The notes beneath the pieces are model-generated. The model was given only the letters and a program-made list of their open reading frames with translations. It made no database searches and had not been told where the DNA came from. From Escherichia coli (lineage in GTDB: Bacteria > Pseudomonadota > Gammaproteobacteria > Enterobacterales > Enterobacteriaceae), in assembly GCA_902500125.1 (NCBI GenBank), contig GCA_902500125.1_4132.1: 64,000 nucleotides of DNA. The stretch is one strand, 5' to 3'. A program made the translations under genes and the position numbers. Positions 1 through 64,000 of the stretch are shown here, one piece after another. The first letter of the stretch is position 1; the number at the start of each line of letters is the position of its first letter.

Positions 1-168
1 GGTTATAAGAAAGAAGTACAGAAGATTGATGTATTTGTTCGTGCATTAAGTCCAACACATGCACTATTTAAATTGTTTGATGAAGTAACTAAGTACAACA
101 CACCAAAAACACAACGCTATATTGAAACAGTACATAGTGTAATACTCACTGAATATGATGGAGAATGA
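1..168 (+). CDS. hypothetical protein, C-terminal fragment (gene begins left of window)
   Basis: Frame 1 open from base 1 to TGA 166-168; same strand and packing as following genes. Confidence 0.5.
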   Translation, partial: GYKKEVQKIDVFVRALSPTHALFKLFDEVTKYNTPKTQRYIETVHSVILTEYDGE

Positions 169-171
169 CAA

Positions 172-390
172 ATGAATTTATATCTAGTTGAAGGGTCAGT
201 ACAAGTATCCAAGCAAGACGGAGAAGGGTATCGTTTTTCACATGTAGAATATTTTAAGTACGTAGTAAAGGCCGATGGTCAGTACGACGCAGAAATTCAG
301 GTTGAAGAATCATTCCGTAAGAAGAATGATATTGGTAAATTTGAATACCAAGACTTACAATTCACTGTATGGCCTAGCATTAATGACTAA
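172..390 (+). CDS. hypothetical protein (72 aa)
   Basis: ORF track; GGAG at 160-163 upstream of ATG. Confidence 0.6.
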   Translation: MNLYLVEGSVQVSKQDGEGYRFSHVEYFKYVVKADGQYDAEIQVEESFRKKNDIGKFEYQDLQFTVWPSIND

Positions 391-595
391 GATGTGGTGG
401 TGTCATGGTGTCTACAATGTCTATGAATATGGTAGATTCAAAATGAGCAGCACCTATGCCAGACGTGTTAATGCGAAAAACCAAGTTGATGCTGCTTGTG
501 AGATTGTAGAGTGGTATGCAGAGTTCAATGCAATTGATTTTATGTACGAAATAGTTACAATAAATGTTGTACAAATTGACACGTCTTTGATATAA
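383..595 (+). CDS. hypothetical protein (70 aa)
   Basis: ORF 275..595 trimmed to ATG 383 (MTKMWW...); 8-nt overlap with previous stop; upstream part lies inside 172..390. Confidence 0.45.
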   Translation: MTKMWWCHGVYNVYEYGRFKMSSTYARRVNAKNQVDAACEIVEWYAEFNAIDFMYEIVTINVVQIDTSLI

Positions 596-629
596 TAACT
601 GTATCAAAACAACCGCAACTGAGGATACT

Positions 630-1292
630 ATGTTAGTTAATCTTAATTTCATCACTTCTCCTGATTGGGCATTGCGTGGTGTTTCTTTGAACTTTAAAGA
701 AACTAATTTCGACTACATTGGTGATTGTACTTTAGTTAATGCTACATTTGATCCTCATCATCCTTTTTGGGCTGAAATTCATGATCCTAATGTAAACAAT
801 AGTACATCTGTTATGACTATTGTACAGACGAAACATACAGGTATCCTCGCAGGTTACAGACCAGGACATGCGATTGAACACTTCACTGATTATGATGTAG
901 TAGATGAGTATCCAATGATCCATGAAGATGGAAGTTTATACACGTCAGAAGACTTCCGTGCTATCTTTAATAGTACTGATGACATTCTACCAAGTGGTCG
1001 TCCACGCCCTGAGTCTTATCTTATGCACTCGTCTTATGGTGTAGCAGATACGCTTGAACAGATTTTGACGAAGTACAAGAACCTTATTGAAGGTCCTGAA
1101 GAAATTGTCATGTGCTATCATCCAGTACTGAAGTCTGACCAACCAGAGAGTGGTGGGTGGCGTTGGCATAAGAATGGTGAGTACATCGGTACTAAGCGTA
1201 GTAAAGAACGCTTTGAGTACTTGTATGATGAGCCAGATGTTGAGGTTGTTTTATGTTATAATTTTCTTAAGGTGAAAAAGAAATGTATCTAG
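630..1292 (+). CDS. hypothetical protein (220 aa)
   Basis: ORF track; GAGGA 621-625 before ATG. Confidence 0.7.
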   Translation: MLVNLNFITSPDWALRGVSLNFKETNFDYIGDCTLVNATFDPHHPFWAEIHDPNVNNSTSVMTIVQTKHTGILAGYRPGHAIEHFTDYDVVDEYPMIHEDGSLYTSEDFRAIFNSTDDILPSGRPRPESYLMHSSYGVADTLEQILTKYKNLIEGPEEIVMCYHPVLKSDQPESGGWRWHKNGEYIGTKRSKERFEYLYDEPDVEVVLCYNFLKVKKKCI

Positions 1293-1525
1293 TATTGAGT
1301 TTTGTAGTTGCATTATTGTTTATGTTCTACCCTACACTAGTAGCAGTAGCCACTAAACGAAAGCTGGTGGATATCACTACTGTATTCTTGCTAAACGTGG
1401 CACTCGTTCTAGTGTCTATTATCATTCCCGTGAGCTTTACGGTTATTGATATTATTTCGGTATTACTCTTCGTGTTAAGTTATCTTATGCTTATTGAAGA
1501 AACAAATGTTGACAAACGTTCGTAG
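1283..1525 (+). CDS. small membrane protein (80 aa)
   Basis: ORF track; almost entirely hydrophobic (2-3 TM); AAGGTG upstream. Confidence 0.6.
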   Translation: MYLVLSFVVALLFMFYPTLVAVATKRKLVDITTVFLLNVALVLVSIIIPVSFTVIDIISVLLFVLSYLMLIEETNVDKRS

Positions 1526-1536
1526 TACTGTATAAT
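1509..1536 (+). promoter_or_regulatory. sigma70-like promoter
   Basis: TTGACA 1509-1514, 16-nt spacer containing AGTACTG, TATAAT 1531-1536; feeds 1583. Confidence 0.55.
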
Positions 1537-1582
1537 GGTTCCTGTAGTCTGAAACTTAACACTTAAACTTGAGGTAAAAAAT

Positions 1583-1909
1583 ATGCTATCAGTACTAATT
1601 TCAATTCCGTCTTTAATTCTGATTTGGCTTCTGGTTTACGAATGCTTTATTACTGATGATAATGATAAAAAAGAGTTCTCTGAGTTGTTTATGCTTGATT
1701 CACCGATTGTGCGTATTTTCTATACAGTCGTTGTGGTTTCAGTAATTGTATGGGTTTTGAGTTTTATCTTCCCACTCGGTGCAGTAGTTAAAACTTTGGA
1801 TTTAGTTGAGAACTTTGTTGCAATTATGTGGCTAATCAAAGCACTATTTGCAGGAAATGTTAAAATTTGGATTGATATTATCAAATTCAAGTTCACGAAT
1901 AAGATGTAA
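1583..1909 (+). CDS. membrane protein (108 aa)
   Basis: ORF track; GAGGT upstream; hydrophobic segments. Confidence 0.65.
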   Translation: MLSVLISIPSLILIWLLVYECFITDDNDKKEFSELFMLDSPIVRIFYTVVVVSVIVWVLSFIFPLGAVVKTLDLVENFVAIMWLIKALFAGNVKIWIDIIKFKFTNKM

Positions 1910-1933
1910 CAGTGAAAATATCTCTATAGTATT

Positions 1934-1970
1934 AAATACTTCTGTACATATATATAGTACAGAAGTATTT
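1934..1970 (+). terminator. 14-bp perfect hairpin, probable terminator
   Basis: AAATACTTCTGTAC / loop atatatata / GTACAGAAGTATTT directly after stop of 1583..1909; weak T tract. Confidence 0.5.
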
Positions 1971-1987
1971 CTCGTTAGAGGTTTGTT

Positions 1988-2347
1988 ATGAAGAGTTATA
2001 TAAAATTAATAGCACTTGTGTGTGCATTATTTTCATGTTTTAGTTATGGTGCAGCAGCAGAAACATATTGTCGTAGTACTAAGGGAACGTGGCATGTATT
2101 GACTAACGACCCTAGAAATGGTAAAAATATAGTTGTTGATGGTGTGATTTATCGTTTTAAAGTAGCAAGTATTATCGGTAATAAAAAAATCTCGACTTAT
2201 AGAGATGATTCTGGTACATTAGCAAACGTAATATTAATTGTAGACCCAAGAACTGGTAATGGTGATATCTATATAGTAATTTACTTGGACTCATCGGTAC
2301 GCCGTGACCTAGATATAGATAAATTGAACTTACACTGTGAAATATAG
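1988..2347 (+). CDS. small secreted protein, signal-peptide/Cys-pair family
   Basis: N-terminal signal peptide MKSYIKLIALVCALFSCFSYGAAA; Cys near mature N-terminus (ETYC) and C-terminus (LHCEI). Confidence 0.7.
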   Translation: MKSYIKLIALVCALFSCFSYGAAAETYCRSTKGTWHVLTNDPRNGKNIVVDGVIYRFKVASIIGNKKISTYRDDSGTLANVILIVDPRTGNGDIYIVIYLDSSVRRDLDIDKLNLHCEI

Positions 2348-2358
2348 GACTTAAAAAA

Positions 2359-2736
2359 ATGGTAAACACTATTTTACTTTTGTTGTTGAATATTCCAATT
2401 ATTCTGTCTTTTTTAATTTCTATTTTTATGGCAGGATATTGTTTAGTTGCAGTAATTCATTTCATTTTAACAAACAAATATGTCCTAATTTCTAAGCTTG
2501 ATTCTATTTTTGCTTGCGATTCGATTGCTTATAACTTGTGGTTAATTTGTTCTTGCATTATGGGAGTAACTTTCCTTCTGTATGTATTTGATGTCCTTGA
2601 CCAAAAGTTCGTATATATCAGTACTGGATTGGCTCTTTATCCTGCTACGTGGTACTTGATTTACGTTGGTGATATATGGTATAGTACTTATAAAGAATAT
2701 CAGTACAAGAAATCACTTAACGTTGGAGGAAAATAA
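2359..2736 (+). CDS. membrane protein (125 aa)
   Basis: ORF track; 3-4 hydrophobic segments. Confidence 0.65.
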   Translation: MVNTILLLLLNIPIILSFLISIFMAGYCLVAVIHFILTNKYVLISKLDSIFACDSIAYNLWLICSCIMGVTFLLYVFDVLDQKFVYISTGLALYPATWYLIYVGDIWYSTYKEYQYKKSLNVGGK

Positions 2737-2738
2737 TC

Positions 2739-3089
2739 ATGAAAATTATTTTATTTTTTGTATGTATGTTAATGTGTGGATTGTCATATGCTGAACCATT
2801 GGAAGGTTTAGTTTGTACAGATGGTAATATTAAACATATCTATCAAGGTGATAGTGACGATCGAGATATTGTATATATTGATGGACAATCATATACGTTT
2901 GTTAAAGAGCATACAGTAGGCGACATTAGCTTCACTGAGTTTTCTAACGACACAGACCCTAACTTCTTAGCGTTTATTGAAGTAGATGTATATGAAGATA
3001 GTAATGGTACACAATATGCTAAATTAGTTATGATGCGTCGTGGTGCTAAAGAAACTAGTTTTGGTGGCTTGTGTAAATATAAGGATTGA
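2739..3089 (+). CDS. small secreted protein, signal-peptide/Cys-pair family
   Basis: Signal peptide MKIILFFVCMLMCGLSYA; Cys pair LVCTDG ... GLCKYKD; paralog of 1988, 6964. Confidence 0.7.
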   Translation: MKIILFFVCMLMCGLSYAEPLEGLVCTDGNIKHIYQGDSDDRDIVYIDGQSYTFVKEHTVGDISFTEFSNDTDPNFLAFIEVDVYEDSNGTQYAKLVMMRRGAKETSFGGLCKYKD

Positions 3090-3093
3090 TATT

Positions 3094-3285
3094 ATGTTGA
3101 TTTATCAAAGTGATAATATTCGTGTTATGCAGCATCCCTACTTACAAATCTTTGATGTGCAGCAGTATATGGAAGGTGATGACCCAAGAACCTATGGTCG
3201 TAAGTATGATTACTTCACTGTAAAGCAGTGTAATAATATTAACGAAGTACGACAATTAGTTCAAGAACTTCAAAACAAAGGTTGA
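3094..3285 (+). CDS. hypothetical protein (63 aa)
   Basis: ORF 3040..3285 trimmed to ATG 3094 just after previous stop (3089); AAGGA upstream. Confidence 0.55.
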   Translation: MLIYQSDNIRVMQHPYLQIFDVQQYMEGDDPRTYGRKYDYFTVKQCNNINEVRQLVQELQNKG

Positions 3286-3311
3286 CTTCGGTCAGCCTTT
3301 TTTGTTATAAT
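3280..3311 (+). terminator. TTCG-loop terminator hairpin whose stem carries a -35 (terminator/promoter cassette)
   Basis: GGTTGAC-ttcg-GTCAGCC + T6; TTGACT 3282-3287 and TATAAT 3306-3311; stop TGA 3283-3285 lies inside the stem. Confidence 0.6.
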
Positions 3312-3339
3312 TCTCTTAATAAATTAGAGGATTTTAATT

Positions 3340-3780
3340 ATGTATGTATATCGTTTTGAACTTAAATTTAGTTACATTGAACCTAACTTAGATCCTGCAC
3401 GAACTGTAGGTCCGTTTGCACGGTATTCAACCAGATACAGTACTAAAAATGGATTTGACCGTTTGCTTATGACTACACCTTCTCAATTCCAACCTGAACC
3501 AACTGAGGATGGGATCTATTCAATCAAAAGTGGATGGGTATTTGGCTGTCAAAGTTTGAAAGATTTGTTCAGATTCTTCACTATGGACTTAGGTAAATTG
3601 CATCGTGCTGGGTTTGCTATATCTGTATATGAAGTTCCAGACCACCATGTAGACATTGGTCGTAATCAGGTTCAGTACTATTGCGGTAGTGCTAAATTAG
3701 TTCGTATCATGTCAGTTAAGGAAGCAAAGGATGAGTTCCGACAAAGTAAAAGAGAAACACATGAGGTAATATATGGATAA
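3340..3780 (+). CDS. hypothetical protein (146 aa)
   Basis: ORF track; GAGGA upstream. Confidence 0.65.
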   Translation: MYVYRFELKFSYIEPNLDPARTVGPFARYSTRYSTKNGFDRLLMTTPSQFQPEPTEDGIYSIKSGWVFGCQSLKDLFRFFTMDLGKLHRAGFAISVYEVPDHHVDIGRNQVQYYCGSAKLVRIMSVKEAKDEFRQSKRETHEVIYG

Positions 3781-4117
3781 AACTCAAATAGAATTAAAGA
3801 AATTTGTTTCATTCTATCTTCCTGATGACCCACGTAATTCACAAAAAGATATTGAATATTATAATATCCTATCTAAACAGTTAATGAGAAAGTTTCAACA
3901 GTGTTTAACTATATTCAATACAGATGGAAGACGTAGATACCGAATCGTTTCAATGAATGATGAAAACGCAAATTTCTTTGATTACGATGTAGTTTTTAGA
4001 GCATATAATGATGATCGTATAAAATTAAATTATGATCAAATTATACTTGACCTGAATGTTATATGTGTTATAATCACTCACGTAGCCGAACTTAATGGTT
4101 TTAAAGAATGGTATTGA
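3773..4117 (+). CDS. hypothetical protein (114 aa)
   Basis: ORF track; 8-nt overlap with previous gene. Confidence 0.6.
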   Translation: MDKTQIELKKFVSFYLPDDPRNSQKDIEYYNILSKQLMRKFQQCLTIFNTDGRRRYRIVSMNDENANFFDYDVVFRAYNDDRIKLNYDQIILDLNVICVIITHVAELNGFKEWY

Positions 4118-4131
4118 ATAGAGGATAACAT

Positions 4132-4398
4132 ATGAAGCTTAAATTACAATATAATGGATTTACTTTACGTAATGATACTGAATTTATTAATCGTTCTCCT
4201 GGTGCTGAACTGTTTTTACGAGAGATGAACATTCCTTTCATCATTACTACAGTGGGCGACCGTGAAGTTCTACAATATGCAGAGCATCCGATTATTGATG
4301 TTCCTTGGTACTCTGAGCATATGTACATGGATATGGCACGTCGCTACAACTGTAAGTTCGTAGTTGAAGGTGATAAAATTACAGTCGAATTTAAATAA
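4132..4398 (+). CDS. hypothetical protein (88 aa)
   Basis: ORF track; GAGGA upstream. Confidence 0.6.
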   Translation: MKLKLQYNGFTLRNDTEFINRSPGAELFLREMNIPFIITTVGDREVLQYAEHPIIDVPWYSEHMYMDMARRYNCKFVVEGDKITVEFK

Positions 4399-4409
4399 GG
4401 TAAATTAAA

Positions 4410-4703
4410 ATGATCAGTACTTCAGTTAATGAAAGCATCGTCGCTGACGTAGAAATGGTTAAAGAATGTGCAGATGAAACTCTTCGTGATATGTACATTA
4501 ATGATTTAATTACTGAATACGGTAGTCGTGGTGTACACGAATTTATTCGTTTAAGTGGAGAGTTGATGAAAAATCGAATTCGTATGAAGCTTAACGTACA
4601 TCCAAAAGCATGGGCATTTACATTAAAATACGCAGAAGATATTGTGAATTTGCGTCGAACTGAAGTATATGAACGTTTACACAATGGTATGTTAGATAAA
4701 TGA
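4410..4703 (+). CDS. hypothetical protein (97 aa)
   Basis: ORF track; close packing. Confidence 0.6.
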   Translation: MISTSVNESIVADVEMVKECADETLRDMYINDLITEYGSRGVHEFIRLSGELMKNRIRMKLNVHPKAWAFTLKYAEDIVNLRRTEVYERLHNGMLDK

Positions 4704-4712
4704 TTGTAAAAT

Positions 4713-4739
4713 AGGAATTCTTAAATGAATTCCTTTTTG
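4713..4739 (+). terminator. rho-independent terminator
   Basis: AGGAATTC-ttaaat-GAATTCCT followed by TTTT. Confidence 0.65.
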
Positions 4740-4755
4740 TTTATAAGGTATAGTA

Positions 4756-4977
4756 ATGAAATATATAGTACTTGTACTGATATTATTCAGTACTGTTGTA
4801 AGTGCTAAACAAAAAGAATATATTAAATGTATAAATTATGAAGAGAAATATGTTGAAACATATAAAAAAAGTATAATTAAAAACGTTTCGATTACTAACA
4901 GAGCAACAATCATTGTACTTAAAAATGGGTTAATTATGCTATATAAACCACACGTTAAATGTGAAATTATTAATTGA
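4756..4977 (+). CDS. small secreted protein, signal-peptide/Cys-pair family
   Basis: Signal peptide MKYIVLVLILFSTVVSA; Cys pair IKCINY ... VKCEIIN. Confidence 0.6.
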   Translation: MKYIVLVLILFSTVVSAKQKEYIKCINYEEKYVETYKKSIIKNVSITNRATIIVLKNGLIMLYKPHVKCEIIN

Positions 4978-4984
4978 GGAAATT

Positions 4985-5557
4985 ATGAATCGTAAAGGTC
5001 GTTTTAAAGTATCAAAAAAGAACAAAAGTTCTAGGTTTAAACCTATTGTTTTAACAGTTAAATCTAACAAAGATTTAACTGCACTTAGTAAAAAGATAAT
5101 TTCATCTAAGATTGAAGTATCATACGTAAATTCATTAAAATATATGAATGTCAAACCACTGGACCAACTCATTTCACTTATATTTGAACGTAATGATTTT
5201 GAGATATCAGTAGATGATTATAGAGCCTATAATGCTGGTTTCATTAATGTTACTTGTAATAAAAAACTAACTGAGTTGGAAAATTTGTCATGTATAATAA
5301 ATCTAGATAAAGGTGTTGTGAAGTACCATTTTGTACATTTCACTAATATCAATAATGGAATGGGTGTACAATCCAGACCTATAGTGCCTACGTGTGATGT
5401 TACTAAATTAGCAAAGCTCAATGATGAAGAATATTTTCAAGAAAGCATTGTAACTGAGCATTTAGATGATATAATAGCTACTTACAAAGAATGCATATGG
5501 GTGTTGAATGCTATAAAACCTAAATTGTGTTTAATGAATATTGTTCGTGATTTATGA
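4985..5557 (+). CDS. family C protein, long form with basic N-terminus (190 aa)
   Basis: ORF 4961 trimmed to ATG 4985 (GAGGA upstream); motif NDEEYFQESIVTEH shared with 59065-63737 genes. Confidence 0.65.
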   Translation: MNRKGRFKVSKKNKSSRFKPIVLTVKSNKDLTALSKKIISSKIEVSYVNSLKYMNVKPLDQLISLIFERNDFEISVDDYRAYNAGFINVTCNKKLTELENLSCIINLDKGVVKYHFVHFTNINNGMGVQSRPIVPTCDVTKLAKLNDEEYFQESIVTEHLDDIIATYKECIWVLNAIKPKLCLMNIVRDL

Positions 5558-5570
5558 ATGGGGAATCGTA

Positions 5571-6014
5571 ATGAGTTGGGTAAATGTTAATAGTATTGAA
5601 CTTAACGAACAAGATATTTTTGCATTTGTAAATTTAACTAATAACACAGTACTAAAAGGGCGTTTGTTCAGTGCGAGTGATGGATATAAATGGATCTCTT
5701 TGATGGATGATAGTGGTGTGATTTATAATGTAATGCAATTACCCCAATGGGTATATAGTAACACTGCCGACGATGTTCTTGCCGCAGTTATGCGTGAGTT
5801 TGAAAAACTCCCAGGTGGTGATATCAAAAACAAAGTTTTTAATGCAGAACGGAAAAATTATACAGCACAGCAGTTGGAATCCCTTGCCATTGCTGCTTAT
5901 CAAGCTGCTATTAAGAAGCCAGAGTGCGTTATTCTTAAGTATGTACCAGACTTAAAACTTACGTTGGAAGACATGGATGCATTCATTTTTACATCTGAAC
6001 TTGATCAGTACTAA
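5571..6014 (+). CDS. hypothetical protein (147 aa)
   Basis: ORF 5541 trimmed to ATG 5571 after previous stop; GGGGA upstream. Confidence 0.6.
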   Translation: MSWVNVNSIELNEQDIFAFVNLTNNTVLKGRLFSASDGYKWISLMDDSGVIYNVMQLPQWVYSNTADDVLAAVMREFEKLPGGDIKNKVFNAERKNYTAQQLESLAIAAYQAAIKKPECVILKYVPDLKLTLEDMDAFIFTSELDQY

Positions 6015-6021
6015 TTTAACT

Positions 6022-6051
6022 TTGGGACAACCATTCTTATTATGATATAAT
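6022..6051 (+). promoter_or_regulatory. sigma70-like promoter (weak -35)
   Basis: TTGGGA 6022-6027, 18-nt spacer, TATAAT 6046-6051 followed by GTTTTATGTC, the downstream box seen in the 34-52 kb promoters. Confidence 0.45.
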
Positions 6052-6129
6052 GTTTTATGTCATTCGATATAAATGACAACGGAACTATAAATATTATAGT
6101 AAAATTTATCTCTTATAGGAGTTATAAAA

Positions 6130-6513
6130 ATGGTTGGTAAATGGAATAAGAAAGATCCATCACATGATGTTGATATTTCTGGTCTAGACAATGCACATAA
6201 GCACAAGTATCTAGATTCACTAGGTCTTCTAAAACCAGACCAAAGTCTTGCACATGATCGTCCATCCCGTGAAAAAGCATTTAGCCTAGAATCACTAGGC
6301 CATGAGCTTAATCGTGTGTTTGAGGATCACCCAATCTATGTACGTGATATTATCGAGAAACTTAAAGTAACTCCTAAAGAGCACTTTAAAGCAACTGTAC
6401 ACTCTGCATTCCGTGCATTACATGAATCTCTAAAGAAAACTCACAATCTTCGTAAAATTCATGATGAAATCGTGAATGCAATCGAAAGTGAAAAACATAA
6501 GTTCAAGAAGTAA
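6130..6513 (+). CDS. hypothetical protein (127 aa)
   Basis: ORF track; AGGAG upstream; module YLDSLGLL...EKLKVTPKEHFKA resembles part of 7859..9118. Confidence 0.65.
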   Translation: MVGKWNKKDPSHDVDISGLDNAHKHKYLDSLGLLKPDQSLAHDRPSREKAFSLESLGHELNRVFEDHPIYVRDIIEKLKVTPKEHFKATVHSAFRALHESLKKTHNLRKIHDEIVNAIESEKHKFKK

Positions 6514-6520
6514 TAAAAAT

Positions 6521-6552
6521 GGTTGACTAAGGTCAGCCCTTTGTTGTATCAT
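6521..6552 (+). terminator. terminator/promoter cassette (variant)
   Basis: GGTTGAC-taag-GTCAGCC then CTTTG; TTGACT 6523-6528, TATCAT 6547-6552. Confidence 0.5.
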
Positions 6553-6581
6553 AACTTCTCAATATAACTGAGGTATCATAT

Positions 6582-6695
6582 ATGCAAGGTTTGAAATTTG
6601 TAGTTGCTGCCCTAATCGCTGCTGTTGTAGTGGGTACAGTATGTTATTCAATTGACACCTATATCAATACACCTAGTGTTGAACAAACCAAATAA
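6582..6695 (+). CDS. small membrane peptide (37 aa)
   Basis: Not in ORF track (<60 aa); ATG 6582 after GAGGT; MQGLKFVVAALIAAVVVGTVCY hydrophobic; fills the gap. Confidence 0.4.
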   Translation: MQGLKFVVAALIAAVVVGTVCYSIDTYINTPSVEQTK

Positions 6696-6703
6696 GGGAT
6701 ATC

Positions 6704-6967
6704 ATGGCTGAAACATTATCACTATATGCGTTAGTACTGTTATTTGTCGGATTTCTTCCCGCACTCATTACAGCCATTCGTGTTGTTAAACATGAAGCTG
6801 CATTGATTGTATGTAGTATTGGGTCGAACATTCTATTGTATTTCTTTTTGACAAATACTATTGTACTGTTTGCTTTCTTTATCATGATTCTGTGGGTACT
6901 TGTAATTCTCGGATTCTTCATTTGGTCATTGGTTGATCCTAAGAAAAAATCAGGAGAAGTGAAATGA
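6704..6967 (+). CDS. membrane protein (87 aa)
   Basis: ORF track; 2-3 TM segments. Confidence 0.6.
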   Translation: MAETLSLYALVLLFVGFLPALITAIRVVKHEAALIVCSIGSNILLYFFLTNTIVLFAFFIMILWVLVILGFFIWSLVDPKKKSGEVK

Positions 6968-7260
6968 AATTAATTATAGCAATGATAATGTGTTTGGCTT
7001 TCCCTGTACTGGCTACTCCTAATCTGGACTGCACACTGTTGCGTTCAGATGGTGACACACTTGAAATCAACACATATGAACTCTTTGGTCCAAGTGTAGT
7101 GGAGAATGAAACCACCTACAATTTCAAAGCTATTGACTTTGAAGGTAATGTTCCAGTACTAACTACAATGACTATTGACAAAACTACTTTACTCGGACGA
7201 ATCACCACACAACGCGGAGAAAGTAAAACATTCACAGCGAAAGCTGACTGTAACTACTAA
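6964..7260 (+). CDS. small secreted protein, signal-peptide/Cys-pair family
   Basis: ATGA overlap with previous gene; signal peptide MKLIIAMIMCLAFPVLA; Cys pair LDCTLL ... KADCNY. Confidence 0.65.
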   Translation: MKLIIAMIMCLAFPVLATPNLDCTLLRSDGDTLEINTYELFGPSVVENETTYNFKAIDFEGNVPVLTTMTIDKTTLLGRITTQRGESKTFTAKADCNY

Positions 7261-7282
7261 TGGTATAGTACAGTGAAAATAG

Positions 7283-7312
7283 GGTTGACTTCGGTCAACC
7301 TTTATATATAAT
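7283..7312 (+). terminator. terminator/promoter cassette
   Basis: GGTTGAC-ttcg-GTCAACC + TTT; TTGACT 7285-7290; TATAAT 7307-7312 overlaps ATG 7311. Confidence 0.5.
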
Positions 7313-7883
7313 GGAAGAAATAAACATGGAACGTTGGAAATTAATTCCTGATTATGACTATTCAATTTCTGATCATGGAAGAGTAAGAAACGAACAAACT
7401 GGATATATAAGTTGTGGATTTAAAAATAAAGATGGGTATGTGAAGGTCGATTTGTATCGCAATTCTGTGAAAAATAGAAAGGCGATTCATCGACTAGTAG
7501 CTGAAGCATTTTTACCACCACCCACACAGAAACAGTTACAGTGGGCGAGTAGAACAAAGAAAAAAGTTGTTCACATAAACCATAAAGATTGTAATAGAAG
7601 TAACAATCACTATTTGAATTTGGAATGGAACACAGCATCTGAAAACGTACTATATTCTTATTCACATGGTAACGCAACAACTAATCGTGGTGCTGCTGTG
7701 TTGACATGGGAAATTGTAAGAGAAATAAGAAAAGATTATAATGATAATTATAATGATGTGATAGAATATGCACGAGAAAATTGTAATAAATACCGTGTAT
7801 GTAAAAAAAACAATACGTCGTATTTTATACAATCAAACATGGATAGAGGATTAAAAATATGCCACAAGATAATGGGGATATGA
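7311..7883 (+). CDS. HNH homing endonuclease (NUMOD4 + HNH_3 type)
   Basis: ERWKLIPDYDYSISDHGRVRN (NUMOD4-like) and HINHKDCNRSNNHYLNLEWNTASEN (HNH); start could be ATG 7326. Confidence 0.85.
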   Translation: MEEINMERWKLIPDYDYSISDHGRVRNEQTGYISCGFKNKDGYVKVDLYRNSVKNRKAIHRLVAEAFLPPPTQKQLQWASRTKKKVVHINHKDCNRSNNHYLNLEWNTASENVLYSYSHGNATTNRGAAVLTWEIVREIRKDYNDNYNDVIEYARENCNKYRVCKKNNTSYFIQSNMDRGLKICHKIMGI

Positions 7884-9118
7884 AACATCGTAATGGTGGA
7901 CTAGTACAACACTCGGATAAATGGGCCGACCGAAATCGTCGCAAAAATAGTTATCAAGCAGGACAAGGTTCACGTGGTTCCAGAAACCAAGGAACGGGAC
8001 TTGCTGGTAAGGCAAACGCAGAAGCAGGTGAAGTTAAGAGTACTGAGAACATGACTGAGCTAGAAAAGCTACGTTATGTTAATTCATTGGGACTTCTTAA
8101 TGCTACACAAAAACAACGTCTAGCTGATATGGAACGTGAAGAAAAAGAAAAGTCTGCTCCTGCGAAAGAAGAACCAAAACAAGAAGCACCAAAGGCGGTT
8201 AACCCTGTCAAAGAACTGTCTGATAAGTTAGGTAAGATTTTTGCTAATAAACCACAACTTATCCAAGGTATTGTGAAAGAATTGCAATCTGTACCTAAAG
8301 AAGAATTAAAAGTCAAAGCACAAGCTGTACTTGATGCAATGAGTGGAAATACCAGTACTGAACCAACTGAAGTATTCAGTACTATAATGCGTGCACTTGA
8401 AGGTACGCAACAAGGTGATGTGCCTGCACAAGAGGAAGTAAGTCTTGAAAGCGTACTTAAAACATTTGATAGTATTGGTAAAGAAGACCGTGCTAATGCT
8501 CAACAAGTTAAGAATGTACTAGCTAAGTTAGAAAACCGTCTGGAAGGTAAAGACGATAAGATTAAATTAGTATCTGATGCAGTTAACGATGCACTTAAAT
8601 CTTATGTACAAGGTGAAAAGAGTCGTTTTGTAACTGCAATGGATGCTGCATTCAATACTATGAAAAAGTATGAAGCTGATCATGGTGAGAAGGTTACACG
8701 AGATGGTTATCTGATGCGTGATGATGAAGAAGGTGCAGTAGAACAGAATGATGTTCATTCAGACGAAGAAATTGATGACATGGAAGCTGAACTGTCACAA
8801 GACCGCCAAATGACTGAAAAATCCCATAACGAACTACAGAAATTAATGCAATGGGTTGCAGATGTTGGTGAAAAAGCTGGTGCTGATAAGAAGAGTATAA
8901 ACCGAAATCTTAGTTGGATTAAAGATAAAGTTGGTAACAACGCTCGTAAACTACAAAAAGCGTGGACTGATGTAGTGAATGGTGCTGTTGACATTGATGT
9001 TGAATCCGGTGAGGCATATGATTATGCATTGACTACACTTGATGACTCTTTCCGTGATTACGAAAATGGAAATGTAACTCCTTGGGAAAAGGATATCATG
9101 AGCAAATACGGTAAATGA
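7859..9118 (+). CDS. hypothetical protein (419 aa), basic Gly-rich N-terminus and acidic helical body
   Basis: ORF track; AGAGGA 8 nt upstream; overlaps end of HNH gene by 25 nt (alternative ATG 7880). Confidence 0.7.
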   Translation: MPQDNGDMKHRNGGLVQHSDKWADRNRRKNSYQAGQGSRGSRNQGTGLAGKANAEAGEVKSTENMTELEKLRYVNSLGLLNATQKQRLADMEREEKEKSAPAKEEPKQEAPKAVNPVKELSDKLGKIFANKPQLIQGIVKELQSVPKEELKVKAQAVLDAMSGNTSTEPTEVFSTIMRALEGTQQGDVPAQEEVSLESVLKTFDSIGKEDRANAQQVKNVLAKLENRLEGKDDKIKLVSDAVNDALKSYVQGEKSRFVTAMDAAFNTMKKYEADHGEKVTRDGYLMRDDEEGAVEQNDVHSDEEIDDMEAELSQDRQMTEKSHNELQKLMQWVADVGEKAGADKKSINRNLSWIKDKVGNNARKLQKAWTDVVNGAVDIDVESGEAYDYALTTLDDSFRDYENGNVTPWEKDIMSKYGK

Positions 9119-9128
9119 TAAAACAAAA

Positions 9129-9160
9129 GGTTGACTTCGGTCAGCCTTTTTTGTTATGAT
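9129..9160 (+). terminator. terminator/promoter cassette
   Basis: GGTTGAC-ttcg-GTCAGCC + T6; TTGACT 9131-9136, TATGAT 9155-9160. Confidence 0.6.
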
Positions 9161-9188
9161 GTTGGTATTAACTACAGAGGATAAAGTA

Positions 9189-9830
9189 ATGACTAAGCAA
9201 GACATATTCAAAACTTTAATTGACATTTTGCGTCCATCAAAAACTCGTTGTGCGATGGAGTTTGATATTCCTTATGCTGAACGCGTAATCTTTCCACAAG
9301 TTAAAGCTGCTGGACTTACTTTGCTTGGAATGGGGATGTACTCTGTAGTAGTTGAACATAAAAACTATCCTGGACGTGCATTTAAAGTAACCACTTCACG
9401 CTGGGATGGTTTTCGTGCTTATGCAAAGTACTGCATTGAAAACGCAGGAACCAAGTTTCTTCCAGTGATCTACAGTGCCAACGAACAAGGAAACTTTGGA
9501 TGGTATGAGATGGACAAGTACTATCCTATAATTAAACAAAAAAATAATTATGATGACTTTGTTAGTACTAAAATTGGAGATTTATATTCTTATGCACATG
9601 CTGGTCAGTACGCTACTTCAGTGAATGATATGCGTGGAAATTCTGAAGAGATTGCTATTGCAACGGTCGCTGCTAACATCATGAAAGAGTTTCACGGGCG
9701 TTTTGTACCAGACATTCATTCAAGTAATGTGATGATGGATAAAGATGGCAATGTATTCATTACTGATCCTCTTTCGTGTGATGTACGTAGAGAAATACCA
9801 GTTACTGAAGAAGATCCAGTTTTTTATTGA
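9189..9830 (+). CDS. protein kinase-like fold protein (213 aa)
   Basis: ORF 9156 trimmed to ATG 9189 (GAGGA); G-loop-like LLGMGMYSVV, RAFKV lysine, catalytic-loop-like DIHSSNVMM, then ITDP. Confidence 0.55.
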   Translation: MTKQDIFKTLIDILRPSKTRCAMEFDIPYAERVIFPQVKAAGLTLLGMGMYSVVVEHKNYPGRAFKVTTSRWDGFRAYAKYCIENAGTKFLPVIYSANEQGNFGWYEMDKYYPIIKQKNNYDDFVSTKIGDLYSYAHAGQYATSVNDMRGNSEEIAIATVAANIMKEFHGRFVPDIHSSNVMMDKDGNVFITDPLSCDVRREIPVTEEDPVFY

Positions 9831-9891
9831 CAGAACTGATGTTCTGGTGTATTCTTAATAAACCATAAAAATTGCGGTAAAGGATAAAATC

Positions 9892-10173
9892 ATGCGTTCA
9901 TTTGAAAACTTAATAGGTAAGCATCTTTTATCTGAAATTGATGCAGACGTTAAAGAATTATCCAAATCAAAAAGTTACATTCATTTGGATGAACTGTTTA
10001 TTAAGTACGGTGAGATTGGTTTTAAGTCATTATTTGTTTTTACTATGAAAGTACATAGTTTAAAGTACTTCGATTTGAGTTCTAAAGATGGTGAACCGAA
10101 TCTATATTACATGTATTACCTTAAGAACAAAGATGAAGCTAATACATTACTCTCTGAATATATATTGGGGTAA
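9892..10173 (+). CDS. hypothetical protein (93 aa)
   Basis: ORF track; AAGGA upstream. Confidence 0.6.
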   Translation: MRSFENLIGKHLLSEIDADVKELSKSKSYIHLDELFIKYGEIGFKSLFVFTMKVHSLKYFDLSSKDGEPNLYYMYYLKNKDEANTLLSEYILG

Positions 10174-10175
10174 AA

Positions 10176-10514
10176 ATGGAACAATATTTTGAATTAATAA
10201 ACAAAGTATCATTTTATGTAGTATCTTTGGTTTGGGTGTATTATATGTTTTGCTATATTATTGCATTCTTCCGATATACTACTTTATATGAACGTATCTA
10301 CTATGATGCCCCAATTTCATTCTTGATGTTTTGTGCATGTACGTGGGGAATATTAGAAGTACTGATATGTGGGTATAGTACTGATGAATTAAATCTGGTA
10401 TCGGTGTTGACTGGGTTTTCATTTGTTGTTATGATAGCTGCCGTTCCAGTATGGTTGTTCTTTGGACTAGTTCATCGCATTGATATATGGCGTTCTAATA
10501 TCCCTGAAAAGTAA
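10176..10514 (+). CDS. multi-TM family protein (112 aa)
   Basis: 3-4 hydrophobic segments; C-terminal tail RSNIPEK shared by the family. Confidence 0.65.
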   Translation: MEQYFELINKVSFYVVSLVWVYYMFCYIIAFFRYTTLYERIYYDAPISFLMFCACTWGILEVLICGYSTDELNLVSVLTGFSFVVMIAAVPVWLFFGLVHRIDIWRSNIPEK

Positions 10515-10523
10515 GGATTGGAA

Positions 10524-10865
10524 ATGATTTATTACACTAACATGTTTGCCTATGCTGTTGCTTGCATTTACATTGTTTACTTCTTATTCGGTGGAGTACT
10601 GTGCTTCTTTAAGTACAAAACGTTGTTCAACCGAATGTACCCAAATCATCCAATTGTAGTTGTACTTTTGATTCTTTCAGTTTCTCAAATAATCGTTGAA
10701 ACTACAATGGGTATCAGTAGTGTACATTATAGTTTTGGCACTATAGTAATTATTACTATGCTTATTGCATACATTTTAGTACTTGGATATGGTATCTTTG
10801 GTAATATTGGTATGAAAATGTATCATCGAATTAAAACATTACGTGATAATCTACCGGAGCGTTGA
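10524..10865 (+). CDS. multi-TM family protein (113 aa)
   Basis: ORF-track TTG 10518 trimmed to ATG 10524 (AAGGA 6 nt upstream); tail RDNLPER. Confidence 0.65.
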   Translation: MIYYTNMFAYAVACIYIVYFLFGGVLCFFKYKTLFNRMYPNHPIVVVLLILSVSQIIVETTMGISSVHYSFGTIVIITMLIAYILVLGYGIFGNIGMKMYHRIKTLRDNLPER

Positions 10866-10866
10866 T

Positions 10867-11211
10867 ATGTATAATTTGAACCTAATCTCATATATTATAA
10901 CAACACTGTTTACATTCTATGCCTTTGTTGGTATAATCCTACTGTACTTTAAATTTTATAAAGTGTTTAACCGTTTCTATCCTTCAATGGAGAATGAGTT
11001 TTTCTTTGTGTTGTACGTAGGTTACACATTAATGGCTACATGTTTCACTGTAGCCGATGGTGTCATCGGCATTAAAACTGATTCCCCAAATGGTAGTACG
11101 CTGGTTGCATTTATTCTTACTGGATTCCTTGCAACTTATATTGCCTTCATTACAACATGGTCAGTGGTTGAATTTCTCTTGCGACTACGAAAGAATATGC
11201 CGAATCGATAG
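10867..11211 (+). CDS. multi-TM family protein (114 aa)
   Basis: ORF 10843 trimmed to ATG 10867 right after previous stop; tail RKNMPNR. Confidence 0.65.
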   Translation: MYNLNLISYIITTLFTFYAFVGIILLYFKFYKVFNRFYPSMENEFFFVLYVGYTLMATCFTVADGVIGIKTDSPNGSTLVAFILTGFLATYIAFITTWSVVEFLLRLRKNMPNR

Positions 11212-11220
11212 GAGACATAT

Positions 11221-11475
11221 ATGTTTGCGTTGCGTAATAAAAACACTAAAGAATTATTATGTATTGATACCGTATGGGATTGTGCGGGATCAACTACAGT
11301 TCTTGAAGAAGGAACTGGATATTGCGTGTTTGTTGTTCATGATAGGAATGAACTCGAATTATTACTTGCTGAGTTCAATGCTGGTGGTAATCCTAACAGT
11401 ACTGAATACCCTGAGATTATCAATCCAGCACCACCAGGCTCTTATGAAATTCTACAACTGTGGGAGTTGAAGTAA
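11221..11475 (+). CDS. hypothetical protein (84 aa)
   Basis: ORF track; AGGAG upstream. Confidence 0.6.
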   Translation: MFALRNKNTKELLCIDTVWDCAGSTTVLEEGTGYCVFVVHDRNELELLLAEFNAGGNPNSTEYPEIINPAPPGSYEILQLWELK

Positions 11476-11855
11476 TGCGTCAAATGCACAAAGTAACCGA
11501 GCTAAACAAGCGTCTGGTTAAACAATCAATGTTCGAGGATAAAGAGTCTTATTATAACTTTAAACGTGCTGTAGAGGCTGCTATCCACATTCAGAAGCTT
11601 AAAGAACGTGGTTGTATTATTCTGGAAAATGGGTCGGAAGTTGTAACGGATGACTTTAGTGTAGCGTTTGATGTTTCACCTGACGGGACGCTATCAATGC
11701 CCCGCTTAGGAACTGGAAACATGACTGTTTGGGTTGGCTTCACTATGGGGAATGTACCTGGTACTGTGTACGTAGATGATGCGGAATTGAAAGACAGTTT
11801 CAAAAACTTATCTTATCTTGAACCACAATACGCACATGAAATGAATTTATTTTGA
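11475..11855 (+). CDS. hypothetical protein (126 aa)
   Basis: ORF 11460 trimmed to ATG 11475 (TAATG overlap with previous stop). Confidence 0.6.
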   Translation: MRQMHKVTELNKRLVKQSMFEDKESYYNFKRAVEAAIHIQKLKERGCIILENGSEVVTDDFSVAFDVSPDGTLSMPRLGTGNMTVWVGFTMGNVPGTVYVDDAELKDSFKNLSYLEPQYAHEMNLF

Positions 11856-11856
11856 G

Positions 11857-11913
11857 TTGACAAACACATTCAGTACTGTATAATGCTTATCAAGGGGATG
11901 AACTTCTCATCCC
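11857..11913 (+). promoter_or_regulatory. promoter + 5' stem-loop cassette (PeSL-like)
   Basis: TTGACA 11857, TATAAT 11879, hairpin GGGATGA-acttc-TCATCCC 11895-11913, SD GAGGA, ATG 11932. Confidence 0.6.
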
Positions 11914-11931
11914 TACAATCGAGGAACTACC

Positions 11932-12486
11932 ATGATTACTTTTAAGAAAACTGCTAACCACATCCATGAAATCTACATTAACGGTCACAAAGCTGGCCTT
12001 CTTCGTTTACTCGCCCATCATCCTGATGTTACCGTATCTGATAATGAACCTAAAGATTGGCGTGTATTTTTCTTTGGAAAGTACAGTGATTTTCAAGTAT
12101 CAAACCTGAAGAACATTCGTTCAGTATGCACGTTAACTGAAATTAAAGAAAAGTTAGAAAAAGCATTGAAAACTAATCCAGATGGTGTTCTTCCACCTGA
12201 TAACTTTGTAGAGAAAGGTTATGCATTAGCTCATTTCAAAGATGGTACTATTCAATCTATCAGTACTGAATATGAATATCAATGGACTGAGTACTTCACT
12301 TATGGATCGCGTAATACATTGATGGCTTCACGTAGTAAATTGGAAGAAGTACTGACTCGTATGAATGAACGCGAACGTCAATTTTATGACAAACCAGAAA
12401 TGTGGAGTTCAACTTACATTGACCGTATTGACTATGTTATTATGACTCCAATCTTTGACACTGCTTACTATGATTCTTTGAAATAA
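11932..12486 (+). CDS. hypothetical protein (184 aa)
   Basis: ORF track; own promoter/hairpin/SD. Confidence 0.7.
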   Translation: MITFKKTANHIHEIYINGHKAGLLRLLAHHPDVTVSDNEPKDWRVFFFGKYSDFQVSNLKNIRSVCTLTEIKEKLEKALKTNPDGVLPPDNFVEKGYALAHFKDGTIQSISTEYEYQWTEYFTYGSRNTLMASRSKLEEVLTRMNERERQFYDKPEMWSSTYIDRIDYVIMTPIFDTAYYDSLK

Positions 12487-12497
12487 GGATAACTTAT

Positions 12498-12674
12498 ATG
12501 AAACTACGTACTCGTAATCGACTGATGGATGCACTGTACCATGAACAGCTTTCACTGAATGAAGTGAAGCGACAGTTAATGTACACATATCTGTTACCCG
12601 ATCGCATTGCAAAACAACGTGCTAAAGAATTGCTGAAAGAAGCAATCGAGTACTGGGAATCTGATTCGTACTAA
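12498..12674 (+). CDS. hypothetical protein (58 aa)
   Basis: Not in ORF track; ATG 12498 after AAGGA; MKLRTRNRLMDALYHEQ...; fills gap. Confidence 0.45.
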   Translation: MKLRTRNRLMDALYHEQLSLNEVKRQLMYTYLLPDRIAKQRAKELLKEAIEYWESDSY

Positions 12675-12702
12675 TTGTCACGTTAATTAAGTGAGGCGAT
12701 AA

Positions 12703-12954
12703 ATGAAAATTTTATTAGTTCTAATACTACTAATTGTTTTACCATTTACGTTAGTATCCCCTGAACTTGCATGGAATGTGTTTGTGTACTTAGTATGTAC
12801 TATTGTAGTAAATGGTATCTTGTTCTTAGTTCTATTCATAAATGGAATAGGACACGGTGGAGGATGGACCAGTACTGCTGATATTGTACATAAAACCACT
12901 ATGTCTTTATTTGTAATGTGGAATTTATTCTGGACTTGGTTTGTGTTCTTCTAA
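12703..12954 (+). CDS. membrane protein (83 aa)
   Basis: ORF track; GAGG upstream; hydrophobic. Confidence 0.6.
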   Translation: MKILLVLILLIVLPFTLVSPELAWNVFVYLVCTIVVNGILFLVLFINGIGHGGGWTSTADIVHKTTMSLFVMWNLFWTWFVFF

Positions 12955-12962
12955 TTAAAAAT

Positions 12963-13334
12963 ATGAATATAGATTTGAAAGGTGCAACCCGAACTGTCAT
13001 ACTCATTGGGGAATATGCTATCAAGATTCCAACCTTTAAAAGTTGGAAGCTATTCTTAACAGGGATGATAGCTAACCTCAATGAACGTTCGTGGATGCAG
13101 TACTCCAATCGTAGTGATAGTAGTATCTGTCCTACGTTGTGGTCATCATGTACTGGACTAGTAACTGTACAGAAACGTTGTAAGCCAGTGCAACATAGGG
13201 GTTTATTTTGGGTGGAGTTGTGTGCTTTAGCATTGAATTCAGAGTTAAGTACTGACTTCTTCTATTCAGATGCGAAGCCAGAAAACTTTGGGTATCTGTG
13301 TGGTAAGTTGGTTAAACTTGATTATGGAGATTAA
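12963..13334 (+). CDS. minimal protein kinase-like protein (123 aa)
   Basis: ORF 12918 trimmed to ATG 12963; GEYAIKIP (VAIK-like), DAKPENF (DxKPxN catalytic loop), KLDYGD (DFG-like); very short for a kinase. Confidence 0.5.
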   Translation: MNIDLKGATRTVILIGEYAIKIPTFKSWKLFLTGMIANLNERSWMQYSNRSDSSICPTLWSSCTGLVTVQKRCKPVQHRGLFWVELCALALNSELSTDFFYSDAKPENFGYLCGKLVKLDYGD

Positions 13335-13335
13335 T

Positions 13336-13605
13336 ATGTACGCATTGTATAATAAAGAAAAGAAACGATTTGCTAAGGTTGAAATTTCGATTGATACATT
13401 TGACATGTTGGAGTACTGTATTGTAACGGACTTATATGCTAACTTGTATTACGTTCTTGATGACGTATCAGTACTGCAACGATTGCTTGAGAATTCCAAA
13501 AGTCAATGCCAGGACATCCATGATGGTTCATCTTATGAAACACCTGAGTGTCCCCACGGGCAACTCGATGGGTATGAGATTGTTAAGTTGGGAATTGTTG
13601 AGTAA
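13336..13605 (+). CDS. hypothetical protein (89 aa)
   Basis: ORF 13270 trimmed to ATG 13336 (GGAG upstream), 1 nt after previous stop. Confidence 0.55.
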   Translation: MYALYNKEKKRFAKVEISIDTFDMLEYCIVTDLYANLYYVLDDVSVLQRLLENSKSQCQDIHDGSSYETPECPHGQLDGYEIVKLGIVE

Positions 13606-13611
13606 AAGGTA

Positions 13612-13640
13612 TTGACACCGTACTCATTTAACTGTATTAT
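13612..13640 (+). promoter_or_regulatory. sigma70-like promoter
   Basis: TTGACA 13612-13617, 17-nt spacer, TATTAT 13635-13640. Confidence 0.55.
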
Positions 13641-13670
13641 GTATGTACACCAACTAATGAGGAATCGGAA

Positions 13671-14030
13671 ATGGCATCTTTATCTGAAATCACTGAACTG
13701 AATCCACTGGTAATTAGTACTGTTCAACGCACCAAGACGTTTTACTTCCGTCCTGCTGATGGATGGAAACGTGGAATGAATGGTGACTATCGAGTACTGG
13801 AAGATTCGCTCATCGAGCGTATCAACTCTGAACTACAGAAGTATGAAGGTGTTAAAGTTGTCCGTTCAACTTCTCGTTATTTTGAGTACTACATTGAGTC
13901 TTCAACTGTAAATGAAAACTCATCATTCTCGGTGGATAACACTGATATTCTTCGCAATGCAGTTGGTTTGCTATGCAACATTGCAGAAGAAATGGGATTA
14001 ACTATCACCACAATGAGTGAGTTAGAATAG
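13671..14030 (+). CDS. hypothetical protein (119 aa)
   Basis: ORF track; GAGGA upstream. Confidence 0.65.
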   Translation: MASLSEITELNPLVISTVQRTKTFYFRPADGWKRGMNGDYRVLEDSLIERINSELQKYEGVKVVRSTSRYFEYYIESSTVNENSSFSVDNTDILRNAVGLLCNIAEEMGLTITTMSELE

Positions 14031-14040
14031 AATAAAAAAA

Positions 14041-14072
14041 GGGTTGACTTAGGTCGGCCCTTTTGCTATTAT
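14041..14072 (+). terminator. terminator/promoter cassette
   Basis: GGGTTGAC-ttag-GTCGGCCC + TTTT; TTGACT 14044-14049, 17 nt, TATTAT 14067-14072. Confidence 0.6.
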
Positions 14073-14100
14073 ATCTATATCGAAACGAAGGAGACAAACC

Positions 14101-14874
14101 ATGACCCGTCAAGAGAAAGCAATCCAAATCGAAAAAAACTTCAATAGCATGATGGCTGCACTGGAATGCCTTCTTGATACACAAGCTAACTCTATCAACT
14201 CTCTGATCGTATCAGGTAAAGGTGGTGTTGGTAAAACTTATAACGTTGACCAACGGTTGCAGAAAGCTGATGATAACTTTGAAATCGACTACAAGAAAAT
14301 CAGTGGTAAAGTAACTACTTTGGGTCTGTACGAAGCACTGTATCGTTCACGTCATGCCGCATCAGTACTGTTACTTGATGACGTTGATATCTTCTCTGAC
14401 GAGACTAATATTGATTTGCTTAAAGCTGTGTTGGATACGTCAGAGAAGCGTGTAGTTTCTTACGCGACTTCTGCTAAGTACCTGGAACAGCAGGGTATCC
14501 CTAAGCAGTTTGAATTCCGTGGTAAAGTAATCTTTCTGACTAACAAAAACCTGTCACAGATTGCTAAAGGTAAAAGCAGCTTAGCACCACACATCGATGC
14601 ACTGATCACTCGTAGTATCTTTGTTGACCTGCAACTGTTCACCAACGAAGAAGTGATGATTCACATTGAGAACATCATGAACAAAACTAACATCCTTGAA
14701 AACAATGGTGTTAACAAAAATGGTTGTAAAGCAATCCTGAATTGGATGCTGAACAACGAAGAACGTTTGCGTAGTCCATCACTGCGTATGCCAGTACTGA
14801 TCGCTGGTTTGTATAATAAATTCCCATACGATTGGGAATCAATGGCAGAGAATATGTTCCTTGAGAAAATTTAA
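14101..14874 (+). CDS. P-loop NTPase, AAA-type ATPase (257 aa)
   Basis: Walker A SGKGGVGKT; Walker B VLLLDDVD; AGGAG upstream. Confidence 0.8.
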   Translation: MTRQEKAIQIEKNFNSMMAALECLLDTQANSINSLIVSGKGGVGKTYNVDQRLQKADDNFEIDYKKISGKVTTLGLYEALYRSRHAASVLLLDDVDIFSDETNIDLLKAVLDTSEKRVVSYATSAKYLEQQGIPKQFEFRGKVIFLTNKNLSQIAKGKSSLAPHIDALITRSIFVDLQLFTNEEVMIHIENIMNKTNILENNGVNKNGCKAILNWMLNNEERLRSPSLRMPVLIAGLYNKFPYDWESMAENMFLEKI

Positions 14875-14882
14875 TTACATGT

Positions 14883-14911
14883 ATTGACAGTACTACACTA
14901 TGGTAGTACTA
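14883..14911 (+). promoter_or_regulatory. sigma70-like promoter
   Basis: TTGACA 14883-14888, 17 nt, TACTAT 14906-14911. Confidence 0.5.
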
Positions 14912-14941
14912 TAACTTAATATTCACCACCGGAGATACGAT

Positions 14942-15280
14942 ATGCTTGAGTTTTTTAATTCAGATACAATGATTAGTATTACTTTGATTTATCTGTTTGG
15001 TTTTTTCTTTTATCATGCACTGGTTGTAGTACTGTGGTATTTTAAAAAGAAAATTGTTTTTAAACTGTATCCAGTAAGGAATTCATCACTAGTTCTTTAC
15101 ACACTAGTTCAAGGTTTGTTTGCAATTGTTGGTCTTATGGCACACTTAATTTATTGTGCCAATCCTCACTTGAACTCAATCTCACAATATATTGTATTCT
15201 TTGGGTTGTTCATTTGGTTAGTTGTATACTTAATCCATCTCATTATTCATGGTAGAGATAAAATTCGCGGAGACTTCTAA
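14942..15280 (+). CDS. multi-TM family protein (112 aa)
   Basis: Hydrophobic segments; tail RDKIRGDF; first of 7 tandem coupled paralogs. Confidence 0.65.
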   Translation: MLEFFNSDTMISITLIYLFGFFFYHALVVVLWYFKKKIVFKLYPVRNSSLVLYTLVQGLFAIVGLMAHLIYCANPHLNSISQYIVFFGLFIWLVVYLIHLIIHGRDKIRGDF

Positions 15281-15627
15281 TGTTTGAAGCTTATCTTGAG
15301 TTTTTAAGGAGTAGTTCAGTTGCACATTCACTTGCAGGGATTATTCTAACAACTTATGTATCATTTTGGGTAGTTATGTTTCTAGGATGGTATTTTAAAC
15401 GACAATTCTATAAACGTAATGGTGAAGATTTTATGAATTCTGCCATTAATCAATCGTTGTTTGCATCAACATTGATTGCATGTATTGTAGCAACACTCAC
15501 AGGAAAGGTACTACCAGCTTTTTCCGCAGTTTACGGCACACTTGGGATGATATGTTTAACTTTTATATTGACCATTAAAATTTGTTGTGTTATGATTGAA
15601 CTTCGAAATAAGATACCGGAGGAATGA
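15280..15627 (+). CDS. multi-TM family protein (115 aa)
   Basis: TAATG overlap; tail RNKIPEE. Confidence 0.65.
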   Translation: MFEAYLEFLRSSSVAHSLAGIILTTYVSFWVVMFLGWYFKRQFYKRNGEDFMNSAINQSLFASTLIACIVATLTGKVLPAFSAVYGTLGMICLTFILTIKICCVMIELRNKIPEE

Positions 15628-15962
15628 TGGAGTACTTTATTGATTTACTGCCGTGGTATATGAAAGTTAGTACCATGTACTATATTATTAGTGCTGGATT
15701 CTACTTTCTGATGTGGTTCTTTAAACGACCAATTTCAGTATTCATCGCTGATAACATGCTGCAATTAAAATTACACGCATGGTTTGGTATGGCGATGATT
15801 ATGCCTATTATTCACTACTCAATGATTAGTAGAGGTTTCCGTTCTAATGGTGAACCAATTGTATTAGTATTCTATTGGGGTTCAACTATTGCATATGTAA
15901 GTTTGTTGTTGTTCCCAGTCGTTCATAAGTTACGTGCTAAAGTTCCTGATGCGAGGTACTAA
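15624..15962 (+). CDS. multi-TM family protein (112 aa)
   Basis: ATGA overlap; tail RAKVPDARY. Confidence 0.65.
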   Translation: MMEYFIDLLPWYMKVSTMYYIISAGFYFLMWFFKRPISVFIADNMLQLKLHAWFGMAMIMPIIHYSMISRGFRSNGEPIVLVFYWGSTIAYVSLLLFPVVHKLRAKVPDARY

Positions 15963-16276
15963 TGGATATAGTAACATTGATTTACACGTTGTATTCATTC
16001 TATTTCATTATGTGTTGGGTTGGATTTTTATTTGTACTCAAGATGTTTGATTATGTTGAAAAACAGATAAAAGAATTTTGTATTCCTTTTATCGGTTCAA
16101 CCATTATTAGTGTTTCTTGTGTGTATTTTTTGGTTTTTGATCCACCAGATAACACTGCAATGATTGACTTGATGTTACTACCAACAACTGTTACTTTTTT
16201 ATGTAGTCTGATGCCGCCGATTAGCCGTGGACTAACAGAATTTAGACGCAATCAAAAGCGTAAACGAGGGATGTAA
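15962..16276 (+). CDS. multi-TM family protein (104 aa)
   Basis: TAATG overlap; basic tail RRNQKRKRGM. Confidence 0.65.
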   Translation: MDIVTLIYTLYSFYFIMCWVGFLFVLKMFDYVEKQIKEFCIPFIGSTIISVSCVYFLVFDPPDNTAMIDLMLLPTTVTFLCSLMPPISRGLTEFRRNQKRKRGM

Positions 16277-16644
16277 TGGAAATTGCTCTTATTATCTTAA
16301 CTGCTATGCTGTTTATTAGTACTGTGGTTATAATTGGTAAATTCTTTTGTGTATCATTTTTAGAAACGGTATACGATGAAATTGCTGATGATTATGAATT
16401 ACAAGCCGGATTTTTCATTACGTATTGGCTTAGTTTATTTTGTCTAGTCATTGCTTGGATTTTACATATCTTTAAATGGGGTATGGTAGACGGTGATCCT
16501 ATTATGGCAATTATTGTTCTAGTGTTTGGTATCCTTGGTGGTGCAGTGCATAATCTAATGGTTATCTGGCAAACTGTTCAATATGTTTTGGTTCCCTATT
16601 TCGAAAAGATGCACAGTACAATTAAAAAACGTAAACGAGGTTAG
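16276..16644 (+). CDS. multi-TM family protein (122 aa)
   Basis: TAATG overlap; basic tail IKKRKRG. Confidence 0.65.
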   Translation: MEIALIILTAMLFISTVVIIGKFFCVSFLETVYDEIADDYELQAGFFITYWLSLFCLVIAWILHIFKWGMVDGDPIMAIIVLVFGILGGAVHNLMVIWQTVQYVLVPYFEKMHSTIKKRKRG

Positions 16645-16645
16645 T

Positions 16646-17008
16646 ATGAACGGGATAGAATTATCTTTCGTTGGTCAATTACTAGTAATGGCGTATACAT
16701 TTATCTTCTCACTGAATGCATTCGTGTGCATTGGGAAGTACTTCCATAAGCGACCATTATCAAATATATATGATGTAATCCAAAAGAGATATAGTCCAGC
16801 ATATACTGTGTTGGGTACAGTATTCAATTTTGGTTTTATTGTATTAATAATTGGACTGTTCACATCCTCTTTGAATACAATAACCTTCGGTCTTATGATA
16901 TGTTCATTGGTATTAGCCGTAATTATATGTTGTTTAGTACTGCACCTTGTGGTACTATTGTATATAAAGATCTCTGAAATCCACCAACGTTTGGGTATGA
17001 GGAAATAA
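16646..17008 (+). CDS. multi-TM family protein (120 aa)
   Basis: ORF 16583 trimmed to ATG 16646, 1 nt after previous stop; tail HQRLGMRK. Confidence 0.65.
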   Translation: MNGIELSFVGQLLVMAYTFIFSLNAFVCIGKYFHKRPLSNIYDVIQKRYSPAYTVLGTVFNFGFIVLIIGLFTSSLNTITFGLMICSLVLAVIICCLVLHLVVLLYIKISEIHQRLGMRK

Positions 17009-17009
17009 T

Positions 17010-17381
17010 ATGAGTTACCGTGAGATATTTTCCATTATTTCAATTATTATGTTCAGTACTGGAACACTGGTATGGTTATTATACTTCTTCTGTATTAATC
17101 CAGTGTATAATATGTTATGTAATATTAAATCAAGTGCCGGATATATCACTTTTATGGTCTTTATGGGATATTATTGTCTAAGCATTTTAGGTGTTGTTTT
17201 GGTTGTTATATTTGATGTGGGACCAAATAGTGATGGTATGGAAATACATGAATTAATAACCATGTTTGGATGTATGATACCAACAGCACTACTGTTTGTA
17301 GCTACTGGTAGTGGATTGATAAAATTATATAATTATTTAAAATCCATTCATAATTCCATTCATAATAAGCGTATGTCATAA
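17010..17381 (+). CDS. multi-TM family protein (123 aa)
   Basis: 1 nt after previous stop; tail HNSIHNKRMS. Confidence 0.65.
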   Translation: MSYREIFSIISIIMFSTGTLVWLLYFFCINPVYNMLCNIKSSAGYITFMVFMGYYCLSILGVVLVVIFDVGPNSDGMEIHELITMFGCMIPTALLFVATGSGLIKLYNYLKSIHNSIHNKRMS

Positions 17382-17388
17382 TAAAAAA

Positions 17389-17410
17389 TCCAGTACTATT
17401 AAGTACTGGA
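17389..17410 (+). terminator. hairpin built from AGTACT half-sites (weak terminator)
   Basis: TCCAGTACT-atta-AGTACTGGA; A-run before, no T-run after. Confidence 0.35.
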
Positions 17411-17423
17411 TGTATAAGGAGTT

Positions 17424-18086
17424 ATGATGAAATCAAAATTAGGTTTGTTTTATAAAAACTATTTTGTTAAACAACGTAAATTTATAAAAAAATATTTCTC
17501 TGGCGAGAAGTCTAGTCCTATAATCTTTAAAAGACCAAGTTATAATACTTACTTAGCTGGTGCTAAACAGTCTAAGAAATTTATTACTCTTTTACATAAA
17601 AACAAAATTAAAGCTTCTTATGTTGAAACGAGAAGAAACTCATCAATAACTCCTGGTGATTTTATTGAGTACGGATGTTTCAATATTAAGTACAATGATA
17701 ATACATACTTTATGGATATTGATTGTAATACATCCAATCTTTTTAACATTGTAGTAAATCCATTAAAACAATATAATGTTTATGGTGATTCTATTATCAA
17801 ATTAATCAAAAACAAAGATAGCTTTGATTTTGAAATAAATGTTTTAGATGATAATTTTGACGAAGTACCAGTAAACCCTGAAATCTGTGATATTTTAAAC
17901 AGTTTAAAAGGTAGTACCTACACTATATCATCTGATTTAATGTTTCAGTACTCATTAATCCATAAAGATATTGAAAAGTATATTGAATGCTCCAAAATTT
18001 TGAATTATCTTTACGATGAATTTAAAAAGAGTTCTAAAATAACCGCATACACTTTGTACAATATTCCTAAAATGGTGAATCTTTGA
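17424..18086 (+). CDS. family C protein, long form with basic N-terminus (220 aa)
   Basis: AAGGAG upstream; motif SDLMFQYSLIHKD; 3' end overlaps convergent minus-strand ORF by 20 nt. Confidence 0.65.
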   Translation: MMKSKLGLFYKNYFVKQRKFIKKYFSGEKSSPIIFKRPSYNTYLAGAKQSKKFITLLHKNKIKASYVETRRNSSITPGDFIEYGCFNIKYNDNTYFMDIDCNTSNLFNIVVNPLKQYNVYGDSIIKLIKNKDSFDFEINVLDDNFDEVPVNPEICDILNSLKGSTYTISSDLMFQYSLIHKDIEKYIECSKILNYLYDEFKKSSKITAYTLYNIPKMVNL

Positions 18087-18490
18087 CAAATACAGTACTG
18101 GCAACTCCACCGTCTGTAACATATTGTCCAGTACTGTAAATTTGTATACCATCGGTTAAGTAAGTTCTGTATAAAGTTGCTGTAACATATACGTTATTCA
18201 TATTCATCTCTATTGGTAGTACACATTTGGTATAGGCTGAGACATCTGTTTGTGTACCTATACCTAATTGACCTGCGTTATCGCCTGTGTTATAACCAGT
18301 TGCGTAAACACCTAATGAAGTTATAATATGATTAGAAAAATATGAATAACCCAAACTCTTGAGATTCTCTACTGTACAACGTACCATCTGACATAAGGGC
18401 AAAAACTGTTGTATCAGATGAAGCTATTTTTGTTACAGAAGGTTGTATGTTCTGTTTTGATGATGTGATAATTCTTCGAAAGGGTAGCAT
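18067..18490 (-). pseudogene. decayed/frameshifted mini-member of the MLPF-propeller family
   Basis: ATG 18490 after GGAGG gives MLPFRRIITSS...DGTLYS, then stops. ORF 18402..18067 in another frame matches the C-terminus of 26650..27816 (GQLGIGTQTDVS...TDG..YSTG). Total about 140 aa versus 370-410. Confidence 0.55.
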
Positions 18491-18555
18491 TGTATCCTCC
18501 AAATGTAAATCGTTATTATATTTAGGACAAAAAAATGCCAGTACAAAATACTGGC
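18491..18555 (-). promoter_or_regulatory. terminator + late-type promoter/SD cassette (variant)
   Basis: Minus strand: GCCAGTAttttGTACTGGC + T7, then AAATATAATAA...GGAGG before ATG 18490. Confidence 0.5.
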
Positions 18556-18561
18556 TTTATT

Positions 18562-19767
18562 TTATATACCACGACTGGGTATTTTATATAATTGAAATTT
18601 AGTGTAATAATCAGAAACTGTTGTACCTGTCGCTTGTGGGATATAGCCACTCAAATACACATCCCCTTGATTATCCATATACACATTTGTACATTCACTT
18701 GGACAGAATAACTCGATGCTGCCAACTTTAGGTGCATCAACTGGAACTACAAATGTAGTACTTGATGTTGTATTACCGCGACCGAGCCTACCATATGTGT
18801 TTATACCACACATATAAAGTGAATTGTTAGTTTTAACCGTAAGACCACCATATGTTAATGAATTTGATTTCATTATCATATCATCTGATATTGGTAGAGT
18901 GGAGATTGTAGATAATACTGTCCCTGATGAAGCGGCTGAACCATTACCCAAGTTACCTTCCGATTGAATCCCACTTGCACGAACTGTATATGTATTATTC
19001 GTGTTGTGTTTAGATACAACCCATGATGCACTCCCACCAAGTTCATAATGTATAACAGTATTGTTGGCTAATGCACCCATTTGTGTCCATACTCTAATGT
19101 TAGTTTCACCATTACTTATACCAAGTGAACCCCATGTGTTTTGACCAGTTACCCAAAGTGTTTTATCAATTTTCTGCACAATCACTGCACTTGAACCTGT
19201 TTTTACACTATCCACATTCGTATTAATTGAAGTAAATGTTGATAATCTTGTGGTTGTGTTATTACCAAAATATCCCTGTGTATTTGCCCCCATTCCATAT
19301 AGCGTACCATTTTGAAGTAAAACAAAAATACCCTCCCCTACAATTTGAATGTCCTTAATTTGCGACAATTGTGTTGCATTGAATACTGATGTAAAATATG
19401 AAGTACAATCAGTATAAGTACTGACAGTACTTAATCCTGCACCAATAGCTCTACCTACGCCACTGTAATAAAATTTATTATCTTCGGTTTGGATTAAATT
19501 AAAAGAACCTTGGGCTGTTCTAAAACGTTTTACATTTTGGTATATTAAAGTCCACTCTTTTACTTTCGCATTAGGTACACCATTTCCGAATCCATAGTTT
19601 TGTGAACTAGTTCCACCTATACCCATTAAGTCTCCATTTTTATATAATAGTAAGAGTGCTGTTGCTGGAATAACTGACGCACTATAACCATTGTAAATAA
19701 AGATTTCTTTCACTTCAGGAACTTTCATTTTATTTGCGTATTTTATCATCCTTGGAAAAGGTAACAT
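18562..19767 (-). CDS. MLPF-tagged RCC1-like beta-propeller repeat protein (401 aa)
   Basis: Starts MLPFPRMIKYAN; repeats such as GANTQGYFGNNTTT, GQNTWGSLGISNGE, GINTYGRLGRGNTT. Confidence 0.75.
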   Translation of the reverse strand: MLPFPRMIKYANKMKVPEVKEIFIYNGYSASVIPATALLLLYKNGDLMGIGGTSSQNYGFGNGVPNAKVKEWTLIYQNVKRFRTAQGSFNLIQTEDNKFYYSGVGRAIGAGLSTVSTYTDCTSYFTSVFNATQLSQIKDIQIVGEGIFVLLQNGTLYGMGANTQGYFGNNTTTRLSTFTSINTNVDSVKTGSSAVIVQKIDKTLWVTGQNTWGSLGISNGETNIRVWTQMGALANNTVIHYELGGSASWVVSKHNTNNTYTVRASGIQSEGNLGNGSAASSGTVLSTISTLPISDDMIMKSNSLTYGGLTVKTNNSLYMCGINTYGRLGRGNTTSSTTFVVPVDAPKVGSIELFCPSECTNVYMDNQGDVYLSGYIPQATGTTVSDYYTKFQLYKIPSRGI

Positions 19768-19831
19768 AAAATCCTCCTTTATTCATTATACTATATTTAA
19801 TCAAAAAGAAAAGCCAGTGTTAAGTACTGGC
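19768..19831 (-). promoter_or_regulatory. terminator + late-type promoter/SD cassette
   Basis: Minus strand: hairpin 19831-19813 + T-run, TTAAATATAGTATAATGAATAAAGGAGG, ATG 19767. Confidence 0.6.
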
Positions 19832-19838
19832 ATAAAAT

Positions 19839-21008
19839 CTAAGCAGAAGGCATATTCTTCATCTTAATAAATGAAAATTGTGTACCAGTATTTGTGGTTT
19901 GATCAGTAAAATATGAATTACTCCCAGCCCAGTACAATTCATTATTGACTATACAATATATAACAGAACTCGAACTCTGTGAATACACACGACTTATATT
20001 TGATTGTTCTACTCCAGTACTGAACTGAACTACCCCCAACTGTGAACTTGGTATTACATTAGTTGGTCTACCTAAACCGTTAACACCCGCTCCACCACCA
20101 CATGTATATACTCCAGTACTATCAGTTGATATATTAACATAACCATTTCCGGCATTTTCAAATAGTATTTCACTGGGAACAACACCAAATCCTGTAAGAT
20201 CTATTTTCCTGAATGTAGTGTAAACAGTAGAACCACCAACACCTCTTCCACCATAATCATTAGAACCAGCCATATAGATACTATATCCAGAACTTCCTAA
20301 ACATAATAACTGTACGTTGTCATATAAAATTTGCATAGATATAACGTTATCAGGAATACTCAATACCGTAAAAGTAGTTAAAGAAGAACTTCCAATATTA
20401 CTACCAACCGATGTTCCACATCTGTAGTACTTACCGCCTTTTATATAATGGAACGATGAACCGCCTAACTTATGTGCTCCTATTTCACTTACCCCAGTAT
20501 CTATAAGAATGGGAGATACAACTTTGTTATTAACACCTAACTCAGATCTACTGTTCATACCGAACCCATATAAACGACCATCTAACATCAATATTAGTGT
20601 ACTACCTGACGTACCTGCTGACGTAAATTCTATATTCTTTATTTGCGACACGTCAATACCTACAAATAATGAAGTTACTTCAGTCCAGTTAACATATGAA
20701 CCACTAGCCCCAAAATATCCACCCATGTATAGTCCGGCACAATATAACTTATTATCAACCGTCTTTATTAATGTACCGGATACACACGCCCAAAAATCAT
20801 CAACTTCATAGGGTACATGTACCCAACCACCTAATACATCACTATCATTCCCTGTTCCTAATTTGTAGTTCGATCCAGAACCACGCATATACATATTCCC
20901 TGTACTATAAAGTAATCCGACATGTAATTGACTACCATCCAATTTCTTTATTTCGGGAAGAGTTGGTTTAATATTTCCGTACTTTAACATTCTTCCAAAA
21001 GGTAACAT
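19839..21008 (-). CDS. MLPF-tagged RCC1-like beta-propeller repeat protein (389 aa)
   Basis: ORF 21074 trimmed to ATG 21008 (MLPFGRMLKYGNI) after AAAGGAGG; GMNSRSELGVNNKV, GAGVNGLGRPTN. Confidence 0.75.
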   Translation of the reverse strand: MLPFGRMLKYGNIKPTLPEIKKLDGSQLHVGLLYSTGNMYMRGSGSNYKLGTGNDSDVLGGWVHVPYEVDDFWACVSGTLIKTVDNKLYCAGLYMGGYFGASGSYVNWTEVTSLFVGIDVSQIKNIEFTSAGTSGSTLILMLDGRLYGFGMNSRSELGVNNKVVSPILIDTGVSEIGAHKLGGSSFHYIKGGKYYRCGTSVGSNIGSSSLTTFTVLSIPDNVISMQILYDNVQLLCLGSSGYSIYMAGSNDYGGRGVGGSTVYTTFRKIDLTGFGVVPSEILFENAGNGYVNISTDSTGVYTCGGGAGVNGLGRPTNVIPSSQLGVVQFSTGVEQSNISRVYSQSSSSVIYCIVNNELYWAGSNSYFTDQTTNTGTQFSFIKMKNMPSA

Positions 21009-21072
21009 AATTCCTCCTTTATTCATTATACTATATTTAATACAAATAAGAAAGCCAGTACAAAGTACTGGC
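21009..21072 (-). promoter_or_regulatory. terminator + late-type promoter/SD cassette
   Basis: Hairpin GCCAGTACtttGTACTGGC (21072-21054) + T-run, TTAAATATAGTATAATGAATAAAGGAGG. Confidence 0.6.
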
Positions 21073-21086
21073 ATAGTTTTATAGTA

Positions 21087-22196
21087 TTATTTCGGCATTG
21101 TAATTGCAGACCATGAGTTCGTGGTAATAGGACCTGGCACATACAAAAAAGAACCACAAGCATAAATTTGATTATTACCATCAAATACTATACTAAAATG
21201 TGCACATGTGTATAATGCTGATTTTTCTGGGTTGTAATTATCTAAAGTTAGTGTATTGGTGAATCTACTCAAACCACCACCAGAACCATTTCTACCAAAT
21301 TCACCAGTACTGTATATCTTTCCTTCGGTTGTTGCGTACATATTAACATATGAAGTCGCACTTGATTTTGATATTTTATGTATCTTACTATCAATAGTAG
21401 TGGAGTTAAATGCAAATGGATATACTTGTGTGTTCGTTGTAATACCGTTACCAAGTTGACCAATATACTGCCAACCTGCGTTGTATATATTGCTGGCTGA
21501 ATAAGCAAGAGTACCAGTACTGTTACCACCAAATAGTTTAACACTTGTTAACCTGCTTACTAGTGTAGTATACTGTCCGGGACTTACGCCAAGTGAACCA
21601 TATCCACTGCTCCCGCAACCGAGAAGTTCATTATTTGATGTTAATATTAATGTGTTATTCTGTGTACCCAATATATCAAGGACTGTATTAGCTCCGGTAT
21701 TAACAACTGAAACAAAAGTACTCTGAACCGTGGAATACCCACCACCGAGTGAATAGTTACCATTCATGCCTCTACCATAAACAATCGAACCACTAGCATC
21801 AACGTAGTGCATTGTATCTGCACCAATTGATATCATTTTAATATTAGATATATGTGGAAATGAAGAAGTAACATTCAAACCACCCAACGGAATCATAGTA
21901 TTTCCTGTGCCTAATTGTGTGGTAACTCCATGCATTATGAATTCTTCACCCTTGAGATAAAGAATATTGTACGCACCAGCCCATGCATCAGTAACACCTT
22001 CTGAAATTAATATCCAAGTATTTCTTGTTGCTGTATTTTCAACGTTTAACTGCAAATACGTATTAACCCCACAACCATAAAGTGAGCCATCGCCATAGAG
22101 GACGTACAAATTATCAAGACCGCACAGAACTTTCTTTATCTTTGGAGCTTCAGGTGCAATATTTCCGTACTTAACCATTCTAGCAAAAGGTAACAT
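21087..22196 (-). CDS. MLPF-tagged RCC1-like beta-propeller repeat protein (369 aa)
   Basis: MLPFARMVKYGNI; GWQYIGQLGNGITTNTQ, GSSGYGSLGVSPG, GMNGNYSLGGGYS; SD overlaps stop of upstream gene. Confidence 0.75.
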   Translation of the reverse strand: MLPFARMVKYGNIAPEAPKIKKVLCGLDNLYVLYGDGSLYGCGVNTYLQLNVENTATRNTWILISEGVTDAWAGAYNILYLKGEEFIMHGVTTQLGTGNTMIPLGGLNVTSSFPHISNIKMISIGADTMHYVDASGSIVYGRGMNGNYSLGGGYSTVQSTFVSVVNTGANTVLDILGTQNNTLILTSNNELLGCGSSGYGSLGVSPGQYTTLVSRLTSVKLFGGNSTGTLAYSASNIYNAGWQYIGQLGNGITTNTQVYPFAFNSTTIDSKIHKISKSSATSYVNMYATTEGKIYSTGEFGRNGSGGGLSRFTNTLTLDNYNPEKSALYTCAHFSIVFDGNNQIYACGSFLYVPGPITTNSWSAITMPK

Positions 22197-22206
22197 AAAT
22201 TCCTCC

Positions 22207-23386
22207 TTAAATTTGTGGCAATTGGTATTCAGTTAAAGTCCATGTACCAACAACTGTCCCTACTGGAGACATACCAGTGTAGTATAATTTCCCACTCACA
22301 TATGCAAATAATGCATTGTCATTCGCAGCAACCAACGATGTTGACGGATCATAAACTACAGAATTTGGAAATTGTGCTTGGACGAAAATTGAAGCATTAT
22401 TAGATGAATTGTTACCAAGCTGTCCATAATTATTATACCCTGTTCCAAAAATACGACTTCCATTTCTATATAATAATCCCCTAGGGTTTTGTGAATATGT
22501 TTGTATAAATTCAAAATCGGAAACATTAGTTAATTGTAAATAAGTACTTTGTGGCGTTAAAGATATCTTATTAGTATTAGATAGAACACCATTTCCTAAT
22601 TGTCCGTGAATTTTGTGACCCTACACCATATAGCGGATAAGTATTATCTACATTAAGAACTATACCCAACATATTGTTATATGAAATTATATCAACTGGG
22701 TACTGGCCTGTAGGAAAACTATACTTTGTCCAACTCGTCAAAGTATCAGTAGCAGAACCAGTTAACAATGTACCAGTACTAGTTTTACCACATCTCCATG
22801 CTGAATTATCATTTTTAATTATCCAAGTTGGACTATTGAAAAATGAACTAACCTTTTTAACATTAATATTAACCTGTGTAAATGATGTAAGTGTAGATGA
22901 ACTACTACCCAACTCATAGGTTGAATTATCACCTATTGCGTAAAGAACACTATCATTTGTTAGTAAAAACATATTACGAACATTTGGATATATCTCCTTG
23001 ATATTATCCACATTAAAACCTAAAAAATAAGACGTACAATCAACAAATGTAGTACTTTGAACTGCCCTAGATGTACCAGTCCAAAAGTTCCAACCTGCAT
23101 AATAAAATTTATTATCATTGGTCTGAACTAAGCTATATGAAGCATTCCTTGTGCACCAAAAATTTTTCACATTTTGCATTAAGCGAACCCATTTGGTCTG
23201 TGTCGTTGTATTTCCAAGACCGAATATACCAGCATTGTTACCGCCAATACCCCACAAATCACCGTTCTTATACAGAATCATCAATGTGTTGTTGGTAAAA
23301 GCCGATGGTGCTTGCATTTTAATTACATTAGATTCATATACAGGTGCTATATTCCCGTACTTTAACATTCTCCCAAAAGGTAACAT
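22207..23386 (-). pseudogene. MLPF-tagged propeller paralog interrupted by a frameshift near 22620-22632
   Basis: ORF 23386..22577 (MLPFGRMLKYGNI, 269 aa) hits TAA. Shifted frame continues ..GHKIHGQLGNGVLSNTN..NYGQLGNNSS.. to TAA 22207-22209. Summed length about 392 aa equals the paralogs. Confidence 0.6.
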
Positions 23387-23394
23387 ATTCCCTC

Positions 23395-24570
23395 CTATTC
23401 CGGTAAAATCATTTTCTTCATTTTAACTTGTTGTGTACCTGGACTCTGTTCCTGAAACATAGACCCGTTACCACACCAGTACACCTCATTAGTACCCACT
23501 AACGCGTATAACACACCAGAACCACCTTGTACTGAAAATGCATTAACATCTGGTGCAACATCCATATCCTCATATTGTACCTGGTGGTAATAAGATCTTT
23601 CTGATGCAGTAGTAACAGGCCAACCAAGAGGAACACCACTACCACATGTATAAAGTTTACCATTCTGTGTCATTGCCATTATAAAATAATTCAAACTGTG
23701 ATTGTTCATCGACCCAGCATCTGGTATAATACCACTAATTGCAGGAGTGGTACTAAATGGACTCATGATAATAGTAGTGTCGCCATACCCTATTCCTAAA
23801 CAATAATCAGTGTTTTTTCCAGCAGTATATACATTAATCTTATTTCTATTGGATGTAAGTACTGAAGTGGTTTCAGGAGTACATGAAATACCAATAACTG
23901 TTCCAGATATATCAGTACTTACTGTAAATGTGGATAGTTTAGATGAACTTGAACCTAGGTTATAACTTGCATTATTACCACATCTGTAATATTGTCCATT
24001 TTTTACAAAATGGAAAGCACCACCCGACTGTGTTCCTGCGATTAAAGTAACACCCGTGTTAATCAAAATAGGTGTTGATTTTATTCCAGTAACACCCAAT
24101 TCACCCCCAGCATTACGGCCTATCCCATATAAGTTACCATCACTTAACAGAATTAACAAAGAACCATTGGATGCGGTAGTTTCGGTAGAAGCTATATCTT
24201 GAACTGTAGTAAGGCTTGGAATTGTAGACAATATAGATGTAATATTAGTCCATCCGGGAACAGGTGATGCAGATACACCGACATAGTTCATTTGCCCTGC
24301 TAAGTAAAATTCTCCGTCAGTCGTAAGTATAATTGTCCCTGCGAATAAACACCAAACATTAGAAACTTTATATGGACACTGTACCCACCCATTTTGTACA
24401 TACTCCGTACTATTATTTCCTAGCCTATAATGTGCACCACTTCCACGTAGATATAAGTTACCACTATCAAATAACATACCCATATGTGATGACGATGTAC
24501 TAATCTTTAATACACCAGAAGGTGCAGGTTTAATATTTCCATACTTAACCATTCTTGCAAAAGGTAACAT
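23395..24570 (-). CDS. MLPF-tagged RCC1-like beta-propeller repeat protein (391 aa)
   Basis: ORF 24588 trimmed to ATG 24570 (MLPFARMVKYGNI); GRNAGGELGVTGIKS; stop TAG overlaps SD of next gene. Confidence 0.75.
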   Translation of the reverse strand: MLPFARMVKYGNIKPAPSGVLKISTSSSHMGMLFDSGNLYLRGSGAHYRLGNNSTEYVQNGWVQCPYKVSNVWCLFAGTIILTTDGEFYLAGQMNYVGVSASPVPGWTNITSILSTIPSLTTVQDIASTETTASNGSLLILLSDGNLYGIGRNAGGELGVTGIKSTPILINTGVTLIAGTQSGGAFHFVKNGQYYRCGNNASYNLGSSSSKLSTFTVSTDISGTVIGISCTPETTSVLTSNRNKINVYTAGKNTDYCLGIGYGDTTIIMSPFSTTPAISGIIPDAGSMNNHSLNYFIMAMTQNGKLYTCGSGVPLGWPVTTASERSYYHQVQYEDMDVAPDVNAFSVQGGSGVLYALVGTNEVYWCGNGSMFQEQSPGTQQVKMKKMILPE

Positions 24571-24634
24571 ATTTCCTCCTTTATTCATTATACTATATTT
24601 AATACAAAAAGAAAAGCCAGTACTCTGTACTGGC
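24571..24634 (-). promoter_or_regulatory. terminator + late-type promoter/SD cassette
   Basis: Hairpin 24634-24616 + T-run, TTAAATATAGTATAATGAATAAAGGAGG. Confidence 0.6.
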
Positions 24635-24641
24635 CTATATT

Positions 24642-25379
24642 TTAGACTGAATTGTTAGGATAATATCTCCCACGTCCCCATATTATTCGCACAGCACCAC
24701 CACCAGCAGCCGTATAAGAAAAATTATCCCATATACTACCACCACCACCATACATCTTACCAGCACCACCACTACCAGCACCACCATTATATGAACCATC
24801 GTATCTACCGCCAATACCATTAGCACCTTGAACAATGATACCAGTACCACCACCCGTACCAATGAACGAGGTATTATAGAATGCACCACCACCACCGCCG
24901 CCGCCAGCACCATTTTCACCAGTGATTGCATCTCCGTTACCACCTTTACCAGTGTAGCCACCAGCACCACCACCAATGACTGCACCACCACTTACACCAG
25001 CGTTGCCCCCATTACCACCACCATCATTAATAGCGTTAGCAGCTTTCCCACCTAGTCCACCAACCCTATATTCACCAGTGAAGCTAACACATAGTTTTTC
25101 AGTTCCACGATATAAACCGTTTTCAACTGCTGTAGTAGTGTTGGGATGTGTAAGAGAAACACTTAAGTACTCACCACTAGTAACCGGAATATTATTACGC
25201 CACGATAAGCCGCCGCCAGCACCACGTTGACCACCCGGCGAAATAACACATACTGATATTTCGGTAACGCTAGCAGGAACTGTAAATTGTGTTGTTCCTA
25301 TTGTCGTGATTAATTGTTCACCATGTGGCTTATATTCAATTTCATTCCCGTACTTAATCATTCTTCCAAAAGGTAACAT
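24642..25379 (-). CDS. MLPF-tagged glycine-rich protein (245 aa), tail-fibre-like Gly-rich domain
   Basis: MLPFGRMIKYGNE, then QFTVPASVTEISVCVISPGGQ and long GGxGG runs (GAGGGGGGGAFYNTSFIGTGGGTG); no propeller repeats. Confidence 0.7.
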   Translation of the reverse strand: MLPFGRMIKYGNEIEYKPHGEQLITTIGTTQFTVPASVTEISVCVISPGGQRGAGGGLSWRNNIPVTSGEYLSVSLTHPNTTTAVENGLYRGTEKLCVSFTGEYRVGGLGGKAANAINDGGGNGGNAGVSGGAVIGGGAGGYTGKGGNGDAITGENGAGGGGGGGAFYNTSFIGTGGGTGIIVQGANGIGGRYDGSYNGGAGSGGAGKMYGGGGSIWDNFSYTAAGGGAVRIIWGRGRYYPNNSV

Positions 25380-25445
25380 AATTCCCTCCTTTATTCATTA
25401 TAATATATTTAATACAAAAAAGAAAAGCCAGTACAAAGTACTGGC
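25380..25445 (-). promoter_or_regulatory. terminator + late-type promoter/SD cassette
   Basis: Hairpin 25445-25427 + T-run, TTAAATATATTATAATGAATAAAGGAGGG. Confidence 0.6.
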
Positions 25446-25452
25446 ATAGTAT

Positions 25453-26580
25453 TCAAAAAGGTAAATCAATTTGCTTAGTAATAATAGTATCTAACGGTAT
25501 TGAACACAATGAGAAATTCTTTCCACCCGTATTTTTAGGATTATATCCATTCATCCATACATTATTACCTTCGTAAAATGTATTCCAGTATAAAGACCCA
25601 CTATATCGTGTATTCGAATTGAACGATGTAAAATTGAATTCTTGAAATGCTGTAAAATATGGAAGGGAACTTGAACTACTTCCCGTAAATGGGGTATGCC
25701 CAGTTGCTATTAGTTTGTTTGTATCTGCATTAATTAAAAATACAACACTAGTCGAATAGTCCAACGAATCAGGATGATATATATTACTCATATCACCTAT
25801 AGTAAAACCAACATCAAAAACTTTACTATGTGCACCACTACCAGCAAAAGTAGTTCCAGTTGCATATATTTTATTATCAGATGTTATCATTACAAAACCA
25901 ACACCAGAAACAAAACTGCATTTTATATCATAAGATATATCATCAAACAACGGAACAAATGTGGTTGCATCACCCGATGTTGCTTTAACTTGAAAGCTGT
26001 TATTTGAACCTGAACCATATACAGTTCCATCGTTTTTAATCTTAAACAATGTATCGCCAAGGTAACCGCCAAATATATTATCCACATTAGTGTCAAGTAC
26101 AGTCCACGCTGAAACATAATTTTTATGTCCTAAACCTAATGAACCACTTCGATTCCATCCTCTTCCATAAAGTGTTCCGTCTTTCATTAATATAAATGCT
26201 GTATAACCACATAACATTTTTTTAATTTGGGTAACATCTATACCAGTGAAATACACAGCCCAGTCAGTATATCCTTGTTGGAAAGTATTAGAATTCGTGA
26301 ATGCATATGTTGAACCTGAACCATATATTTTATCACCTTTAATAACAACGGAAAACGATCCTAACCATAAGTCATCAACTTCAGTTGTGATTTGTTGAAC
26401 TGCTCCTAACGATACAAACTGTGTACTTAAACCCGCATTATAGTTTGAATCTTCACCGTGTGCATATACAGTGCCATCTTGCATTAGAAACATTTCAAGA
26501 GTGTAACTAACAACACTTTTCTTTATATTATTAACTTCGATTATATTCCCATAATCAAACATTCTAACAAAAGGTAACAT
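25453..26580 (-). CDS. MLPF-tagged RCC1-like beta-propeller repeat protein (375 aa)
   Basis: MLPFVRMFDYGNI; GWNRSGSLGLGHKNYVS, GSGSNNSFQV. Confidence 0.7.
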   Translation of the reverse strand: MLPFVRMFDYGNIIEVNNIKKSVVSYTLEMFLMQDGTVYAHGEDSNYNAGLSTQFVSLGAVQQITTEVDDLWLGSFSVVIKGDKIYGSGSTYAFTNSNTFQQGYTDWAVYFTGIDVTQIKKMLCGYTAFILMKDGTLYGRGWNRSGSLGLGHKNYVSAWTVLDTNVDNIFGGYLGDTLFKIKNDGTVYGSGSNNSFQVKATSGDATTFVPLFDDISYDIKCSFVSGVGFVMITSDNKIYATGTTFAGSGAHSKVFDVGFTIGDMSNIYHPDSLDYSTSVVFLINADTNKLIATGHTPFTGSSSSSLPYFTAFQEFNFTSFNSNTRYSGSLYWNTFYEGNNVWMNGYNPKNTGGKNFSLCSIPLDTIITKQIDLPF

Positions 26581-26642
26581 ATTTCCCTCCTTTATTCAAT
26601 ATACTATATTTAATCAAAAAAAGCCAGTACTCAAGTACTGGC
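26581..26642 (-). promoter_or_regulatory. terminator + late-type promoter/SD cassette
   Basis: Hairpin 26642-26623 + T7, TTAAATATAGTATATTGAATAAAGGAGGG. Confidence 0.6.
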
Positions 26643-26649
26643 ATATCAA

Positions 26650-27816
26650 TTACGAAAAACGTGGATCATCAAGAACAAACACGGTACTACTTGGACCACC
26701 TTGTGTGGTGACAGCACTAGTACTGTAAAGAAAGTTACCATCTGTCATATAAGTTCTACGATTCGTACAAATAACTCTTACTTTATTCATATCGATATCA
26801 GGATTAGGTAATGGACATGAAGTATACACTGATACATCAGTACTTGTTCCTATTCCCAGCGTACCTTCATTTGTGGTTGAACCGCTATTCAACCCACTAG
26901 CATATATACCACTGCTTGTAATAACAAAAGTGGCGTAGAATGGAGAACCTTCACCTATATTTAATTTAGTTCCAGGTGGTTGTCTTGCCGCAGCAACCGC
27001 ACCATATGCTTTCCCACCAGATGTGGCAAGATTACCAAGAGCACCATACTGTTGTTGTCCACCATTATACACTGTGTTAGTGCCATCACTGTTAGTGTGG
27101 ATACCAATAGAATTATAGTTACTGTTGCTATATACTAAAGCGGCATTAGAAGTAACTGTATTTCGTGTATATACTTTATATTGTTGGGTAAAATTACCAC
27201 TAGTGGACGTACCCTGTACAGTTCCAGTGTAGTATATATATCCGTCTGTACCAATGAATGAGTGCATAACACTACCTGCAAAAATTTTTTCTGGAGTAAC
27301 ACCTGACGGTATTGTTGATTGTACAAATCTACCCACTACATTTGTTGTTGTATTATTTCCCAATTGACCGGAGTCACCATAACCACTTGACCATATGGTA
27401 TTGTTCTCAAGAAGAACACTAATTGATAATCTTGATAAAGCTATTTCTTTAACATCACTTTCTAATGTATCAAAAAATGAAGTACAATTTGTCCAAGTGT
27501 TCACTACGCTAGAACTAACACCAATTTGTTTATTATCACCAGAACTATAATAATTCCCATCATATGTTTGTATAAGTATAACAGAACCACCAACCCATAC
27601 TTTATCAACTGAACCAAACGTTCTTGTCCATGTGGTAACTATATCCCCGCTATTATTACCCAATCCAAAGCAACCACTACTATCTACGCCTCGTACATAT
27701 AAATCTCCTGAAGTCATCAGAACTGCACAGAATGATTGTGCACCTTTAACATCTTTAATTGGCTCTGGTTCAGGTGCAACATTTCCATAATCAAACATTC
27801 TTACAAAAGGTAACAT
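26650..27816 (-). CDS. MLPF-tagged RCC1-like beta-propeller repeat protein (388 aa)
   Basis: MLPFVRMFDYGNV; GYGDSGQLGNNTTTNV, NEGTLGIGTSTDVS, QQYGALGNLATSG. Confidence 0.75.
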   Translation of the reverse strand: MLPFVRMFDYGNVAPEPEPIKDVKGAQSFCAVLMTSGDLYVRGVDSSGCFGLGNNSGDIVTTWTRTFGSVDKVWVGGSVILIQTYDGNYYSSGDNKQIGVSSSVVNTWTNCTSFFDTLESDVKEIALSRLSISVLLENNTIWSSGYGDSGQLGNNTTTNVVGRFVQSTIPSGVTPEKIFAGSVMHSFIGTDGYIYYTGTVQGTSTSGNFTQQYKVYTRNTVTSNAALVYSNSNYNSIGIHTNSDGTNTVYNGGQQQYGALGNLATSGGKAYGAVAAARQPPGTKLNIGEGSPFYATFVITSSGIYASGLNSGSTTNEGTLGIGTSTDVSVYTSCPLPNPDIDMNKVRVICTNRRTYMTDGNFLYSTSAVTTQGGPSSTVFVLDDPRFS

Positions 27817-27850
27817 AAATCCCTCCTTTATTCATTATATCATATTTACC
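27817..27850 (-). promoter_or_regulatory. late-type promoter/SD (first cassette of the minus-strand block)
   Basis: Minus strand AAATATGATATAATGAATAAAGGAGGG before ATG 27816. Confidence 0.5.
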
Positions 27851-27865
27851 CCATAAACAAAACCC

Positions 27866-27894
27866 TTGACATCCTTTCAGTACTGATGTACTAT
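27866..27894 (+). promoter_or_regulatory. sigma70-like promoter for the family A array
   Basis: TTGACA 27866-27871, 17 nt (contains CAGTACTG), TACTAT 27889-27894; divergent from the minus-strand block. Confidence 0.55.
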
Positions 27895-27919
27895 AGAATG
27901 AATATAAGGAGAACTGCAC

Positions 27920-28147
27920 ATGACAAATACTTTTAAGTACTACCTCAATACTCTAAATGAACTAGAGTACGCGAAGTTTCTCGCGGATTGTTCGTGGCTA
28001 ATTGAGCTAAAAAAATATAACAGTACTGGATGTAACCTTATGCTGAACAATGCACTTGATACCCTTGTAGTGAGCATTTTACACAACAACATCTGCGGGG
28101 ATAGAAACAAACAATTATCAAAAATCTTAGTACTGCTATCTATATGA
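27920..28147 (+). CDS. family A small protein (75 aa, divergent first member)
   Basis: AAGGAG upstream; MTNTFKYYLNTL... Confidence 0.6.
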   Translation: MTNTFKYYLNTLNELEYAKFLADCSWLIELKKYNSTGCNLMLNNALDTLVVSILHNNICGDRNKQLSKILVLLSI

Positions 28148-28347
28148 ATATCGAACAGTACTACATCGATGCACTACCAACAAAAGGTCTACGTGAAAGC
28201 CTACTGCATACACAAACTAATTTCAAACACCTCAAACGTAGCCCTAAACTCCTGAACTCGTACAGGAATAATAACATAAGAAATGCTTTACAAGGGGTAG
28301 AATGTATGCAATACTATTACATCCTTACCCTATTAATCGAGTACTAA
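28144..28347 (+). CDS. family A small protein (67 aa)
   Basis: ATGA overlap; MNIEQYYIDALP...LTLLIEY. Confidence 0.65.
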   Translation: MNIEQYYIDALPTKGLRESLLHTQTNFKHLKRSPKLLNSYRNNNIRNALQGVECMQYYYILTLLIEY

Positions 28348-28348
28348 T

Positions 28349-28558
28349 ATGAATACTGAACATAAAGAATTCTACACCAAATACCTTAGCAACGAAGAAC
28401 AATTGTTTCTAAGGAGTGTATCACCTGTAAGTACCAATACTCAATTCGGTAGAGATTGCTTTAATAATTGTATACGTAGTACTCTAGAAGCAATCGAATG
28501 CAATAACAAAAATATTATGTACTCAGGTTTAATAGGACTAATATATTTCTATGAATAA
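28349..28558 (+). CDS. family A small protein (69 aa)
   Basis: TAAtATG junction; MNTEHKEFYTKYLS...IGLIYFYE; close paralog of 31333. Confidence 0.65.
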   Translation: MNTEHKEFYTKYLSNEEQLFLRSVSPVSTNTQFGRDCFNNCIRSTLEAIECNNKNIMYSGLIGLIYFYE

Positions 28559-28745
28559 TCATAAAGATTTCTATTGTAGTAAACTACCCAAACAAGAACA
28601 GCTATCATTCTCTTTAGCACCACCTATGAGAAAGGATAATCTGTATTATAATTACGATTTCAGGATGGTGACACGTTATGCAATAGAACATCAATTTCCT
28701 GAAACTAAGTACTTATCTATCATGAACATCATCTTTAAGTTCTAA
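28551..28745 (+). CDS. family A small protein (64 aa)
   Basis: 8-nt overlap; MNNHKDFYCSKLP...; close paralog of 31535. Confidence 0.65.
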   Translation: MNNHKDFYCSKLPKQEQLSFSLAPPMRKDNLYYNYDFRMVTRYAIEHQFPETKYLSIMNIIFKF

Positions 28746-28756
28746 AAGAGTACTAT

Positions 28757-28969
28757 ATGAAAACTATGAACATTCATCAGTACTACTTGGATATTCTCCC
28801 TAAAGATGTACAGTTCATCCTTAAACAAGAATACAGTACTTTAAAAAACCTTAAAAGAACCGCACCGAATGTATTAATCCTGCACCAAGAAAATGTAGTT
28901 GATAATATTCTACAAGGTGTACCAGGAACCGAGTACTTTAACATAATAAGGCTAATTACATTACCATGA
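28757..28969 (+). CDS. family A small protein (70 aa)
   Basis: M(KTM)NIHQYYLDILP...; family alignment would favour ATG 28766. Confidence 0.6.
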   Translation: MKTMNIHQYYLDILPKDVQFILKQEYSTLKNLKRTAPNVLILHQENVVDNILQGVPGTEYFNIIRLITLP

Positions 28970-29151
28970 ATCATATATTATACTATTACCAAAATCTATC
29001 CGACAGGGACAAGTACACCCACAACTCCCATGTATGGTACTACAAACGCGGTAGTATAAGGGACAAACAACATTACTTCAGTACTGCTATAAAAGAAACA
29101 CTAACAACTAAGTACACGTACAGAGCAGTACTGAAACTTATTGATATGTAA
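28966..29151 (+). CDS. family A small protein (61 aa)
   Basis: ATGA overlap; MNHILYYYQNLS...AVLKLIDM. Confidence 0.6.
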   Translation: MNHILYYYQNLSDRDKYTHNSHVWYYKRGSIRDKQHYFSTAIKETLTTKYTYRAVLKLIDM

Positions 29152-29161
29152 AGAGAATACT

Positions 29162-29347
29162 ATGAATACATTTGAGTACTATACAAATAAACTATCTATG
29201 CCAGAAAGATCTCATCTCTATGTGTGGAGAAATGCGTATAAAAGCGGCAATAAACTTATACAAAGAAATTCCCTTACAGTGTGTACAAATTTAATTAAAG
29301 CAGAGTACCGCACATATATTGAAGTACTGAAACTAATCTCTATCTAA
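29162..29347 (+). CDS. family A small protein (61 aa)
   Basis: ORF-track TTG 29141 trimmed to ATG 29162 (AAGAGA upstream); MNTFEYYTNKLS...EVLKLISI. Confidence 0.6.
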   Translation: MNTFEYYTNKLSMPERSHLYVWRNAYKSGNKLIQRNSLTVCTNLIKAEYRTYIEVLKLISI

Positions 29348-29355
29348 GGTACTCT

Positions 29356-29535
29356 ATGCAAGAATTCTATATCTATAAACTTCAGCACAAAGATAGATAC
29401 AACTATAATAAATTCCAAAGGTACTACACAGTCGGGAACAAAAGAGATAAAAAACGATACTTTCTATCATGTACAGTAGAAGCACAAAACGAAAAGTACA
29501 CGTACAGAGAAGTACTGAAACTCATCTCTATGTAA
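29356..29535 (+). CDS. family A small protein (59 aa)
   Basis: Not in ORF track (<60 aa); MQEFYIYKLQ...EVLKLISM. Confidence 0.55.
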   Translation: MQEFYIYKLQHKDRYNYNKFQRYYTVGNKRDKKRYFLSCTVEAQNEKYTYREVLKLISM

Positions 29536-29543
29536 GGAATAAT

Positions 29544-29723
29544 ATGCAAGAATACTATATAGAACACATAAACATTAAAGACCGTTTCATGTACGACACC
29601 TTCGTGAAGTACTACAACCTGGCAACTAACAGTACTAAAAATATTAATCTCAATAGCTGCATTCATCACGCACTAACAAAAGATAATCCCTTCAGGGAAA
29701 TCCTCGCACTAGCATCTGTATAA
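29544..29723 (+). CDS. family A small protein (59 aa)
   Basis: ORF 29469 trimmed to ATG 29544 (AAGGA upstream); MQEYYIEHIN...EILALASV. Confidence 0.55.
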   Translation: MQEYYIEHINIKDRFMYDTFVKYYNLATNSTKNINLNSCIHHALTKDNPFREILALASV

Positions 29724-29733
29724 AGGAAACCAA

Positions 29734-30393
29734 ATGAAACTTAATGCACACAGCAAACAATACCTTAAGCACTTTAAGTACCTCAACAGTATTCAAGCAG
29801 AATCTATTACATCTGCATATACGTATCACCCTAATGTACTAAAGAAACGAAATAAAAAGAAAAAATCCAGAAATGTTCTCGTATCTAAGAACCTCAAATC
29901 GTACTTGAAGAAAAATAATATAGCTCTTGCTTTTATTAATATCTATCATACTGATTTAAAAGTATTGAGTACTAATACCAGCACAAAAGCACTAAAGAAT
30001 GCATCTATCTATATACACATGGATAATATCCCGTGCACTATAATTCTATCTTTCGGGAATGTATACTTCTTCGGGAATTGTAATAGCACCCATGATATCA
30101 GTACTGCACAATTCCAAATCGGCGATATGTACTGCATGGGTTCAGAAAAAATACACGATAACATGCACTTCTTCCAAAAGCAACGTACTAACGAAACTGA
30201 TACAGTACTGCAATTCCTCAAAGAACTACAAAACAAAGAATTAACACCAGAAGAAGAATTCATGTACAGTACTGTAATCGATAATCCAGAACTCTATAAA
30301 AACGCGTACAAACTAACAAAACATGTACAGGAACTTATCAGTACTGATAAGAAATTTCATAACCTCATTACGTATATTACAAACTATGTATAA
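29734..30393 (+). CDS. family C-related protein, long form with basic N-terminus (219 aa)
   Basis: AAGGA upstream; KKRNKKKKSRN N-region; TPEEEFMYSTVID resembles the EEYFQxSL motif; interrupts the family A array. Confidence 0.6.
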   Translation: MKLNAHSKQYLKHFKYLNSIQAESITSAYTYHPNVLKKRNKKKKSRNVLVSKNLKSYLKKNNIALAFINIYHTDLKVLSTNTSTKALKNASIYIHMDNIPCTIILSFGNVYFFGNCNSTHDISTAQFQIGDMYCMGSEKIHDNMHFFQKQRTNETDTVLQFLKELQNKELTPEEEFMYSTVIDNPELYKNAYKLTKHVQELISTDKKFHNLITYITNYV

Positions 30394-30571
30394 AGAATAC
30401 TACATAGAGAAACTCCCAATGTATCTCCAACACCTTCTACCAACAGAACCATTGGGTATAGAAAAAAACTACGAAAAAGACTACTTCATTCAGTGCACTA
30501 AATCCTCGATATATATTGAAGACTATAATCGAGTACTGTATCACATCCTTTTACTAATATATAGGTACTAA
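30386..30571 (+). CDS. family A small protein (61 aa)
   Basis: ORF 30323 trimmed to ATG 30386; MYKEYYIEKLP...ILLLIYRY. Confidence 0.6.
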   Translation: MYKEYYIEKLPMYLQHLLPTEPLGIEKNYEKDYFIQCTKSSIYIEDYNRVLYHILLLIYRY

Positions 30572-30572
30572 T

Positions 30573-30755
30573 ATGCACAAAGAATACTACACACAATTTC
30601 TCCCCAGCATTTTTGAACACTACGCCAGATACAAAGTCCCTATGGATAACGATTTGGCAGTACTGGGATTCAATAACTGCATAGAACGAAGTATAGAAAA
30701 TAGTAGTAGTTATGACCAGCTATATAACACTATCCTACTTATATTCAGGTACTAA
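30573..30755 (+). CDS. family A small protein (60 aa)
   Basis: TAAtATG junction; MHKEYYTQFLP...TILLIFRY. Confidence 0.65.
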   Translation: MHKEYYTQFLPSIFEHYARYKVPMDNDLAVLGFNNCIERSIENSSSYDQLYNTILLIFRY

Positions 30756-30756
30756 T

Positions 30757-30945
30757 ATGCATAAAGAATACTACACAAAATATTTCCCAATGTACCTCAG
30801 TACTAATCTATTAGATAAACCTCGCGGTATCAATGCACAAAACGATAAAGTGTACTTTACTATGTGCACTAAAGCATGTATACTAGATTTTGACAGCTAT
30901 CATCGAGTACTGTATCATACCCTGTACCTAGCTTTCGTATTCTAA
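30757..30945 (+). CDS. family A small protein (62 aa)
   Basis: ORF 30712 trimmed to ATG 30757 (TAAtATG); MHKEYYTKYFP... Confidence 0.65.
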   Translation: MHKEYYTKYFPMYLSTNLLDKPRGINAQNDKVYFTMCTKACILDFDSYHRVLYHTLYLAFVF

Positions 30946-30954
30946 AAGAACAAT

Positions 30955-31140
30955 ATGCATAAAGAATTCTACTTAAGCCATCTCGATCTAAACTCCCAAA
31001 TGCTTATACCACTAATCCCAATAGATATCAAGGATAAGAAAAATACCGAACAATTCATTTACCATACACAGTGTGCGATCACCCCAAATTACATTCCATA
31101 TGAATTGTACTACATTATCGCCCTAATATATAGGTACTAA
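30955..31140 (+). CDS. family A small protein (61 aa)
   Basis: MHKEFYLSHLD...IIALIYRY. Confidence 0.65.
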   Translation: MHKEFYLSHLDLNSQMLIPLIPIDIKDKKNTEQFIYHTQCAITPNYIPYELYYIIALIYRY

Positions 31141-31141
31141 T

Positions 31142-31327
31142 ATGCATAGAGAATACTACACACAATTTGTTAAAGGGAACTACAAACATGCCGTACCCAG
31201 AACCCCTTTAAATTCTCATGACCCAAGTACTATATTCTTGTTTAATGACGCAATACGTACAGTACTCAATACTAAAGATGAACAAGTGCAGTACGTATTC
31301 TTACTATTACTTATATACAGACACTAA
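31142..31327 (+). CDS. family A small protein (61 aa)
   Basis: TAAtATG; MHREYYTQFVK...LLLLIYRH. Confidence 0.65.
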   Translation: MHREYYTQFVKGNYKHAVPRTPLNSHDPSTIFLFNDAIRTVLNTKDEQVQYVFLLLLIYRH

Positions 31328-31332
31328 CTAAT

Positions 31333-31542
31333 ATGAATAAAGAACATAAAGAATACTACTCCAAACACCTCAGCCCCTCAGAACAAATGTTTCTAAGGAC
31401 TACTCCACCTTTAAGTACTAATACATTTTTCGGCAGAGTATGCTACAATAATTGTATTCAAATGACTTTAAACGCAAACGAAGATGGTAACAGTACTAAC
31501 CTGTACTCAGGTATCATAGGTATACTATTCCTGTATGAATAA
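31333..31542 (+). CDS. family A small protein (69 aa)
   Basis: MNKEHKEYYSKHLS...IGILFLYE. Confidence 0.65.
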   Translation: MNKEHKEYYSKHLSPSEQMFLRTTPPLSTNTFFGRVCYNNCIQMTLNANEDGNSTNLYSGIIGILFLYE

Positions 31543-31723
31543 TTACAAAGACTTCTATTTGAATACACTACCTACTGTACTTTCTCTAAGTGCTCAATGT
31601 AAAATCCCGCTGGATAATGCTTACGCCAGATATAGCTATTCCATAACTGTTAATCGATGTATAGAGAATCATTGCAGTACTAACCAGTACTATAACATAA
31701 TCCTACTTATATTCAGGTACTAA
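31535..31723 (+). CDS. family A small protein (62 aa)
   Basis: 8-nt overlap; MNNYKDFYLNTLP...IILLIFRY. Confidence 0.65.
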   Translation: MNNYKDFYLNTLPTVLSLSAQCKIPLDNAYARYSYSITVNRCIENHCSTNQYYNIILLIFRY

Positions 31724-31724
31724 T

Positions 31725-31907
31725 ATGAATAAAGAACATAAAGAATTCTATATACGAAAACTAACATTCGTCCCCGTAAGAATATATAAAGAATGCGACC
31801 CAAGATTATACCTATGGCACTTCAATGAGTGCATAAAAGATTCTATATACCATAAGAACTATAAAGAACAATTGTGCTCAGTACTAACACTAGTACTATC
31901 ATATTAA
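31725..31907 (+). CDS. family A small protein (60 aa)
   Basis: TAAtATG; MNKEHKEFYIRKLT...VLTLVLSY. Confidence 0.65.
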   Translation: MNKEHKEFYIRKLTFVPVRIYKECDPRLYLWHFNECIKDSIYHKNYKEQLCSVLTLVLSY

Positions 31908-31922
31908 TTAATAGAGAATACT

Positions 31923-32114
31923 ATGTATAAAAACTTCTATATAAGTAAACTAAAAGAAAATGAACAAGTATGGATTAGATCTATAATTCCACTGGCATTT
32001 AATAGATATGCATTTAACAGATGTACCGAGATTGCTATAGACCCTTATAATATTAAAGAGAATGTACAGTATAATCAGTACTACTATATCTTAATGCTTA
32101 TATATAGAAAGTAA
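31923..32114 (+). CDS. family A small protein (63 aa)
   Basis: AGAGAA upstream; MYKNFYISKLK...ILMLIYRK; last member. Confidence 0.65.
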   Translation: MYKNFYISKLKENEQVWIRSIIPLAFNRYAFNRCTEIAIDPYNIKENVQYNQYYYILMLIYRK

Positions 32115-32130
32115 TTAAACACATAGAGAC

Positions 32131-32222
32131 AGGGGAAGCTCCTAGTGAACAACCTTTATGTACAGGCGAATTGTTAAAATTCAGCCTGGACAAATGCGAT
32201 CACTAGGATTCTCCCCAGGCTA
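32131..32222. repeat. interleaved inverted repeats (A-B-A'-B')
   Basis: A GGGGAAGCTCCTAGTGA 32132-32148 / A' TCACTAGGATTCTCCCC 32200-32216; B AGCCTGG 32183-32189 / B' CCAGGCT 32215-32221. Confidence 0.45.
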
Positions 32223-32290
32223 AACCCCGTAATCATAGGTAGTCATAAGTAATCATATATAAACATTTATATGAGCACCGTAGAATCACA

Positions 32291-32388
32291 GAATGATTAT
32301 ATATGATTCAGTACTGATTAGTATAGACAAGATTGCTCAAGAATGCACGGAAATGTGTGTGAATGATTATATATGATTCAGTACTGAT
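32291..32388. repeat. 28-bp direct repeat pair
   Basis: GAATGATTATATATGATTCAGTACTGAT at 32291-32318 and 32361-32388. Confidence 0.8.
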
Positions 32389-32674
32389 ATGCCACTAAGT
32401 AGGCAGAGGAAGTCTGCCGTACTTTGTAGTTTCCAAGCTCCTTTTCCATTTTGCAAATTACATCAAATGTAATCAAAAGTAATCACACAATGATTAGTAC
32501 TGAATTATTACTTTCACCTTAATTACAATTACCCTTTTACCCTTCGGGGTAAAATTCCATTACCCCTTGAGGCTCCAGCAAAAAGTTGGTTAGTACTCCA
32601 TCCTAAATCTCGATCCTAAAAATTTTGGAGTACCTATGAAATAAAAGTTGGATCTTCGAAAGTTGAAATTTACG

Positions 32675-32704
32675 TTGGGACGTTTATGATTTGTGGGATA
32701 TAAT
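32675..32704 (+). promoter_or_regulatory. possible promoter (weak -35)
   Basis: TTGGGA 32675, 18 nt, TATAAT 32699; same layout as 6022-6051. Confidence 0.35.
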
Positions 32705-32762
32705 GATGTTTGTAGTCGGGTAGTTCTCAAGAATATCAGTACTGAATAATGAAAGAAAGCTA

Positions 32763-32790
32763 TTGACATTATGATTCAGTACTGTATAAT
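32763..32790 (+). promoter_or_regulatory. sigma70-like promoter with no downstream ORF
   Basis: TTGACA 32763-32768, 16 nt (CAGTACTG), TATAAT 32785-32790, GTTCTACATAGAGAG start region; no SD or ORF follows. Confidence 0.55.
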
Positions 32791-32976
32791 GTTCTACATA
32801 GAGAGATGAGTTGCCGCAAACAATTCATTCACTCTACCTCCTGTCGTGAGACAGTACTGAAAGGATAGTTCCTCCTATGGGTGGTACATCTTTTTATAAC
32901 CTCTTTTTTCGTAATATAAACAGTACTGATATTAACAGAATGGTGTCAGTACTGATTTTAATCTAAAGCATTATGC

Positions 32977-32995
32977 CACCAGCTTGTGCTGGTGG
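32977..32995. other. hairpin made of Chi and its complement
   Basis: CCACCAGC-ttgt-GCTGGTGG; + strand Chi at 32988-32995. Confidence 0.8.
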
Positions 32996-33192
32996 ATTCC
33001 CTCTAACAGTATTCAGTACTACATGATGGTCTTCATCCTCCTAGGGTAACATAGTGAGGGCTATGATGGCAGTACTGAATACTCCCTTTCAAAAGATAGA
33101 TCTATGGTATAGTACTGACGGATTTTGGGTGTAGTTACCCTGGGTGGATTTTGGACGTAGATATGTCTAGCCCTCCAGAAGTCTGGAAGTAA

Positions 33193-33328
33193 AGATGGCT
33201 ATCCATCTAGACGGCTAAACGGCTAGATTTCTGGATGGCTGGATGGCTAGATTTCTGGATGGCTGGATGGCTAGACGTTTGGACGGCTAAACGGCTAGAT
33301 GGTTACACGTCTGGAAGTATAGACGGCT
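33193..33328. repeat. iteron-like array of the octamer RRAYGGCT (10-11 copies), with 24-bp tandem unit x2
   Basis: AGATGGCT 33193, AGACGGCT 33209, AAACGGCT 33217, GGATGGCT 33233/33241/33257/33265, GGACGGCT 33281, AAACGGCT 33289, AGACGGCT 33321; flanked by GTCTGGAAGTA 33181 and 33309. Confidence 0.8.
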
Positions 33329-33489
33329 AAATCAAAATTTTATTTTGTTTTTTCCAATAGTTCCCCTACCGCGTGGGGATAGTTTCCCCGCAGTATCTGG
33401 AGTTAGATTTTTCTGAATCTGGAATCATTATCTTATAAACTGGGGGCAATGTCAACGGCCTGGACGGATATTTTTAAAAATTTTTTCAG

Positions 33490-33580
33490 TACTGAATTTT
33501 GGGCGTAACTATGCACCCGGTGGGCTTGAGTCTTTCTCGACTTGATGGAACTATTATACAGTACTGAAAAAATAAAGCAA
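33490..33580 (-). promoter_or_regulatory. U element: promoter + conserved transcribed core
   Basis: Minus strand TTGCTT (33580-33575), 16 nt, TATAAT (33558-33553), then ...ATCAAGTCGAGAAAGACTCAAGCCCACCGGGTGC (core 33525-33513). Confidence 0.45.
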
Positions 33581-33639
33581 TACCCTGGAAGCAAAAAAAT
33601 TTTAATTAATTTGCTTGCTATCCTGGGCCGGACTATGGT

Positions 33640-33702
33640 ACTATATTTCAGTACTGAGAAAGTGCGTTTGCCTGCTAGGGTGCGGGAGTGTATCCTTTTT
33701 TT
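33640..33702 (+). promoter_or_regulatory. U element, degenerate copy (core + T7)
   Basis: CTAGGGTGCGGGAGTGTATCC 33675-33695 followed by T7; no good promoter; converges on next element. Confidence 0.3.
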
Positions 33703-33711
33703 ATATCTTGA

Positions 33712-33796
33712 ATTTTGGGCGTAATTCCGCACCCCCTGGGGTTTCCGCTTTCTCGCGTCTATGTAGTAATTATACGCTTTTTCAGGATCAAGTCAA
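33712..33796 (-). promoter_or_regulatory. U element: promoter + conserved transcribed core
   Basis: Minus strand TTGACT (33796-33791), 16 nt, TATAAT (33774-33769), TACTACATAGACGCGAGAAAGCGGAAACCCCAGGGGGTGC. Confidence 0.45.
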
Positions 33797-33949
33797 TACC
33801 TAAAAACAAAATAATTGAAAATAATTTAACGCGTTTAAACGGCCCGTAAAGCCCTGGAATGATTAGAATGGTGCAAATGTATAGCTTAGGTGTATTAATG
33901 CGTTAGAATGCGTCTGAGGCCGTTTTACGGGGTATAGGGATGATTTAGT

Positions 33950-34115
33950 GGATTGATTCAGTACTGAATAATAGTACTCCTATATAGAAAGATAGTTCCC
34001 CTGGATTGATTCAGTACTGAATAATAGTACTCCTATATAGAAAGATAGTTCCCCTGGATGGTTGCAGTACTGAATGATAGTACTGAATAATAGTTCCCCT
34101 ATATAGAAAGAAAAC
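33950..34115. repeat. 53-bp tandem repeat, 2 exact copies + 1 diverged
   Basis: GGATTGATTCAGTACTGAATAATAGTACTCCTATATAGAAAGATAGTTCCCCT at 33950-34002 and 34003-34055; variant 34056-34115. Confidence 0.85.
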
Positions 34116-34142
34116 TATTTTAAAAGTATTTGTAGAAAGTAC

Positions 34143-34202
34143 TTGCAAACTAAGTTTAACGGCGTATAATGTTTTACATCGAGAGCGGGAACACTTCCCG
34201 CT
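34143..34202 (+). promoter_or_regulatory. PeSL-like cassette (early-type promoter + stem-loop)
   Basis: -35 TTGCAA 34143; -10 TATAAT 34165 + GTTTTACATC; hairpin 34184-34202; ATG 34226. Confidence 0.7.
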
Positions 34203-34225
34203 ACATATTACGAGAGATTAAAACG

Positions 34226-34588
34226 ATGGCGACTCAAATCACTAAAATTATTGCTAACCTGGTTAACTTTCGCGACGAGATGAAAGATCTTCCGGCAGAA
34301 ACGGTAAAAATTCACATTTCAGCTTATCGGGAACTTATTGCAATGTTACCGCTTAAGCGTGAACAATACGCCGCGACCGTGATGCTTGATGCGATGATCC
34401 ATAAGATGATCGCCAGTGATTTAACGATGGTTTATCAGTATATGGGCGAAAATTTCGCGGTGTATAGTAAACCAGTACCAGGAATGGAAAGTACAGAAGT
34501 ATTACACGGTTTAAATTTAAAACAAGATGCATGGGATAATATGCCTCGTTTCCTGGTATGGGCTGACAGTGGCAAGATTTACGAATAA
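34226..34588 (+). CDS. hypothetical protein (120 aa)
   Basis: ORF 34169 trimmed: its first 19 codons read through the -10 and hairpin; ATG 34226 follows GAGAGA. Confidence 0.65.
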   Translation: MATQITKIIANLVNFRDEMKDLPAETVKIHISAYRELIAMLPLKREQYAATVMLDAMIHKMIASDLTMVYQYMGENFAVYSKPVPGMESTEVLHGLNLKQDAWDNMPRFLVWADSGKIYE

Positions 34589-34602
34589 GTTTTAGAAAGT
34601 AC

Positions 34603-34661
34603 TTGCAAACTAAGTTTAAAAGCGTATAATGTTTTACATCAGGTGGGGAATAGTTCCCCAC
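34603..34661 (+). promoter_or_regulatory. PeSL-like cassette
   Basis: TTGCAA 34603; TATAAT 34625; hairpin GTGGGGAA-tag-TTCCCCAC 34643-34661; ATG 34682. Confidence 0.7.
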
Positions 34662-34681
34662 TATATAAGAGGATTAAAAAA

Positions 34682-34921
34682 ATGGCTAAATCAAAAATGT
34701 TCTTAGGTCACAAAAACAAAACTCATTGGAATGTAAGCCTTTGGATTAATAACGATGAGTCATTGTACCGGTTGGCCCAGGACTTTATTAACGATAGCAC
34801 TAATCGCAATGATGCGGCCCGTCATATGATGTTATTTTTAGAACAGACTGGACAAGATAAAACACCGGACGGATTCAAATATAGCACTACTGCGATCCGT
34901 GCGGCTATGGTTGGAATGTAA
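34682..34921 (+). CDS. hypothetical protein (79 aa), paralog of 36724..36963
   Basis: Trimmed from 34643; shared GHKNKTHWNVSLWINN..ESLYRLAQ...TPDGFKYSTTAIRAAMVGM. Confidence 0.7.
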   Translation: MAKSKMFLGHKNKTHWNVSLWINNDESLYRLAQDFINDSTNRNDAARHMMLFLEQTGQDKTPDGFKYSTTAIRAAMVGM

Positions 34922-35009
34922 TAGAATAGAATTTATTTAAAGTACTATTGCACGGGGATAGTACTTTATAATAGTGTTTTATTCATACACCAACGATAAG
35001 GGCAACAGC

Positions 35010-35276
35010 ATGAATATTAAGTATTTTGCGACGCGTGAACAAGCTCGGATCGCCGCTCGCCAGGACGGGGCAACGTTTAAAGATATGGGCGTACAATCGG
35101 AACGTGGTAAACGTTGGGCCATTGTAAAGCGTAGTACAGCCAGATCATTACAGTACTGGTTAGCGGCGTTAAAAAGTCCCGATAGTGTATCGCGTCGAGT
35201 GGTAGAAATAAAGCTCGACCGAAAGGGCAACCGCGTGACCGTGTACCGTACTAAAAAGATTGCAGTACTTGAATAA
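35010..35276 (+). CDS. hypothetical protein (88 aa), paralog of 46942..47337
   Basis: Trimmed from 34974; KYFATREQARIAARQDGATFKDMG...DRKGNRVTVY shared with 46942. Confidence 0.65.
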   Translation: MNIKYFATREQARIAARQDGATFKDMGVQSERGKRWAIVKRSTARSLQYWLAALKSPDSVSRRVVEIKLDRKGNRVTVYRTKKIAVLE

Positions 35277-35283
35277 AAAGTAC

Positions 35284-35342
35284 TTGCACCGTACTGATAA
35301 AAGCGTATAATGTTTTACATCGAGAGCGGGAACTCTTCCCGC
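35284..35342 (+). promoter_or_regulatory. PeSL-like cassette
   Basis: TTGCAC 35284; TATAAT 35306; hairpin 35326-35342; SD GGAG. Confidence 0.7.
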
Positions 35343-35363
35343 CTATAACCTGGAGTAATGAAA

Positions 35364-35594
35364 ATGACTAATATGTATATGACTGAAGTTAAAACCGTAA
35401 AAGATACTACCACGAATAAAACTACTTACTTACAGCGGATCTGTGGTGTATGGCAACGTATCAGCAAATCAAAGTACTTTAAATTAACATCATATGCAAA
35501 CCGTTCGGATTCATTCAGTACTGAAATAAAAGGTAATAAAGTACACCAATACGGCACTTATTATTATTACAGCCTGGACGCGATTGCAGTATAA
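35364..35594 (+). CDS. hypothetical protein (76 aa)
   Basis: ATG 35364 is 8 nt after GGAG (ATG 35358 is too close to the SD). Confidence 0.6.
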   Translation: MTNMYMTEVKTVKDTTTNKTTYLQRICGVWQRISKSKYFKLTSYANRSDSFSTEIKGNKVHQYGTYYYYSLDAIAV

Positions 35595-35624
35595 GCAGTT
35601 TACAAATCTTTACAATTGCCGGTA

Positions 35625-35704
35625 TTGACTTATTTTGTCAGTACTGGCATAATGTATTCATTGGCAGATAAGCCGTAGCCCATAGGGTGCGGGAGTGTAT
35701 CTAT
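35625..35704 (+). promoter_or_regulatory. U element: promoter + conserved transcribed core
   Basis: TTGACT 35625, 17 nt, CATAAT 35648; core GCCCATAGGGTGC 35678-35690; TGTATCTAT 35696-35704. Confidence 0.5.
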
Positions 35705-35734
35705 AGAAAAATTAGTTTAGTATAGTTACAATTG

Positions 35735-35797
35735 TGCACCCGGTGGGTTAGCTGTTGTCATGGGGTATATTATGCCAGTACTTGATAATGCTGTCAA
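35735..35797 (-). promoter_or_regulatory. U element, convergent partner of 35625-35704
   Basis: Minus strand TTGACA (35797-35792), 17 nt, CATAAT (35774-35769), core AACCCACCGGGTGC (35759-35746). Confidence 0.5.
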
Positions 35798-35843
35798 TAC
35801 TTTTTTTTAATATTCAGTACTGAAAACTATTTTTAAAAAGTAC

Positions 35844-35871
35844 TTGTAAACTATGTTTAAAGGCGTATAAT
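35844..35871 (+). promoter_or_regulatory. early-type promoter (upstream of tandem pair)
   Basis: AGTACTTGTAA: TTGTAA 35844; TATAAT 35866 + GTTTTACATC. Confidence 0.6.
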
Positions 35872-35876
35872 GTTTT

Positions 35877-35953
35877 ACATCAGGACGGGGAACGAAATAA
35901 GTAACTTCCCGTTAAGTAGCCCAGGAGTAAGGCACACGAAAAACTCCCCTGAT
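35877..35953 (+). ncRNA. conserved structured leader RNA (copy 1 of 3)
   Basis: Closing helix ATCAGG/CCTGAT; inner hairpin ACGGGGAA..TTCCCGT; motifs TAAGTAG, AGTAAG, ACGAAAAACT; near-identical at 46016-46090. Confidence 0.4.
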
Positions 35954-35961
35954 AAAATAGT

Positions 35962-35989
35962 TTGACAATAGAAAGTAAAAGCGTATAAT
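35962..35989 (+). promoter_or_regulatory. sigma70-like promoter (downstream of tandem pair)
   Basis: TTGACA 35962, 16 nt, TATAAT 35984; ATG 36022. Confidence 0.6.
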
Positions 35990-36021
35990 ACTTACATCAA
36001 CTACTGAATGAGGGTTACAAA

Positions 36022-36633
36022 ATGAAAACTATCACTACTACTACTTTTGTTATGGCTTTTTCTGAACTGAACGCAGAACAAAAAACGGCGGCTATCGAAC
36101 TGGTTCGGGATCGTGAGCGTTCATGTGAGGATAATTTCTTTGCTGAGGGCGTTATCGAGTACTATAAAGAAACAGTACTACCAGAATACGGCATAGATGA
36201 AGCTGAATTGCAATACAGTGGTTTTTGGTCGCAAGGTGACGGTGCATCAATCAGTACTAACCACGTTGACGCTGAGAAGTTTTTACGCAAGGTTAAGGCG
36301 TTAACGAAATATCGTTCAATCCGTCACCTGTTGAACGAGGATGATTTAGAAATGAGTGTAGAACGTTTCCAATCACGCTACGCACACGAAAACACGGTAG
36401 GCGGTTGCGTTGATACTCGCTACACTGATTTAACTGTAAAACAGGCGGCATTGGCTGAGGATCTGGAAAACTTACTGACTGATGCGATCCGTGAATTATC
36501 TCGTAAGTTGTACCGTGATTTAGAGAATGCATATGAGGATCAATTCACTACTGAAAACATTACTGCACTGATTGAGGGTAACGAATATCAATTCAATGTT
36601 ATTGATGGCGTAGTGGAATCAATCGAATATTAA
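36022..36633 (+). CDS. hypothetical protein (203 aa)
   Basis: ORF track; GAGGG upstream; acidic; motif GFWSQGDGAS; function not recognised. Confidence 0.7.
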   Translation: MKTITTTTFVMAFSELNAEQKTAAIELVRDRERSCEDNFFAEGVIEYYKETVLPEYGIDEAELQYSGFWSQGDGASISTNHVDAEKFLRKVKALTKYRSIRHLLNEDDLEMSVERFQSRYAHENTVGGCVDTRYTDLTVKQAALAEDLENLLTDAIRELSRKLYRDLENAYEDQFTTENITALIEGNEYQFNVIDGVVESIEY

Positions 36634-36644
36634 TTTAAAAAGTA

Positions 36645-36705
36645 CTTGTAAACTAAGTTTAAAAGCGTATAATACTTTACATCAAGGCGGGGAGTGGTTC
36701 CCCGC
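36645..36705 (+). promoter_or_regulatory. PeSL-like cassette
   Basis: TTGTAA 36645; TATAAT 36668; hairpin GCGGGGA-gtggt-TCCCCGC 36687-36705. Confidence 0.7.
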
Positions 36706-36723
36706 TCAAACGAGGATTTAAAA

Positions 36724-36963
36724 ATGGCTAGTACTAAAACTTACAACGGACACAAAAACAAAACTCATTGGAATGTAAGCCTTTGGATTAATAACGGTGA
36801 GTCATTGTATCGGCTTGCTCAAAGTTGCATCGCACAAAGTAGAACTAAAGATATTGCTGCGGAATGTATGTACCGCAGATTAAAAGCCAACGGTACTACT
36901 ACAACGCCGGACGGCTTTAAGTATAGCACTACTGCGATCCGTGCTGCAATGGTTGGAATGTAA
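36724..36963 (+). CDS. hypothetical protein (79 aa), paralog of 34682..34921
   Basis: Trimmed from 36694 to ATG 36724 after GAGGA. Confidence 0.7.
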   Translation: MASTKTYNGHKNKTHWNVSLWINNGESLYRLAQSCIAQSRTKDIAAECMYRRLKANGTTTTPDGFKYSTTAIRAAMVGM

Positions 36964-37020
36964 TATTCAGTACTGAGATAATGGCGGGTAATAGTTCCCG
37001 CCTTTACTGAGGGTTATCTA

Positions 37021-37281
37021 ATGAGTAAAGTAATTAGCTATACAGCACTAAGCAAGTCATTATCTATTAGCCAGTGCACCGATGGTTATTGGCTTTATGA
37101 TGAAACGCGTGGAATGAATTTAGCTATGCGTGCAAAAACTGCTGAGGCGGCGTATCTTGAGGCACTGGAATACTACCAGGAACGTTTAACGGAAGTAGAA
37201 GAAGATTATAAAAGCCTCAAAGCGAAAGTAGATCATTTCGTCGGTCAATTCATCGAGGAAGACGACGATAAACAATACTGA
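37021..37281 (+). CDS. hypothetical protein (86 aa)
   Basis: ORF track; GAGGG upstream; preceded by hairpin GGCGGG-taatagtt-CCCGCC. Confidence 0.6.
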   Translation: MSKVISYTALSKSLSISQCTDGYWLYDETRGMNLAMRAKTAEAAYLEALEYYQERLTEVEEDYKSLKAKVDHFVGQFIEEDDDKQY

Positions 37282-37291
37282 AAAAAAGTAC

Positions 37292-37350
37292 TTGCAATTA
37301 GTTTTCAGTACTGTATAATGGTTTACATCAAAGGGAGAAATGGTTCTCCC
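37292..37350 (+). promoter_or_regulatory. PeSL-like cassette
   Basis: TTGCAA 37292; TATAAT 37314; hairpin GGGAGAA-atgg-TTCTCCC 37333-37350. Confidence 0.7.
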
Positions 37351-37369
37351 TGGTAATGAGGAAAATAAA

Positions 37370-37591
37370 ATGGCTAATATCACTACTCTTTCCCAACTGG
37401 AAGCACTGGTGAAATCTATGCGGGAACATGCCGACAAAATCGGCGTACAAGATCCAGCCGTTTGCTTCTGCGACGAATTGAATGATGATACCCTGGTAAT
37501 AGCAGAAGTCCAGGACGTTTCTAACTATTCATCGCGTTACACTGGCGGCGTAGCAAATAAAGGCGACTTCTGTTTATACCTTACAAAATAA
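37370..37591 (+). CDS. hypothetical protein (73 aa)
   Basis: Trimmed from 37340 to ATG 37370 after GAGGAA. Confidence 0.65.
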   Translation: MANITTLSQLEALVKSMREHADKIGVQDPAVCFCDELNDDTLVIAEVQDVSNYSSRYTGGVANKGDFCLYLTK

Positions 37592-37595
37592 CAAC

Positions 37596-37626
37596 GCGGG
37601 GAGATAATAACTCCCCGTTACTTTTT
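37596..37626 (+). terminator. rho-independent terminator
   Basis: CGGGGAG-ataataa-CTCCCCG then TTACTTTTT. Confidence 0.6.
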
Positions 37627-37639
37627 CAGTACTGAATCA

Positions 37640-37726
37640 TTTAATAGACGGATCTCGGCACCCGGTGGGTTAGTGACTGTTTCGTCTTGATGTAGTAATT
37701 ATGCCAGTACTGGATGCACTTGTCAA
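37640..37726 (-). promoter_or_regulatory. U element: promoter + conserved transcribed core
   Basis: Minus strand TTGACA (37726-37721), 17 nt, CATAAT (37703-37698), TACTACATCAAGACGAAACAGTCACTAACCCACCGGGTGC (core 37671-37658). Confidence 0.5.
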
Positions 37727-37759
37727 CAACTATTTTTCAAATACTTTTTATTAAAATAC

Positions 37760-37814
37760 TTGCAATTAGTTTTTAAACGCGTATAATGTTTTGCATAGGG
37801 GGAGCGGTTCCCCC
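37760..37814 (+). promoter_or_regulatory. PeSL-like cassette
   Basis: TTGCAA 37760; TATAAT 37782; hairpin GGGGGA-gcggt-TCCCCC 37798-37814. Confidence 0.7.
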
Positions 37815-37835
37815 TGGTAACTAAGGAATAATAAA

Positions 37836-38072
37836 ATGCTTGAACAAATCAAATCAACGACTTCGAATGTAACGGGAACGGTAGCACACTTTACTAGTGA
37901 TGAATCGCGGGGCGTACCCTATTGTGCTGTACATGTAAACACTGATGGCAACTACTGGTTTACTGTTTACGGATCATATTCCTTTGGACGACCAGGGCAT
38001 CAAAAAATTCTGGATAAAGTACAGCCAACGGGTAAAAATATCACTGCTGAAATGTTTTATAAAAAATCATAA
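37836..38072 (+). CDS. hypothetical protein (78 aa)
   Basis: ORF track; TAAGGAA SD. Confidence 0.65.
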   Translation: MLEQIKSTTSNVTGTVAHFTSDESRGVPYCAVHVNTDGNYWFTVYGSYSFGRPGHQKILDKVQPTGKNITAEMFYKKS

Positions 38073-38077
38073 AGTAC

Positions 38078-38136
38078 TTGATAATAGTTTTTAGTACTGT
38101 ATAATATTTTACATCGCAAGGGGGAGCGGTTCCCCC
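38078..38136 (+). promoter_or_regulatory. PeSL-like cassette
   Basis: TTGATA 38078; TATAAT 38100; hairpin 38120-38136 identical to the one at 37798. Confidence 0.65.
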
Positions 38137-38156
38137 TGGTAACTAAGGATAATCAA

Positions 38157-38456
38157 ATGAAAATTGCAATCATCGCCCTGGCTTTATCTGTTTCCTCTTT
38201 CGCTGTTAATGCGTCATTAGATGTAAGTAGTGAAAAATTCATTCAGTGCACTGTTGCAATGACCGATGAAAGTACTGGCGAGATTGTATTAAAGGATCTG
38301 GAGATTCAGCCGGAAGCATTTAAAAACGGCCCGTTCCATGAAGAAGACGAAAACGGTAGCACGACAATTTATTATGATGCCAGTACTAAACGCGGTTCGG
38401 TCACTGTAATGGATACTGAGAAAGTAACGCATACCGGCGTTATTAATTGCCGTTGA
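38157..38456 (+). CDS. small secreted protein, signal-peptide/Cys-pair family
   Basis: Signal peptide MKIAIIALALSVSSFAVNA; Cys pair IQCTVA ... VINCR. Confidence 0.7.
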   Translation: MKIAIIALALSVSSFAVNASLDVSSEKFIQCTVAMTDESTGEIVLKDLEIQPEAFKNGPFHEEDENGSTTIYYDASTKRGSVTVMDTEKVTHTGVINCR

Positions 38457-38477
38457 TAGATACTACGGGGTAACATC

Positions 38478-38708
38478 ATGACTAAGCGAATTGTTTTACT
38501 TAACGAAAGCAGTACTACACAACTACTTAACGCCGTGCATTATGATATTGAAACGAGCGTTAATCTTATCAGTACTGTAGTACTGTTGGACACTGGAAAG
38601 GTCGCCAATGATAAAGCGATTGCAGGTATATTAACGGATCTTGAGCCTGGTAGCAGTGCACCAATAACGTTAAATGGTAAAGTGTTTAATATTTTACTCA
38701 CTGATTAA
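38478..38708 (+). CDS. hypothetical protein (76 aa)
   Basis: ORF track; GGGG upstream. Confidence 0.6.
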   Translation: MTKRIVLLNESSTTQLLNAVHYDIETSVNLISTVVLLDTGKVANDKAIAGILTDLEPGSSAPITLNGKVFNILLTD

Positions 38709-38714
38709 GTACAT

Positions 38715-38737
38715 AGCCCACCTGGTGGGCTTTTTTG
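38715..38737 (+). terminator. rho-independent terminator
   Basis: AGCCCACCTGGTGGGCT + T6. Confidence 0.75.
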
Positions 38738-38790
38738 TTTTTGTAGTATCGTAGTACTGAGATACTTTGAAAATAGTTTTAAGAAAGTAG

Positions 38791-38818
38791 TTGACATTAC
38801 CGCAGAAAAGCGTAGAAT
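38791..38818 (+). promoter_or_regulatory. sigma70-like promoter
   Basis: TTGACA 38791, 16 nt, TAGAAT 38813. Confidence 0.55.
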
Positions 38819-38823
38819 GTATT

Positions 38824-38898
38824 ACATCAAGACGGGGAGCACTAAGTAGACCGCCAGTAAGTCGAACGAAAAACTGGACACGTCGAGAAAACTTTGAT
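38824..38898 (+). ncRNA. structured leader RNA (diverged copy 3)
   Basis: ACATCAAGACGGGGAG...; closing helix ATCAAG/CTTTGAT; shares TAAGTAG, AGTAAG, ACGAAAAACT with 35877 and 46016. Confidence 0.3.
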
Positions 38899-38941
38899 AC
38901 ACTAATAAACGTAAACTAAACTTTAATTGAGGATTTATAAA

Positions 38942-39424
38942 ATGGCTAATGTAAAATCATTCATCAAAGCACTGGTAGCAAATGAAACTAACGTCGCGGC
39001 TGAGATCCTGGCTGAACTGGATAACGATACCATGAAAGCGGTACGCAATAATTTTAACATCGCGTACAGTACTGCGAAAGAACTACAAGCAAATAAAGCG
39101 GCAGAGATTGAAGCAGCGAAGGCGGCCCGTGAAGCAGAACTACAAGCAACAATTGAAAGTATCCAGGCGGCAGTAGTTGGGCTGGATCTGGAAGTAGTTA
39201 CCGAGATGGCACAAAAAGCCCTGGCGGTTAAGTACGGGGAAGATAAGCCGGAATCTAAGCCTAAAAAATGGATTCAAGAACGTGTAGCGGTAGTACTTGA
39301 TAACGGGGAAGAATATCTGATTCCGGTGCGTGGTAACTGCATTGCGGTAGTACTGGATGCTATCAAAGAAAGCGGATTGACTCGCGAGGAATGGATCGAA
39401 GCTCATCGCAAAGTTGAAGCATAA
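38942..39424 (+). CDS. hypothetical protein (160 aa), Ala/Glu-rich helical centre
   Basis: Trimmed from 38927 to ATG 38942 after GAGGA. Confidence 0.65.
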   Translation: MANVKSFIKALVANETNVAAEILAELDNDTMKAVRNNFNIAYSTAKELQANKAAEIEAAKAAREAELQATIESIQAAVVGLDLEVVTEMAQKALAVKYGEDKPESKPKKWIQERVAVVLDNGEEYLIPVRGNCIAVVLDAIKESGLTREEWIEAHRKVEA

Positions 39425-39445
39425 CAATTAAAGTACTGAATCATT

Positions 39446-39472
39446 AGCCCACTTATACAGTGGGCTTTTTTG
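39446..39472 (+). terminator. rho-independent terminator
   Basis: AGCCCACT-tatac-AGTGGGCT + T6. Confidence 0.75.
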
Positions 39473-39552
39473 TGTTTATCGTTTACCAGGCCACCAGCAC
39501 CGCCTAGAAACGATTCTAACGTATTAAACTGTTTATCTGATGCATTGCCCTA

Positions 39553-39560
39553 GCTGGTGG
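39553..39560 (+). other. intergenic Chi octamer
   Basis: GCTGGTGG; its complement CCACCAGC lies at 39491-39498. Confidence 0.8.
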
Positions 39561-39625
39561 CGTTAAAGTCGTTAGAATGCGATTGAGTGCGTTTAAAGTA
39601 TTTTGCAAAAAGTAATAAAAAGTAC

Positions 39626-39687
39626 TTGCACGATTAAGAGATTAGCGTATAATGTTTTACATCGAGAGGGGGAAACGGTTCTCCTTC
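39626..39687 (+). promoter_or_regulatory. PeSL-like cassette
   Basis: TTGCAC 39626; TATAAT 39648; imperfect hairpin 39666-39687. Confidence 0.65.
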
Positions 39688-39708
39688 CAAATCAAAGGAA
39701 TCAAAACA

Positions 39709-39936
39709 ATGGCTATCGTAATCGCTTATGTAACTGGTACTACTGGCACTTCTTCTACTGTTGCTGTAATTACCAACAAGAAAGGTGCGGAATTACATTC
39801 TGCAATGGATACCTGGGCGGTAAATGAGTTCGGTCAGTGGGCAAGTGTAGCATATGTTGAAACCTATCAAGTGCCAACCATTAGCTTAACGGATCTCGGT
39901 GTAGATCGTATCCTTTGCCTGGATGAATTAAATTAA
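39709..39936 (+). CDS. hypothetical protein (75 aa)
   Basis: Trimmed from 39652 to ATG 39709 after AAGGAA. Confidence 0.65.
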   Translation: MAIVIAYVTGTTGTSSTVAVITNKKGAELHSAMDTWAVNEFGQWASVAYVETYQVPTISLTDLGVDRILCLDELN

Positions 39937-39944
39937 AAAAGTAC

Positions 39945-40005
39945 TTGCAAAGTAAGTTGGATAAAGTATAATACATTACATCAAGGGGAGAAAATGGTTC
40001 TCCCC
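39945..40005 (+). promoter_or_regulatory. PeSL-like cassette
   Basis: TTGCAA 39945; TATAAT 39967; hairpin GGGGAGAA..TTCTCCCC 39985-40005. Confidence 0.7.
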
Positions 40006-40023
40006 ACTAAGAGGAAACTAAAA

Positions 40024-40167
40024 ATGAAAACTTGTCAATGTGGTAAAAAATCTATTACTGGTTTGAAACGGGGCGTTGCTCTTTGTCAGTATCACTATAA
40101 CGCTCAGGTATGGGGTAAAGAGTGGGCCGACCAGGTGGAAGCAGTAAAGAAAGCAAAAAGTAAGTAA
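40024..40167 (+). CDS. small Cys-containing protein (47 aa)
   Basis: Not in ORF track; own cassette + AGAGGAAA SD; MKTCQCGKK...ALCQYHYNAQ (CxC...CxxH). Confidence 0.55.
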   Translation: MKTCQCGKKSITGLKRGVALCQYHYNAQVWGKEWADQVEAVKKAKSK

Positions 40168-40186
40168 AATTATTATCACAGTACTA

Positions 40187-40215
40187 TTGACATAGATTGA
40201 TAGTACTGGCATAAT
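40187..40215 (+). promoter_or_regulatory. class-2 promoter (AGTACT-flanked)
   Basis: AGTACTATTGACA: TTGACA 40187, 17 nt, CATAAT 40210; about 85-bp unit repeated at 40445-40542. Confidence 0.65.
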
Positions 40216-40248
40216 AGATTTTATCAAGACAACTAAGAGGAAACAATA

Positions 40249-40461
40249 ATGGCTATCATCACAAAAATCAAAGTAAACAAATCACTGGTTAAGCTGGAAG
40301 AAGTGAAAGAAGGTTATAAAGTATCGTGGTGCGGCATGTATCGGATTTTTACAGATGTTGACGATGCAATCAATTACTACACTGACACGGTAAAAAACTT
40401 TGTTCGTGCTGATGTGGTTATGGCAGTGGCAACACACAAAGCATCGAAAGAAAGTAAGTAA
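40249..40461 (+). CDS. hypothetical protein (70 aa)
   Basis: ORF track; AGAGGAAA SD. Confidence 0.65.
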   Translation: MAIITKIKVNKSLVKLEEVKEGYKVSWCGMYRIFTDVDDAINYYTDTVKNFVRADVVMAVATHKASKESK

Positions 40462-40480
40462 AAATATTATCACAGTACTA

Positions 40481-40509
40481 TTGACATAGTTTGATAGTAC
40501 TGGCATAAT
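40481..40509 (+). promoter_or_regulatory. class-2 promoter (repeat of 40187)
   Basis: TTGACA 40481, CATAAT 40504. Confidence 0.65.
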
Positions 40510-40542
40510 AGATTTTATCAAGACAACTAAGAGGAAATTAAA

Positions 40543-40887
40543 ATGGCTAATATCAACACTATCGCAAAACAAAATATCAACCTGTCTTCTGTTGAAGTTG
40601 TACATATTGCCGCTCGGCGTTGGTTCCAGGCTTCATATGGTAACACTTATTTCTCTTTAAGTGTAGACGTAGAAATTGATGGTAATTTTATTGAAGTAGT
40701 AAACGTGCCGTTCCAATATGGATACGGGGATCACTTTGACACTGTAGCAATGGAAGAATTTAGCAAGGTTATTAATATGGAAGATAAAGAGTTTTTACGC
40801 GGTTCTTATCTTTCCCGTTTTTGCCGTGACAATAATATCACTGTTTACAGTTCGGTAACTGATGTTAAACGCAAAAAAGATCTTTAA
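40543..40887 (+). CDS. hypothetical protein (114 aa), paralog of 46523..46846
   Basis: Shared NTY..S, F.YGYG and C-terminal DVKRKKD(L/M). Confidence 0.7.
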   Translation: MANINTIAKQNINLSSVEVVHIAARRWFQASYGNTYFSLSVDVEIDGNFIEVVNVPFQYGYGDHFDTVAMEEFSKVINMEDKEFLRGSYLSRFCRDNNITVYSSVTDVKRKKDL

Positions 40888-40967
40888 TTAGCTTTACTTT
40901 ATGCAGATACTTTGATATAGTGTCTGCATAGGGGAAAGAAATTAAATTAACTTAAGAGGATCGTATA

Positions 40968-41237
40968 ATGAAAAATATCAGTACTTTAATCGATGCAGGT
41001 ACACATGTTCGGCGGTCTATGGTTGCAACCAGTACTACAAAACAAGTAGCGAGCGGTTATCTTGTATTTGTGCACGATGGTAAACTCCTGGAACGTTCAA
41101 TCAATTTTGATGTTAAAAACAATTGCCGTTTTATTATCTTTCGCCGTGAACAATATAAGATCGACATTCCAGCGAAGCCCATTAGCGGTGCGTACAATGT
41201 GCAATCATTGTTTGAGCGTCAACCATACACCTATTAA
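40968..41237 (+). CDS. hypothetical protein (89 aa)
   Basis: ORF track; AAGAGGA SD. Confidence 0.6.
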   Translation: MKNISTLIDAGTHVRRSMVATSTTKQVASGYLVFVHDGKLLERSINFDVKNNCRFIIFRREQYKIDIPAKPISGAYNVQSLFERQPYTY

Positions 41238-41288
41238 TCAAAACATCGTTAGCGGTCGATTCAGGCCGCTTATATTGGGGATTATACC

Positions 41289-41561
41289 ATGAACGTTAAT
41301 CAAGTACTGAATGAGATCGAAAGCATCATTAAACCGATGAAGCGTACTGATGCTATGTTAACACCGGAAGAATGCCGCCTTTATGAGCGTTACAGCGTCG
41401 AACAAGTCCAGGCAATGGCTATGGCTACCCCAGCCGTTAAACCGCCTGAGAATGCGTTACAGGACGTTACAGGGGATTATATCATCAATCCAGTACTAGG
41501 GAAGATGGCTGCAATCACCGAAGATCAACAAGACTACTTAAGCCAGTACTTAAAAGGTTAA
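41289..41561 (+). CDS. hypothetical protein (90 aa)
   Basis: ORF track; GGGGA upstream. Confidence 0.6.
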   Translation: MNVNQVLNEIESIIKPMKRTDAMLTPEECRLYERYSVEQVQAMAMATPAVKPPENALQDVTGDYIINPVLGKMAAITEDQQDYLSQYLKG

Positions 41562-41566
41562 TTAAT

Positions 41567-41776
41567 ATGCTTACTGTACAGGATAAGATCGACATCTTAA
41601 AGGTTAATATGTATGTGATTGATGCCGTACCTGGTAAAGTATTTGCATACGATGACACTACTGTAAGCGATTTCTACTATAGCCAGGCCGTGGGGGATCT
41701 TTCTGTACAGTCGGTTATTGAAAACGTAGTTAATGCAGCGTATGAGCATTTACTTTCAAATAGTACTTGCAATTAG
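41567..41776 (+). CDS. hypothetical protein (69 aa)
   Basis: ORF track; last codons ..NSTCN* are encoded by the next cassette's AATAGTACTTGCAATTAG. Confidence 0.6.
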   Translation: MLTVQDKIDILKVNMYVIDAVPGKVFAYDDTTVSDFYYSQAVGDLSVQSVIENVVNAAYEHLLSNSTCN

Positions 41777-41826
41777 TTTTTAAACGCGTATAATGTTTTA
41801 CATGAAGGGGAGAAATGATTCTCCCC
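41767..41826 (+). promoter_or_regulatory. PeSL-like cassette
   Basis: TTGCAA 41767; TATAAT 41789; hairpin GGGGAGAA-atga-TTCTCCCC 41807-41826. Confidence 0.7.
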
Positions 41827-41845
41827 ACTAATTAAGGAATATGAA

Positions 41846-41992
41846 ATGAAAGCATCAAAAAAGAGTAATACTAAGAAAGCACGTTCACCTTTCGCTGGGG
41901 TATTCCCTTTACGTTTCGTTGATGAAGTAGTTTCCTACCCGCCGGGCCTTACTCCTGAGATGGTAGAAAGTTTGCGTAAATCTAAAAAATAG
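41846..41992 (+). CDS. small basic protein (48 aa)
   Basis: Not in ORF track; own cassette + AAGGAA SD; MKASKKSNTKKARSPFAG...; stop TAG lies in next cassette. Confidence 0.5.
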   Translation: MKASKKSNTKKARSPFAGVFPLRFVDEVVSYPPGLTPEMVESLRKSKK

Positions 41993-41995
41993 TAC

Positions 41996-42055
41996 TTGCA
42001 ATTAGTTTTTAGTACTGTATAATAGTTTACATGAAGGGGAGAAATGATTCTCCCC
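41996..42055 (+). promoter_or_regulatory. PeSL-like cassette
   Basis: TTGCAA 41996; TATAAT 42018; hairpin 42036-42055. Confidence 0.7.
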
Positions 42056-42073
42056 AATAACAGGAGAAACAAA

Positions 42074-42226
42074 ATGAAACAATACAACGCTCGGTTTGAT
42101 GTTACTATCGGTAACGGCAAAGGTCAATTCTCTTTCAGTACTCGCAAAAGTTATACAGAAAACTTCCTGCGTAATTGTGCACTGACCGCCGCTCAAATTA
42201 AACATTATTTTCAGGCTAAAAAATGA
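42074..42226 (+). CDS. small protein (50 aa)
   Basis: Trimmed from 42044 to ATG 42074 after AGGAGAAA. Confidence 0.55.
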   Translation: MKQYNARFDVTIGNGKGQFSFSTRKSYTENFLRNCALTAAQIKHYFQAKK

Positions 42227-42312
42227 AATCATTAGCTTATTACAGTTCAGCGGTGATCGGTGCATTGATCGCGGCATTGTTAGTAACCTATCTATTCTTT
42301 ATGGTGATTTAA
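42223..42312 (+). CDS. hydrophobic micro-protein (29 aa)
   Basis: ATGA-coupled to previous gene; MKSLAYYSSAVIGALIAALLVTYLFFMVI (one TM). Confidence 0.4.
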   Translation: MKSLAYYSSAVIGALIAALLVTYLFFMVI

Positions 42313-42453
42313 ATGAATCCTAACGGTTTAATTTACAGTACTCCTAAAACGAAAGCAGATAAAGCGAAAGCACGTAAAGCGAAAGTAAAGGAGTACATTA
42401 AGCAAGGCATGACGCGAAAGGCCGCACTACTCAGAGTAAAGGCTGAAAAATAA
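42313..42453 (+). CDS. small basic protein (46 aa)
   Basis: ATG directly after previous TAA; Lys-rich KADKAKARKAKVKEY. Confidence 0.4.
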   Translation: MNPNGLIYSTPKTKADKAKARKAKVKEYIKQGMTRKAALLRVKAEK

Positions 42454-42460
42454 TTGAAAA

Positions 42461-42548
42461 AAGGGTTGACTCCGGTCAGTCCCTTTGCTATTATATATAC
42501 ATACCAGCGATACACTGGCGGCCCATAGGGTGCACAAATGTATCTATT
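42461..42548 (+). promoter_or_regulatory. composite cassette: terminator hairpin carrying -35, plus U element core
   Basis: GGGTTGAC-tccg-GTCAGTCCC; TTGACT 42466, 17 nt, TATTAT 42489; core GCCCATAGGGTGC 42521-42533; TGTATCTATT 42539-42548. Confidence 0.55.
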
Positions 42549-42588
42549 ATATAAGTATTGAGTACTGAAAACTATTTTTAAAAAGTAC

Positions 42589-42648
42589 TTGCAAACTATC
42601 TCAATAAGCGTATAATGTTTTACATCGAAAGGGGAAACGGTTTCCCCT
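42589..42648 (+). promoter_or_regulatory. PeSL-like cassette
   Basis: TTGCAA 42589; TATAAT 42611; hairpin AGGGGAAA-cgg-TTTCCCCT 42630-42648. Confidence 0.7.
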
Positions 42649-42667
42649 GGTAATAAGGAAACAAATC

Positions 42668-43009
42668 ATGACTATCTCAATTGCTCAATCTAACTTTGAA
42701 AATGAAATCATCGCCCAGGCACTGCGTTTAAATGATGGTCGGGCCGAAATTAATTACGGTTTCAATTCAGGCGGTTGTGAAAAATATCAGTACTTTGTAA
42801 CGGCTGATGGCGGTGTCCTGGGTATCAATACAGTTATTGTAAACATCCAAAAAATTAATTTCAATGATCCAGACGATAGCCAGTTTTACATCACGGGCGT
42901 AGACGTGAACTATGAGGATGACTCACTAACTGATGACTACACTGGTGAAACGTTAGAAAGTGCATACTGTGAAGATGATTATCAGTCCGGTCCAGAAGAT
43001 TTCGAATAA
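42668..43009 (+). CDS. hypothetical acidic protein (113 aa)
   Basis: ORF track; TAAGGAAA SD. Confidence 0.65.
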   Translation: MTISIAQSNFENEIIAQALRLNDGRAEINYGFNSGGCEKYQYFVTADGGVLGINTVIVNIQKINFNDPDDSQFYITGVDVNYEDDSLTDDYTGETLESAYCEDDYQSGPEDFE

Positions 43010-43023
43010 TATAAAAAAATAGT

Positions 43024-43083
43024 TTGACAATAGATTATAGTACTGTATAATAGTTTACATCAAGGGGAGAAAAACTTCTCCCC
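43024..43083 (+). promoter_or_regulatory. PeSL-like cassette
   Basis: TTGACA 43024; TATAAT 43046; hairpin 43064-43083. Confidence 0.7.
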
Positions 43084-43105
43084 ACTAACAGAGAGAGAAA
43101 ACAAA

Positions 43106-43318
43106 ATGGCTAATATCTGCACTGTACTGAAAAATGCAAAACAAGTTTTATTTTCTGATCACGATCATTTAAACAAGGATATTACTGGCGTTCGGAATAT
43201 CAAAGATGTAAAAAGTGTTATGGGTATCTATTGCAATATGAAACGTGTTGGAACGTTCGGCGACAAAGTACTATACCAGGCAGGGGATTACAATTTTACA
43301 CTGACTATCATTAACTAA
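43106..43318 (+). CDS. hypothetical protein (70 aa)
   Basis: ORF track; GAGAGAGAAA SD region. Confidence 0.65.
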   Translation: MANICTVLKNAKQVLFSDHDHLNKDITGVRNIKDVKSVMGIYCNMKRVGTFGDKVLYQAGDYNFTLTIIN

Positions 43319-43337
43319 AAATATATTACCAGTACTA

Positions 43338-43365
43338 TTGACATAGTTTGATAGTACTGTATAAT
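43338..43365 (+). promoter_or_regulatory. class-2 promoter
   Basis: AGTACTATTGACA: TTGACA 43338, 16 nt, TATAAT 43360. Confidence 0.65.
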
Positions 43366-43409
43366 AAGTTTTATAAACAGTAGTTAACTTAACCTAAGAG
43401 AGAAATAAA

Positions 43410-43553
43410 ATGATCGCACTGGATTCATTCATCGACGCAGTACTGGCAAAAACTGGCGAGGATCTGACCGCAGAACAATACGCGATGATCGAGCAATGTC
43501 AGCAAGACGGTAAATCGGTGAAAGATACTGTTAAGATTATCCGCAAGATGTAA
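43410..43553 (+). CDS. small protein (47 aa)
   Basis: Not in ORF track; AAGAGAGAAA SD; MIALDSFIDAVLAKTGEDL... Confidence 0.5.
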   Translation: MIALDSFIDAVLAKTGEDLTAEQYAMIEQCQQDGKSVKDTVKIIRKM

Positions 43554-43560
43554 TATTATA

Positions 43561-43587
43561 GCCCACTGGTCAACGCTGGTGGGCTTT
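43561..43587 (+). terminator. terminator hairpin containing Chi
   Basis: GCCCAC...GTGGGC + TTT; 3' arm includes GCTGGTGG 43575-43582. Confidence 0.5.
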
Positions 43588-43658
43588 AATCCTTTACCCT
43601 ATACAATGCCAGTACTAAACCGTTTATCTCGTTAGAATGCGTTACAGGACGTTTGACA

Positions 43659-43856
43659 ATGATTAGCATGAAATCAGTACAAAAACAAATAGAAACATTA
43701 TCAAAAATTAAACGTAAACAGTACTCGTTAGAATATACAATCAATGGTAACTATCATCTAATGAAAGAGAATAATTTTATTGTCATTGATGAATCATTGC
43801 AAATCATTAGTATAGTACTGAAAGCATTAATCAATGACAGAAAAAAATTAAAATAA
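43659..43856 (+). CDS. hypothetical protein (65 aa)
   Basis: ORF-track TTG 43653 trimmed to ATG 43659; AT-richer than neighbours; weak SD. Confidence 0.45.
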   Translation: MISMKSVQKQIETLSKIKRKQYSLEYTINGNYHLMKENNFIVIDESLQIISIVLKALINDRKKLK

Positions 43857-43860
43857 TCTA

Positions 43861-43944
43861 TTGACAATATCATCCAGTACTGGCATAATACTTACATCAA
43901 GACGAGAACGTCACTAACCCATAGGGTGCACAAATGTAACTATA
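43861..43944 (+). promoter_or_regulatory. U element: promoter + conserved transcribed core
   Basis: TTGACA 43861, 17 nt, CATAAT 43884; ACTTACATCAAGACGAGAACGTCACTAACCCATAGGGTGC (core to 43930). Confidence 0.5.
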
Positions 43945-43951
43945 TAATATC

Positions 43952-44022
43952 GATCAATAAATGATCAAAAAAGTACTGGATCAATTTAACATAAGGAGTA
44001 TAATTCTGATCAATTCTTGATC
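43952..44022. repeat. cluster of five GATCAA(A/T) motifs
   Basis: GATC at 43952, 43963, 43979, 44008, 44019, each followed by AA; non-coding. Confidence 0.8.
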
Positions 44023-44084
44023 AAAGGCAATATACGCAGTTGAATTTATATAGACATTACAAAGGCGTTACTATCCGTGGTAAT

Positions 44085-44092
44085 GCTGGTGG
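44085..44092 (+). other. intergenic Chi octamer
   Basis: GCTGGTGG. Confidence 0.8.
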
Positions 44093-44185
44093 ATATGTAG
44101 TATCATATGGTTTGAATAAGATTAGCACTAGTAGTATTATTGTAGCATTACAGTACTATAGTATTTTTATAATGAGGTTAAAATA

Positions 44186-44443
44186 ATGGCAGTAGGATAC
44201 GCGAAAGACGGGGCCGAACAAGACGAGATTCACGCAGTGATTCAGGCCGCCGTTAACCACGCTAGAAAGCAAATTAACGCACAAAGAGAATCACTGGTAC
44301 ATTGCCTCGACTGCGGCGATAAAATCCCTGAGAATCGACGCCAGGCCGTTATAGGGTGCATGTATTGTATTACTTGCCAGGAGGATCATGATAGTACTTT
44401 TAAAAGAGATCCGCGTAATTGTTGGCATAGATCTATGAGATAA
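44186..44443 (+). CDS. TraR/DksA-family C4 zinc-finger protein (85 aa)
   Basis: CLDCGDKIPENRRQAVIGCMYCITCQ = CxxC-x17-CxxC with the IP..RR signature; GAGG SD. Confidence 0.8.
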   Translation: MAVGYAKDGAEQDEIHAVIQAAVNHARKQINAQRESLVHCLDCGDKIPENRRQAVIGCMYCITCQEDHDSTFKRDPRNCWHRSMR

Positions 44444-44450
44444 AAAGTAA

Positions 44451-44478
44451 TTGACAGTACTGAAAGATAGTGTATAAT
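44451..44478 (+). promoter_or_regulatory. sigma70-like promoter
   Basis: TTGACA 44451, 16 nt, TATAAT 44473 + GTTTTATATC. Confidence 0.65.
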
Positions 44479-44507
44479 GTTTTATATCTTAACTGAGGAT
44501 AGTAATC

Positions 44508-44864
44508 ATGGGAATACAACATATCACGCGTACTACTGACAATGGAGAGATCACTGGTTATCAGGTACAGGGCAAAGTAGCACAATTGCAGTACTGGTTT
44601 GTTAAACGTGGAATCATTGCACCGGATCTTGATTATGACCGTGTAGCGTTTATTGATTCTCTTTATGTTGATCCTGATAGTCGGGGCAATGGTGAAGGTA
44701 ACGAATTAATGAATGCCTTTATCGATGCCGCCGATGATTCAGATTGTATCATCTTAGAATGCGATACGGGAGAAGATAACGCCTTTAATCTTAAAGAATG
44801 GTACGAAGGTTTCGGATTCGAGGTATTGATAGATAGTGAATATCCTATCATGATTTTATCATAG
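44508..44864 (+). CDS. GNAT-family N-acetyltransferase (118 aa)
   Basis: LYVDPDSRGNGEGNELMNAF (motif A-like R-x-x-G-x-G) and WYEGFGFE tail; short for a GNAT. Confidence 0.55.
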   Translation: MGIQHITRTTDNGEITGYQVQGKVAQLQYWFVKRGIIAPDLDYDRVAFIDSLYVDPDSRGNGEGNELMNAFIDAADDSDCIILECDTGEDNAFNLKEWYEGFGFEVLIDSEYPIMILS

Positions 44865-44867
44865 TAC

Positions 44868-44924
44868 TTGCATTTAGTTTTCAGTACTGTTATAGTACTT
44901 GCATCAAGGGGAAACATCTTCCCC
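44868..44924 (+). promoter_or_regulatory. PeSL-like cassette, degenerate -10
   Basis: TTGCAT 44868; TTATAG 44890; hairpin GGGGAA-acatc-TTCCCC 44908-44924. Confidence 0.45.
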
Positions 44925-44942
44925 TACTAAGAGGAAATAAAA

Positions 44943-45131
44943 ATGGAAAACTTATCAAGTATTTTAGTACAAGATGATTTCGGTAATCCTGGAAGTGCTA
45001 TCATTGTTCGGGGCAATAAAGCAACGTTTGTTATTGCTGGTGGACCCGTACAGCGTAGCATTAAAAATAATGCTGTTACCATTAATAATGTACGCTATCG
45101 CTTAGATAAAGAATTAATTCATAAACTGTAA
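44943..45131 (+). CDS. hypothetical protein (62 aa)
   Basis: ORF track; AGAGGAAA SD. Confidence 0.6.
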   Translation: MENLSSILVQDDFGNPGSAIIVRGNKATFVIAGGPVQRSIKNNAVTINNVRYRLDKELIHKL

Positions 45132-45139
45132 AAAAGTAC

Positions 45140-45199
45140 TGGATAATAGATTATAGTACTGTATAATAGTTTACATGAAGGGGAGAAATGATTCTCCCC
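45140..45199 (+). promoter_or_regulatory. PeSL-like cassette (degenerate -35)
   Basis: TGGATA 45140; TATAAT 45162; hairpin 45180-45199. Confidence 0.55.
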
Positions 45200-45216
45200 A
45201 CTAAGAGGAAAGAAAA

Positions 45217-45429
45217 ATGCAAGGTCAACTAATCGTTCGTAAATGGTCTGATACTAACGAAAAACCGTGGGATGTACAATACATCGCCCCCAATGGTGAA
45301 TCCAGATATCAACCAGGTGTAACGCATAGTACTGAGCAATTCGCCGCCGCTCATCGCGAACGTCTGTTACAATCAATGCAGCAAGGTTTCGGTGAAAAAT
45401 TCATTCAGGATCATTGGCTGAAAGATTAA
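45217..45429 (+). CDS. hypothetical protein (70 aa)
   Basis: ORF track; AGAGGAAA SD. Confidence 0.65.
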   Translation: MQGQLIVRKWSDTNEKPWDVQYIAPNGESRYQPGVTHSTEQFAAAHRERLLQSMQQGFGEKFIQDHWLKD

Positions 45430-45436
45430 AAAGTAC

Positions 45437-45494
45437 TTGCACTGTACTGAATAAAGTGTATAATGTTTTATATCGGAAGGGGAATAGTTCCCCT
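45437..45494 (+). promoter_or_regulatory. PeSL-like cassette
   Basis: TTGCAC 45437; TATAAT 45459; hairpin AGGGGAA-tag-TTCCCCT 45478-45494. Confidence 0.7.
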
Positions 45495-45515
45495 CCTAAC
45501 AAAGAGGAAAGTATA

Positions 45516-45689
45516 ATGGTCCAGGTAGAATTAACAGTACTGAAAGATCTGTTTTATCGGATTGGTACTACTGGCGAATATCCGAAGGGTGATAATGCAA
45601 AACTTTACGTATCACTCGACTTATGGCAACGCGAACAATTAGCAACGGCCTGGCGTAAAGGCAAAGCAGATAGCGAGGTGAAAGCATGA
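45516..45689 (+). CDS. small protein (57 aa)
   Basis: Trimmed from 45414 to ATG 45516 after AGAGGAAA. Confidence 0.55.
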   Translation: MVQVELTVLKDLFYRIGTTGEYPKGDNAKLYVSLDLWQREQLATAWRKGKADSEVKA

Positions 45690-45835
45690 AAGAATTCTTA
45701 TTTGAAGTAGTGTTTCAAGGTGTCGGTAGTAACCAACTGATTCGCTCAAGTGGTTATAATGTTAACCAGGCATGGAATAACATTAAACAAATGTACCCGA
45801 ACGCTATCACCTATCGCAACCCGAAAGAAGTTTAA
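45686..45835 (+). CDS. small protein (49 aa)
   Basis: Not in ORF track; ATGA-coupled; MKEFLFEVVFQGVGSNQ... Confidence 0.45.
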   Translation: MKEFLFEVVFQGVGSNQLIRSSGYNVNQAWNNIKQMYPNAITYRNPKEV

Positions 45836-45848
45836 AAATAATTGAAAA

Positions 45849-45930
45849 AGGGATTGACTCCGGTCAGTCCCTTTGCTATTATATACGCATAGAAACAAAT
45901 TAGCCCACCGGGTGCATAAATGTATCTATT
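45849..45930 (+). promoter_or_regulatory. composite cassette: terminator hairpin carrying -35, plus U element core
   Basis: AGGGATTGAC-tccg-GTCAGTCCCT; TTGACT 45854, TATTAT 45877; core GCCCACCGGGTGC 45903-45915; TGTATCTATT 45921-45930; Chi 45935-45942 follows. Confidence 0.55.
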
Positions 45931-45982
45931 GTTTGCTGGTGGCTAGTACTATCAAGTACTGAAAACTATTTTTAAAAAGTAC

Positions 45983-46010
45983 TTGCATTGTAATTAGAAT
46001 CAAGTATAAT
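45983..46010 (+). promoter_or_regulatory. early-type promoter (upstream of tandem pair)
   Basis: TTGCAT 45983; TATAAT 46005. Confidence 0.6.
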
Positions 46011-46015
46011 GTTTT

Positions 46016-46090
46016 ACATCAGGACGGGGAACGAAACAAGTAACCCCGTTAAGTAGTCCAGGAGTAAGACATACGAAAAACTCCCCTGAT
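46016..46090 (+). ncRNA. conserved structured leader RNA (copy 2 of 3)
   Basis: Near-identical to 35877-35953; inner stem ACGGGG/CCCCGT. Confidence 0.4.
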
Positions 46091-46098
46091 AAAATAGT

Positions 46099-46126
46099 TT
46101 GACAATAGAAAGTAAACGAGTATAAT
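46099..46126 (+). promoter_or_regulatory. sigma70-like promoter (downstream of tandem pair)
   Basis: TTGACA 46099, 16 nt, TATAAT 46121. Confidence 0.6.
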
Positions 46127-46159
46127 ACTTACATCAACCACTGATAAGGAAACATTAAA

Positions 46160-46435
46160 ATGCGGATTCTACTGACAGCTAACGAAATCGAACAAGTACT
46201 GACTACTAACCTGGAACAATGGAAACGTGATGCAGATATCCAGGCGGTTCAATGGCTTAACGATAAGTTAACGCCGGATGACTTAAGCAAGATTGTAGAT
46301 CCTCAATTCTACGAAGATATTCACGACACGGCTTTAAGCGTCGAGGATGTACTTGATAAGCATTACATTAATACCGATTTACAGGTTTACGGGCGTAAAA
46401 ACTTTATCACTATTCACGACATTTACAATACTTAA
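46160..46435 (+). CDS. hypothetical protein (91 aa)
   Basis: ORF track; AAGGAAA SD. Confidence 0.65.
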   Translation: MRILLTANEIEQVLTTNLEQWKRDADIQAVQWLNDKLTPDDLSKIVDPQFYEDIHDTALSVEDVLDKHYINTDLQVYGRKNFITIHDIYNT

Positions 46436-46438
46436 GTA

Positions 46439-46500
46439 TTGACAAAGTATCTTAGTACTGTATAATAGTTTACATCAAGGCGGGGAAATGGTTCCCCTCC
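46439..46500 (+). promoter_or_regulatory. PeSL-like cassette
   Basis: TTGACA 46439; TATAAT 46461; hairpin 46479-46500. Confidence 0.7.
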
Positions 46501-46522
46501 TAACAAAGAGAGAGAAATAAAA

Positions 46523-46846
46523 ATGGCTATGATCCTTACCCAGAAAGTGGAATTGAAAATTGTAACCTCCTTTGACATTAAAGTTAATCGCTGGACTGAT
46601 CGGAACGGCAATACTTACCACTCTTGCTACGTGTCTGCGTTAATTGGCGACCGCTGGGAAGACCTGGGACACGAAACCTTTACATACGGTTACGGTACGC
46701 AAGGCGAATACACTGGTTTGGAGATCATTAAAGAAACCGTTATAGGTTTCAACCCGAAAGAAAAAGTTATGCACCGCATCGAAAAAGAGATTAACAAAGA
46801 AATAACAGTTCGCTACTACGATGTAAAACGTAAGAAAGACATGTAA
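46523..46846 (+). CDS. hypothetical protein (107 aa), paralog of 40543..40887
   Basis: ORF track; shared motifs (see 40543). Confidence 0.7.
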   Translation: MAMILTQKVELKIVTSFDIKVNRWTDRNGNTYHSCYVSALIGDRWEDLGHETFTYGYGTQGEYTGLEIIKETVIGFNPKEKVMHRIEKEINKEITVRYYDVKRKKDM

Positions 46847-46868
46847 TAGAATCCATTTAAAGTACTAT

Positions 46869-46897
46869 TTGACATTGCCCAGATAGTACTTTATAAT
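46869..46897 (+). promoter_or_regulatory. sigma70-like promoter
   Basis: TTGACA 46869, 17 nt, TATAAT 46892; a decayed copy lies upstream of 35010. Confidence 0.6.
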
Positions 46898-46941
46898 AGA
46901 CTCTAACTTGTAGTACTAACTCAACTAATAGGATGTATACC

Positions 46942-47337
46942 ATGATTACTAAATTCTACGCTACCCGTGAAGCTGCCCGTATTGTTGCACGCGAGGAAGG
47001 AGCAGCATTTAAAGACATGGGAACGACAGCACCGAAAGGTCAACGCTGGGCCGTACAGTTCAAAGAAATCTCTGATATTGTGAATTCACCTGAGCCAGTA
47101 CTAACAGCAGCAGAACTAAAACGAGCGGATATGCTGGCGGCAATACTTGACGCACAAGATGAGTTTATCGCTGATTCTGATATCAAAGTACAGGTAAACC
47201 ACACCGCATGGACTCACGCGGATCACCTGGCAAACCTTAAGCGTCCAAGTGAACTGATTCGCAACCAGAAAGAGATCCGACATGATCGTAAGGGTAATCG
47301 TGTAACAGTATACAGTAAACGCCGCCAGGTTATCTAA
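46942..47337 (+). CDS. hypothetical protein (131 aa), paralog of 35010..35276
   Basis: ATG 46942 is 9 nt after AGGA (ATG 46933 overlaps the SD). Confidence 0.65.
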   Translation: MITKFYATREAARIVAREEGAAFKDMGTTAPKGQRWAVQFKEISDIVNSPEPVLTAAELKRADMLAAILDAQDEFIADSDIKVQVNHTAWTHADHLANLKRPSELIRNQKEIRHDRKGNRVTVYSKRRQVI

Positions 47338-47359
47338 TAACTTGCAGTACTAACAACAC

Positions 47360-47384
47360 GGCGGGATCAGTTCCCGCCTTTTTT
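47360..47384 (+). terminator. rho-independent terminator
   Basis: GGCGGGA-tcagt-TCCCGCC + T6. Confidence 0.75.
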
Positions 47385-47398
47385 ATAGGACAAACAAA

Positions 47399-47653
47399 AT
47401 GATTAAGGTTCAACTATATAAAGATAACATCTTACGGGTACACTATAAAGCACCGAAGAGAATCATCACAAAGGCCGTACAGCTTGCTAATGAGTTTATT
47501 AATGGTAACCTATTACCAAGGAAGTTAAGCAACGGGAAACTGCGTGTAATCGACGTGGACACTAACAACAGGATAGTAATCGAGAACACAGGAAAAATAA
47601 ACCTTTATGAGCATCAACAATACAATAAGAAAATAAAACTAATATCACGTTGA
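47399..47653 (+). CDS. hypothetical protein (84 aa)
   Basis: ORF track; AGGA upstream. Confidence 0.6.
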   Translation: MIKVQLYKDNILRVHYKAPKRIITKAVQLANEFINGNLLPRKLSNGKLRVIDVDTNNRIVIENTGKINLYEHQQYNKKIKLISR

Positions 47654-47678
47654 CAGTACTCAAATGTTTTAGTATTAT
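47650..47678 (+). promoter_or_regulatory. sigma70-like promoter (about 60-bp unit repeated at 47924)
   Basis: TTGACA 47650, 17 nt, TATTAT 47673. Confidence 0.6.
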
Positions 47679-47706
47679 GTACACATACCAACACGGGAGA
47701 AACAAA

Positions 47707-47925
47707 ATGAAATTATCTAAAATCGAAAAGAAAACTATTGATGAAGCAGTTAAGCACGGTTATACCTTTCGTAATGATTCACATTTTACCAATTTTCAAC
47801 AGGGGTATCGTACTATTAAAAAACTAATTGACAAAGGTTTATTAGTTGAAGTCAATAATGGGAACGGTATCGAGTATCAGCCAACCCAAGACGCATTATC
47901 TTTAAAGAAATATAATATTATCTAA
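47707..47925 (+). CDS. hypothetical protein (72 aa)
   Basis: ORF-track TTG 47650 trimmed to ATG 47707 after GGGAGAAA. Confidence 0.6.
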   Translation: MKLSKIEKKTIDEAVKHGYTFRNDSHFTNFQQGYRTIKKLIDKGLLVEVNNGNGIEYQPTQDALSLKKYNII

Positions 47926-47954
47926 TTGACAGTACTCAAATGTTTTAGTACTAT
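47926..47954 (+). promoter_or_regulatory. sigma70-like promoter (repeat of 47650)
   Basis: TTGACA 47926, 17 nt, TACTAT 47949. Confidence 0.55.
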
Positions 47955-47983
47955 ATGTACATACCAACACGGGGAAAAACAAA

Positions 47984-48226
47984 ATGATTACTTTAGAAAA
48001 ACGTATCAAAGAAACTACATCGCTGGTGGAATTGTTAACAGTACTCAAATGTAAAACAACACCATTCAGCACGCCGGACTTTATTAATATGGTTGATGTT
48101 AATGGTCGCTATCGTATCACGGTCGAACAAGGAGCGGCGAAAGTATTCAGTACTAAAAACACGAAGGAAGTGATCCACGCCGTTAATGTTAAAAAAGTAG
48201 TTGCCATTGATAGTAAAGTACTGTAA
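47984..48226 (+). CDS. hypothetical protein (80 aa)
   Basis: ORF track; GGGGAAAA upstream; contains Chi at 48022. Confidence 0.6.
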   Translation: MITLEKRIKETTSLVELLTVLKCKTTPFSTPDFINMVDVNGRYRITVEQGAAKVFSTKNTKEVIHAVNVKKVVAIDSKVL

Positions 48227-48257
48227 TATAGTTTCATTAACTCAAGGAGAACATGCA

Positions 48258-48842
48258 ATGCGTAATTATACTAAATTCATCCGTACACTGTCAGAAATGG
48301 AAACCAACAAAGAGATCCTTTCAGCTTGTCGGTTAGCTGGCCTGGAGATCATCGGTGCTGGTTCTTCCCGTATAGTTTTCGCTTTAAATGATCGGTTAGT
48401 GATTAAGGTCGCGAATTGTGATGCGGGTGTAGAACAAAATGAAACTGAATGTAAGGTATGGAATTTTTTAGACTATGACCGCCCTCAGTTGAAACAGTAC
48501 TTTGCAAAGGTGCATATGCATTTATGCGATCCTGATAATATGTTTATCGTTATGGATCGGTTGAGTACTGCAAGCAAAGGTAGTGTGAAGCACGTAAACG
48601 CGTGCAATGAATTAAAGTACAATATTAAACGTAATGCAATCGAACGCCAGCACCGCTTTGCTGATGCACTACAACACGTCGATGATACATTATCAACACT
48701 AACGATAAGAGATATCAGAAAACAGAATATCGGCCAGGATCGTAATGGCCTTATTAAAGTACTTGATTACGGTTTAACCTGCAATATCTGGAATCAGTAC
48801 TATAAAAAGCGTGATGTGGCAGCAAGTAAGGTAACACGATAA
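48258..48842 (+). CDS. protein kinase-like fold protein (194 aa)
   Basis: Trimmed to ATG 48258 after AAGGAG; G-loop IIGAGSSRIVF, LVIKVA lysine, IRDIRKQNIG catalytic-loop-like, VLDYGL (DFG-like). Confidence 0.55.
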   Translation: MRNYTKFIRTLSEMETNKEILSACRLAGLEIIGAGSSRIVFALNDRLVIKVANCDAGVEQNETECKVWNFLDYDRPQLKQYFAKVHMHLCDPDNMFIVMDRLSTASKGSVKHVNACNELKYNIKRNAIERQHRFADALQHVDDTLSTLTIRDIRKQNIGQDRNGLIKVLDYGLTCNIWNQYYKKRDVAASKVTR

Positions 48843-48855
48843 AAAAGATTAAAAA

Positions 48856-48942
48856 AGGGATTGACTCCGGTCAGTCCCTTTGCTATTATATATCCATTGA
48901 GAGATAACTCACTGACCCATAGGGTGCGGAAGTGTATCTATT
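48856..48942 (+). promoter_or_regulatory. composite cassette: terminator hairpin carrying -35, plus U element core
   Basis: TTGACT 48861, TATTAT 48884; core CCCATAGGGTGC 48916-48927; TGTATCTATT 48933-48942. Confidence 0.55.
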
Positions 48943-48983
48943 ATATAAGTATTCAGTACTGAAAACTATTTTTTAAAAAGTAC

Positions 48984-49044
48984 TTGCATTGTACTTAGAA
49001 TCAAGTATAATGTTTTATATCGAGAGGGGGAAATGGTTCTCCCT
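48984..49044 (+). promoter_or_regulatory. PeSL-like cassette
   Basis: TTGCAT 48984; TATAAT 49006; hairpin 49025-49044. Confidence 0.7.
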
Positions 49045-49065
49045 GGTATATTAAGGAATAAAATC

Positions 49066-49287
49066 ATGACTACAATGACTTGCATTTACGCTTCCAATCG
49101 TCTGAATGATGCGGCCTTTAATGTTGATTCAGAATATCAATGTTATCGGGATGAAAATAAAAAAGTTTTTGTAGTTGATAATAATGGTTTCCATATTGAA
49201 TTACAATCCGGCTTCACTGGTGTTGATGGTAAATCAGTATGGGGCGTACAGGATGATAAAGGTACATATCATTTTAAACGTAATTAA
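49066..49287 (+). CDS. hypothetical protein (73 aa)
   Basis: Trimmed from 49033 to ATG 49066 after AAGGAA. Confidence 0.65.
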   Translation: MTTMTCIYASNRLNDAAFNVDSEYQCYRDENKKVFVVDNNGFHIELQSGFTGVDGKSVWGVQDDKGTYHFKRN

Positions 49288-49291
49288 GTAT

Positions 49292-49350
49292 TTGACAAAG
49301 TATCTTAGTACTGTATAATAGTTTACATCAAGGGGAGAATAGTTCTCCCC
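49292..49350 (+). promoter_or_regulatory. PeSL-like cassette
   Basis: TTGACA 49292; TATAAT 49314; hairpin GGGGAGAA-tag-TTCTCCCC 49332-49350. Confidence 0.7.
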
Positions 49351-49371
49351 GATACTAAAAGGAATAAAATC

Positions 49372-49776
49372 ATGACTACTACTAATCTTGCTCGGAATAT
49401 CGCCAACGATAAAAATCATGCTGCAATGGTCGCTGGTTACATTGAAGCTATGCAATTCAGTACTGTACATAATGATAACGGCGATTACCTGGAAGATTAT
49501 GAGTTATCTGATGAAGCACGTCAAGCGGCGGTGATTGCATGTTCTCGCTTCATTGAGAAACACGGTAATGATCTGGAAGTAGTTCGCGGTATGTTTATTG
49601 ATTACGGTTATGAGCAAGCTGGTCATGATCTGTTCCTTACCCGCGAAGGTCACGGAACTGGTTTTTGGGATCGTGGTTTAGGTCACTATGGCGATGTATT
49701 CACGAAGTACTGCGAAGAAATCAACGTTTGCGATCCCTATGTAGGCGATGATAACTTAATCTATATGGGCGAATAA
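49372..49776 (+). CDS. hypothetical protein (134 aa)
   Basis: ORF track; AAGGAA SD; motif GHDLFLTREGHGTGFWDRG; function not recognised. Confidence 0.7.
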   Translation: MTTTNLARNIANDKNHAAMVAGYIEAMQFSTVHNDNGDYLEDYELSDEARQAAVIACSRFIEKHGNDLEVVRGMFIDYGYEQAGHDLFLTREGHGTGFWDRGLGHYGDVFTKYCEEINVCDPYVGDDNLIYMGE

Positions 49777-49782
49777 AAGTAT

Positions 49783-49841
49783 TTGACAAAGTATATCAGT
49801 ACTGTATAATAGTTTACATCAAGGGGAGAATAGTTCTCCCC
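49783..49841 (+). promoter_or_regulatory. PeSL-like cassette
   Basis: TTGACA 49783; TATAAT 49805; hairpin 49823-49841 (same as 49332). Confidence 0.7.
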
Positions 49842-49863
49842 AATACTAAAAGGAAACAAAATT

Positions 49864-50136
49864 ATGTCCAGCTACTCCGCTACTATGATCATTAAAGATA
49901 TGAACGGTAATCCTACTTCTGCTGGTGGATCATTTGGAAATATTAACTTAGATGGGCGGTTATCCATGCAATCAGCCATCGATGCAGCGAAAGAAGTTTT
50001 TAAGAATGAATGTACTGTTAGTAAGCTGGATTATATGGGTTTCGCTATCGAGAAAACTACTCGTTTTGTGAACTACAAAAATCCACTGATGATTGATACT
50101 AACCTGAAAGCTAACGAAGTGGGGTACTTATTATGA
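49864..50136 (+). CDS. hypothetical protein (90 aa)
   Basis: ORF track; AAGGAAA SD; contains Chi at 49921. Confidence 0.65.
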   Translation: MSSYSATMIIKDMNGNPTSAGGSFGNINLDGRLSMQSAIDAAKEVFKNECTVSKLDYMGFAIEKTTRFVNYKNPLMIDTNLKANEVGYLL

Positions 50137-50324
50137 CAGTAGAAGAAGTAAAAAAAGTACTGGCAGTACTACGATATCATAATCATTGCAAGGTGAAGAA
50201 TGATCCTGATTATCTTGATTCATCCCTGGAGGAAGACACCTTGAACGCTATAAGCCATATGCAGACATTAGCAAAGCGTATGACTGAAAAGAACATGCCG
50301 GACTATATCGGAAATAAAATTTAA
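50133..50324 (+). CDS. hypothetical protein (63 aa)
   Basis: ATGA-coupled to previous gene. Confidence 0.6.
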   Translation: MTVEEVKKVLAVLRYHNHCKVKNDPDYLDSSLEEDTLNAISHMQTLAKRMTEKNMPDYIGNKI

Positions 50325-50331
50325 AAAGTAC

Positions 50332-50393
50332 TTGCATTGTAGTTAGATTAACGTATAATGTTTTATATCGAGAGGGGGAAATGGTTTCCCCTC
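50332..50393 (+). promoter_or_regulatory. PeSL-like cassette
   Basis: TTGCAT 50332; TATAAT 50354; hairpin 50372-50393. Confidence 0.7.
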
Positions 50394-50411
50394 AAGTCCA
50401 GGAGATACACA

Positions 50412-50675
50412 ATGAACACTATCGAAATCACTATCAATGCACACGTATACGACAACGTAGTACTGCAAACTACTATGACCGCTAATGATACCAGTACTTT
50501 GCGGAATACTGTTATTAGTGCCGTATGTGCTGCAATCGGTGATGTATCCCTGGAAAATGCAGAACATATCAACAACGGTTTCACTATGTGCAAGCGTGAT
50601 AACGCAAAACATATCATCGTGGAAGGTTACGGCGGTGTAGAATTTAATGTTTATATGAAAAAAGTACTTGCATAA
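50412..50675 (+). CDS. hypothetical protein (87 aa)
   Basis: Trimmed from 50358 to ATG 50412 after AGGAGA; C-terminus KKVLA* is encoded by the next cassette's AAAAAAGTACTTGCATAA. Confidence 0.65.
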   Translation: MNTIEITINAHVYDNVVLQTTMTANDTSTLRNTVISAVCAAIGDVSLENAEHINNGFTMCKRDNAKHIIVEGYGGVEFNVYMKKVLA

Positions 50676-50724
50676 TAACTAAAACAAAGTATAATGTTTT
50701 GCATAGGGGGAGATATCCTCCCCC
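50668..50724 (+). promoter_or_regulatory. PeSL-like cassette
   Basis: TTGCAT 50668; TATAAT 50690; hairpin GGGGGAG-atatc-CTCCCCC 50706-50724. Confidence 0.7.
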
Positions 50725-50742
50725 ACTAAAAGGAGTAATAAA

Positions 50743-50967
50743 ATGGCTAACTTTGATGAACTGATGCGGGAAGTAGCTAACCTGGCAGAAGAGAAGAAAT
50801 CATTCGATTCTATCTATAACACCGCTCACCGTGATTCAGTACTGGCATGTAACCAGGATCAAAAAGATGAACTAATCGCCACCTATCATGAAGCATGGAA
50901 GTACTACCGACAATGGGAGAAAGAAGAAAGTGAGTCTACCATTGACGGCCTCAATAATCTAATCTAA
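50743..50967 (+). CDS. hypothetical protein (74 aa)
   Basis: ORF track; AAGGAG SD. Confidence 0.65.
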   Translation: MANFDELMREVANLAEEKKSFDSIYNTAHRDSVLACNQDQKDELIATYHEAWKYYRQWEKEESESTIDGLNNLI

Positions 50968-50986
50968 AAGTTTTATTTCAGTACTA

Positions 50987-51015
50987 TTGACATAGCTTGA
51001 TAGTACTGATGTAAT
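50987..51015 (+). promoter_or_regulatory. class-2 promoter
   Basis: AGTACTATTGACA: TTGACA 50987, 17 nt, TGTAAT 51010. Confidence 0.55.
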
Positions 51016-51043
51016 AACTTTACTAACTACAAGGGGAAACATA

Positions 51044-51301
51044 ATGGATCAGTTCACACAATATCGGGTAAATCCTCAAGCTATGGCCTACGTAGAAGAC
51101 CATAAAACGTTACCAGTACTGCAACCAGTTAAAGGCCATATCTATCGTGCAATGTCGTGGTGTGCGGCCCAGGATGGCTATAAAACCGTAGCCGTTGGTA
51201 TGTACTGCGGTAATGGTGAATGGTTTGATCCAAATAATCCGGTATCCATTGACAGTACTGAAAAAATGAAATGGGCCGACTACATCGAAGATATTTCATA
51301 A
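51044..51301 (+). CDS. hypothetical protein (85 aa)
   Basis: ORF track; AGGGGAAA upstream. Confidence 0.65.
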   Translation: MDQFTQYRVNPQAMAYVEDHKTLPVLQPVKGHIYRAMSWCAAQDGYKTVAVGMYCGNGEWFDPNNPVSIDSTEKMKWADYIEDIS

Positions 51302-51308
51302 AAACTAT

Positions 51309-51369
51309 TTGACAGTACTAACCAGTAATGTATAATGTTTTACATAGAGCGGGGGAATAGTTCTCCCGC
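51309..51369 (+). promoter_or_regulatory. PeSL-like cassette
   Basis: TTGACA 51309; TATAAT 51331; hairpin 51349-51369. Confidence 0.7.
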
Positions 51370-51391
51370 CAATAGTTTGGAGTAAAACATT

Positions 51392-51592
51392 ATGTCTATC
51401 GCTATCGCCCTGGTTGAAGTACTGAAAGAAGCTAAAGCCAACCAGATCGACGTAAAGATCCAGGAACTACAAAACGGCTTAATCGGCTGTACTTGTACCG
51501 CTGGTGGAGCGGCAGACTATCGAGAACACGAATCACTCGAATCACTGGTTCGGTATCTTACCATGATCGTTGATGATTGGAGAATCATCTAA
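51392..51592 (+). CDS. hypothetical protein (66 aa)
   Basis: ORF track; GGAG SD; contains Chi at 51500. Confidence 0.65.
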   Translation: MSIAIALVEVLKEAKANQIDVKIQELQNGLIGCTCTAGGAADYREHESLESLVRYLTMIVDDWRII

Positions 51593-51608
51593 CAAAAAAG
51601 AATAAAAA

Positions 51609-51687
51609 AGGGATTGACTCCGGTCAGTCCCTTTGCTATTATATACGCATAGACAAAAACTAGCCCACAGGGTGCATAGGTGTATCC
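51609..51687 (+). promoter_or_regulatory. composite cassette: terminator hairpin carrying -35, plus U element core
   Basis: TTGACT 51614, TATTAT 51637; core GCCCACAGGGTGC 51663-51675; TGTATCC 51681; Chi 51722-51729 follows. Confidence 0.55.
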
Positions 51688-51754
51688 AAAATATATAGTT
51701 AATAACGGTGAGTAACTATCTGCTGGTGGAACTAAAACTATTAATAAAAAAGTA

Positions 51755-51816
51755 TTGACAAAGTATATCAGTACTGCAATAATGTATCTCGTAGGGCGGC
51801 AATGGTGCGACGGCCC
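51755..51816 (+). promoter_or_regulatory. promoter + weak stem-loop (degenerate PeSL)
   Basis: TTGACA 51755; -10 CAATAAT near 51777; GC-rich imperfect hairpin 51794-51816. Confidence 0.45.
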
Positions 51817-51836
51817 ACAAAGTTAGGAGATTCAAA

Positions 51837-52169
51837 ATGACTACTTCAATCGCTATCGTTAAAGCTTTCATCCGTACTAATGTTTCCTCTGTATTCATCG
51901 ACGGCCTCGACCGTAACGTAGAATACTCAATCATTATCGCACAAACGGCAAACGGTTCTCGGTACATCCTGAATGATAGTGAAGCAAATCACTACTACTT
52001 CACTAAAGCCACTGGCTTTAAACGCATCGATGCTGATGTAGTATACGCTAAGATGAATAAGCTGGTAGACAAGATTAACGCGAAAGGTACTATCGATTTA
52101 CAGTACTGGACCGAAACCGATCCAGAATATGGATCTCACCGCTACCTGAATCCAGGTATTAAAATGTAA
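51837..52169 (+). CDS. hypothetical protein (110 aa)
   Basis: ORF track; AGGAGA SD. Confidence 0.65.
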   Translation: MTTSIAIVKAFIRTNVSSVFIDGLDRNVEYSIIIAQTANGSRYILNDSEANHYYFTKATGFKRIDADVVYAKMNKLVDKINAKGTIDLQYWTETDPEYGSHRYLNPGIKM

Positions 52170-52176
52170 AAAGTAC

Positions 52177-52238
52177 TTGCATAGTACTTAGAATCAAGTA
52201 TAATGTTTTACATAGAGAGGGGGAAATGGTTCTCCCTC
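52177..52238 (+). promoter_or_regulatory. PeSL-like cassette
   Basis: TTGCAT 52177; TATAAT 52199; hairpin 52217-52238. Confidence 0.7.
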
Positions 52239-52258
52239 CTAAATTAAGGAGTTTTATC

Positions 52259-52660
52259 ATGACCTTCTCAATCAATTCCTTCGCTGACGTTTTAGTACTG
52301 GCCCGGACTTTTGGTAAAGCTGGCCTTGAACACGCTGTAAGTAATGGTCATATGCACCCTGAATATTGCCGCATCATTGGAAGCTGTAAACGTTGGGCCG
52401 TGTCCCGTAACATTGAGATTGAAAACTTCAATGACGGTAACAACGAATATACAGTTGATGCAGTATTCGAATCCGTTGATCTCGGCGGTATCTATAACAC
52501 TAACCTGAATGATGTGCGTATCGTTCGCACGGGGTTCGGTGCTTATGATGTATCTATCCGTGAAGCTATGGACAAGGGATACATTAGCAAGGACCAGTTA
52601 GCTTACATCATGCAGCAAACTAAGGAACGTAACGAAGCACGTACTATCTTAGGGCTGTAA
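52259..52660 (+). CDS. hypothetical protein (133 aa)
   Basis: Trimmed from 52226 to ATG 52259 after AAGGAG. Confidence 0.65.
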   Translation: MTFSINSFADVLVLARTFGKAGLEHAVSNGHMHPEYCRIIGSCKRWAVSRNIEIENFNDGNNEYTVDAVFESVDLGGIYNTNLNDVRIVRTGFGAYDVSIREAMDKGYISKDQLAYIMQQTKERNEARTILGL

Positions 52661-52684
52661 GCAATACACATCACCAAACATCAT

Positions 52685-52704
52685 AGGCCGCTCTCTAGCG
52701 GCCT
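52685..52704 (+). terminator. GC hairpin, possible terminator
   Basis: AGGCCGCT-ctct-AGCGGCCT; no T tract. Confidence 0.4.
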
Positions 52705-52728
52705 TAACTATATCAGGAGGGCATACAT

Positions 52729-52938
52729 ATGTTCTATACAGTATACAGCGTTCTAGGCACTATTGCAGGCGTACATGATAACGTCGATAGTGCTATGCGT
52801 ACAGTACTGCAACAGGTTCCACTAAAGCCTAAGACCATTAAGCAGATGACAGCACGACTAACCAGGGCGACGGCTGGCGTGGAAGTATGGCAGGACTATG
52901 GGGATACACAGATAATCGTAAGCGTAACGAAGGATTAA
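52729..52938 (+). CDS. hypothetical protein (69 aa)
   Basis: ORF track; AGGAGG SD; last gene of the GC-richer block. Confidence 0.65.
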   Translation: MFYTVYSVLGTIAGVHDNVDSAMRTVLQQVPLKPKTIKQMTARLTRATAGVEVWQDYGDTQIIVSVTKD

Positions 52939-52967
52939 TGCGTAAAAGGATTTAGTACTGAATCATA

Positions 52968-53030
52968 AAAAAGTCAAGGCATTTTTAAAAATCAGCGTTA
53001 AAAAAATGCATAGGTAATCCCTTGACTTTT
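52968..53030. repeat. 11-bp inverted repeat pair
   Basis: AAAAGTCAAGG ... CCTTGACTTTT separated by about 40 nt in a non-coding gap. Confidence 0.6.
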
Positions 53031-53129
53031 ATGAATAAAAAGGGATTGGACTATGGCAAAATGCGTAGGGGGCTTAACTGCGGGTAACCTTAGCGACTTC
53101 GATAAAGGGGTATTACTAATAAAATGTTA

Positions 53130-53157
53130 TTGACTTTTTATACGAATCGTATATTAT
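53130..53157 (+). promoter_or_regulatory. sigma70-like promoter for the family B array
   Basis: TTGACT 53130-53135, 16 nt, TATTAT 53152-53157. Confidence 0.5.
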
Positions 53158-53187
53158 AGGATTGATATTATTTTTAATGGAGTCCCT

Positions 53188-53385
53188 ATGCGTATTTTAA
53201 CTCAAGCAGAACATCACGAAAGACTTATCAATAACATGGCATATATCCTACATATGTCACATATCCGTGGTATTGCATATAAGCGTGAATTGGTTATGGC
53301 ACTATTCATTGGAACTAACTTTCAGGAAAGGTATGTCAAGGATTGGATTTCATATTTAATTGAAGATATAACGGGTAAACTATGA
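53188..53385 (+). CDS. family B small protein (65 aa)
   Basis: GGAG SD; motif FIGTNFQERYVKDWISYLIEDI. Confidence 0.65.
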   Translation: MRILTQAEHHERLINNMAYILHMSHIRGIAYKRELVMALFIGTNFQERYVKDWISYLIEDITGKL

Positions 53386-53590
53386 AAATTATCACACAAT
53401 TTCAACTATATAATCTTATGATCGAATATAGAAAGAATATATATATATACCAGATGAGTTATCTAGGGATGAAAAAAAGTTTATTCTATCGGAGTGGTGG
53501 ATGATGGCTGGACTGGGAACCAACTTCCAAGAAAGTTTTGTTAATGATTGGATTTTACATTTAATAAAAGATATAAAGAGTAAACAATGA
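53382..53590 (+). pseudogene. family B member disrupted at an (AT)7 run
   Basis: ATG 53382 (ATGA-coupled) gives MKIITQFQLYNLMIEYRKNIYIY. The conserved C-half (..SEWWMMAGLGTNFQESFVNDWILHLIKDI) is in another frame. The switch lies in ATATATATATATAT 53436-53449. Confidence 0.55.
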
Positions 53591-53796
53591 AAACTATAAC
53601 ACGAACCCAATCATTAGGTCTTATCTTGAAATACATGGACTTAATGTTGGATATCAGCAAAGACCTTCCTAAAACTGAAATCCAAGTTGCAAGAGCAGAG
53701 ATCCGCATGTTGGCTGTACTGAACACAAACCATCAGGAAGATTATGTTGAAGAATGGATTCGATTTTTAATAGAAGATATAAAGAGTAAATTATGA
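53587..53796 (+). CDS. family B small protein (69 aa)
   Basis: ATGA overlap; VLNTNHQEDYVEEWIRFLIEDI. Confidence 0.65.
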   Translation: MKTITRTQSLGLILKYMDLMLDISKDLPKTEIQVARAEIRMLAVLNTNHQEDYVEEWIRFLIEDIKSKL

Positions 53797-54008
53797 TTAT
53801 TATAGAAAACTCATATCAATATACTGAACGCATCGCTGCCAGACAACTTGAAATCCTCATAATATACGAAGAGACTTCTGATTTAAACTTAGCCGAGGTA
53901 TTGGAAAATGATATACTATTGGGTGCATTCTTAGGAACAGACTATCAGAAGTATTATGAGGAAAAGTATTTGTCATCTCTTGAGAAATATATCAGGAGCA
54001 AATTATGA
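53793..54008 (+). CDS. family B small protein (71 aa)
   Basis: ATGA overlap; FLGTDYQKYYEEKYL. Confidence 0.65.
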   Translation: MIIIENSYQYTERIAARQLEILIIYEETSDLNLAEVLENDILLGAFLGTDYQKYYEEKYLSSLEKYIRSKL

Positions 54009-54217
54009 TTTTTTTAACACCAGAAGAATATAAGAAACGTTTCAATTCCGCACAGGGTGAAATCTTACTTATATACCTTTCAAATGCAGACCTTAACTTA
54101 TCAAGGGTATTAGAAAAAGATTTACTTATGGGTGCATTCCTTGATACAGACTTTCAGGTGTATTATGTAGGGGAATACTTAATTGCACTTCAGAATTATA
54201 TCAGGAGTAAACTATGA
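54005..54217 (+). CDS. family B small protein (70 aa)
   Basis: ATGA overlap; FLDTDFQVYYVGEYL. Confidence 0.65.
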   Translation: MIFLTPEEYKKRFNSAQGEILLIYLSNADLNLSRVLEKDLLMGAFLDTDFQVYYVGEYLIALQNYIRSKL

Positions 54218-54441
54218 AACATTTAAGTAATTCCGAGAAGAATAAAATTATCATTGCTGCAATAAACAAATATTTTACACTTCCTCACAAAGAAGGTTTA
54301 TGTATAAGAGAACACAGGATAAACACCACCGATATACGCATGATGGCTGTACTGGGGACGAACTTCCAGGAAGAGTATGTTATTGCACACATAGTTGCAC
54401 TCAAGAATTACATTATGGACAAATGTAATGAACATCATTAA
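54214..54441 (+). CDS. family B small protein (75 aa)
   Basis: ATGA overlap; VLGTNFQEEYVIAHI. Confidence 0.65.
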   Translation: MKHLSNSEKNKIIIAAINKYFTLPHKEGLCIREHRINTTDIRMMAVLGTNFQEEYVIAHIVALKNYIMDKCNEHH

Positions 54442-54652
54442 TAACTTTGAATACGAGGCCCGTGCTAAGAGTGCCAGAAAAAAAGAGAACACCATTTACT
54501 TCACTATGATGTACTTACAATGGACTGAAATTGAAGAAAAGGTTGCTGAAGTATGGATGTTGGAATTCATGGGGACGCAGTATCAGAATAGGTTTGCGGG
54601 TGAGTATATCAATGTTCTTATGAAACAAATAGAAAGAAAGGAAAAGAACTAA
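54428..54652 (+). CDS. family B small protein (74 aa)
   Basis: ORF 54395 trimmed to ATG 54428; FMGTQYQNRFAGEYI. Confidence 0.6.
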   Translation: MNIINNFEYEARAKSARKKENTIYFTMMYLQWTEIEEKVAEVWMLEFMGTQYQNRFAGEYINVLMKQIERKEKN

Positions 54653-54810
54653 TGGTTTTCATTAACATATCTGACCAACTCGATACTAAACTAGAAGTCG
54701 AGCAGAGTGAGGGATGGATGTTGTACTTTCTTGGAACTTCTCATCAGAATTTTTATATCCATGAACACATAGTTGCACTCACAAATCTAATAAGGGATAA
54801 ATGTAAATGA
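54652..54810 (+). CDS. family B small protein, short (52 aa)
   Basis: Not in ORF track; TAATG junction; FLGTSHQNFYIHEHI. Confidence 0.55.
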   Translation: MVFINISDQLDTKLEVEQSEGWMLYFLGTSHQNFYIHEHIVALTNLIRDKCK

Positions 54811-55064
54811 AACACTTGACGAACGATGAATATTCACTTAGAATTCGAAAGCTCACCCCAGAAGCAAGAGTAATCTACGATGACGATGCACTTTCATGGA
54901 ACGAGATGAAAGTTAAAGTTCATGAGCTATGGTTGCTGTACTTTGTGGGAACCCAATATCAAGAGAAATATTGTACCGATTATCTTGAACAACTAATGGA
55001 TCTTATACAGATAAAACTAAATGAACGAATTGTGGAAAAATATGAAAACTTTATCAAGCACTGA
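54807..55064 (+). CDS. family B small protein (85 aa)
   Basis: ATGA overlap; FVGTQYQEKYCTDYL. Confidence 0.65.
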   Translation: MKHLTNDEYSLRIRKLTPEARVIYDDDALSWNEMKVKVHELWLLYFVGTQYQEKYCTDYLEQLMDLIQIKLNERIVEKYENFIKH

Positions 55065-55293
55065 GTATCAAACTGCCCTCTTCTCCCTTCTAAACACCCT
55101 CCGCACGAACAATAAACTTTATAATTCCCGTGAAGCTGATATCGTCAACGCTGATGTATATCTTAATAAATTCATAGGGACTAACTATCAAGAACTGTTC
55201 ACTCTACGATATATCGCTGCATTGAGAAACGAAATATCAGATAAAACCCGTCAAGCCAGAAGAGAATGGAATAAACAATGCGACAAAGACTAA
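55042..55293 (+). CDS. family B small protein (83 aa)
   Basis: ORF 55021 trimmed to ATG 55042 (either is possible); FIGTNYQELFTLRYI. Confidence 0.55.
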   Translation: MKTLSSTEYQTALFSLLNTLRTNNKLYNSREADIVNADVYLNKFIGTNYQELFTLRYIAALRNEISDKTRQARREWNKQCDKD

Positions 55294-55514
55294 ATCACAA
55301 AATGTATTGTAAACTATTGCAGACACTGGCACAGAAACACTATGACACTGTATCTGAAATATTACCCTATGATATCATGCGTTTAATTCATAGTGAGGCA
55401 GAGATGCTTGTACTGATGACAGGCACTGATAAAAAAGCAATTGCCAAATCAATAGATATGTTCATCGAAGCACAATGTCAACACATTAGAACCGAGATAT
55501 GGAGACGAGAATGA
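55278..55514 (+). CDS. family B-related small protein, divergent (78 aa)
   Basis: Position and size fit the array; motif degraded (LMTGTDKKAIAKSI). Confidence 0.55.
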   Translation: MRQRLNHKMYCKLLQTLAQKHYDTVSEILPYDIMRLIHSEAEMLVLMTGTDKKAIAKSIDMFIEAQCQHIRTEIWRRE

Positions 55515-55726
55515 TAACACTAAATGAGTTTCAGTATCATTGGAGGTTACAAACTATCAAATCAAAAGTGTATAGTATTGTGTTAAACAAATCTATTGCA
55601 CAAGAGGACAAATGTGTTATAATAGCTGAAATGAAGTTGGGTGCTTTCGTAGGGACAAACTATCAAAACATCTACACTGACGTATTGTTAAGTGCCTTAC
55701 GTAACAAGGTGGTATCCAAAATATGA
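55511..55726 (+). CDS. family B small protein (71 aa)
   Basis: ATG 55511 is 6 nt after GGAG and ATGA-coupled (ORF track 55499); FVGTNYQNIYTDVLL. Confidence 0.6.
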   Translation: MITLNEFQYHWRLQTIKSKVYSIVLNKSIAQEDKCVIIAEMKLGAFVGTNYQNIYTDVLLSALRNKVVSKI

Positions 55727-55941
55727 GAAATTTACAAGGCTTTGAATACATCAGACTCCTGAAAACATGCACCAGCAGAAGGAAAATCTTATCAAGCGAT
55801 AAGAGCATCCAAGCTAACCTTAAGCACGCACTAGTAACTGAACTCTATGTAGGTGCACTCTTAGGCACAAACTATCAACAAATGTATGTGGATCTATGGA
55901 TTGACGCTCTACAGAAAGAGGTTAAAAGTAAATGCAAATGA
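55723..55941 (+). CDS. family B small protein (72 aa)
   Basis: ATGA overlap; LLGTNYQQMYVDLWI. Confidence 0.65.
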   Translation: MRNLQGFEYIRLLKTCTSRRKILSSDKSIQANLKHALVTELYVGALLGTNYQQMYVDLWIDALQKEVKSKCK

Positions 55942-56150
55942 TTAATTTAAGTAAAGATGAATATTATGAACGTCTTGCAAAAACTTATCCAGCACGTAAG
56001 GCCGTTTATGATAGTCACATTATTGAACGCTCAAAGAAGTTGATTGTAGTAAATGAGATTAAGATGCTTTCAGTCTTAGGAACAAACTATCAAGAGAATG
56101 CTGTACTGTTGTTAATTGATGCCCTCCAGAGAGAGATACAAAGTAAATGA
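55932..56150 (+). CDS. family B small protein (72 aa)
   Basis: ATGCAAATGA junction (alternative ATG 55938); VLGTNYQENAVLLLI. Confidence 0.6.
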   Translation: MQMINLSKDEYYERLAKTYPARKAVYDSHIIERSKKLIVVNEIKMLSVLGTNYQENAVLLLIDALQREIQSK

Positions 56151-56395
56151 TTCATTTATCTTACCATGATTATCAAAAACGTTTAAATGCATCAAGGGAT
56201 ATAAGGATTCAAATCTTCAATAACAAAAAATTGAAACCTGACACCAGAAGAATCAAAATGATAGAAGCAGAGTTATGCAACTTCCTGGGGACGAACTATC
56301 AGGCAGGTAAGGTAAAAAACTATCTTAGAGAACTAATGATTTGTATCGAAAATAAATGTGAGGTTGATGAACATGCAAATGATCAATTTAAGTAA
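56147..56395 (+). CDS. family B small protein (82 aa)
   Basis: ATGA overlap; FLGTNYQAGKVKNYL. Confidence 0.65.
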   Translation: MIHLSYHDYQKRLNASRDIRIQIFNNKKLKPDTRRIKMIEAELCNFLGTNYQAGKVKNYLRELMICIENKCEVDEHANDQFK

Positions 56396-56636
56396 AGATG
56401 AATATACCGAGCGTATGACAAAAATTACGCACAAACGTAATACAATCTATCACAACCCAGAAATTCAACACAGTAAGAAAATGATTATGATGCGTGAGTT
56501 AAAGATGGGTGTATTCTTGGGAACAAACTATCAAGAGCCAGAAGTAAATCGATTAATTGCTGAGTTACTATTGGAAATCAAAGGTAAGCTGTACTTTCAT
56601 CAAATGACCCAGCCACTGAGGTGTACTGATCGATGA
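56373..56636 (+). CDS. family B small protein (87 aa)
   Basis: ORF 56358 trimmed to ATG 56373 (MQMINLSKDEY, as in 55932); FLGTNYQEPEVNRLI. Confidence 0.6.
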   Translation: MQMINLSKDEYTERMTKITHKRNTIYHNPEIQHSKKMIMMRELKMGVFLGTNYQEPEVNRLIAELLLEIKGKLYFHQMTQPLRCTDR

Positions 56637-56884
56637 ATGCGATGAATATTGTGAATAACATCAGATTAGCAGAAAGATTTGATAGAATTGGGGAAGCACT
56701 GAGAAGATACGATAAAGAATATGGTCATTTGAGCTTTTCTATAGAAAAGAGATATGAACTTGAAGCAGAGTTTAAAATGCAGAGTCTCTTAGGCACACAG
56801 TATCAAAACCAATATATTCAAACTTGGATTGATTGTTTAATCCAGACAATTTACGTAAGAAACATTAAATGCAAAATGAAATGA
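56633..56884 (+). CDS. family B small protein (83 aa)
   Basis: ATGA overlap; LLGTQYQNQYIQTWI. Confidence 0.65.
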   Translation: MNAMNIVNNIRLAERFDRIGEALRRYDKEYGHLSFSIEKRYELEAEFKMQSLLGTQYQNQYIQTWIDCLIQTIYVRNIKCKMK

Positions 56885-57129
56885 TATACTTAACCTATAA
56901 TGAATACGTCGAGAGATTAGTTCGTGCCAAGAGATATACCAATAAACGTCCAATTGACCTAAACCAAACCCCAGCAGAAAGGAGTGCAGAAGTATTATTC
57001 CAATCACTACCATATCTTCTGGGAACTGATAGACAAGAGGAATATGTTGCACGTATGATTAGATATCTTAAAATCACTATTAAGGAAAAAGTAAATGCAA
57101 ATGCAAATGAAATACTTAACAGACGATGA
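56869..57129 (+). CDS. family B small protein (86 aa)
   Basis: LLGTDRQEEYVARMI; alternative ATG 56881. Confidence 0.6.
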   Translation: MQNEMIYLTYNEYVERLVRAKRYTNKRPIDLNQTPAERSAEVLFQSLPYLLGTDRQEEYVARMIRYLKITIKEKVNANANEILNRR

Positions 57130-57352
57130 GTTAAAAGAACGACTAATTAAATCCAGAAAACTTACAAATCAACTTCCAAACGACACAAACAAGTCACATG
57201 CCGAAAGGAGTGCAGAAGTTTTATACATTCAACTCATGTACTTTCTTGGTACTGACAGACAAGAGTATTACATTGAAAGTATGCTTCGATATCTTAAATT
57301 CTCTATAAAGGAAAAGATACATGCTCAAGAATTTAAAAATCCTAACAGTTAA
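57095..57352 (+). CDS. family B small protein (85 aa)
   Basis: FLGTDRQEYYIESML; close paralog of 56869. Confidence 0.6.
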   Translation: MQMQMKYLTDDELKERLIKSRKLTNQLPNDTNKSHAERSAEVLYIQLMYFLGTDRQEYYIESMLRYLKFSIKEKIHAQEFKNPNS

Positions 57353-57563
57353 TGAATATCATAAGATTGTAATGAAAACTAATAGTGAAATTTCTAAAAA
57401 ATCAAACCCAAAGTACATACTGGAACACACATTCGAAGAACGTCAATTAGCTCTAGTTGAAGCAAAACTTCTTGCACTCCTAGGGACTAACTATCAAGAA
57501 GAATACATCAGAAAACTAATATACCTTTTAACTAAACATATAAGAAAAAGAAAAAATGCATGA
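57321..57563 (+). CDS. family B small protein (80 aa)
   Basis: AAGGA SD; LLGTNYQEEYIRKLI. Confidence 0.65.
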   Translation: MLKNLKILTVNEYHKIVMKTNSEISKKSNPKYILEHTFEERQLALVEAKLLALLGTNYQEEYIRKLIYLLTKHIRKRKNA

Positions 57564-57790
57564 AACACTTGACAGATGATGAACATGGGCTTATAGTAAT
57601 GGATGTAATCAACATCGAATACAAAAAGTTGATACGCTACCGTTGTTATGAAGATAAGCAACTCGTTCTAGCAGAACAGAAGTTGTTTCGACTCTTAAAC
57701 ACAAACTTCCAAGCACAATACGAAGAATCGTATATGTACCTTTTGGCGAGGAAAGCAAAAAGAGATTATGAAAATTTTAAGCAAAGGTGA
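57560..57790 (+). CDS. family B small protein (76 aa)
   Basis: ATGA overlap; LLNTNFQAQYEESYM. Confidence 0.65.
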   Translation: MKHLTDDEHGLIVMDVINIEYKKLIRYRCYEDKQLVLAEQKLFRLLNTNFQAQYEESYMYLLARKAKRDYENFKQR

Positions 57791-57983
57791 TTCAGTAATA
57801 TTACTTATAGAGAGTTCAAGTAAATTCTTAAACATAACACTGTCTGATATAGATGAAGATGACAAAGAAGTACTGAGAGCAGATTTAAGAGTACTGTTAC
57901 ATATCGGAACAAACCTACAAGAAGAATATGTAGAGTGCTACATCAATGAACTTAAAGAATTAGTACTGAGAAAATGCAAATGA
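57768..57983 (+). CDS. family B small protein (71 aa)
   Basis: HIGTNLQEEYVECYI. Confidence 0.6.
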   Translation: MKILSKGDSVILLIESSSKFLNITLSDIDEDDKEVLRADLRVLLHIGTNLQEEYVECYINELKELVLRKCK

Positions 57984-58201
57984 AAATCATTACCGATGCA
58001 GAATACCTAACAATCATAAATGGACTGTTTTTGAAGCTCTTCGTCATTAACACATCAGATATACCAGATATGGATAAAATTATTAAGAGAAATGAAGTCT
58101 ATGTTCTAGCTACCCTTGGAACGAACTATCAAGAACACGACATTAAAGATTATATTAATACACTTAAACGAGCGATTGAACTAAAATGCCAAAACCACTA
58201 G
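57974..58201 (+). CDS. family B small protein (75 aa)
   Basis: ATGCAAATGA junction; TLGTNYQEHDIKDYI. Confidence 0.6.
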   Translation: MQMKIITDAEYLTIINGLFLKLFVINTSDIPDMDKIIKRNEVYVLATLGTNYQEHDIKDYINTLKRAIELKCQNH

Positions 58202-58401
58202 GAACAGCAGAATACATTGAACTAATGGGATTACACTTCTCATCCTTTCAGAAACTTATGCGAGAATCAAAGAATGATTTAGAATATACCATCAGAGGTT
58301 CCGATTTAAGAATGCTTCTCACCCTAGACACAGATTCCCAAGAGCGATTTGTCAATGAGCATATTAGAGCACTTTTAATGGAAATTCAAAGTAAACTATG
58401 A
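58186..58401 (+). CDS. family B small protein (71 aa)
   Basis: TLDTDSQERFVNEHI. Confidence 0.6.
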   Translation: MPKPLGTAEYIELMGLHFSSFQKLMRESKNDLEYTIRGSDLRMLLTLDTDSQERFVNEHIRALLMEIQSKL

Positions 58402-58613
58402 AGGTAATATCAAATCAAGAGTACTTGGCACTATTCAGGAAGAATAATCACAAATATATGGCACTTGATTCAAGAACTGATATAAGTGAACTTGAAAAAA
58501 ATCTTTTGCGTTCAGATATGATAGTACTGACACTCTTAGGAACACAGCATCAAGAGAGAACTGTTAATTCACACATAGGGATTCTAATGCAGATAGTACA
58601 GGAAAAGATATGA
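58398..58613 (+). CDS. family B small protein (71 aa)
   Basis: ATGA overlap; LLGTQHQERTVNSHI. Confidence 0.65.
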   Translation: MKVISNQEYLALFRKNNHKYMALDSRTDISELEKNLLRSDMIVLTLLGTQHQERTVNSHIGILMQIVQEKI

Positions 58614-58831
58614 GAATCATAACACAACAAGATATTCTTAAGTTCACAAGGGTTCATGCATCTGAATTTGATGCTATATTATCAAAAAGTTACAACAACC
58701 CTTATACAGAAGATGTACACTACAATGAATTATGGGTGTATATACTTTTAGGTACAGATCATCAAGAGCAAGCAGTACAGAAGTATTTGTTAGCTTTACG
58801 TGATGCTACTGCTAATGGAGTACGTGTTTAA
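58610..58831 (+). CDS. family B small protein (73 aa)
   Basis: ATGA overlap; LLGTDHQEQAVQKYL. Confidence 0.65.
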   Translation: MRIITQQDILKFTRVHASEFDAILSKSYNNPYTEDVHYNELWVYILLGTDHQEQAVQKYLLALRDATANGVRV

Positions 58832-58832
58832 T

Positions 58833-59075
58833 ATGAAAGTACTGACAGAACTAGAAATGTATCATAGATTTAATAAGTACTATCATTTACTTAAGCCTAT
58901 ACAGAGGATTAAATGTCCATTTGAAGAGAAACAGGTATTAATTTATGAGCATAAGTTATTTGTATCATTAGGTACAGATCAACAAGAGTACTATTTGACG
59001 TTGTACTTGATTACATTAATAGATTTAATTTACTATAAAACCAAACAAGCTAATAAAGAGAAATATGAAAACTAA
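58833..59075 (+). CDS. family B small protein (80 aa)
   Basis: ORF 58800 trimmed to ATG 58833, 1 nt after previous stop; SLGTDQQEYYLTLYL. Confidence 0.6.
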   Translation: MKVLTELEMYHRFNKYYHLLKPIQRIKCPFEEKQVLIYEHKLFVSLGTDQQEYYLTLYLITLIDLIYYKTKQANKEKYEN

Positions 59076-59409
59076 TATACAACTCAAGGTATATAAATCA
59101 TTTGAACATACATATATCAAAAGTAGTCTATGTAGAGATGTAATGGATTACAAGGGTAAGCCATTCACAATTACTTATGATTCTTATGTTGATGATTTAT
59201 ATATATCATTTGTTAATTACGAAAATAAAATATACAAGCACGTTGATATTAAAGATTTAAGTACTTTATCACCAGAGGAATACTTCCAGGAATCATTAGT
59301 ATGGGATTTAGAGTTCCCTATGCCATTAGTACATAAGATGATAGTACTAATGAAAGAATCTAAACAGGAGCCTAATAGTGCTTATGAAGAACACATTATT
59401 GAGTATTAA
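59065..59409 (+). CDS. family C protein, short form (114 aa)
   Basis: Motif LSPEEYFQESLVWDLEFPMPLVHKM. Confidence 0.65.
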   Translation: MKTNIQLKVYKSFEHTYIKSSLCRDVMDYKGKPFTITYDSYVDDLYISFVNYENKIYKHVDIKDLSTLSPEEYFQESLVWDLEFPMPLVHKMIVLMKESKQEPNSAYEEHIIEY

Positions 59410-59779
59410 GAGTACTGATAATATTAAGAGTTATACAAGCTCAAGTACTGTGACAATCGAAGTGAATTCTATTAATGCTGGTAATGCAGTAGATAAGTTC
59501 TTTATTGCTCAAGGGTACAGGAAAGATATTCATCAATATTGTTCAGTATATGGGGAGTACAATAGTACTGAAGATATAATTTATTGGTCAACACATCAAG
59601 ATTATCTAACTAAAATTGGAGTCCCAGATGTTAGTACTTTATCTGAAGAAGAATACTTTCAGTACAGCTTAATATGTGATGTACCTATACCTTTAGGGTT
59701 AATCAAGGGTATACAGGAAGAGGTTCATAAGCTTAAATCCATGAGTAAAGGTACTTTCATTAGAACAGTGCAATACTAG
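59378..59779 (+). CDS. family C protein (133 aa)
   Basis: GTG 59378 is 9 nt after AGGAG (alternative ATG 59384); LSEEEYFQYSLICDVPIPLGLIKG. Confidence 0.6.
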   Translation: MLMKNTLLSIKSTDNIKSYTSSSTVTIEVNSINAGNAVDKFFIAQGYRKDIHQYCSVYGEYNSTEDIIYWSTHQDYLTKIGVPDVSTLSEEEYFQYSLICDVPIPLGLIKGIQEEVHKLKSMSKGTFIRTVQY

Positions 59780-59780
59780 C

Positions 59781-59809
59781 TTGACAGTACTTTTCATTAC
59801 TGATATAGT
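59781..59809 (+). promoter_or_regulatory. sigma70-like promoter
   Basis: TTGACA 59781, 17 nt, TATAGT 59804. Confidence 0.5.
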
Positions 59810-59838
59810 ACACTAACGTTAATCATAGGGTAAAAATT

Positions 59839-60084
59839 ATGTTAAATTTTTTAAATTTCCTTATCGTTTTGTGTATTGTTCTTGGGATTGCACCATTTGT
59901 ATTGTATTTCATGGATTCAGATGAAATGCAGAAGATGAATTGTACAAGGACAGGACAGAGTAGAGAAGAGACGATTCTTATGCCTGTTACGGTTATTGTT
60001 AACAACATGCCCATTACAAACATGGTCCCTACCCTAACGACAACGTACCAGTACTCTTGTGCTGACGGAGAGAGGTGGAGATGA
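59839..60084 (+). CDS. membrane protein (81 aa)
   Basis: ORF track; N-terminal TM MLNFLNFLIVLCIVLGIAPFVLYF. Confidence 0.6.
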   Translation: MLNFLNFLIVLCIVLGIAPFVLYFMDSDEMQKMNCTRTGQSREETILMPVTVIVNNMPITNMVPTLTTTYQYSCADGERWR

Positions 60085-60401
60085 AATTTAATATAGCAAA
60101 AACATCGAGTATATGTATTTTTGGTTATGCAGAAGAGTTAGGTGATATTGACATTCTTTTGTACAAAAAGGATGGTGTTATGCATTTCAAGTACCAGGAT
60201 GAAGAGGCAGACAATTATCTTTTACCTAATTTAGTACAAATGCAGGAAGAGGAATTATTCCAGTACAGCTTAGTATACGACATTGATATTTGCACGATGC
60301 CAGTACTAATTAGTATTCAAAAAGTGATGCTCGATATGTATGATAAGCTAATACAAGGTACATCAGGGAGAATCATTGAAATCGATATACAAGACAATTA
60401 A
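60075..60401 (+). CDS. family C protein, short form (108 aa)
   Basis: GGTGGAG SD; QEEELFQYSLVYDIDICTMPVLISIQK. Confidence 0.65.
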   Translation: MEMKFNIAKTSSICIFGYAEELGDIDILLYKKDGVMHFKYQDEEADNYLLPNLVQMQEEELFQYSLVYDIDICTMPVLISIQKVMLDMYDKLIQGTSGRIIEIDIQDN

Positions 60402-60594
60402 TCAAGAATGGAAGACCCAAAAGTACAGGGAATTCAACAGGAATTTTACAAAAGATGCATTGAATTTAAAAACAACAGAGTTTGATATGTTTATTTTTCT
60501 TGGAACACGTTCACAAGAACAATTTGTTCATTATTATATAAATTCGTTGCGAACGGAGATAGTATGCAAAACACAGGGTATTATAAAAAGGTAA
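60376..60594 (+). CDS. family B-like small protein (72 aa)
   Basis: TTG start 5 nt after GGGAG (no in-frame ATG until codon 46); FLGTRSQEQFVHYYINSL. Confidence 0.5.
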   Translation: MKSIYKTINQEWKTQKYREFNRNFTKDALNLKTTEFDMFIFLGTRSQEQFVHYYINSLRTEIVCKTQGIIKR

Positions 60595-60830
60595 ACCAAT
60601 ATTTGTACGCTACAAAGTACAGGGATTTTTGTTTAAAGGGTGGTGATGAAGATTTTTCTTTGCGATTATCAGAATTTAATCTGTTATTTTATCTTGGTAC
60701 AAAAGAACAAGAAGAAATGGCACAGAAATTTATCAAGCACCTTTTACAAAAAATTAATATGCAAATTTTGATGCTTAAGTTACAGAATGAGATAAATGAA
60801 TATGAATCCAGAAATAGTACAGGATCTTAA
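60564..60830 (+). CDS. family B-like small protein (88 aa)
   Basis: GGAGAT SD; YLGTKEQEEMAQKFIKHL. Confidence 0.6.
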   Translation: MQNTGYYKKVNQYLYATKYRDFCLKGGDEDFSLRLSEFNLLFYLGTKEQEEMAQKFIKHLLQKINMQILMLKLQNEINEYESRNSTGS

Positions 60831-61188
60831 ACAAGTAATATTCCTTTTGAATACCAGAAGTGAATTGTATACAGAGTTAAAAGAGATTAATGCATTTTAT
60901 CAGAATTTTGTAATCCAAGAGTTCAGTGATTTAATTACAGATGCATTATTTGAATTCTCGGAGAAATACAAAGGAACAGAGTTCAGTGTTAAGAATGTTA
61001 TTCGTCCAAGTACAAGGAAAATTATATTATCACATTTTACATTTGACAATAAAGATTTATTCAGTCATAATCCAAGTACAGCTTTATATTTTATTCCTGA
61101 TTCAGACAAAAATCATCCTATTCATTACGGATGGATTTTGTCATATATAGTACAAGGAAAGGAGTATCCTATTAAATGGAAAGATTAG
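60796..61188 (+). CDS. hypothetical protein (130 aa)
   Basis: ORF track. Confidence 0.6.
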   Translation: MNMNPEIVQDLKQVIFLLNTRSELYTELKEINAFYQNFVIQEFSDLITDALFEFSEKYKGTEFSVKNVIRPSTRKIILSHFTFDNKDLFSHNPSTALYFIPDSDKNHPIHYGWILSYIVQGKEYPIKWKD

Positions 61189-61337
61189 GGCGATTAGATT
61201 ATTACACAATTAATACAAATTATTTGTTGAGTAATATAAAATCCGATTACAAAATATGGATAAAGAACAGAGATAGCATGTGTTATGAATTTTATTTAGA
61301 TTATGCTATCAAACGATTTTTAAGAGAAGAACATTAA
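61176..61337 (+). CDS. small protein (53 aa)
   Basis: Not in ORF track; ATG 61176 after GGAG; ends TAATG into next gene; fills gap. Confidence 0.4.
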   Translation: MERLGRLDYYTINTNYLLSNIKSDYKIWIKNRDSMCYEFYLDYAIKRFLREEH

Positions 61338-61540
61338 TGCAAAAGATTAATACGATAACATTAAATGCATTACAGGATTCATTATTAGATAGTATTAAGA
61401 TGTATTACAATATACATTTGAAGGGTGGTATTGATAATTACGATTATTATTTGAGTTTAATTACATTTGAGCACCTTTCAGTACAGGACAGGATTATACA
61501 TCCTACAAATCCTAGGTATCCATCGATAGGTAAATTATGA
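61337..61540 (+). CDS. hypothetical protein (67 aa)
   Basis: ORF track; TAATG junction. Confidence 0.55.
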   Translation: MQKINTITLNALQDSLLDSIKMYYNIHLKGGIDNYDYYLSLITFEHLSVQDRIIHPTNPRYPSIGKL

Positions 61541-62085
61541 ATGAGATAGATTTATTAGCACACAAGATAAGTACAATAATGCTTATCCTCAATAACAACC
61601 ATCCTATATCGCAGATAGATGGAATCCTGAGTCAGAGGACAGGTGGTAGTTTATATTTGTCCATAAACGCAGATATCGCAAGGAAATACATTGATATTGA
61701 TGTTGAAATCGAATATGATACAACGGGGATTGTTGATGTAGGAGCATTAATCAGTTCAAATCCAGTATCAGCATCCCCATTGACCAAAGATGTTAGTACA
61801 GGATTCGAAGGATATTTGTGGTACAATACCAATGATGATTATTTTATATATCAGCATTCCAATACAAATTATGATGAAGACAAATTTCAGTTCATAGACC
61901 CTTATGATGAAGCTGAAGTATTTCAAAAATCATTAATCACAAAACCGCATGAGATGATGTATCTAATGTTATTCAGTACAATGCATTTGAATCCATTAAT
62001 TAAAGGTTTAAAATTTTATATTCAATTAAATTTAGTCCATGTAGTTTATGATTTATTAATGCAAGGATATAGTTATGAAGTATAA
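61537..62085 (+). CDS. family C protein, long form (182 aa)
   Basis: ATGA overlap; DEAEVFQKSLITKPHEMMYLMLFSTMHLNPL. Confidence 0.65.
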   Translation: MNEIDLLAHKISTIMLILNNNHPISQIDGILSQRTGGSLYLSINADIARKYIDIDVEIEYDTTGIVDVGALISSNPVSASPLTKDVSTGFEGYLWYNTNDDYFIYQHSNTNYDEDKFQFIDPYDEAEVFQKSLITKPHEMMYLMLFSTMHLNPLIKGLKFYIQLNLVHVVYDLLMQGYSYEV

Positions 62086-62386
62086 AATGATGTATACCCC
62101 AGATATGATTTATGTTGAATTAGAAGATGATGACGATGGGTGGAATTTGATTTATTCAAGAAGTTCAGGTTGGTACATGGCACATTTAAATGATTCGATA
62201 GTTACAGATTATTTTGTAGATTTCAATACATTATCCGATGAAGAATTGTTCCAACAGCAATTAGTGATTGACACGGGTGGTTATGATGTCTTATTATTAA
62301 AAAAGATACAAAAAGCTGTTATTGATTTTAAGCCCATGATATGGCAAAGGAAATATTATGACCTCGAAGTACCATACCAGCAATGA
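62075..62386 (+). CDS. family C protein, short form (103 aa)
   Basis: AAGGA SD; LSDEELFQQQLVIDTGGYDVLLLKKIQK. Confidence 0.65.
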   Translation: MKYKMMYTPDMIYVELEDDDDGWNLIYSRSSGWYMAHLNDSIVTDYFVDFNTLSDEELFQQQLVIDTGGYDVLLLKKIQKAVIDFKPMIWQRKYYDLEVPYQQ

Positions 62387-62924
62387 AATTCAGTACACCT
62401 ACGCTAATGCAATCCTTATGGGACAAAAGTTAGCTTGTATTGTTGCAGCCTTATATAATGCCCAGAAATATCACAAGCGTCATTTCCACAAATGTATTGG
62501 TATTATTCCATCGAAGTACAATACATATATTGCGTGCACGAGTCATTTTGATAAACGATTCAATACACCTGATACCCCAAATGCCAGTAGTGTTATTGGT
62601 CTTTTGGATTTCGCACCTGGTGCTGTTATTGGAAAGAATGATTTAGAGTACACATGGTATAATAAAAATGCCCCGTTAGTAATGGGAAAATATGATACAG
62701 AAACGAATAAAACAATAGAGTACAATACATATAAATCAGAGGAAGAATTTTTCCAAGGTTCATTGCTTGTACCAGTGCGTTTGTTGTTTTATAATGTCCT
62801 TATTAGTACAGTACACAATAGTCCATTACACAAGAATCACAAAATTAATTTCAATTTTTGTGCTTATGCGATTGATGGTGTGTATGAGTGTTTAATGGAG
62901 GTATTGAGTTATGAAGCTGAATAA
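62358..62924 (+). CDS. family C protein, long form (188 aa)
   Basis: AAGGA SD; SEEEFFQGSLLVPVRLLFYNVLISTVHNSPL. Confidence 0.65.
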   Translation: MTSKYHTSNEIQYTYANAILMGQKLACIVAALYNAQKYHKRHFHKCIGIIPSKYNTYIACTSHFDKRFNTPDTPNASSVIGLLDFAPGAVIGKNDLEYTWYNKNAPLVMGKYDTETNKTIEYNTYKSEEEFFQGSLLVPVRLLFYNVLISTVHNSPLHKNHKINFNFCAYAIDGVYECLMEVLSYEAE

Positions 62925-63252
62925 TACATTTGATATTAATAAGTTAAGAGAATGGTTTTATAGTATTGAAATTGAAGCCATCCCGTATCATAGATATGAA
63001 CAATATAATTTAACCAGTATTGATATCCGTGAGTTGTACGCGTATTATCAAAGTGCATTAGAGATGCATAAGTTATTTTTGAGTACAGATTTTGTTATAA
63101 ATTACAATTTTGAGGAATTTAATAATTATAATTTAGTACAGAAATATGTAGTAGCAAAGTACATGTACCTTCAAGGAATTACAAGTAATTTGGAATTCAA
63201 TACAGTCCTGGCTTTAGTTGAGGTAATTTTATGCAGTACATGTATGATTTAG
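62911..63252 (+). CDS. hypothetical protein (113 aa)
   Basis: GGAGG SD. Confidence 0.6.
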   Translation: MKLNNTFDINKLREWFYSIEIEAIPYHRYEQYNLTSIDIRELYAYYQSALEMHKLFLSTDFVINYNFEEFNNYNLVQKYVVAKYMYLQGITSNLEFNTVLALVEVILCSTCMI

Positions 63253-63737
63253 AGTTTAGTTTAGATGCTGCCTTTAAATTTGTTCACAAGATAGAAACAA
63301 TATACAGTACATTATGTGCAATACAATCAGTATCATCTGAGTTTGATGTTGGTGAAAAATATCAGGTATGGAATAATACATTTCTAAACAAAGAACGTTG
63401 CTCTACGGGGTTTAATATTTTAACATTTAATCCCAGCAATTGTTACCCAGAGAAGCATGAACGTTATCCGAATGACGACATGTGGTTTGATTACACAAAA
63501 GATGGTGATATGTCATCCCTTGTAGTTCCTGATGATTTTAATGCCGAAGATTTAACGAAAGAGTGGTGGTTTCAACAGAATTTAGTACACGATGATATTG
63601 ATTTATTTTTTTATGTAGTATTTAAAATGCTTTACCACAACAATATATTAAAAGATAGTGTGTTTTTTTCATGTCTATATATTGATGATTTGTACAATGA
63701 AATCCAAATCAACATGCCCAGAACGCCTGTATCGTAA
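63231..63737 (+). CDS. family C protein, long form (168 aa)
   Basis: GAGG SD; LTKEWWFQQNLVHDDIDLFFYVVFKMLYHNNIL. Confidence 0.65.
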   Translation: MQYMYDLEFSLDAAFKFVHKIETIYSTLCAIQSVSSEFDVGEKYQVWNNTFLNKERCSTGFNILTFNPSNCYPEKHERYPNDDMWFDYTKDGDMSSLVVPDDFNAEDLTKEWWFQQNLVHDDIDLFFYVVFKMLYHNNILKDSVFFSCLYIDDLYNEIQINMPRTPVS

Positions 63738-63762
63738 GATATGGGCTTTTTTCGTTTTGGTA

Positions 63763-63791
63763 TTGACAAAGAAGTGCAAAGCTGTTATCAT
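63763..63791 (+). promoter_or_regulatory. sigma70-like promoter
   Basis: TTGACA 63763, 17 nt, TATCAT 63786; preceded by GGGC + T6. Confidence 0.5.
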
Positions 63792-63819
63792 GTGTAATCA
63801 TTTTAAAGGAGAACATATA

Positions 63820-64000
63820 GTGAGTTTCATAATCCCAAGTACATACGAAGATGCATCAAGTGCAGTGTATAAGGTTCATTATATTTTTAATTTAATTATT
63901 AGTGCATCAAAAAATAAAATGTATGCACCTCTTGTGAAATATGATAAAAATGAGGAAATTTTTGTTAGCACAGAACAAACGATTTTTCCATATTTCAAAG
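63820..64000 (+). CDS. hypothetical protein, N-terminal fragment (runs off window)
   Basis: GTG 63820 is 7 nt after AAGGAG; frame open to the window end. Confidence 0.5.
   Translation, partial: MSFIIPSTYEDASSAVYKVHYIFNLIISASKNKMYAPLVKYDKNEEIFVSTEQTIFPYFK

Follow-up and report, generated by a model that had tools for sequence, protein, structure and literature searches.

The window, i.e., the whole 64-kb stretch of DNA that was analysed, is a partial sequence of an Asteriusvirus (121Q/G17-like) jumbo coliphage. It encodes three small proteins with kinase-like catalytic motifs, here K1, K2 and K3 (Table 1). The three open reading frames and all kinase motifs quoted by a preceding sequence-only reading were verified at their coordinates. 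The start codons chosen in that reading are also correct and the longer mechanical reading frames are wrong, as the homologues begin at the same methionine (M1 is invariant in two homologue alignments). The ribosome-binding sites are GAGGA for K1 and AAGGAG for K3, and K2 is preceded by no clear Shine-Dalgarno sequence. A scan of the 64-kb window for further kinase-like reading frames yielded none beyond these three, and a tRNA scan found none.

Table 1. Kinase-like genes, their motifs and neighbouring features in the window
Feature	Position	Strand	Description
K1	9189..9830	+	213 aa; T7 gp0.7 (T7K)-type kinase domain without shut-off domain
K1 GMGMYSVV	9327-9350	+	G-loop, G47-V54
K1 AFKV	9378-9389	+	Lys66
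K1 DIHSSNVM	9711-9734	+	D175-I-H-S-S-N180
K1 ITDPLS	9759-9776	+	D193-P-L-S196
K2	12963..13334	+	123 aa; minimal kinase-fold protein (predicted)
K2 GATRTV	12981-12998	+	G7-A-T-R10
K2 YAIKIP	13014-13031	+	Lys21
K2 DAKPENFG	13269-13292	+	D103-A-K-P-E-N108
K2 LDYGD	13317-13331	+	D120-Y-G122, one residue, then stop codon
K3	48258..48842	+	194 aa; diverged Hanks-type kinase core, in region homologous to direct terminal repeat
K3 GAGSSRIV	48354-48377	+	G33-A-G-S-S-R38
K3 LVIKVA	48396-48413	+	Lys50
K3 DIRKQNI	48711-48731	+	D152-I-R-K-Q-N157
K3 LDYGL	48762-48776	+	D170-Y-G172, 22-residue tail
Hairpin-plus-promoter cassette	9125..9160	+	directly upstream of K1; stem contains TTGACT, 18-nt spacer, TATGAT
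Perfect sigma-70 consensus	11857..11884	+	TTGACA-16-TATAAT, 12/12 match; candidate promoter
Putative five-gene unit	11932-13605		includes K2
phrog_8563 gene	13336-13605		downstream of K2
phrog_8563 gene, second copy	11221-11475		adjoins no kinase
Hairpin-plus-promoter cassette	48854..48889	+	immediately downstream of K3

All three proteins have in common a G-loop, the β3 lysine, an acidic αC partner (Glu41 in K2, Glu64 in K3), the aspartate and asparagine of the catalytic loop and the metal-binding aspartate. Everything past the DFG-equivalent is absent, i.e., the activation segment, the P+1 loop and the helices αF-αI. None of them is therefore a full bilobal kinase: the proteins end 1-24 residues past the DFG-equivalent aspartate, leaving only a stub of the C-lobe, with K2 as the extreme case. 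The E-values of the PHROG, BLASTP and PDB-profile comparisons argue that the motif matches are not due to chance. The kinase status of K1 and K3 in this phage genus was recognised before (PMC11895373): K1 is already annotated as kinase and its homologue in phage G17 is cited in a 2026 study on T7K (PMC13645617), and the K3 orthologue of phage Sharanji is named "another protein kinase". Only K2 is new; its orthologues 121Q gp215 and Sharanji WNN14422.1 are both annotated as hypothetical.

Two kinase-like lineages

K1, with the orthologues 121Q gp205 and Sharanji WNN14432.1, matches phrog_15752 (protein kinase family; E 4e-91) and phrog_2828 (E 8e-17). In BLASTP it aligns with T7 gp0.7 over T7K residues 68-230 with 26% identity (E 5e-9) and every motif in register, and tblastn retrieved 775 phage records, chiefly Autographiviridae kinases. 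G47, G49, K66, D175, H177, N180, D193 and P194 are invariant among 20 homologues, and K1 shows the DP motif replacing DFG together with the DxHxxN loop. K1 is accordingly regarded as a genuine homologue of T7K, a kinase validated by experiment. The C-terminal host shut-off (SO) domain is absent, the protein stopping 20 residues past D193, and the jumbophage T7K clade, including G17, was likewise reported to lack it (PMC13645617). Membership in the kinase-domain family does not require the SO domain.

K3 (orthologues 121Q gp308, Sharanji WNN14351.1 and fEgEco12 g044) matches the Pfam Pkinase model with an E-value of 0.0035 and 17.2 bits, which is under the curated cut-off of 31.7, and 6 of 11 family members match this model weakly. 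Its profile aligns from the G-loop through DFG with the PDB kinases MKK4 and MKK7 (E 1.5e-4 to 4e-4), and G33, G35, K50, E64, D152 and D170 are invariant in the family alignment, supporting the assignment as a kinase. A structure predicted by AF2 from 11 homologues reached a pLDDT of only 50 and was not usable, so that support for a kinase fold in K3 comes from sequence profiles only. The only PADLOC hits were weak, matching K3 to PD-T4-6 kinase models (E ~1e-3).

For K2, the Pfam kinase models gave no match, the gathering threshold of Pkinase (PF00069) not being reached, and a PDB search with a profile of 14 sequences was likewise negative, while a profile of 145 sequences retrieved TTK only, at sub-significant E-values of 0.05-0.17. 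In this family profile the D-K-N residues and DYG align with HSDLKPANF...IDFG of TTK, so that the catalytic residues correspond as the sequence-only reading had asked, and TTK, PknB and STE kinases rank highest among the fold and profile matches. The kinase-like fold, named in the same reading as the point on which its proposal would stand or fall, is borne out by a confident and compact AF2 monomer model (pLDDT 89.5, pTM 0.79), in which an N-lobe β-sheet with αC, a hinge, αE, the catalytic loop and a β7-β8-DFG arrangement are predicted. The β3 lysine, the αC glutamate, the catalytic Asp/Asn and the metal-binding aspartate are all present. αF and a complete C-lobe, which are part of the universal PKL core, are absent. 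As K2 ends one residue after DYG, it is a truncated PKL variant and not a canonical member.

The description of the three genes as paralogue-like holds for K2 and K3, distant homologues according to hhalign (95.4%, E 1.9e-8), a relationship seen through profiles only, as direct BLASTP of K2 against K3 gave no match. It does not hold for K1, whose family could not be linked to K2 or K3 at the sequence level. The comparisons thus indicate two lineages and not three paralogues, with K1 belonging to that of T7 gp0.7 and K2 and K3 to a Hanks-type-derived phage lineage. By profile similarity, the actual family of K2 (E 5e-43) and K3 (E 4e-41) is phrog_4301, which is annotated as of unknown function and of which a few members are labelled as kinase in GenBank records (pEa_SNUABM_5, AH04, K64-1, fENko-Kae01, fEgEco12 and ph0011).

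The K2 family

The K2 family comprises at least 1204 representative clusters at 50% identity (E<=1e-3), and K2 is annotated as hypothetical nearly everywhere. Among the 149 top-scoring hits the median length is 123 aa, the length of K2 is constant throughout the genus, and 86% of 145 aligned members stop within three residues of DYG, showing that the truncation was selected and is not due to decay. Among these 145 diverse homologues K21 and E41 are invariant, G7, R10 and D120 are kept at >=90% and K105 at 85%. Position 103 is either aspartate or glutamate and position 108 asparagine or serine. In about one third of the family glutamate and serine replace the catalytic-loop Asp and Asn, which counts against a catalytic role and suggests that part of the family may be non-catalytic or use other chemistry. 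No Pfam or NCBIfam model covers the family; none of the 145 members matches Pkinase, the NCBIfam search returned nothing significant, and the extensions of the few longer members contain no Pfam domain. No description of the family was found in the literature on mini- or smallest kinases and on phage kinases. It is a large unnamed phage family, which may comprise the smallest kinase-fold proteins known.

In six diverse loci the family members reside among small accessory genes with no conserved neighbour, one of them near a Tad2-like anti-Thoeris gene. A split kinase, in which the phrog_8563 gene downstream of K2 would supply the missing C-lobe, was rejected, as the neighbours are unrelated in these six loci and the second phrog_8563 copy in the window lies next to no kinase.

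Expression and proposed function

The hairpin-plus-promoter cassette upstream of K1 occurs in nine same-strand copies in the window, compared to 0.3 expected. The copy following K3 probably acts as terminator of the K3 unit and as promoter of the following one, and the perfect sigma-70 consensus is a candidate promoter of the five-gene unit including K2. In the K3 region 22 sigma-70-like sites are present (12.7±4.4 expected), among them three perfect consensus matches; all promoters were called as consensus matches only. In relatives, K3 orthologues are located within direct terminal repeats of ~20-21.5 kb that are experimentally supported (PMC13070987). The kinase genes are thus presumably expressed early. 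In Autographiviridae that encode T7K, early genes are reported to be depleted in Ser/Thr/Tyr. The S+T+Y content of the small plus-strand genes in the surroundings is ~17-18%, a value that reveals no depletion and for which there is no proper baseline for comparison.

By analogy with T7K, we consider it most likely, with a probability of roughly 60%, that K1, K2 and K3 act early as kinases that are constitutively active and of low specificity and serve host takeover or anti-defence. Host-type promoters would drive early transcription of the genes; K3 would be read from the terminal repeat, which is possibly the first DNA to enter the host. The encoded proteins would bind ATP and fold as constitutively active kinases, given that the activation loop is absent and a non-Arg residue precedes the catalytic aspartate. 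They might phosphorylate many host proteins on Ser/Thr with little sequence preference, because a peptide-binding groove is lacking, and thereby put host machinery and defence systems out of action, an effect demonstrated experimentally for T7K. A more far-reaching proposal, which we put forward tentatively and hold to be somewhat less probable than its converse, is that the K2 family consists of active kinases of ~120 residues, composed of the N-lobe, the catalytic loop and a DFG stub, and that these jumbo phages use up to three such promiscuous kinases without a groove, drawn from both lineages, in several layers to counter defence and take over the host.

Further points count against activity of K2 and K3: T7K and K1 retain ~20-29 residues past the metal-binding aspartate and K2 just the one past DYG, the AF2 model of K3 failed, and in the K3 family the catalytic-loop lysine is not conserved, with one homologue carrying Gln for Asn. 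To our knowledge, αF, which K2 lacks, serves in every characterised PKL enzyme as the anchor of the catalytic and regulatory spines, and we know of no active PKL enzyme as small as K2. K2, and possibly K3, might alternatively be an incomplete kinase whose activity depends on a partner, either a second K2 in a homodimer or a host protein, that completes or stabilises the missing C-lobe, analogous to OspG, a minimal effector kinase switched on by E2~ubiquitin; specificity would then be provided by the partner. This is unlikely, as no neighbour able to supply the missing part is conserved in the six loci, the K2 monomer is itself predicted to be compact, and T7K functions although its C-terminal stub is similarly short (PMC13645617). 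The extreme truncation, the Glu/Ser substitutions in a third of the K2 family and the variable catalytic loop of the K3 family would also suit pseudokinases, which would bind ATP or a ligand and serve as scaffolds, decoys or sponges without transferring phosphate. Pseudokinases typically miss at least one of the catalytic residues, all of which are retained in the K2 of the window, with Lys21, Glu41 and Asp120 (near-)invariant family-wide and D152 and D170 invariant in K3, making this quite unlikely for either protein.

Very unlikely is phosphorylation of non-protein substrates by the K2 family, such as nucleotides, a small molecule that signals in defence, or RNA ends or 2'-OH groups, as with Ark1, a PKL RNA kinase of archaea. 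The adjacency of an RNA ligase is not conserved at other loci, and in subdomain VIb a DxKPEN loop is the form typical of protein Ser/Thr kinases (Hanks and Hunter), whereas small-molecule PKL kinases usually carry DxxxxN without the lysine; the matches to TTK, PknB and STE kinases also speak for protein substrates. Finally, the short length of K2, the lack of a clear Shine-Dalgarno sequence and the hypothetical annotation could suggest that K2 is the decaying remnant of a once longer kinase gene, or that its motifs resemble those of kinases by chance. This is refuted by the family data, i.e., the number of clusters, their uniform length and ending, the constant length within the genus and the invariant core residues, and by the confident fold prediction.

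Asteriusvirus phages thus carry two further truncated kinase cores of a different lineage besides a homologue of T7K, the latter kinase having recently been shown to disarm many bacterial defences by pervasive, motif-independent phosphorylation (PMC13645617). Proteins of the 123-residue K2 type occur widely among phages and escape detection by Pfam and NCBIfam. If active, these proteins would be the smallest functional enzymes of the protein-kinase fold and set a new lower size limit, αF and the remaining C-lobe would be dispensable for phosphotransfer, and the structural rule that removal of the substrate-binding C-lobe leads to promiscuity would be supported; they would moreover represent an attractive minimal scaffold for engineering. 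If inactive, they would form an extensive group of ATP-binding pseudo-enzymes in phages, whose existence would have to be explained all the same.

Comparison with known kinases

Over the whole kinase domain K1 aligns with T7 gp0.7 (PHROG 2828) and its homologue JSS1_004, sharing the LGxGxxS G-loop, the β3 lysine, the DxHSxN loop and ITDP(V/L)S, and K1 and T7 gp0.7 both end soon after the metal-binding aspartate. For T7K, an early gene product of T7, the kinase domain spans residues 1-242, and DPV, its equivalent of DFG, occupies residues 213-215, so that the domain is also truncated ~29 residues past the metal-binding aspartate, and the enzyme is hyperactive, shows no sequence-motif preference and disarms defences (PMC13645617). 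In contrast to T7K, K1 lacks the C-terminal shut-off/DNA-binding domain that steers T7K to nucleic-acid-binding proteins and contains DPL instead of DPV. The inhibitory autophosphorylation site Ser216 of T7K is a serine in K1 but alanine or glycine in most jumbo-clade homologues.

K2 and K3 resemble Hanks-type (eukaryotic-like) Ser/Thr kinases such as PknB, TTK/Mps1 and the STE-group kinases MKK4/MKK7 in that they carry the same core motifs in the same order, i.e., the G-loop, AxK, the αC glutamate, DxKPEN (K2) or DxxxxN (K3) and D(Y/F)G. Unlike these, they lack the activation segment, the APE motif and αF-αI, do not carry His-Arg before the catalytic aspartate (Y-S-D in K2) and have an invariant arginine in the G-loop (GxTR in K2, GxGSSR in K3). 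A Pkinase domain is about twice as long as K2. Other small PKL enzymes of bacteria and archaea, namely OspG/NleH, HopBF1, Bud32 and Ark1, comprise 170-220 residues and keep C-lobe helices past the DFG-equivalent, whereas K2, with 123 residues, has no C-lobe helices and no detectable sequence relationship to any of them.

A large family of kinase-like proteins ending at the DFG motif

K2, a kinase-like protein encoded in the window, is predicted from its AF2 model to have a protein-kinase-like (PKL) fold that is truncated at the DFG motif. The model, built with 14 homologues (pLDDT 89.5, pTM 0.79), shows in its N-terminal part two strands around the G-loop followed by β3 with Lys21, a long αC with Glu41 and two more strands, and in its C-terminal part an αE-like helix, the catalytic loop, two short strands and the DYG motif. 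Structure matches include the small PKL enzymes Ark1 (7.3), Bud32 (7.3 and 6.1), OspG (6.8) and HopBF1 (6.0), and in concordance with these Foldseek returns TTK with a probability of ~1 and a TMq of up to 0.62. A family profile of 145 sequences aligns D103-x-K-x-x-N and DYG with HSDLKPANF...IDFG of TTK, in agreement with the fold match but with an E-value of only 0.05. The DxKPEN loop as found in K2 is the form of Ser/Thr kinases. Moreover, the residue preceding the catalytic Asp is Ser and not Arg, fitting the missing activation loop. In BFVD the model matches many uncharacterised phage proteins of 117-235 aa. K2 belongs to PHROG 4301 (E 5e-43), has no match in Pfam, NCBIfam or PADLOC and is labelled "hypothetical" in almost all records.

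An exhaustive HMM search resulted in at least 1204 representative clusters at E≤1e-3 for the K2 family (638 at E≤1e-10). The median length of the 149 best matches is 123 aa, and in 86% of the 145 aligned members the C-terminal end lies at most three residues from the DYG glycine. K21 and E41 are invariant, G7, R10, V12, P23, F31, G34, N38, G65, G110 and D120 are conserved in ≥90% and K105 in ~85% of the members; Asp occupies position 103 in about two thirds of them and Glu in one third, with the same split between Asn and Ser at position 108. The size of the family, its length, its largely uniform ends and its conserved core thus show that the truncation is selected and family-defining and is not due to gene decay.

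The family is represented in T4-like, Aeromonas, Erwinia, Ralstonia and Pseudomonas phages, and no conserved neighbour was found across the loci compared. In one metagenomic phage the gene lies near a Tad2-like gene, and the record of Phage NC-G has an RNA ligase at or next to the family match. In the T4-like phage JS10 (L004, 2477-3854) the K2-family gene ends 1 nt before rnlB (RNA ligase 2), which lies downstream of it; these two cases may hint at an RNA-related role of some members. A kinase label for K2-type members occurs in only a few GenBank records, and no description of the family was found in the searchable literature. K1 and K3, the two other kinase-like proteins of the window, are already recognised in the Asteriusvirus literature, whereas K2 is not; the new part of the finding is this large family, for which neither Pfam nor NCBIfam holds a model.

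Two lineages with a shared truncation

The three ORFs and all motifs quoted by the sequence-only reading lie where it had placed them. Its start codons proved right and the longer mechanical ORFs did not, as homologues use the same Met and good ribosome-binding sites precede K1 and K3. An alternative K1 start, the ATG at 9156, was rejected; it is overlapped by the −10 element of a promoter-like site upstream of K1. When the ORFs of all six frames were scanned with profiles and motifs, the window yielded no kinase-like gene beyond these three. The kinase-like interpretation is supported overall, for K2 by the AF2 fold, for K1 by homology to T7 gp0.7 and for K3 by sequence profiles. The proposal of three paralogues does not hold for the trio: the K2 and K3 families are related (hhalign 95.4%, E 1.9e-8, 117 columns) with all motifs in register, whereas no relationship is detectable between the K2 and K1 families. 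This points to two PKL lineages in the phage. An early stop after the metal-binding Asp is an architectural feature common to K1, K2 and K3 (see table), and all three are too short for an activation segment, a P+1 loop or αF-αI.

Coordinates and lengths of the kinase-like genes and of other features of the window, with the T7 gp0.7 protein kinase (T7K) for comparison
Feature	Position	Length	Residues after metal-binding Asp
K1	9189-9830	213 aa	20
K2	12963-13334	123 aa	3 (one after DYG)
K3	48258-48842	194 aa	24
T7K kinase domain			~29
Gap upstream of K1	9119-9188
Membrane-protein-like ORFs	10176-11211	112-122 aa each
PHROG 8563 paralogues	11221-11475; 13336-13605	~85-89 aa
Gap downstream of K2 unit	13606-13670
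RCC1-like block (− strand)	18562-27816	245-411 aa per gene
Widely matched segment	28500-35500
Repeat-equivalent region	~32-33 kb to ~53 kb
PHROG 19795 paralogues	61537-62085; 62358-62924	~180 aa
Hairpin-plus-promoter cassettes (+ strand)	3277, 6518, 7280, 9126, 14039, 42461, 45849, 48856, 51609

K1 matches PHROG 15752 ("protein kinase; inhibitor of host transcription...", E 4e-91) and PHROG 2828, the T7 gp0.7 family (E 8e-17). It aligns to residues 68-230 of T7 gp0.7 with 26% identity (E 5e-9), the G-loop, the β3 Lys, DxHSxN and ITDP(V/L)S all being in register, and tblastn finds 775 phage records, Autographiviridae kinases in the majority. Among 20 homologues G47, G49, K66, D175, H177, N180, D193 and P194 are invariant. 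K1 is already known because the 121Q record annotates it as "protein kinase", a 2026 paper on T7K names homologues in jumbophages, "including ... Escherichia phage G17" (PMC13645617), and its Sharanji orthologue WNN14432.1 was named a T7-kinase homologue (PMC11895373).

K3 is, judged by its profiles, a kinase-like protein. It matches PHROG 4301, of unknown function (E 4e-41), and Pfam Pkinase weakly and below threshold (E 0.0035). Against the PDB, a profile of 11 homologues finds MKK4 and MKK7 (E 1.5e-4 to 4e-4) with an alignment that covers the G-loop through DFG, and kinases are the majority of the 251 sequences found at E≤1. G33, G35, K50, E64, D152 and D170 are invariant in the family and N157 almost so; the AF2 model is poor (pLDDT 50). 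A kinase label for the K3-type gene is found in the records of fEgEco12 ("PRP4"), ph0011, K64-1 and fENko-Kae01.

Genomic context and the terminal repeat

The window (G+C 35.6%) is 90-98% identical to the Asteriusvirus E. coli jumbo phages 121Q, PBECO4, G17, Sharanji, fEgEco12 and vB_Ec-M-J in the kinase regions, at 28.5-35.5 kb and at 50.5-56.5 kb. It is crowded with small + strand ORFs without known function, except for the tandem genes of the RCC1-like block, the sole long − strand block. Six of six genes tested there match PHROG 4219, a family of repeats named 'regulator of chromosome condensation' (E-values from 1e-43 to 3e-106), and the proteins are rich in Ser/Thr/Tyr (26%). Part of the widely matched segment, in which no tRNA genes were found, has counterparts in 156 phage records (80-90% identity), a far wider reach than that of the remaining window, including unrelated groups (Campylobacter phages, Phapecoctavirus, Vequintavirinae). 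Compared to 121Q and Sharanji, three small genes (121Q gp202-204) are missing between a virion structural protein and K1, and denV (endonuclease V/pyrimidine dimer glycosylase) and one small ORF are missing downstream of the five-gene unit that contains K2. Just downstream of K1, three consecutive ORFs resemble paralogous multi-pass membrane proteins, the one tested matching phrog_19285. The second of the two PHROG 8563 paralogues (unknown function) directly follows K2, whose last codons contain the ribosome-binding site of this paralogue. The two PHROG 19795 paralogues (unknown function) lie next to each other.

In three phages the direct terminal repeat includes the K3 orthologue, which lies at 16,690-17,274 in vB_Ec-M-J (repeat 1-21,525), within the repeat 1-19,736 in fENko-Kae01 and at 16,161-16,745 in fEgEco12, where restriction digests confirm a repeat of 20,993 bp (PMC13070987). 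The repeat-equivalent region of the window was placed by homology to vB_Ec-M-J and fEgEco12 and by arithmetic, the Asteriusvirus repeat being ~21 kb. It is flanked by unique sequence on both sides, and the source record therefore appears to hold one collapsed repeat copy or to begin at a different start point.

Putative early expression and activity

A hairpin-plus-promoter cassette lies just upstream of K1, a perfect consensus promoter at the head of the K2 unit, and an excess of sigma-70-like sites, three of them perfect matches, in the K3 region. These promoter-like sites and the position of K3 in the terminal repeat support, and do not prove, an early expression of K1-K3 driven by the host RNA polymerase. 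The cassette consists of AAAGG(G)TTGACTnnGGTC...CCTTTT with a −10-like box (TATTAT or TATGAT) behind it and is found in nine intergenic copies (0.3 expected by chance). Each appears to unite a terminator with an early promoter, and the cassettes resemble the PeSL cassettes of T4-type phages.

The chief reservation is that K2 lacks αF, which to our knowledge is present in every characterised active PKL enzyme. Three less likely readings of K2 therefore deserve mention: it may be activated only with a partner, it may act on a non-protein substrate, or it may be a pseudokinase. If K2 is active, the significance of the finding would be much greater. By likeness to T7K we infer that K1, K2 and K3 are probably constitutively active, groove-less kinases of low specificity that are used early in infection. 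T7K was described as hyperactive and as acting "without any sequence motif preference", and it disarms defence systems (PMC13645617). Its kinase domain shows the same kind of truncation as K1, K2 and K3.

Follow-up and report, generated by a model that had tools for sequence, protein, structure and literature searches.

An ordered array of ten paralogous genes for small, predicted three-helix membrane proteins in Asteriusvirus DNA

Ten neighbouring ORFs in a 64-kb stretch of DNA (referred to as the window) are, as judged by sequence comparison, paralogues from a single family of small, fast-evolving proteins of the inner membrane with three predicted helices. The window is Asteriusvirus DNA (121Q/PBECO4-like E. 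coli jumbo phage) and contains exactly ten genes of the family, three in cluster 1 and seven in cluster 2, whose products are 104-123 aa long, in agreement with the initial annotation of a ten-member family of proteins of about 115 aa. The array had previously been undescribed as a single family, though its sequences were already catalogued in PHROGs, where phrog_19285, 19454, 19046, 27396, 33258, 26405, 27618 and 16874 ('membrane protein') are function-less and kept separate. New here is the joining of these PHROGs into one superfamily, whose members have two motifs and their topology in common and are encoded in an ordered array. The Asteriusvirus and jumbo-phage literature that was searched makes no mention of the array.

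Organisation of the two gene clusters

All ten ORFs are on the + strand, and their start codons were chosen on the basis of Shine-Dalgarno (SD) spacing. Cluster 1 opens with m1 (10176-10514; 112 aa, type A, tail RSNIPEK), the orthologue of 121Q gp207, and m2 (10524-10865; 113 aa, tail RDNLPER), both of which match phrog_19285 (E = 4e-59 and 4.5e-59, respectively). The start of m2 is ATG 10524 rather than TTG 10518; it lies 6 nt after AAGGA and is annotated likewise in related phage records. The cluster is closed by m3 (10867-11211; 114 aa, tail RKNMPNR), which starts at ATG 10867 and not at GTG 10843, with a GGAG within the m2 tail sitting 8 nt upstream.

Cluster 2 begins with m4 (14942-15280; 112 aa, WYFKKK, tail GRDKIRGDF; phrog_19454) and m5 (15280-15627; 115 aa, WYFKRQ, tail LRNKIPEE), which matches phrog_19046 (7e-51) and phrog_16874 (7e-6). 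These are followed by m6 (15624-15962; 112 aa, or 111 aa if ATG 15627 is used, WFFKRP, tail LRAKVPDARY; phrog_27396) and by the most divergent member, m7 (15962-16276; 104 aa, tail RRNQKRKRGM; phrog_33258). The distal part consists of the type B genes m8 (16276-16644; 122 aa, GKFFC, tail MHSTIKKRKRG; phrog_26405) and m9 (16646-17008; 120 aa, GKYFHKRP, tail IHQRLGMRK), the latter starting at ATG 16646, 5 nt after GAGG, and of the type B-like m10 (17010-17381; 123 aa, YFFC, tail IHNSIHNKRMS; phrog_27618), the final gene of the array. The matches to PHROGs were full-length, with E values of about 1e-51 to 1e-70, except for m3 (3e-4) and m9 (marginal). The tails that had been quoted for m1, m2, m3, m5 and m6, and the five other basic tails, match the translations.

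Neighbouring genes overlap by up to 4 nt or are separated by up to 9 nt. The earlier description of overlaps of 0-4 nt was therefore roughly right, except that several junctions are 1-nt gaps and the largest is the 9-nt gap. In m2 and m4-m9, the final R/G/E codons double as the SD sequence of the next gene; the basic tail thus partly encodes the SD site of its downstream neighbour.

Homology, motifs and predicted topology

Two conserved motifs were recognized in the family: [LG][WK][FY]F[KC], located at the cytoplasmic end of the first transmembrane segment (TM1), and the C-terminal L..L[RH].[KN][IL][P/+].[RK]. When conservation was measured on 73 representatives at <=60% identity, the Phe of the first motif was invariant (72/72), and column 110 in the tail was occupied by Arg (39 of 66) or His (27 of 66) and by no other residue. 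The sequences fall into type A (LW[FY]FK ... LR.K[IL]P.R) and type B (GK[FY]FC ... H..I..KR.G), and forms such as WFFC...YHKRL bridge the two. The tails of the other five window members, which had been called divergent, turned out to fit the C-terminal motif as well, His replacing Arg in column 110. The motifs were present in 63% and 75% of the members versus 0-7% of reversed, shuffled and non-member sequences, and the two together in 52% of the members versus none of the controls (1,460 shuffles, reversed sequences and 120 non-member ORFs).

A six-frame HMM scan of the window yielded exactly ten matches (E <= 1e-17), the next best having E = 0.078; as the ten genes were among the training sequences, it is the arrays of other lineages and the motif controls that lend independent support. 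When 1.84 billion proteins were searched with a profile, no more than 33 matched, all of them full-length and 89-127 aa long. Pairwise hhalign probabilities were highest in cluster 1 (m1 to m2/m3 95-98%, m3 to m1/m2 91-95%), followed by the type B genes (m8 to m9 and m10 63-68% over the full length; m10 to m8 63% and to m1 33%) and by m6 to m5 (62%, over the tail). Iterative HMM searches connected all subgroups, m4 being recruited by the m1-m3 profile, whereas five control TM proteins of the same window gave hhalign values of about 0 and were never recruited by the iterative profiles. Reversed decoys never crossed the inclusion threshold. Taken together, the sequence links appear strong for m1-m3, moderate for m8-m10, dependent on bridging forms and motifs for m4-m6, and weakest for m7.

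It can be argued that the ten do not form one family, and that they are unrelated small hydrophobic ORFs of similar composition, some of them perhaps not even genes: many BLASTP and phmmer scores between subgroups were insignificant, PHROGs divides the ten into seven families, m7 had no hhalign link above 2%, and a reversed decoy reached E = 0.003 in one iteration. The invariant Phe, the restriction of column 110 to Arg or His and the co-occurrence of the motifs are difficult to reconcile with this interpretation, as are the exclusively full-length, same-length matches of the billion-scale search, the forms bridging types A and B and the failure of other TM proteins of the window to be recruited. 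Moreover, dN/dS was below 0.5 in every member, which shows that all are coding genes. A merely compositional likeness is thus extremely improbable and largely refuted here by the motif, profile and dN/dS evidence; the motifs and profile links are absent or rare in the controls.

Hydropathy analysis located three TM segments, near residues 13, 47 and 81, in 10/10 members, TM1 and TM2 of m6 being weaker. Of the three to four TM segments proposed before, three are therefore borne out in every member and a fourth is not, and all ten are predicted to be membrane proteins by hydropathy and charge distribution. There are 71 Lys and Arg residues in loop 1 and the C-tail versus 8 in the N-tail and loop 2, a distribution that fits an N-out/C-in topology. 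In the AlphaFold2 model of m1 (mean pLDDT 70) helices span residues 2-41, 47-67 and 74-107. The predicted common architecture is three TM helices in N-out/C-in orientation with a cytoplasmic C-terminus.

Class I holins such as lambda S105 and P22 gp13 are proteins of ~105-120 aa with three TM segments, N-out/C-in topology and a basic or charged cytoplasmic C-tail. The array proteins (104-123 aa) are like them in size, predicted topology and basic tail, and could in principle be holin- or antiholin-like, governing membrane permeabilisation and the timing of lysis, but we regard this as very improbable. There is no sequence match to class I holins: no Pfam or NCBIfam holin family was found among the matches of 33 members (E <= 1), and no holin-annotated PHROG was matched. 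Class I holins are encoded by one gene with dual starts, whereas the array consists of tandem paralogues with predicted early-type promoters far from the endolysin gene; seven to twelve holin copies in one phage would, to our knowledge, be unprecedented. The setting, with σ70-like promoters, short early-type ORFs and an adjoining gp0.7-like kinase gene, is not that of a lysis cassette, and in 121Q the endolysin is gp532 (PMC5259590), whereas the array genes are gp207-209 and gp224-232.

Distribution, evolution and the neighbouring ATPase

Members of the family occur in Asteriusvirus-like phages only. In the other lineages it forms an ordered array that always follows the ATPase gene described below, and comparison across relatives, which the initial annotation had called for, showed that the copy number varies from 4 to 12. 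The order type A, transitional, type B is kept even between lineages with no more than 56-89% identity in the ATPase. Phage A4 has one-to-one orthologues of all seven cluster 2 genes in the same order, and a single gene in place of cluster 1. Across lineages the ATPases are 56-98% identical and the array members 24-92% or undetectable; where the ATPases are at 56-89%, identity between array members drops to at most 33%, a far quicker divergence than that of the flanking ATPase. Among orthologues, variable columns make up 50% of TM2 and 57% of TM3 versus 25% of TM1 and 28% of loop 1. The dN/dS values ranged from 0.03 to 0.47 across the members, with many synonymous changes, values that indicate relaxed purifying selection rather than positive selection. 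The suggestion that the expansion was diversifying, in the sense of positive selection, is not borne out by these values or by the one-to-one, ordered A4 orthologues.

Gains and losses of single genes were observed. In Salmonella phage SD-1_S14 most of m5 is deleted, m4 and m6-m10 are present and the ATPase gene is reduced to a fragment; the m7 orthologue of 121Q is frameshifted (gp228+229). Errors of assembly or sequencing might account for the deletions in the SD phages and for the frameshift in 121Q. An extra m4 paralogue is found in 121Q and CRJP21, and three near-identical LWFFK(V/I)PY genes in lineage L014 indicate recent local duplication. Single copies are thus lost in some viable isolates, and the copy number depends on the lineage. 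Jumbo genomes have been suggested to grow by tandem duplication (PMC5646251; PMC7247149).

The AAA+ ATPase gene (14101-14874, + strand) encodes a T4 NrdC.10 homologue (phrog_1250, 2e-100; Walker A GKGGVGKT). As annotated initially, it lies between the two clusters, directly upstream of cluster 2 and separated from cluster 1 by ~2.9 kb of unrelated ORFs. The protein is ~40% identical to T4 and T2 NrdC.10 (96% of the length covered), possesses Walker A, Walker B and sensor motifs, and has G42, G44, K45, D93, D94, N148 and R171 as invariant residues. Foldseek comparison of its AlphaFold2 model (mean pLDDT 92) retrieved the AAA+ proteins CbbQ, DnaA, RFC and RuvB (E 2e-5); the fold is generic AAA+, nearest to DNA-associated clades. 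T4 NrdC.10 has the same AAA+ fold and is conserved in T4-like and jumbo phages (PMC1524935), but is longer (322 aa) owing to an N-terminal extension, and is followed by nrdC.9-nrdC.7, none of which matches the array family.

In all lineages that have the array, the ATPase gene is found directly in front of it, at a distance of 1-10 nt in L004, L014, L010, L011 and L017 and of 68 nt in the window, and the conserved motifs of the array proteins face the cytoplasm according to the predicted topology. Both observations would be compatible with the ATPase docking on the tail L..L[RH].K[IL]P.R, with the array proteins as its membrane anchors or its substrates. This appears quite improbable. Homologues of the ATPase were found in 1,310 phage records, most of them devoid of the array, which is missing beside the ATPase in T4, T2, Xanthomonas phage XaC1 and more distant metagenomic homologues. 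ATPase allele and array type do not co-vary: 121Q combines an A4-type ATPase (99% identical) with a window-type array (98-100% identical), whereas the window ATPase is only 59% identical to the A4-type allele. SD-1_S14 keeps six array genes with the ATPase fragment only, and the generic fold, closest to DNA-associated clades, also counts against this reading. The independent assortment of alleles and the array-less T4 ATPase make a functional link, which the initial annotation had implied, unlikely; the ATPase is probably a conserved upstream neighbour and not a functional partner.

Putative early context and possible role

Two predicted σ70-like promoters (both consensus matches on the + strand) precede the array genes: TTGACA-17-TACTAT at 14884-14912, in the 68-nt gap before m4, for the seven-gene operon, and TTGACA-17-TATTCT at 9827-9855, before orf9892, for the operon that holds m1-m3. 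A strong promoter-like site, TTGAC(A/T)...TAT..T, was found in every intergenic gap of at least 60 nt between 9118 and 14942; promoter-like sites overall showed no excess in the region (57 versus 52.5 expected from shuffling). A neighbouring gene encodes a T7 gp0.7-like kinase (match to phrog_15752). In CBB, a related phage, a region of short ORFs is marked by RpoD-like promoters, and its authors read these ORFs as early genes (PMC5259590). The σ70-like promoters and the kinase neighbour suggest that the array genes are expressed early.

Searches of PHROGs, Pfam, NCBIfam and BFVD matched no member to a functionally characterised protein. We tentatively favour, as a possibility somewhat short of even, that the array is an early, non-essential battery of accessory membrane proteins, a family grown by tandem duplication. 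The duplicated genes would have stayed in an ordered, translationally coupled array. Host RNA polymerase would transcribe them early, starting at σ70-type promoters in the region of the gp0.7-like host-takeover kinase, and shortly after infection the products would enter the inner membrane of the host as non-essential accessory factors. TM1, its cytoplasmic end and the juxtamembrane C-tail are conserved, and the TM2-loop-TM3 hairpin is variable. Most likely, each paralogue would engage a different membrane target, for instance a route by which superinfecting phages enter, or a membrane or defence protein of the host, and what the paralogues do in common, perhaps insertion, topology or binding of a shared partner, would fall to the conserved cytoplasmic face. 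The variability of TM2 and TM3 could alternatively reflect neutral drift of lipid-facing residues and not a change of specificity. The simplest account of the adjacency of the ATPase gene would be that an early transcription unit ends there in a site of expansion.

Superinfection-exclusion proteins (T4 Imm and Sp, P22 SieA, HK97 gp15) are small, early, non-essential and variable inner-membrane proteins, which the array would resemble in its putative early context, dispensability and variability. With two TM helices in Imm and one each in Sp and gp15, the topology differs from that predicted for the three-helix array proteins, and we know of no exclusion protein that forms a large paralogous array. 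Homologues of the array members were not found among characterised exclusion proteins in the four databases named above. The tandem arrays of 121Q and phage G (>30 similar genes) and the RCC1-like genes are likewise expansions by tandem duplication; their products are soluble or virion-associated, in contrast to the small integral membrane proteins predicted here.

Strict order, one-to-one orthology with A4 and translational coupling are explained no less well by a single complex than by an accessory battery. The paralogues might be subunits of one early hetero-oligomeric inner-membrane assembly (channel, pore or scaffold), with TM1 and the cytoplasmic motifs mediating subunit packing and translational coupling setting the stoichiometry. 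The overlapping or abutting stop and start codons with SD sequences embedded in the upstream tails (m2, m4-m9), the A-to-B order conserved across lineages, the one-to-one orthologues in A4, the position of TM1 as the most conserved segment and the purifying selection on all members would be in line with such an assembly. We nevertheless consider it unlikely, taking into account that the number of copies ranges from 4 to 12 by lineage, with recent local duplications (L014), that isolated phages have single members lost or disrupted, that cluster 1 is in a separate operon 3.7 kb away and is represented by one gene in A4, and that tight packing with embedded SD sequences is common across phage genomes and is no sign of a complex.

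Tandem gene arrays of this kind are not unusual among large phages. For the array of accessory membrane proteins described here, an early role at the host membrane, such as exclusion or host takeover, is our best guess.

The ten genes and their relatedness

All ten ORFs named in the initial annotation were found on the + strand, three in a first cluster (m1-m3, 10176-11211) and seven in a second (m4-m10, 14942-17381) directly behind an AAA+ ATPase gene (14101-14874, +). The start codons of m2 (ATG 10524), m3 (ATG 10867) and m9 (ATG 16646) did not stand as first given and were set from the distance to the Shine-Dalgarno site and from the starts annotated in related records. The encoded proteins are 104-123 aa long, and consecutive genes overlap by up to 4 nt or lie up to 9 nt apart. 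Over its 7.5 kb the region matches the Asteriusvirus genomes CRJP21, phAPEC6, 121Q and PBECO4 (E. coli jumbo phages of ~350 kb) at 96-98% identity; the 121Q counterparts are gp207-209 and gp224-232, each annotated 'hypothetical protein'. The CRJP21 record OQ708376.1 is misannotated, with m1 labeled 'endonuclease V' and m4-m6 'regulator of chromosome condensation'.

BLASTP and phmmer comparisons among the ten proteins gave clear links for m1-m2-m3 only, and PHROGs places the ten in seven separate families. Pairwise scores being too weak to decide, profile methods were used. With orthologue-built profiles, hhalign gave 91-98% probability among m1-m3, 63-68% over the full length among m8-m10 and 33% for the m1-m10 pair; the m5-m6 and m1-m5 links were restricted to the tail, and five other small transmembrane (TM) proteins of the window scored about 0 against the family profiles. 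Iterative HMM searches from several seeds recruited nearly all members, with m7 borderline, and control TM proteins and reversed decoys never passed the inclusion threshold (best decoy E = 0.003). A 33-sequence profile searched against 1.84 billion representative proteins returned 33 matches only (E <= 1e-3), all 89-127 aa long and matched end-to-end. This argues against mere composition, since a compositional TM profile would be expected to match pieces of larger membrane proteins. Intermediate forms were present among the representatives newly found by the profile search.

A single Phe is invariant (72/72) in a set of 73 representatives at <=60% identity. It sits in the motif [IV][LG][WK][FY]F[KCH] at the cytoplasmic end of TM1, and the tail carries L..L[RH].[KN][IL][P/R/K].[RK], in which column 110 is only Arg (39) or His (27). 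As regular expressions the two motifs were present in 63% and 75% of members (both together in 52%); in reversed, shuffled and non-member sequences they occurred in 0-1% and 4-7%, and both together in none. The profile links, the end-to-end database matches and two motifs that are rare in controls indicate that the ten genes form a real family, as had been proposed from the sequence, and that their similarity goes beyond composition. The family has two clades, type A with m1-m6 (LW[FY]FK ... LR.K[IL]P) and type B with m8-m10 (GK[FY]F[CH] ... H..I..K/R), and among the ten m7 diverges most.

Scanned in six frames with the family HMM, the 64-kb window yielded exactly the ten genes at E <= 1e-17 (next best 0.078), a census confined to this window. 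Five small multi-TM ORFs, all on the + strand (1283-1525, 1583-1909, 2359-2736, 6704-6967 and 12703-12954), were considered as hidden members and were not recruited (best E = 0.55-0.7); ORF 1583-1909 has a similar TM spacing (1/45/79) and lacks the family motifs. Small membrane proteins are generally abundant in the putative early region. The T4 genes NrdC.7, NrdC.9, rI and mobD.x, considered as relatives, did not match the family.

Membrane topology and the C-terminal tail

Kyte-Doolittle analysis gave three hydrophobic segments per member at near-constant positions (~residues 13, 47 and 81), TM1 and TM2 of m6 being weaker than in the other members. In the AlphaFold2 model of m1 (mean pLDDT 70) the chain forms three long helices, at 2-41, 47-67 and 74-107. 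Of the 3-4 TM segments originally suggested, three were thus retained and a fourth was dropped. Over the ten proteins, loop 1 and the C-tail together contain 71 Lys/Arg residues, whereas the N-tail and loop 2 contain 8, so that by the positive-inside rule an N-out/C-in topology is predicted.

The motif recognized earlier in five C-terminal tails is conserved at the protein level, as its codons differ (CCT GAA in m1 versus CCG GAG in m2). The other five tails, first regarded as divergent, have the same motif with His in place of Arg. For m2 and m4-m9, each directly followed by another gene, the Shine-Dalgarno sequence of the next gene falls within the final three or four codons (e.g. CCG GAG, CGC GGA G, GCG AGG, CGA GGG, CGA GGT, ATG AGG A), ~2-8 nt ahead of its ATG. 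Such an overlap favors Arg, Gly and Glu codons, and the character of the tails is therefore in part a translation signal. A basic C-tail is expected anyway for a cytoplasmic C-terminus.

Variation of the array and of its neighbors

In tblastn searches with m2 and m5, family matches were obtained solely in Asteriusvirus records, from Escherichia and Salmonella. The contigs of more distant representatives share one layout, in which a gene for a 254-257 aa ATPase comes first and the family genes follow, after a gap of 1-10 nt in most lineages. The number of genes in this array depends on the lineage and ranges from 4 to 12: 7 in the window, WPEC3 and A4, 8 in CRJP21 and 121Q (including an extra m4 paralogue), and, in contigs of other lineages, 9-10 (L004), about 9 (L010), 9-11 (L011) and 12 (L014). 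In L017, of the Salmonella phage 7t3 type, four three-TM genes follow the ATPase gene, only one of them with a clear family match. Cluster 1 consists of one gene in A4 versus three in the window. Along the arrays the types keep their order, from A through a transitional WFFC...H form to B, and the number of A or B copies differs; L014 has three recent near-duplicates.

The array members diverge faster than the ATPase. Relative to the window, the ATPase is 98% identical in WPEC3, 87-89% in L004 and L014 and 59% in A4, and the corresponding values for the array members are 62-92%, 33% or less (mostly undetectable by BLASTP) and 24-67%. Nei-Gojobori dN/dS against WPEC3 and UE-S1 was 0.03-0.47 for the members and 0.03-0.06 for the ATPase, values which indicate that m1-m10 are functional genes under relaxed purifying selection. 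With dN/dS below 0.5 in every member there is no sign of gene-wide positive selection, and the word 'diversifying' in the initial annotation is not supported in that sense. Among orthologues 50% of the columns in TM2 and 57% in TM3 are variable, versus 25% in TM1 and 28% in loop 1. In 121Q m7 is frameshifted, and in Salmonella phage SD-1_S14 the greater part of m5 and of the ATPase gene is missing. These lesions, which could be sequence errors, suggest that single copies are dispensable.

The main rival to a set of separately acting proteins is that the array encodes a single hetero-oligomeric complex. Translational coupling and the conserved gene order are in line with such a complex; the variation in copy number and the loss of single members speak against it. 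We consider it improbable that the ordered, coupled array of 7-12 three-TM paralogues builds one early, phage-made machine in the inner membrane. Such a machine might work as a channel or a scaffold, and the neighboring ATPase might service it.

The ATPase is ~40% identical to NrdC.10 of T4 and T2 and has homologues in 1,310 phage records; in many T4-like genomes these carry the label 'thioredoxin', an annotation error. Its model is confident (pLDDT 92) and shows a generic AAA+ fold. Foldseek returned CbbQ, DnaA, RFC, RuvB and BrxL with TM-scores around 0.5, and weak sequence matches were to ORC, Cdc6, TnsC and DnaI; neither Foldseek nor a PDB sequence search pointed to a specific AAA+ clade or gave a functional clue. 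That the array proteins are partners or substrates of this ATPase has become less plausible, in spite of the shared layout. T4 has no family member beside nrdC.10, Xanthomonas phage XaC1 has convergent RCC1-like genes directly behind the ATPase gene, and more distant metagenomic homologues are without an array. Moreover, the ATPase of 121Q (contig L022, 12787-13557) is 99% identical to that of A4 (contig L002, 16640-17410) and only 59% to that of the window, whereas the arrays of 121Q and the window share 98-100% identity. The ATPase alleles thus assort independently of the array types, which argues against a specific partnership.

The two ATPase alleles are swapped among Asteriusvirus genomes otherwise 96-100% identical, and between the window and A4 identity is 97-99% for orf11932 and orf12703, with flanking genes at 24-60%. 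The region is strongly mosaic. The data suggest that the array occupies an expansion site prone to recombination, located where an early transcription unit ends and ahead of a convergent RCC1-like block. The latter, on the minus strand (18562-about 31000), consists of paralogous genes for RCC1/WD40_RLD beta-propeller proteins of ~400 aa that start right after the array, coincides with a change in the sign of the GC skew between ~18 kb and 32 kb, and probably belongs to the large tandem array of 121Q (PMC5646251). A perfect 10-bp hairpin (17388-17411) right after m10 has a T-run on the minus strand only, and would therefore terminate the convergent minus-strand transcripts, not the array operon; past it, the + strand has AAGGAG and the ATG of orf17424.

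Probable early context and possible function

Just upstream of the m1-m3 operon lies a gene for a T7 gp0.7-like protein kinase (9156-9830, probable start 9189; phrog_15752, 'inhibitor of host transcription', 2.5e-97), and Phage_T7_kinase homologues occur a few genes upstream of the ATPase gene in L010, L013 (another lineage) and L017. ORF 12918-13334 (138 aa, phrog_4301, unknown function) contains 'DAKPENFG...KLVKLDYGD', a string reminiscent of two protein kinase motifs, the catalytic loop and DFG. The ORF may therefore represent a second kinase-like gene, either truncated or atypical.

Between 9118 and 14942 each intergenic gap of at least 60 nt has a strong σ70-like site by consensus match (9131, 9827, 11857, 13612, 14044 and 14884). 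The site at 11857 matches 12/12 consensus positions, and that at 14884, before m4, is TTGACA-17-TACTAT, with GGAG and the ATG downstream of it. Promoter-like sites counted over the whole region were not in excess of the shuffled expectation, so the argument for early promoters rests on their position between genes. The related phage CBB has a cluster of RpoD-like promoters in a region of short ORFs, which the authors of that study read as early host-takeover genes (PMC5259590). From this arrangement we infer early transcription of the array and cluster 1. A literature search found no Asteriusvirus transcriptome. Near-identical composite elements precede the kinase gene (9125-9160) and the ATPase gene (14037-14072). 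Each has a G+C-rich, terminator-like hairpin with a T-run, with TTGACT in the stem and TATGAT or TATTAT 17-18 nt on, so that a terminator and a σ70-like promoter would overlap in each.

Pfam, NCBIfam and PHROG scans of the members gave no annotation beyond 'membrane protein', and neither these databases nor BFVD contained a match of known function; Foldseek of the m1 model (moderate, low pTM) against BFVD gave nothing significant (best E = 0.38). The members resemble class I holins in architecture. Arguments against that function are the promoter context, the remoteness of the endolysin gene (gp532 in 121Q), the copy number and the absence of matches to any holin family. The best-supported reading, held with moderate to low confidence, is that they are early accessory membrane proteins, each paralogue for a different membrane target. 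Possible targets would be competing phages (exclusion) and host membrane or defence proteins.

Most jumbo phage genes have no assigned function, and annotation is especially difficult for small membrane proteins. Databases already list the family sequences, as hypothetical proteins and as PHROGs of unknown function, and a literature search found no description of the family. What is new is one superfamily assembled from seven 'unknown' PHROG families, with motifs, topology, conserved order and phyletic range, features which make it tractable for genetics. Tandem duplication has been noted for other 121Q genes as a route of jumbo genome growth (PMC5646251). On present evidence the family consists of lineage-specific accessory small membrane proteins of a sort familiar in large phages and is no new kind of system; as it stands, it is a well-delimited accessory set that would not surprise specialists. 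If the paralogues form one complex, this would be a new phage membrane machine, of a type without a described counterpart in tailed phages. If instead every paralogue blocks its own competitor or membrane system of the host, the array would amount to a compact library of inhibitors that target membranes.
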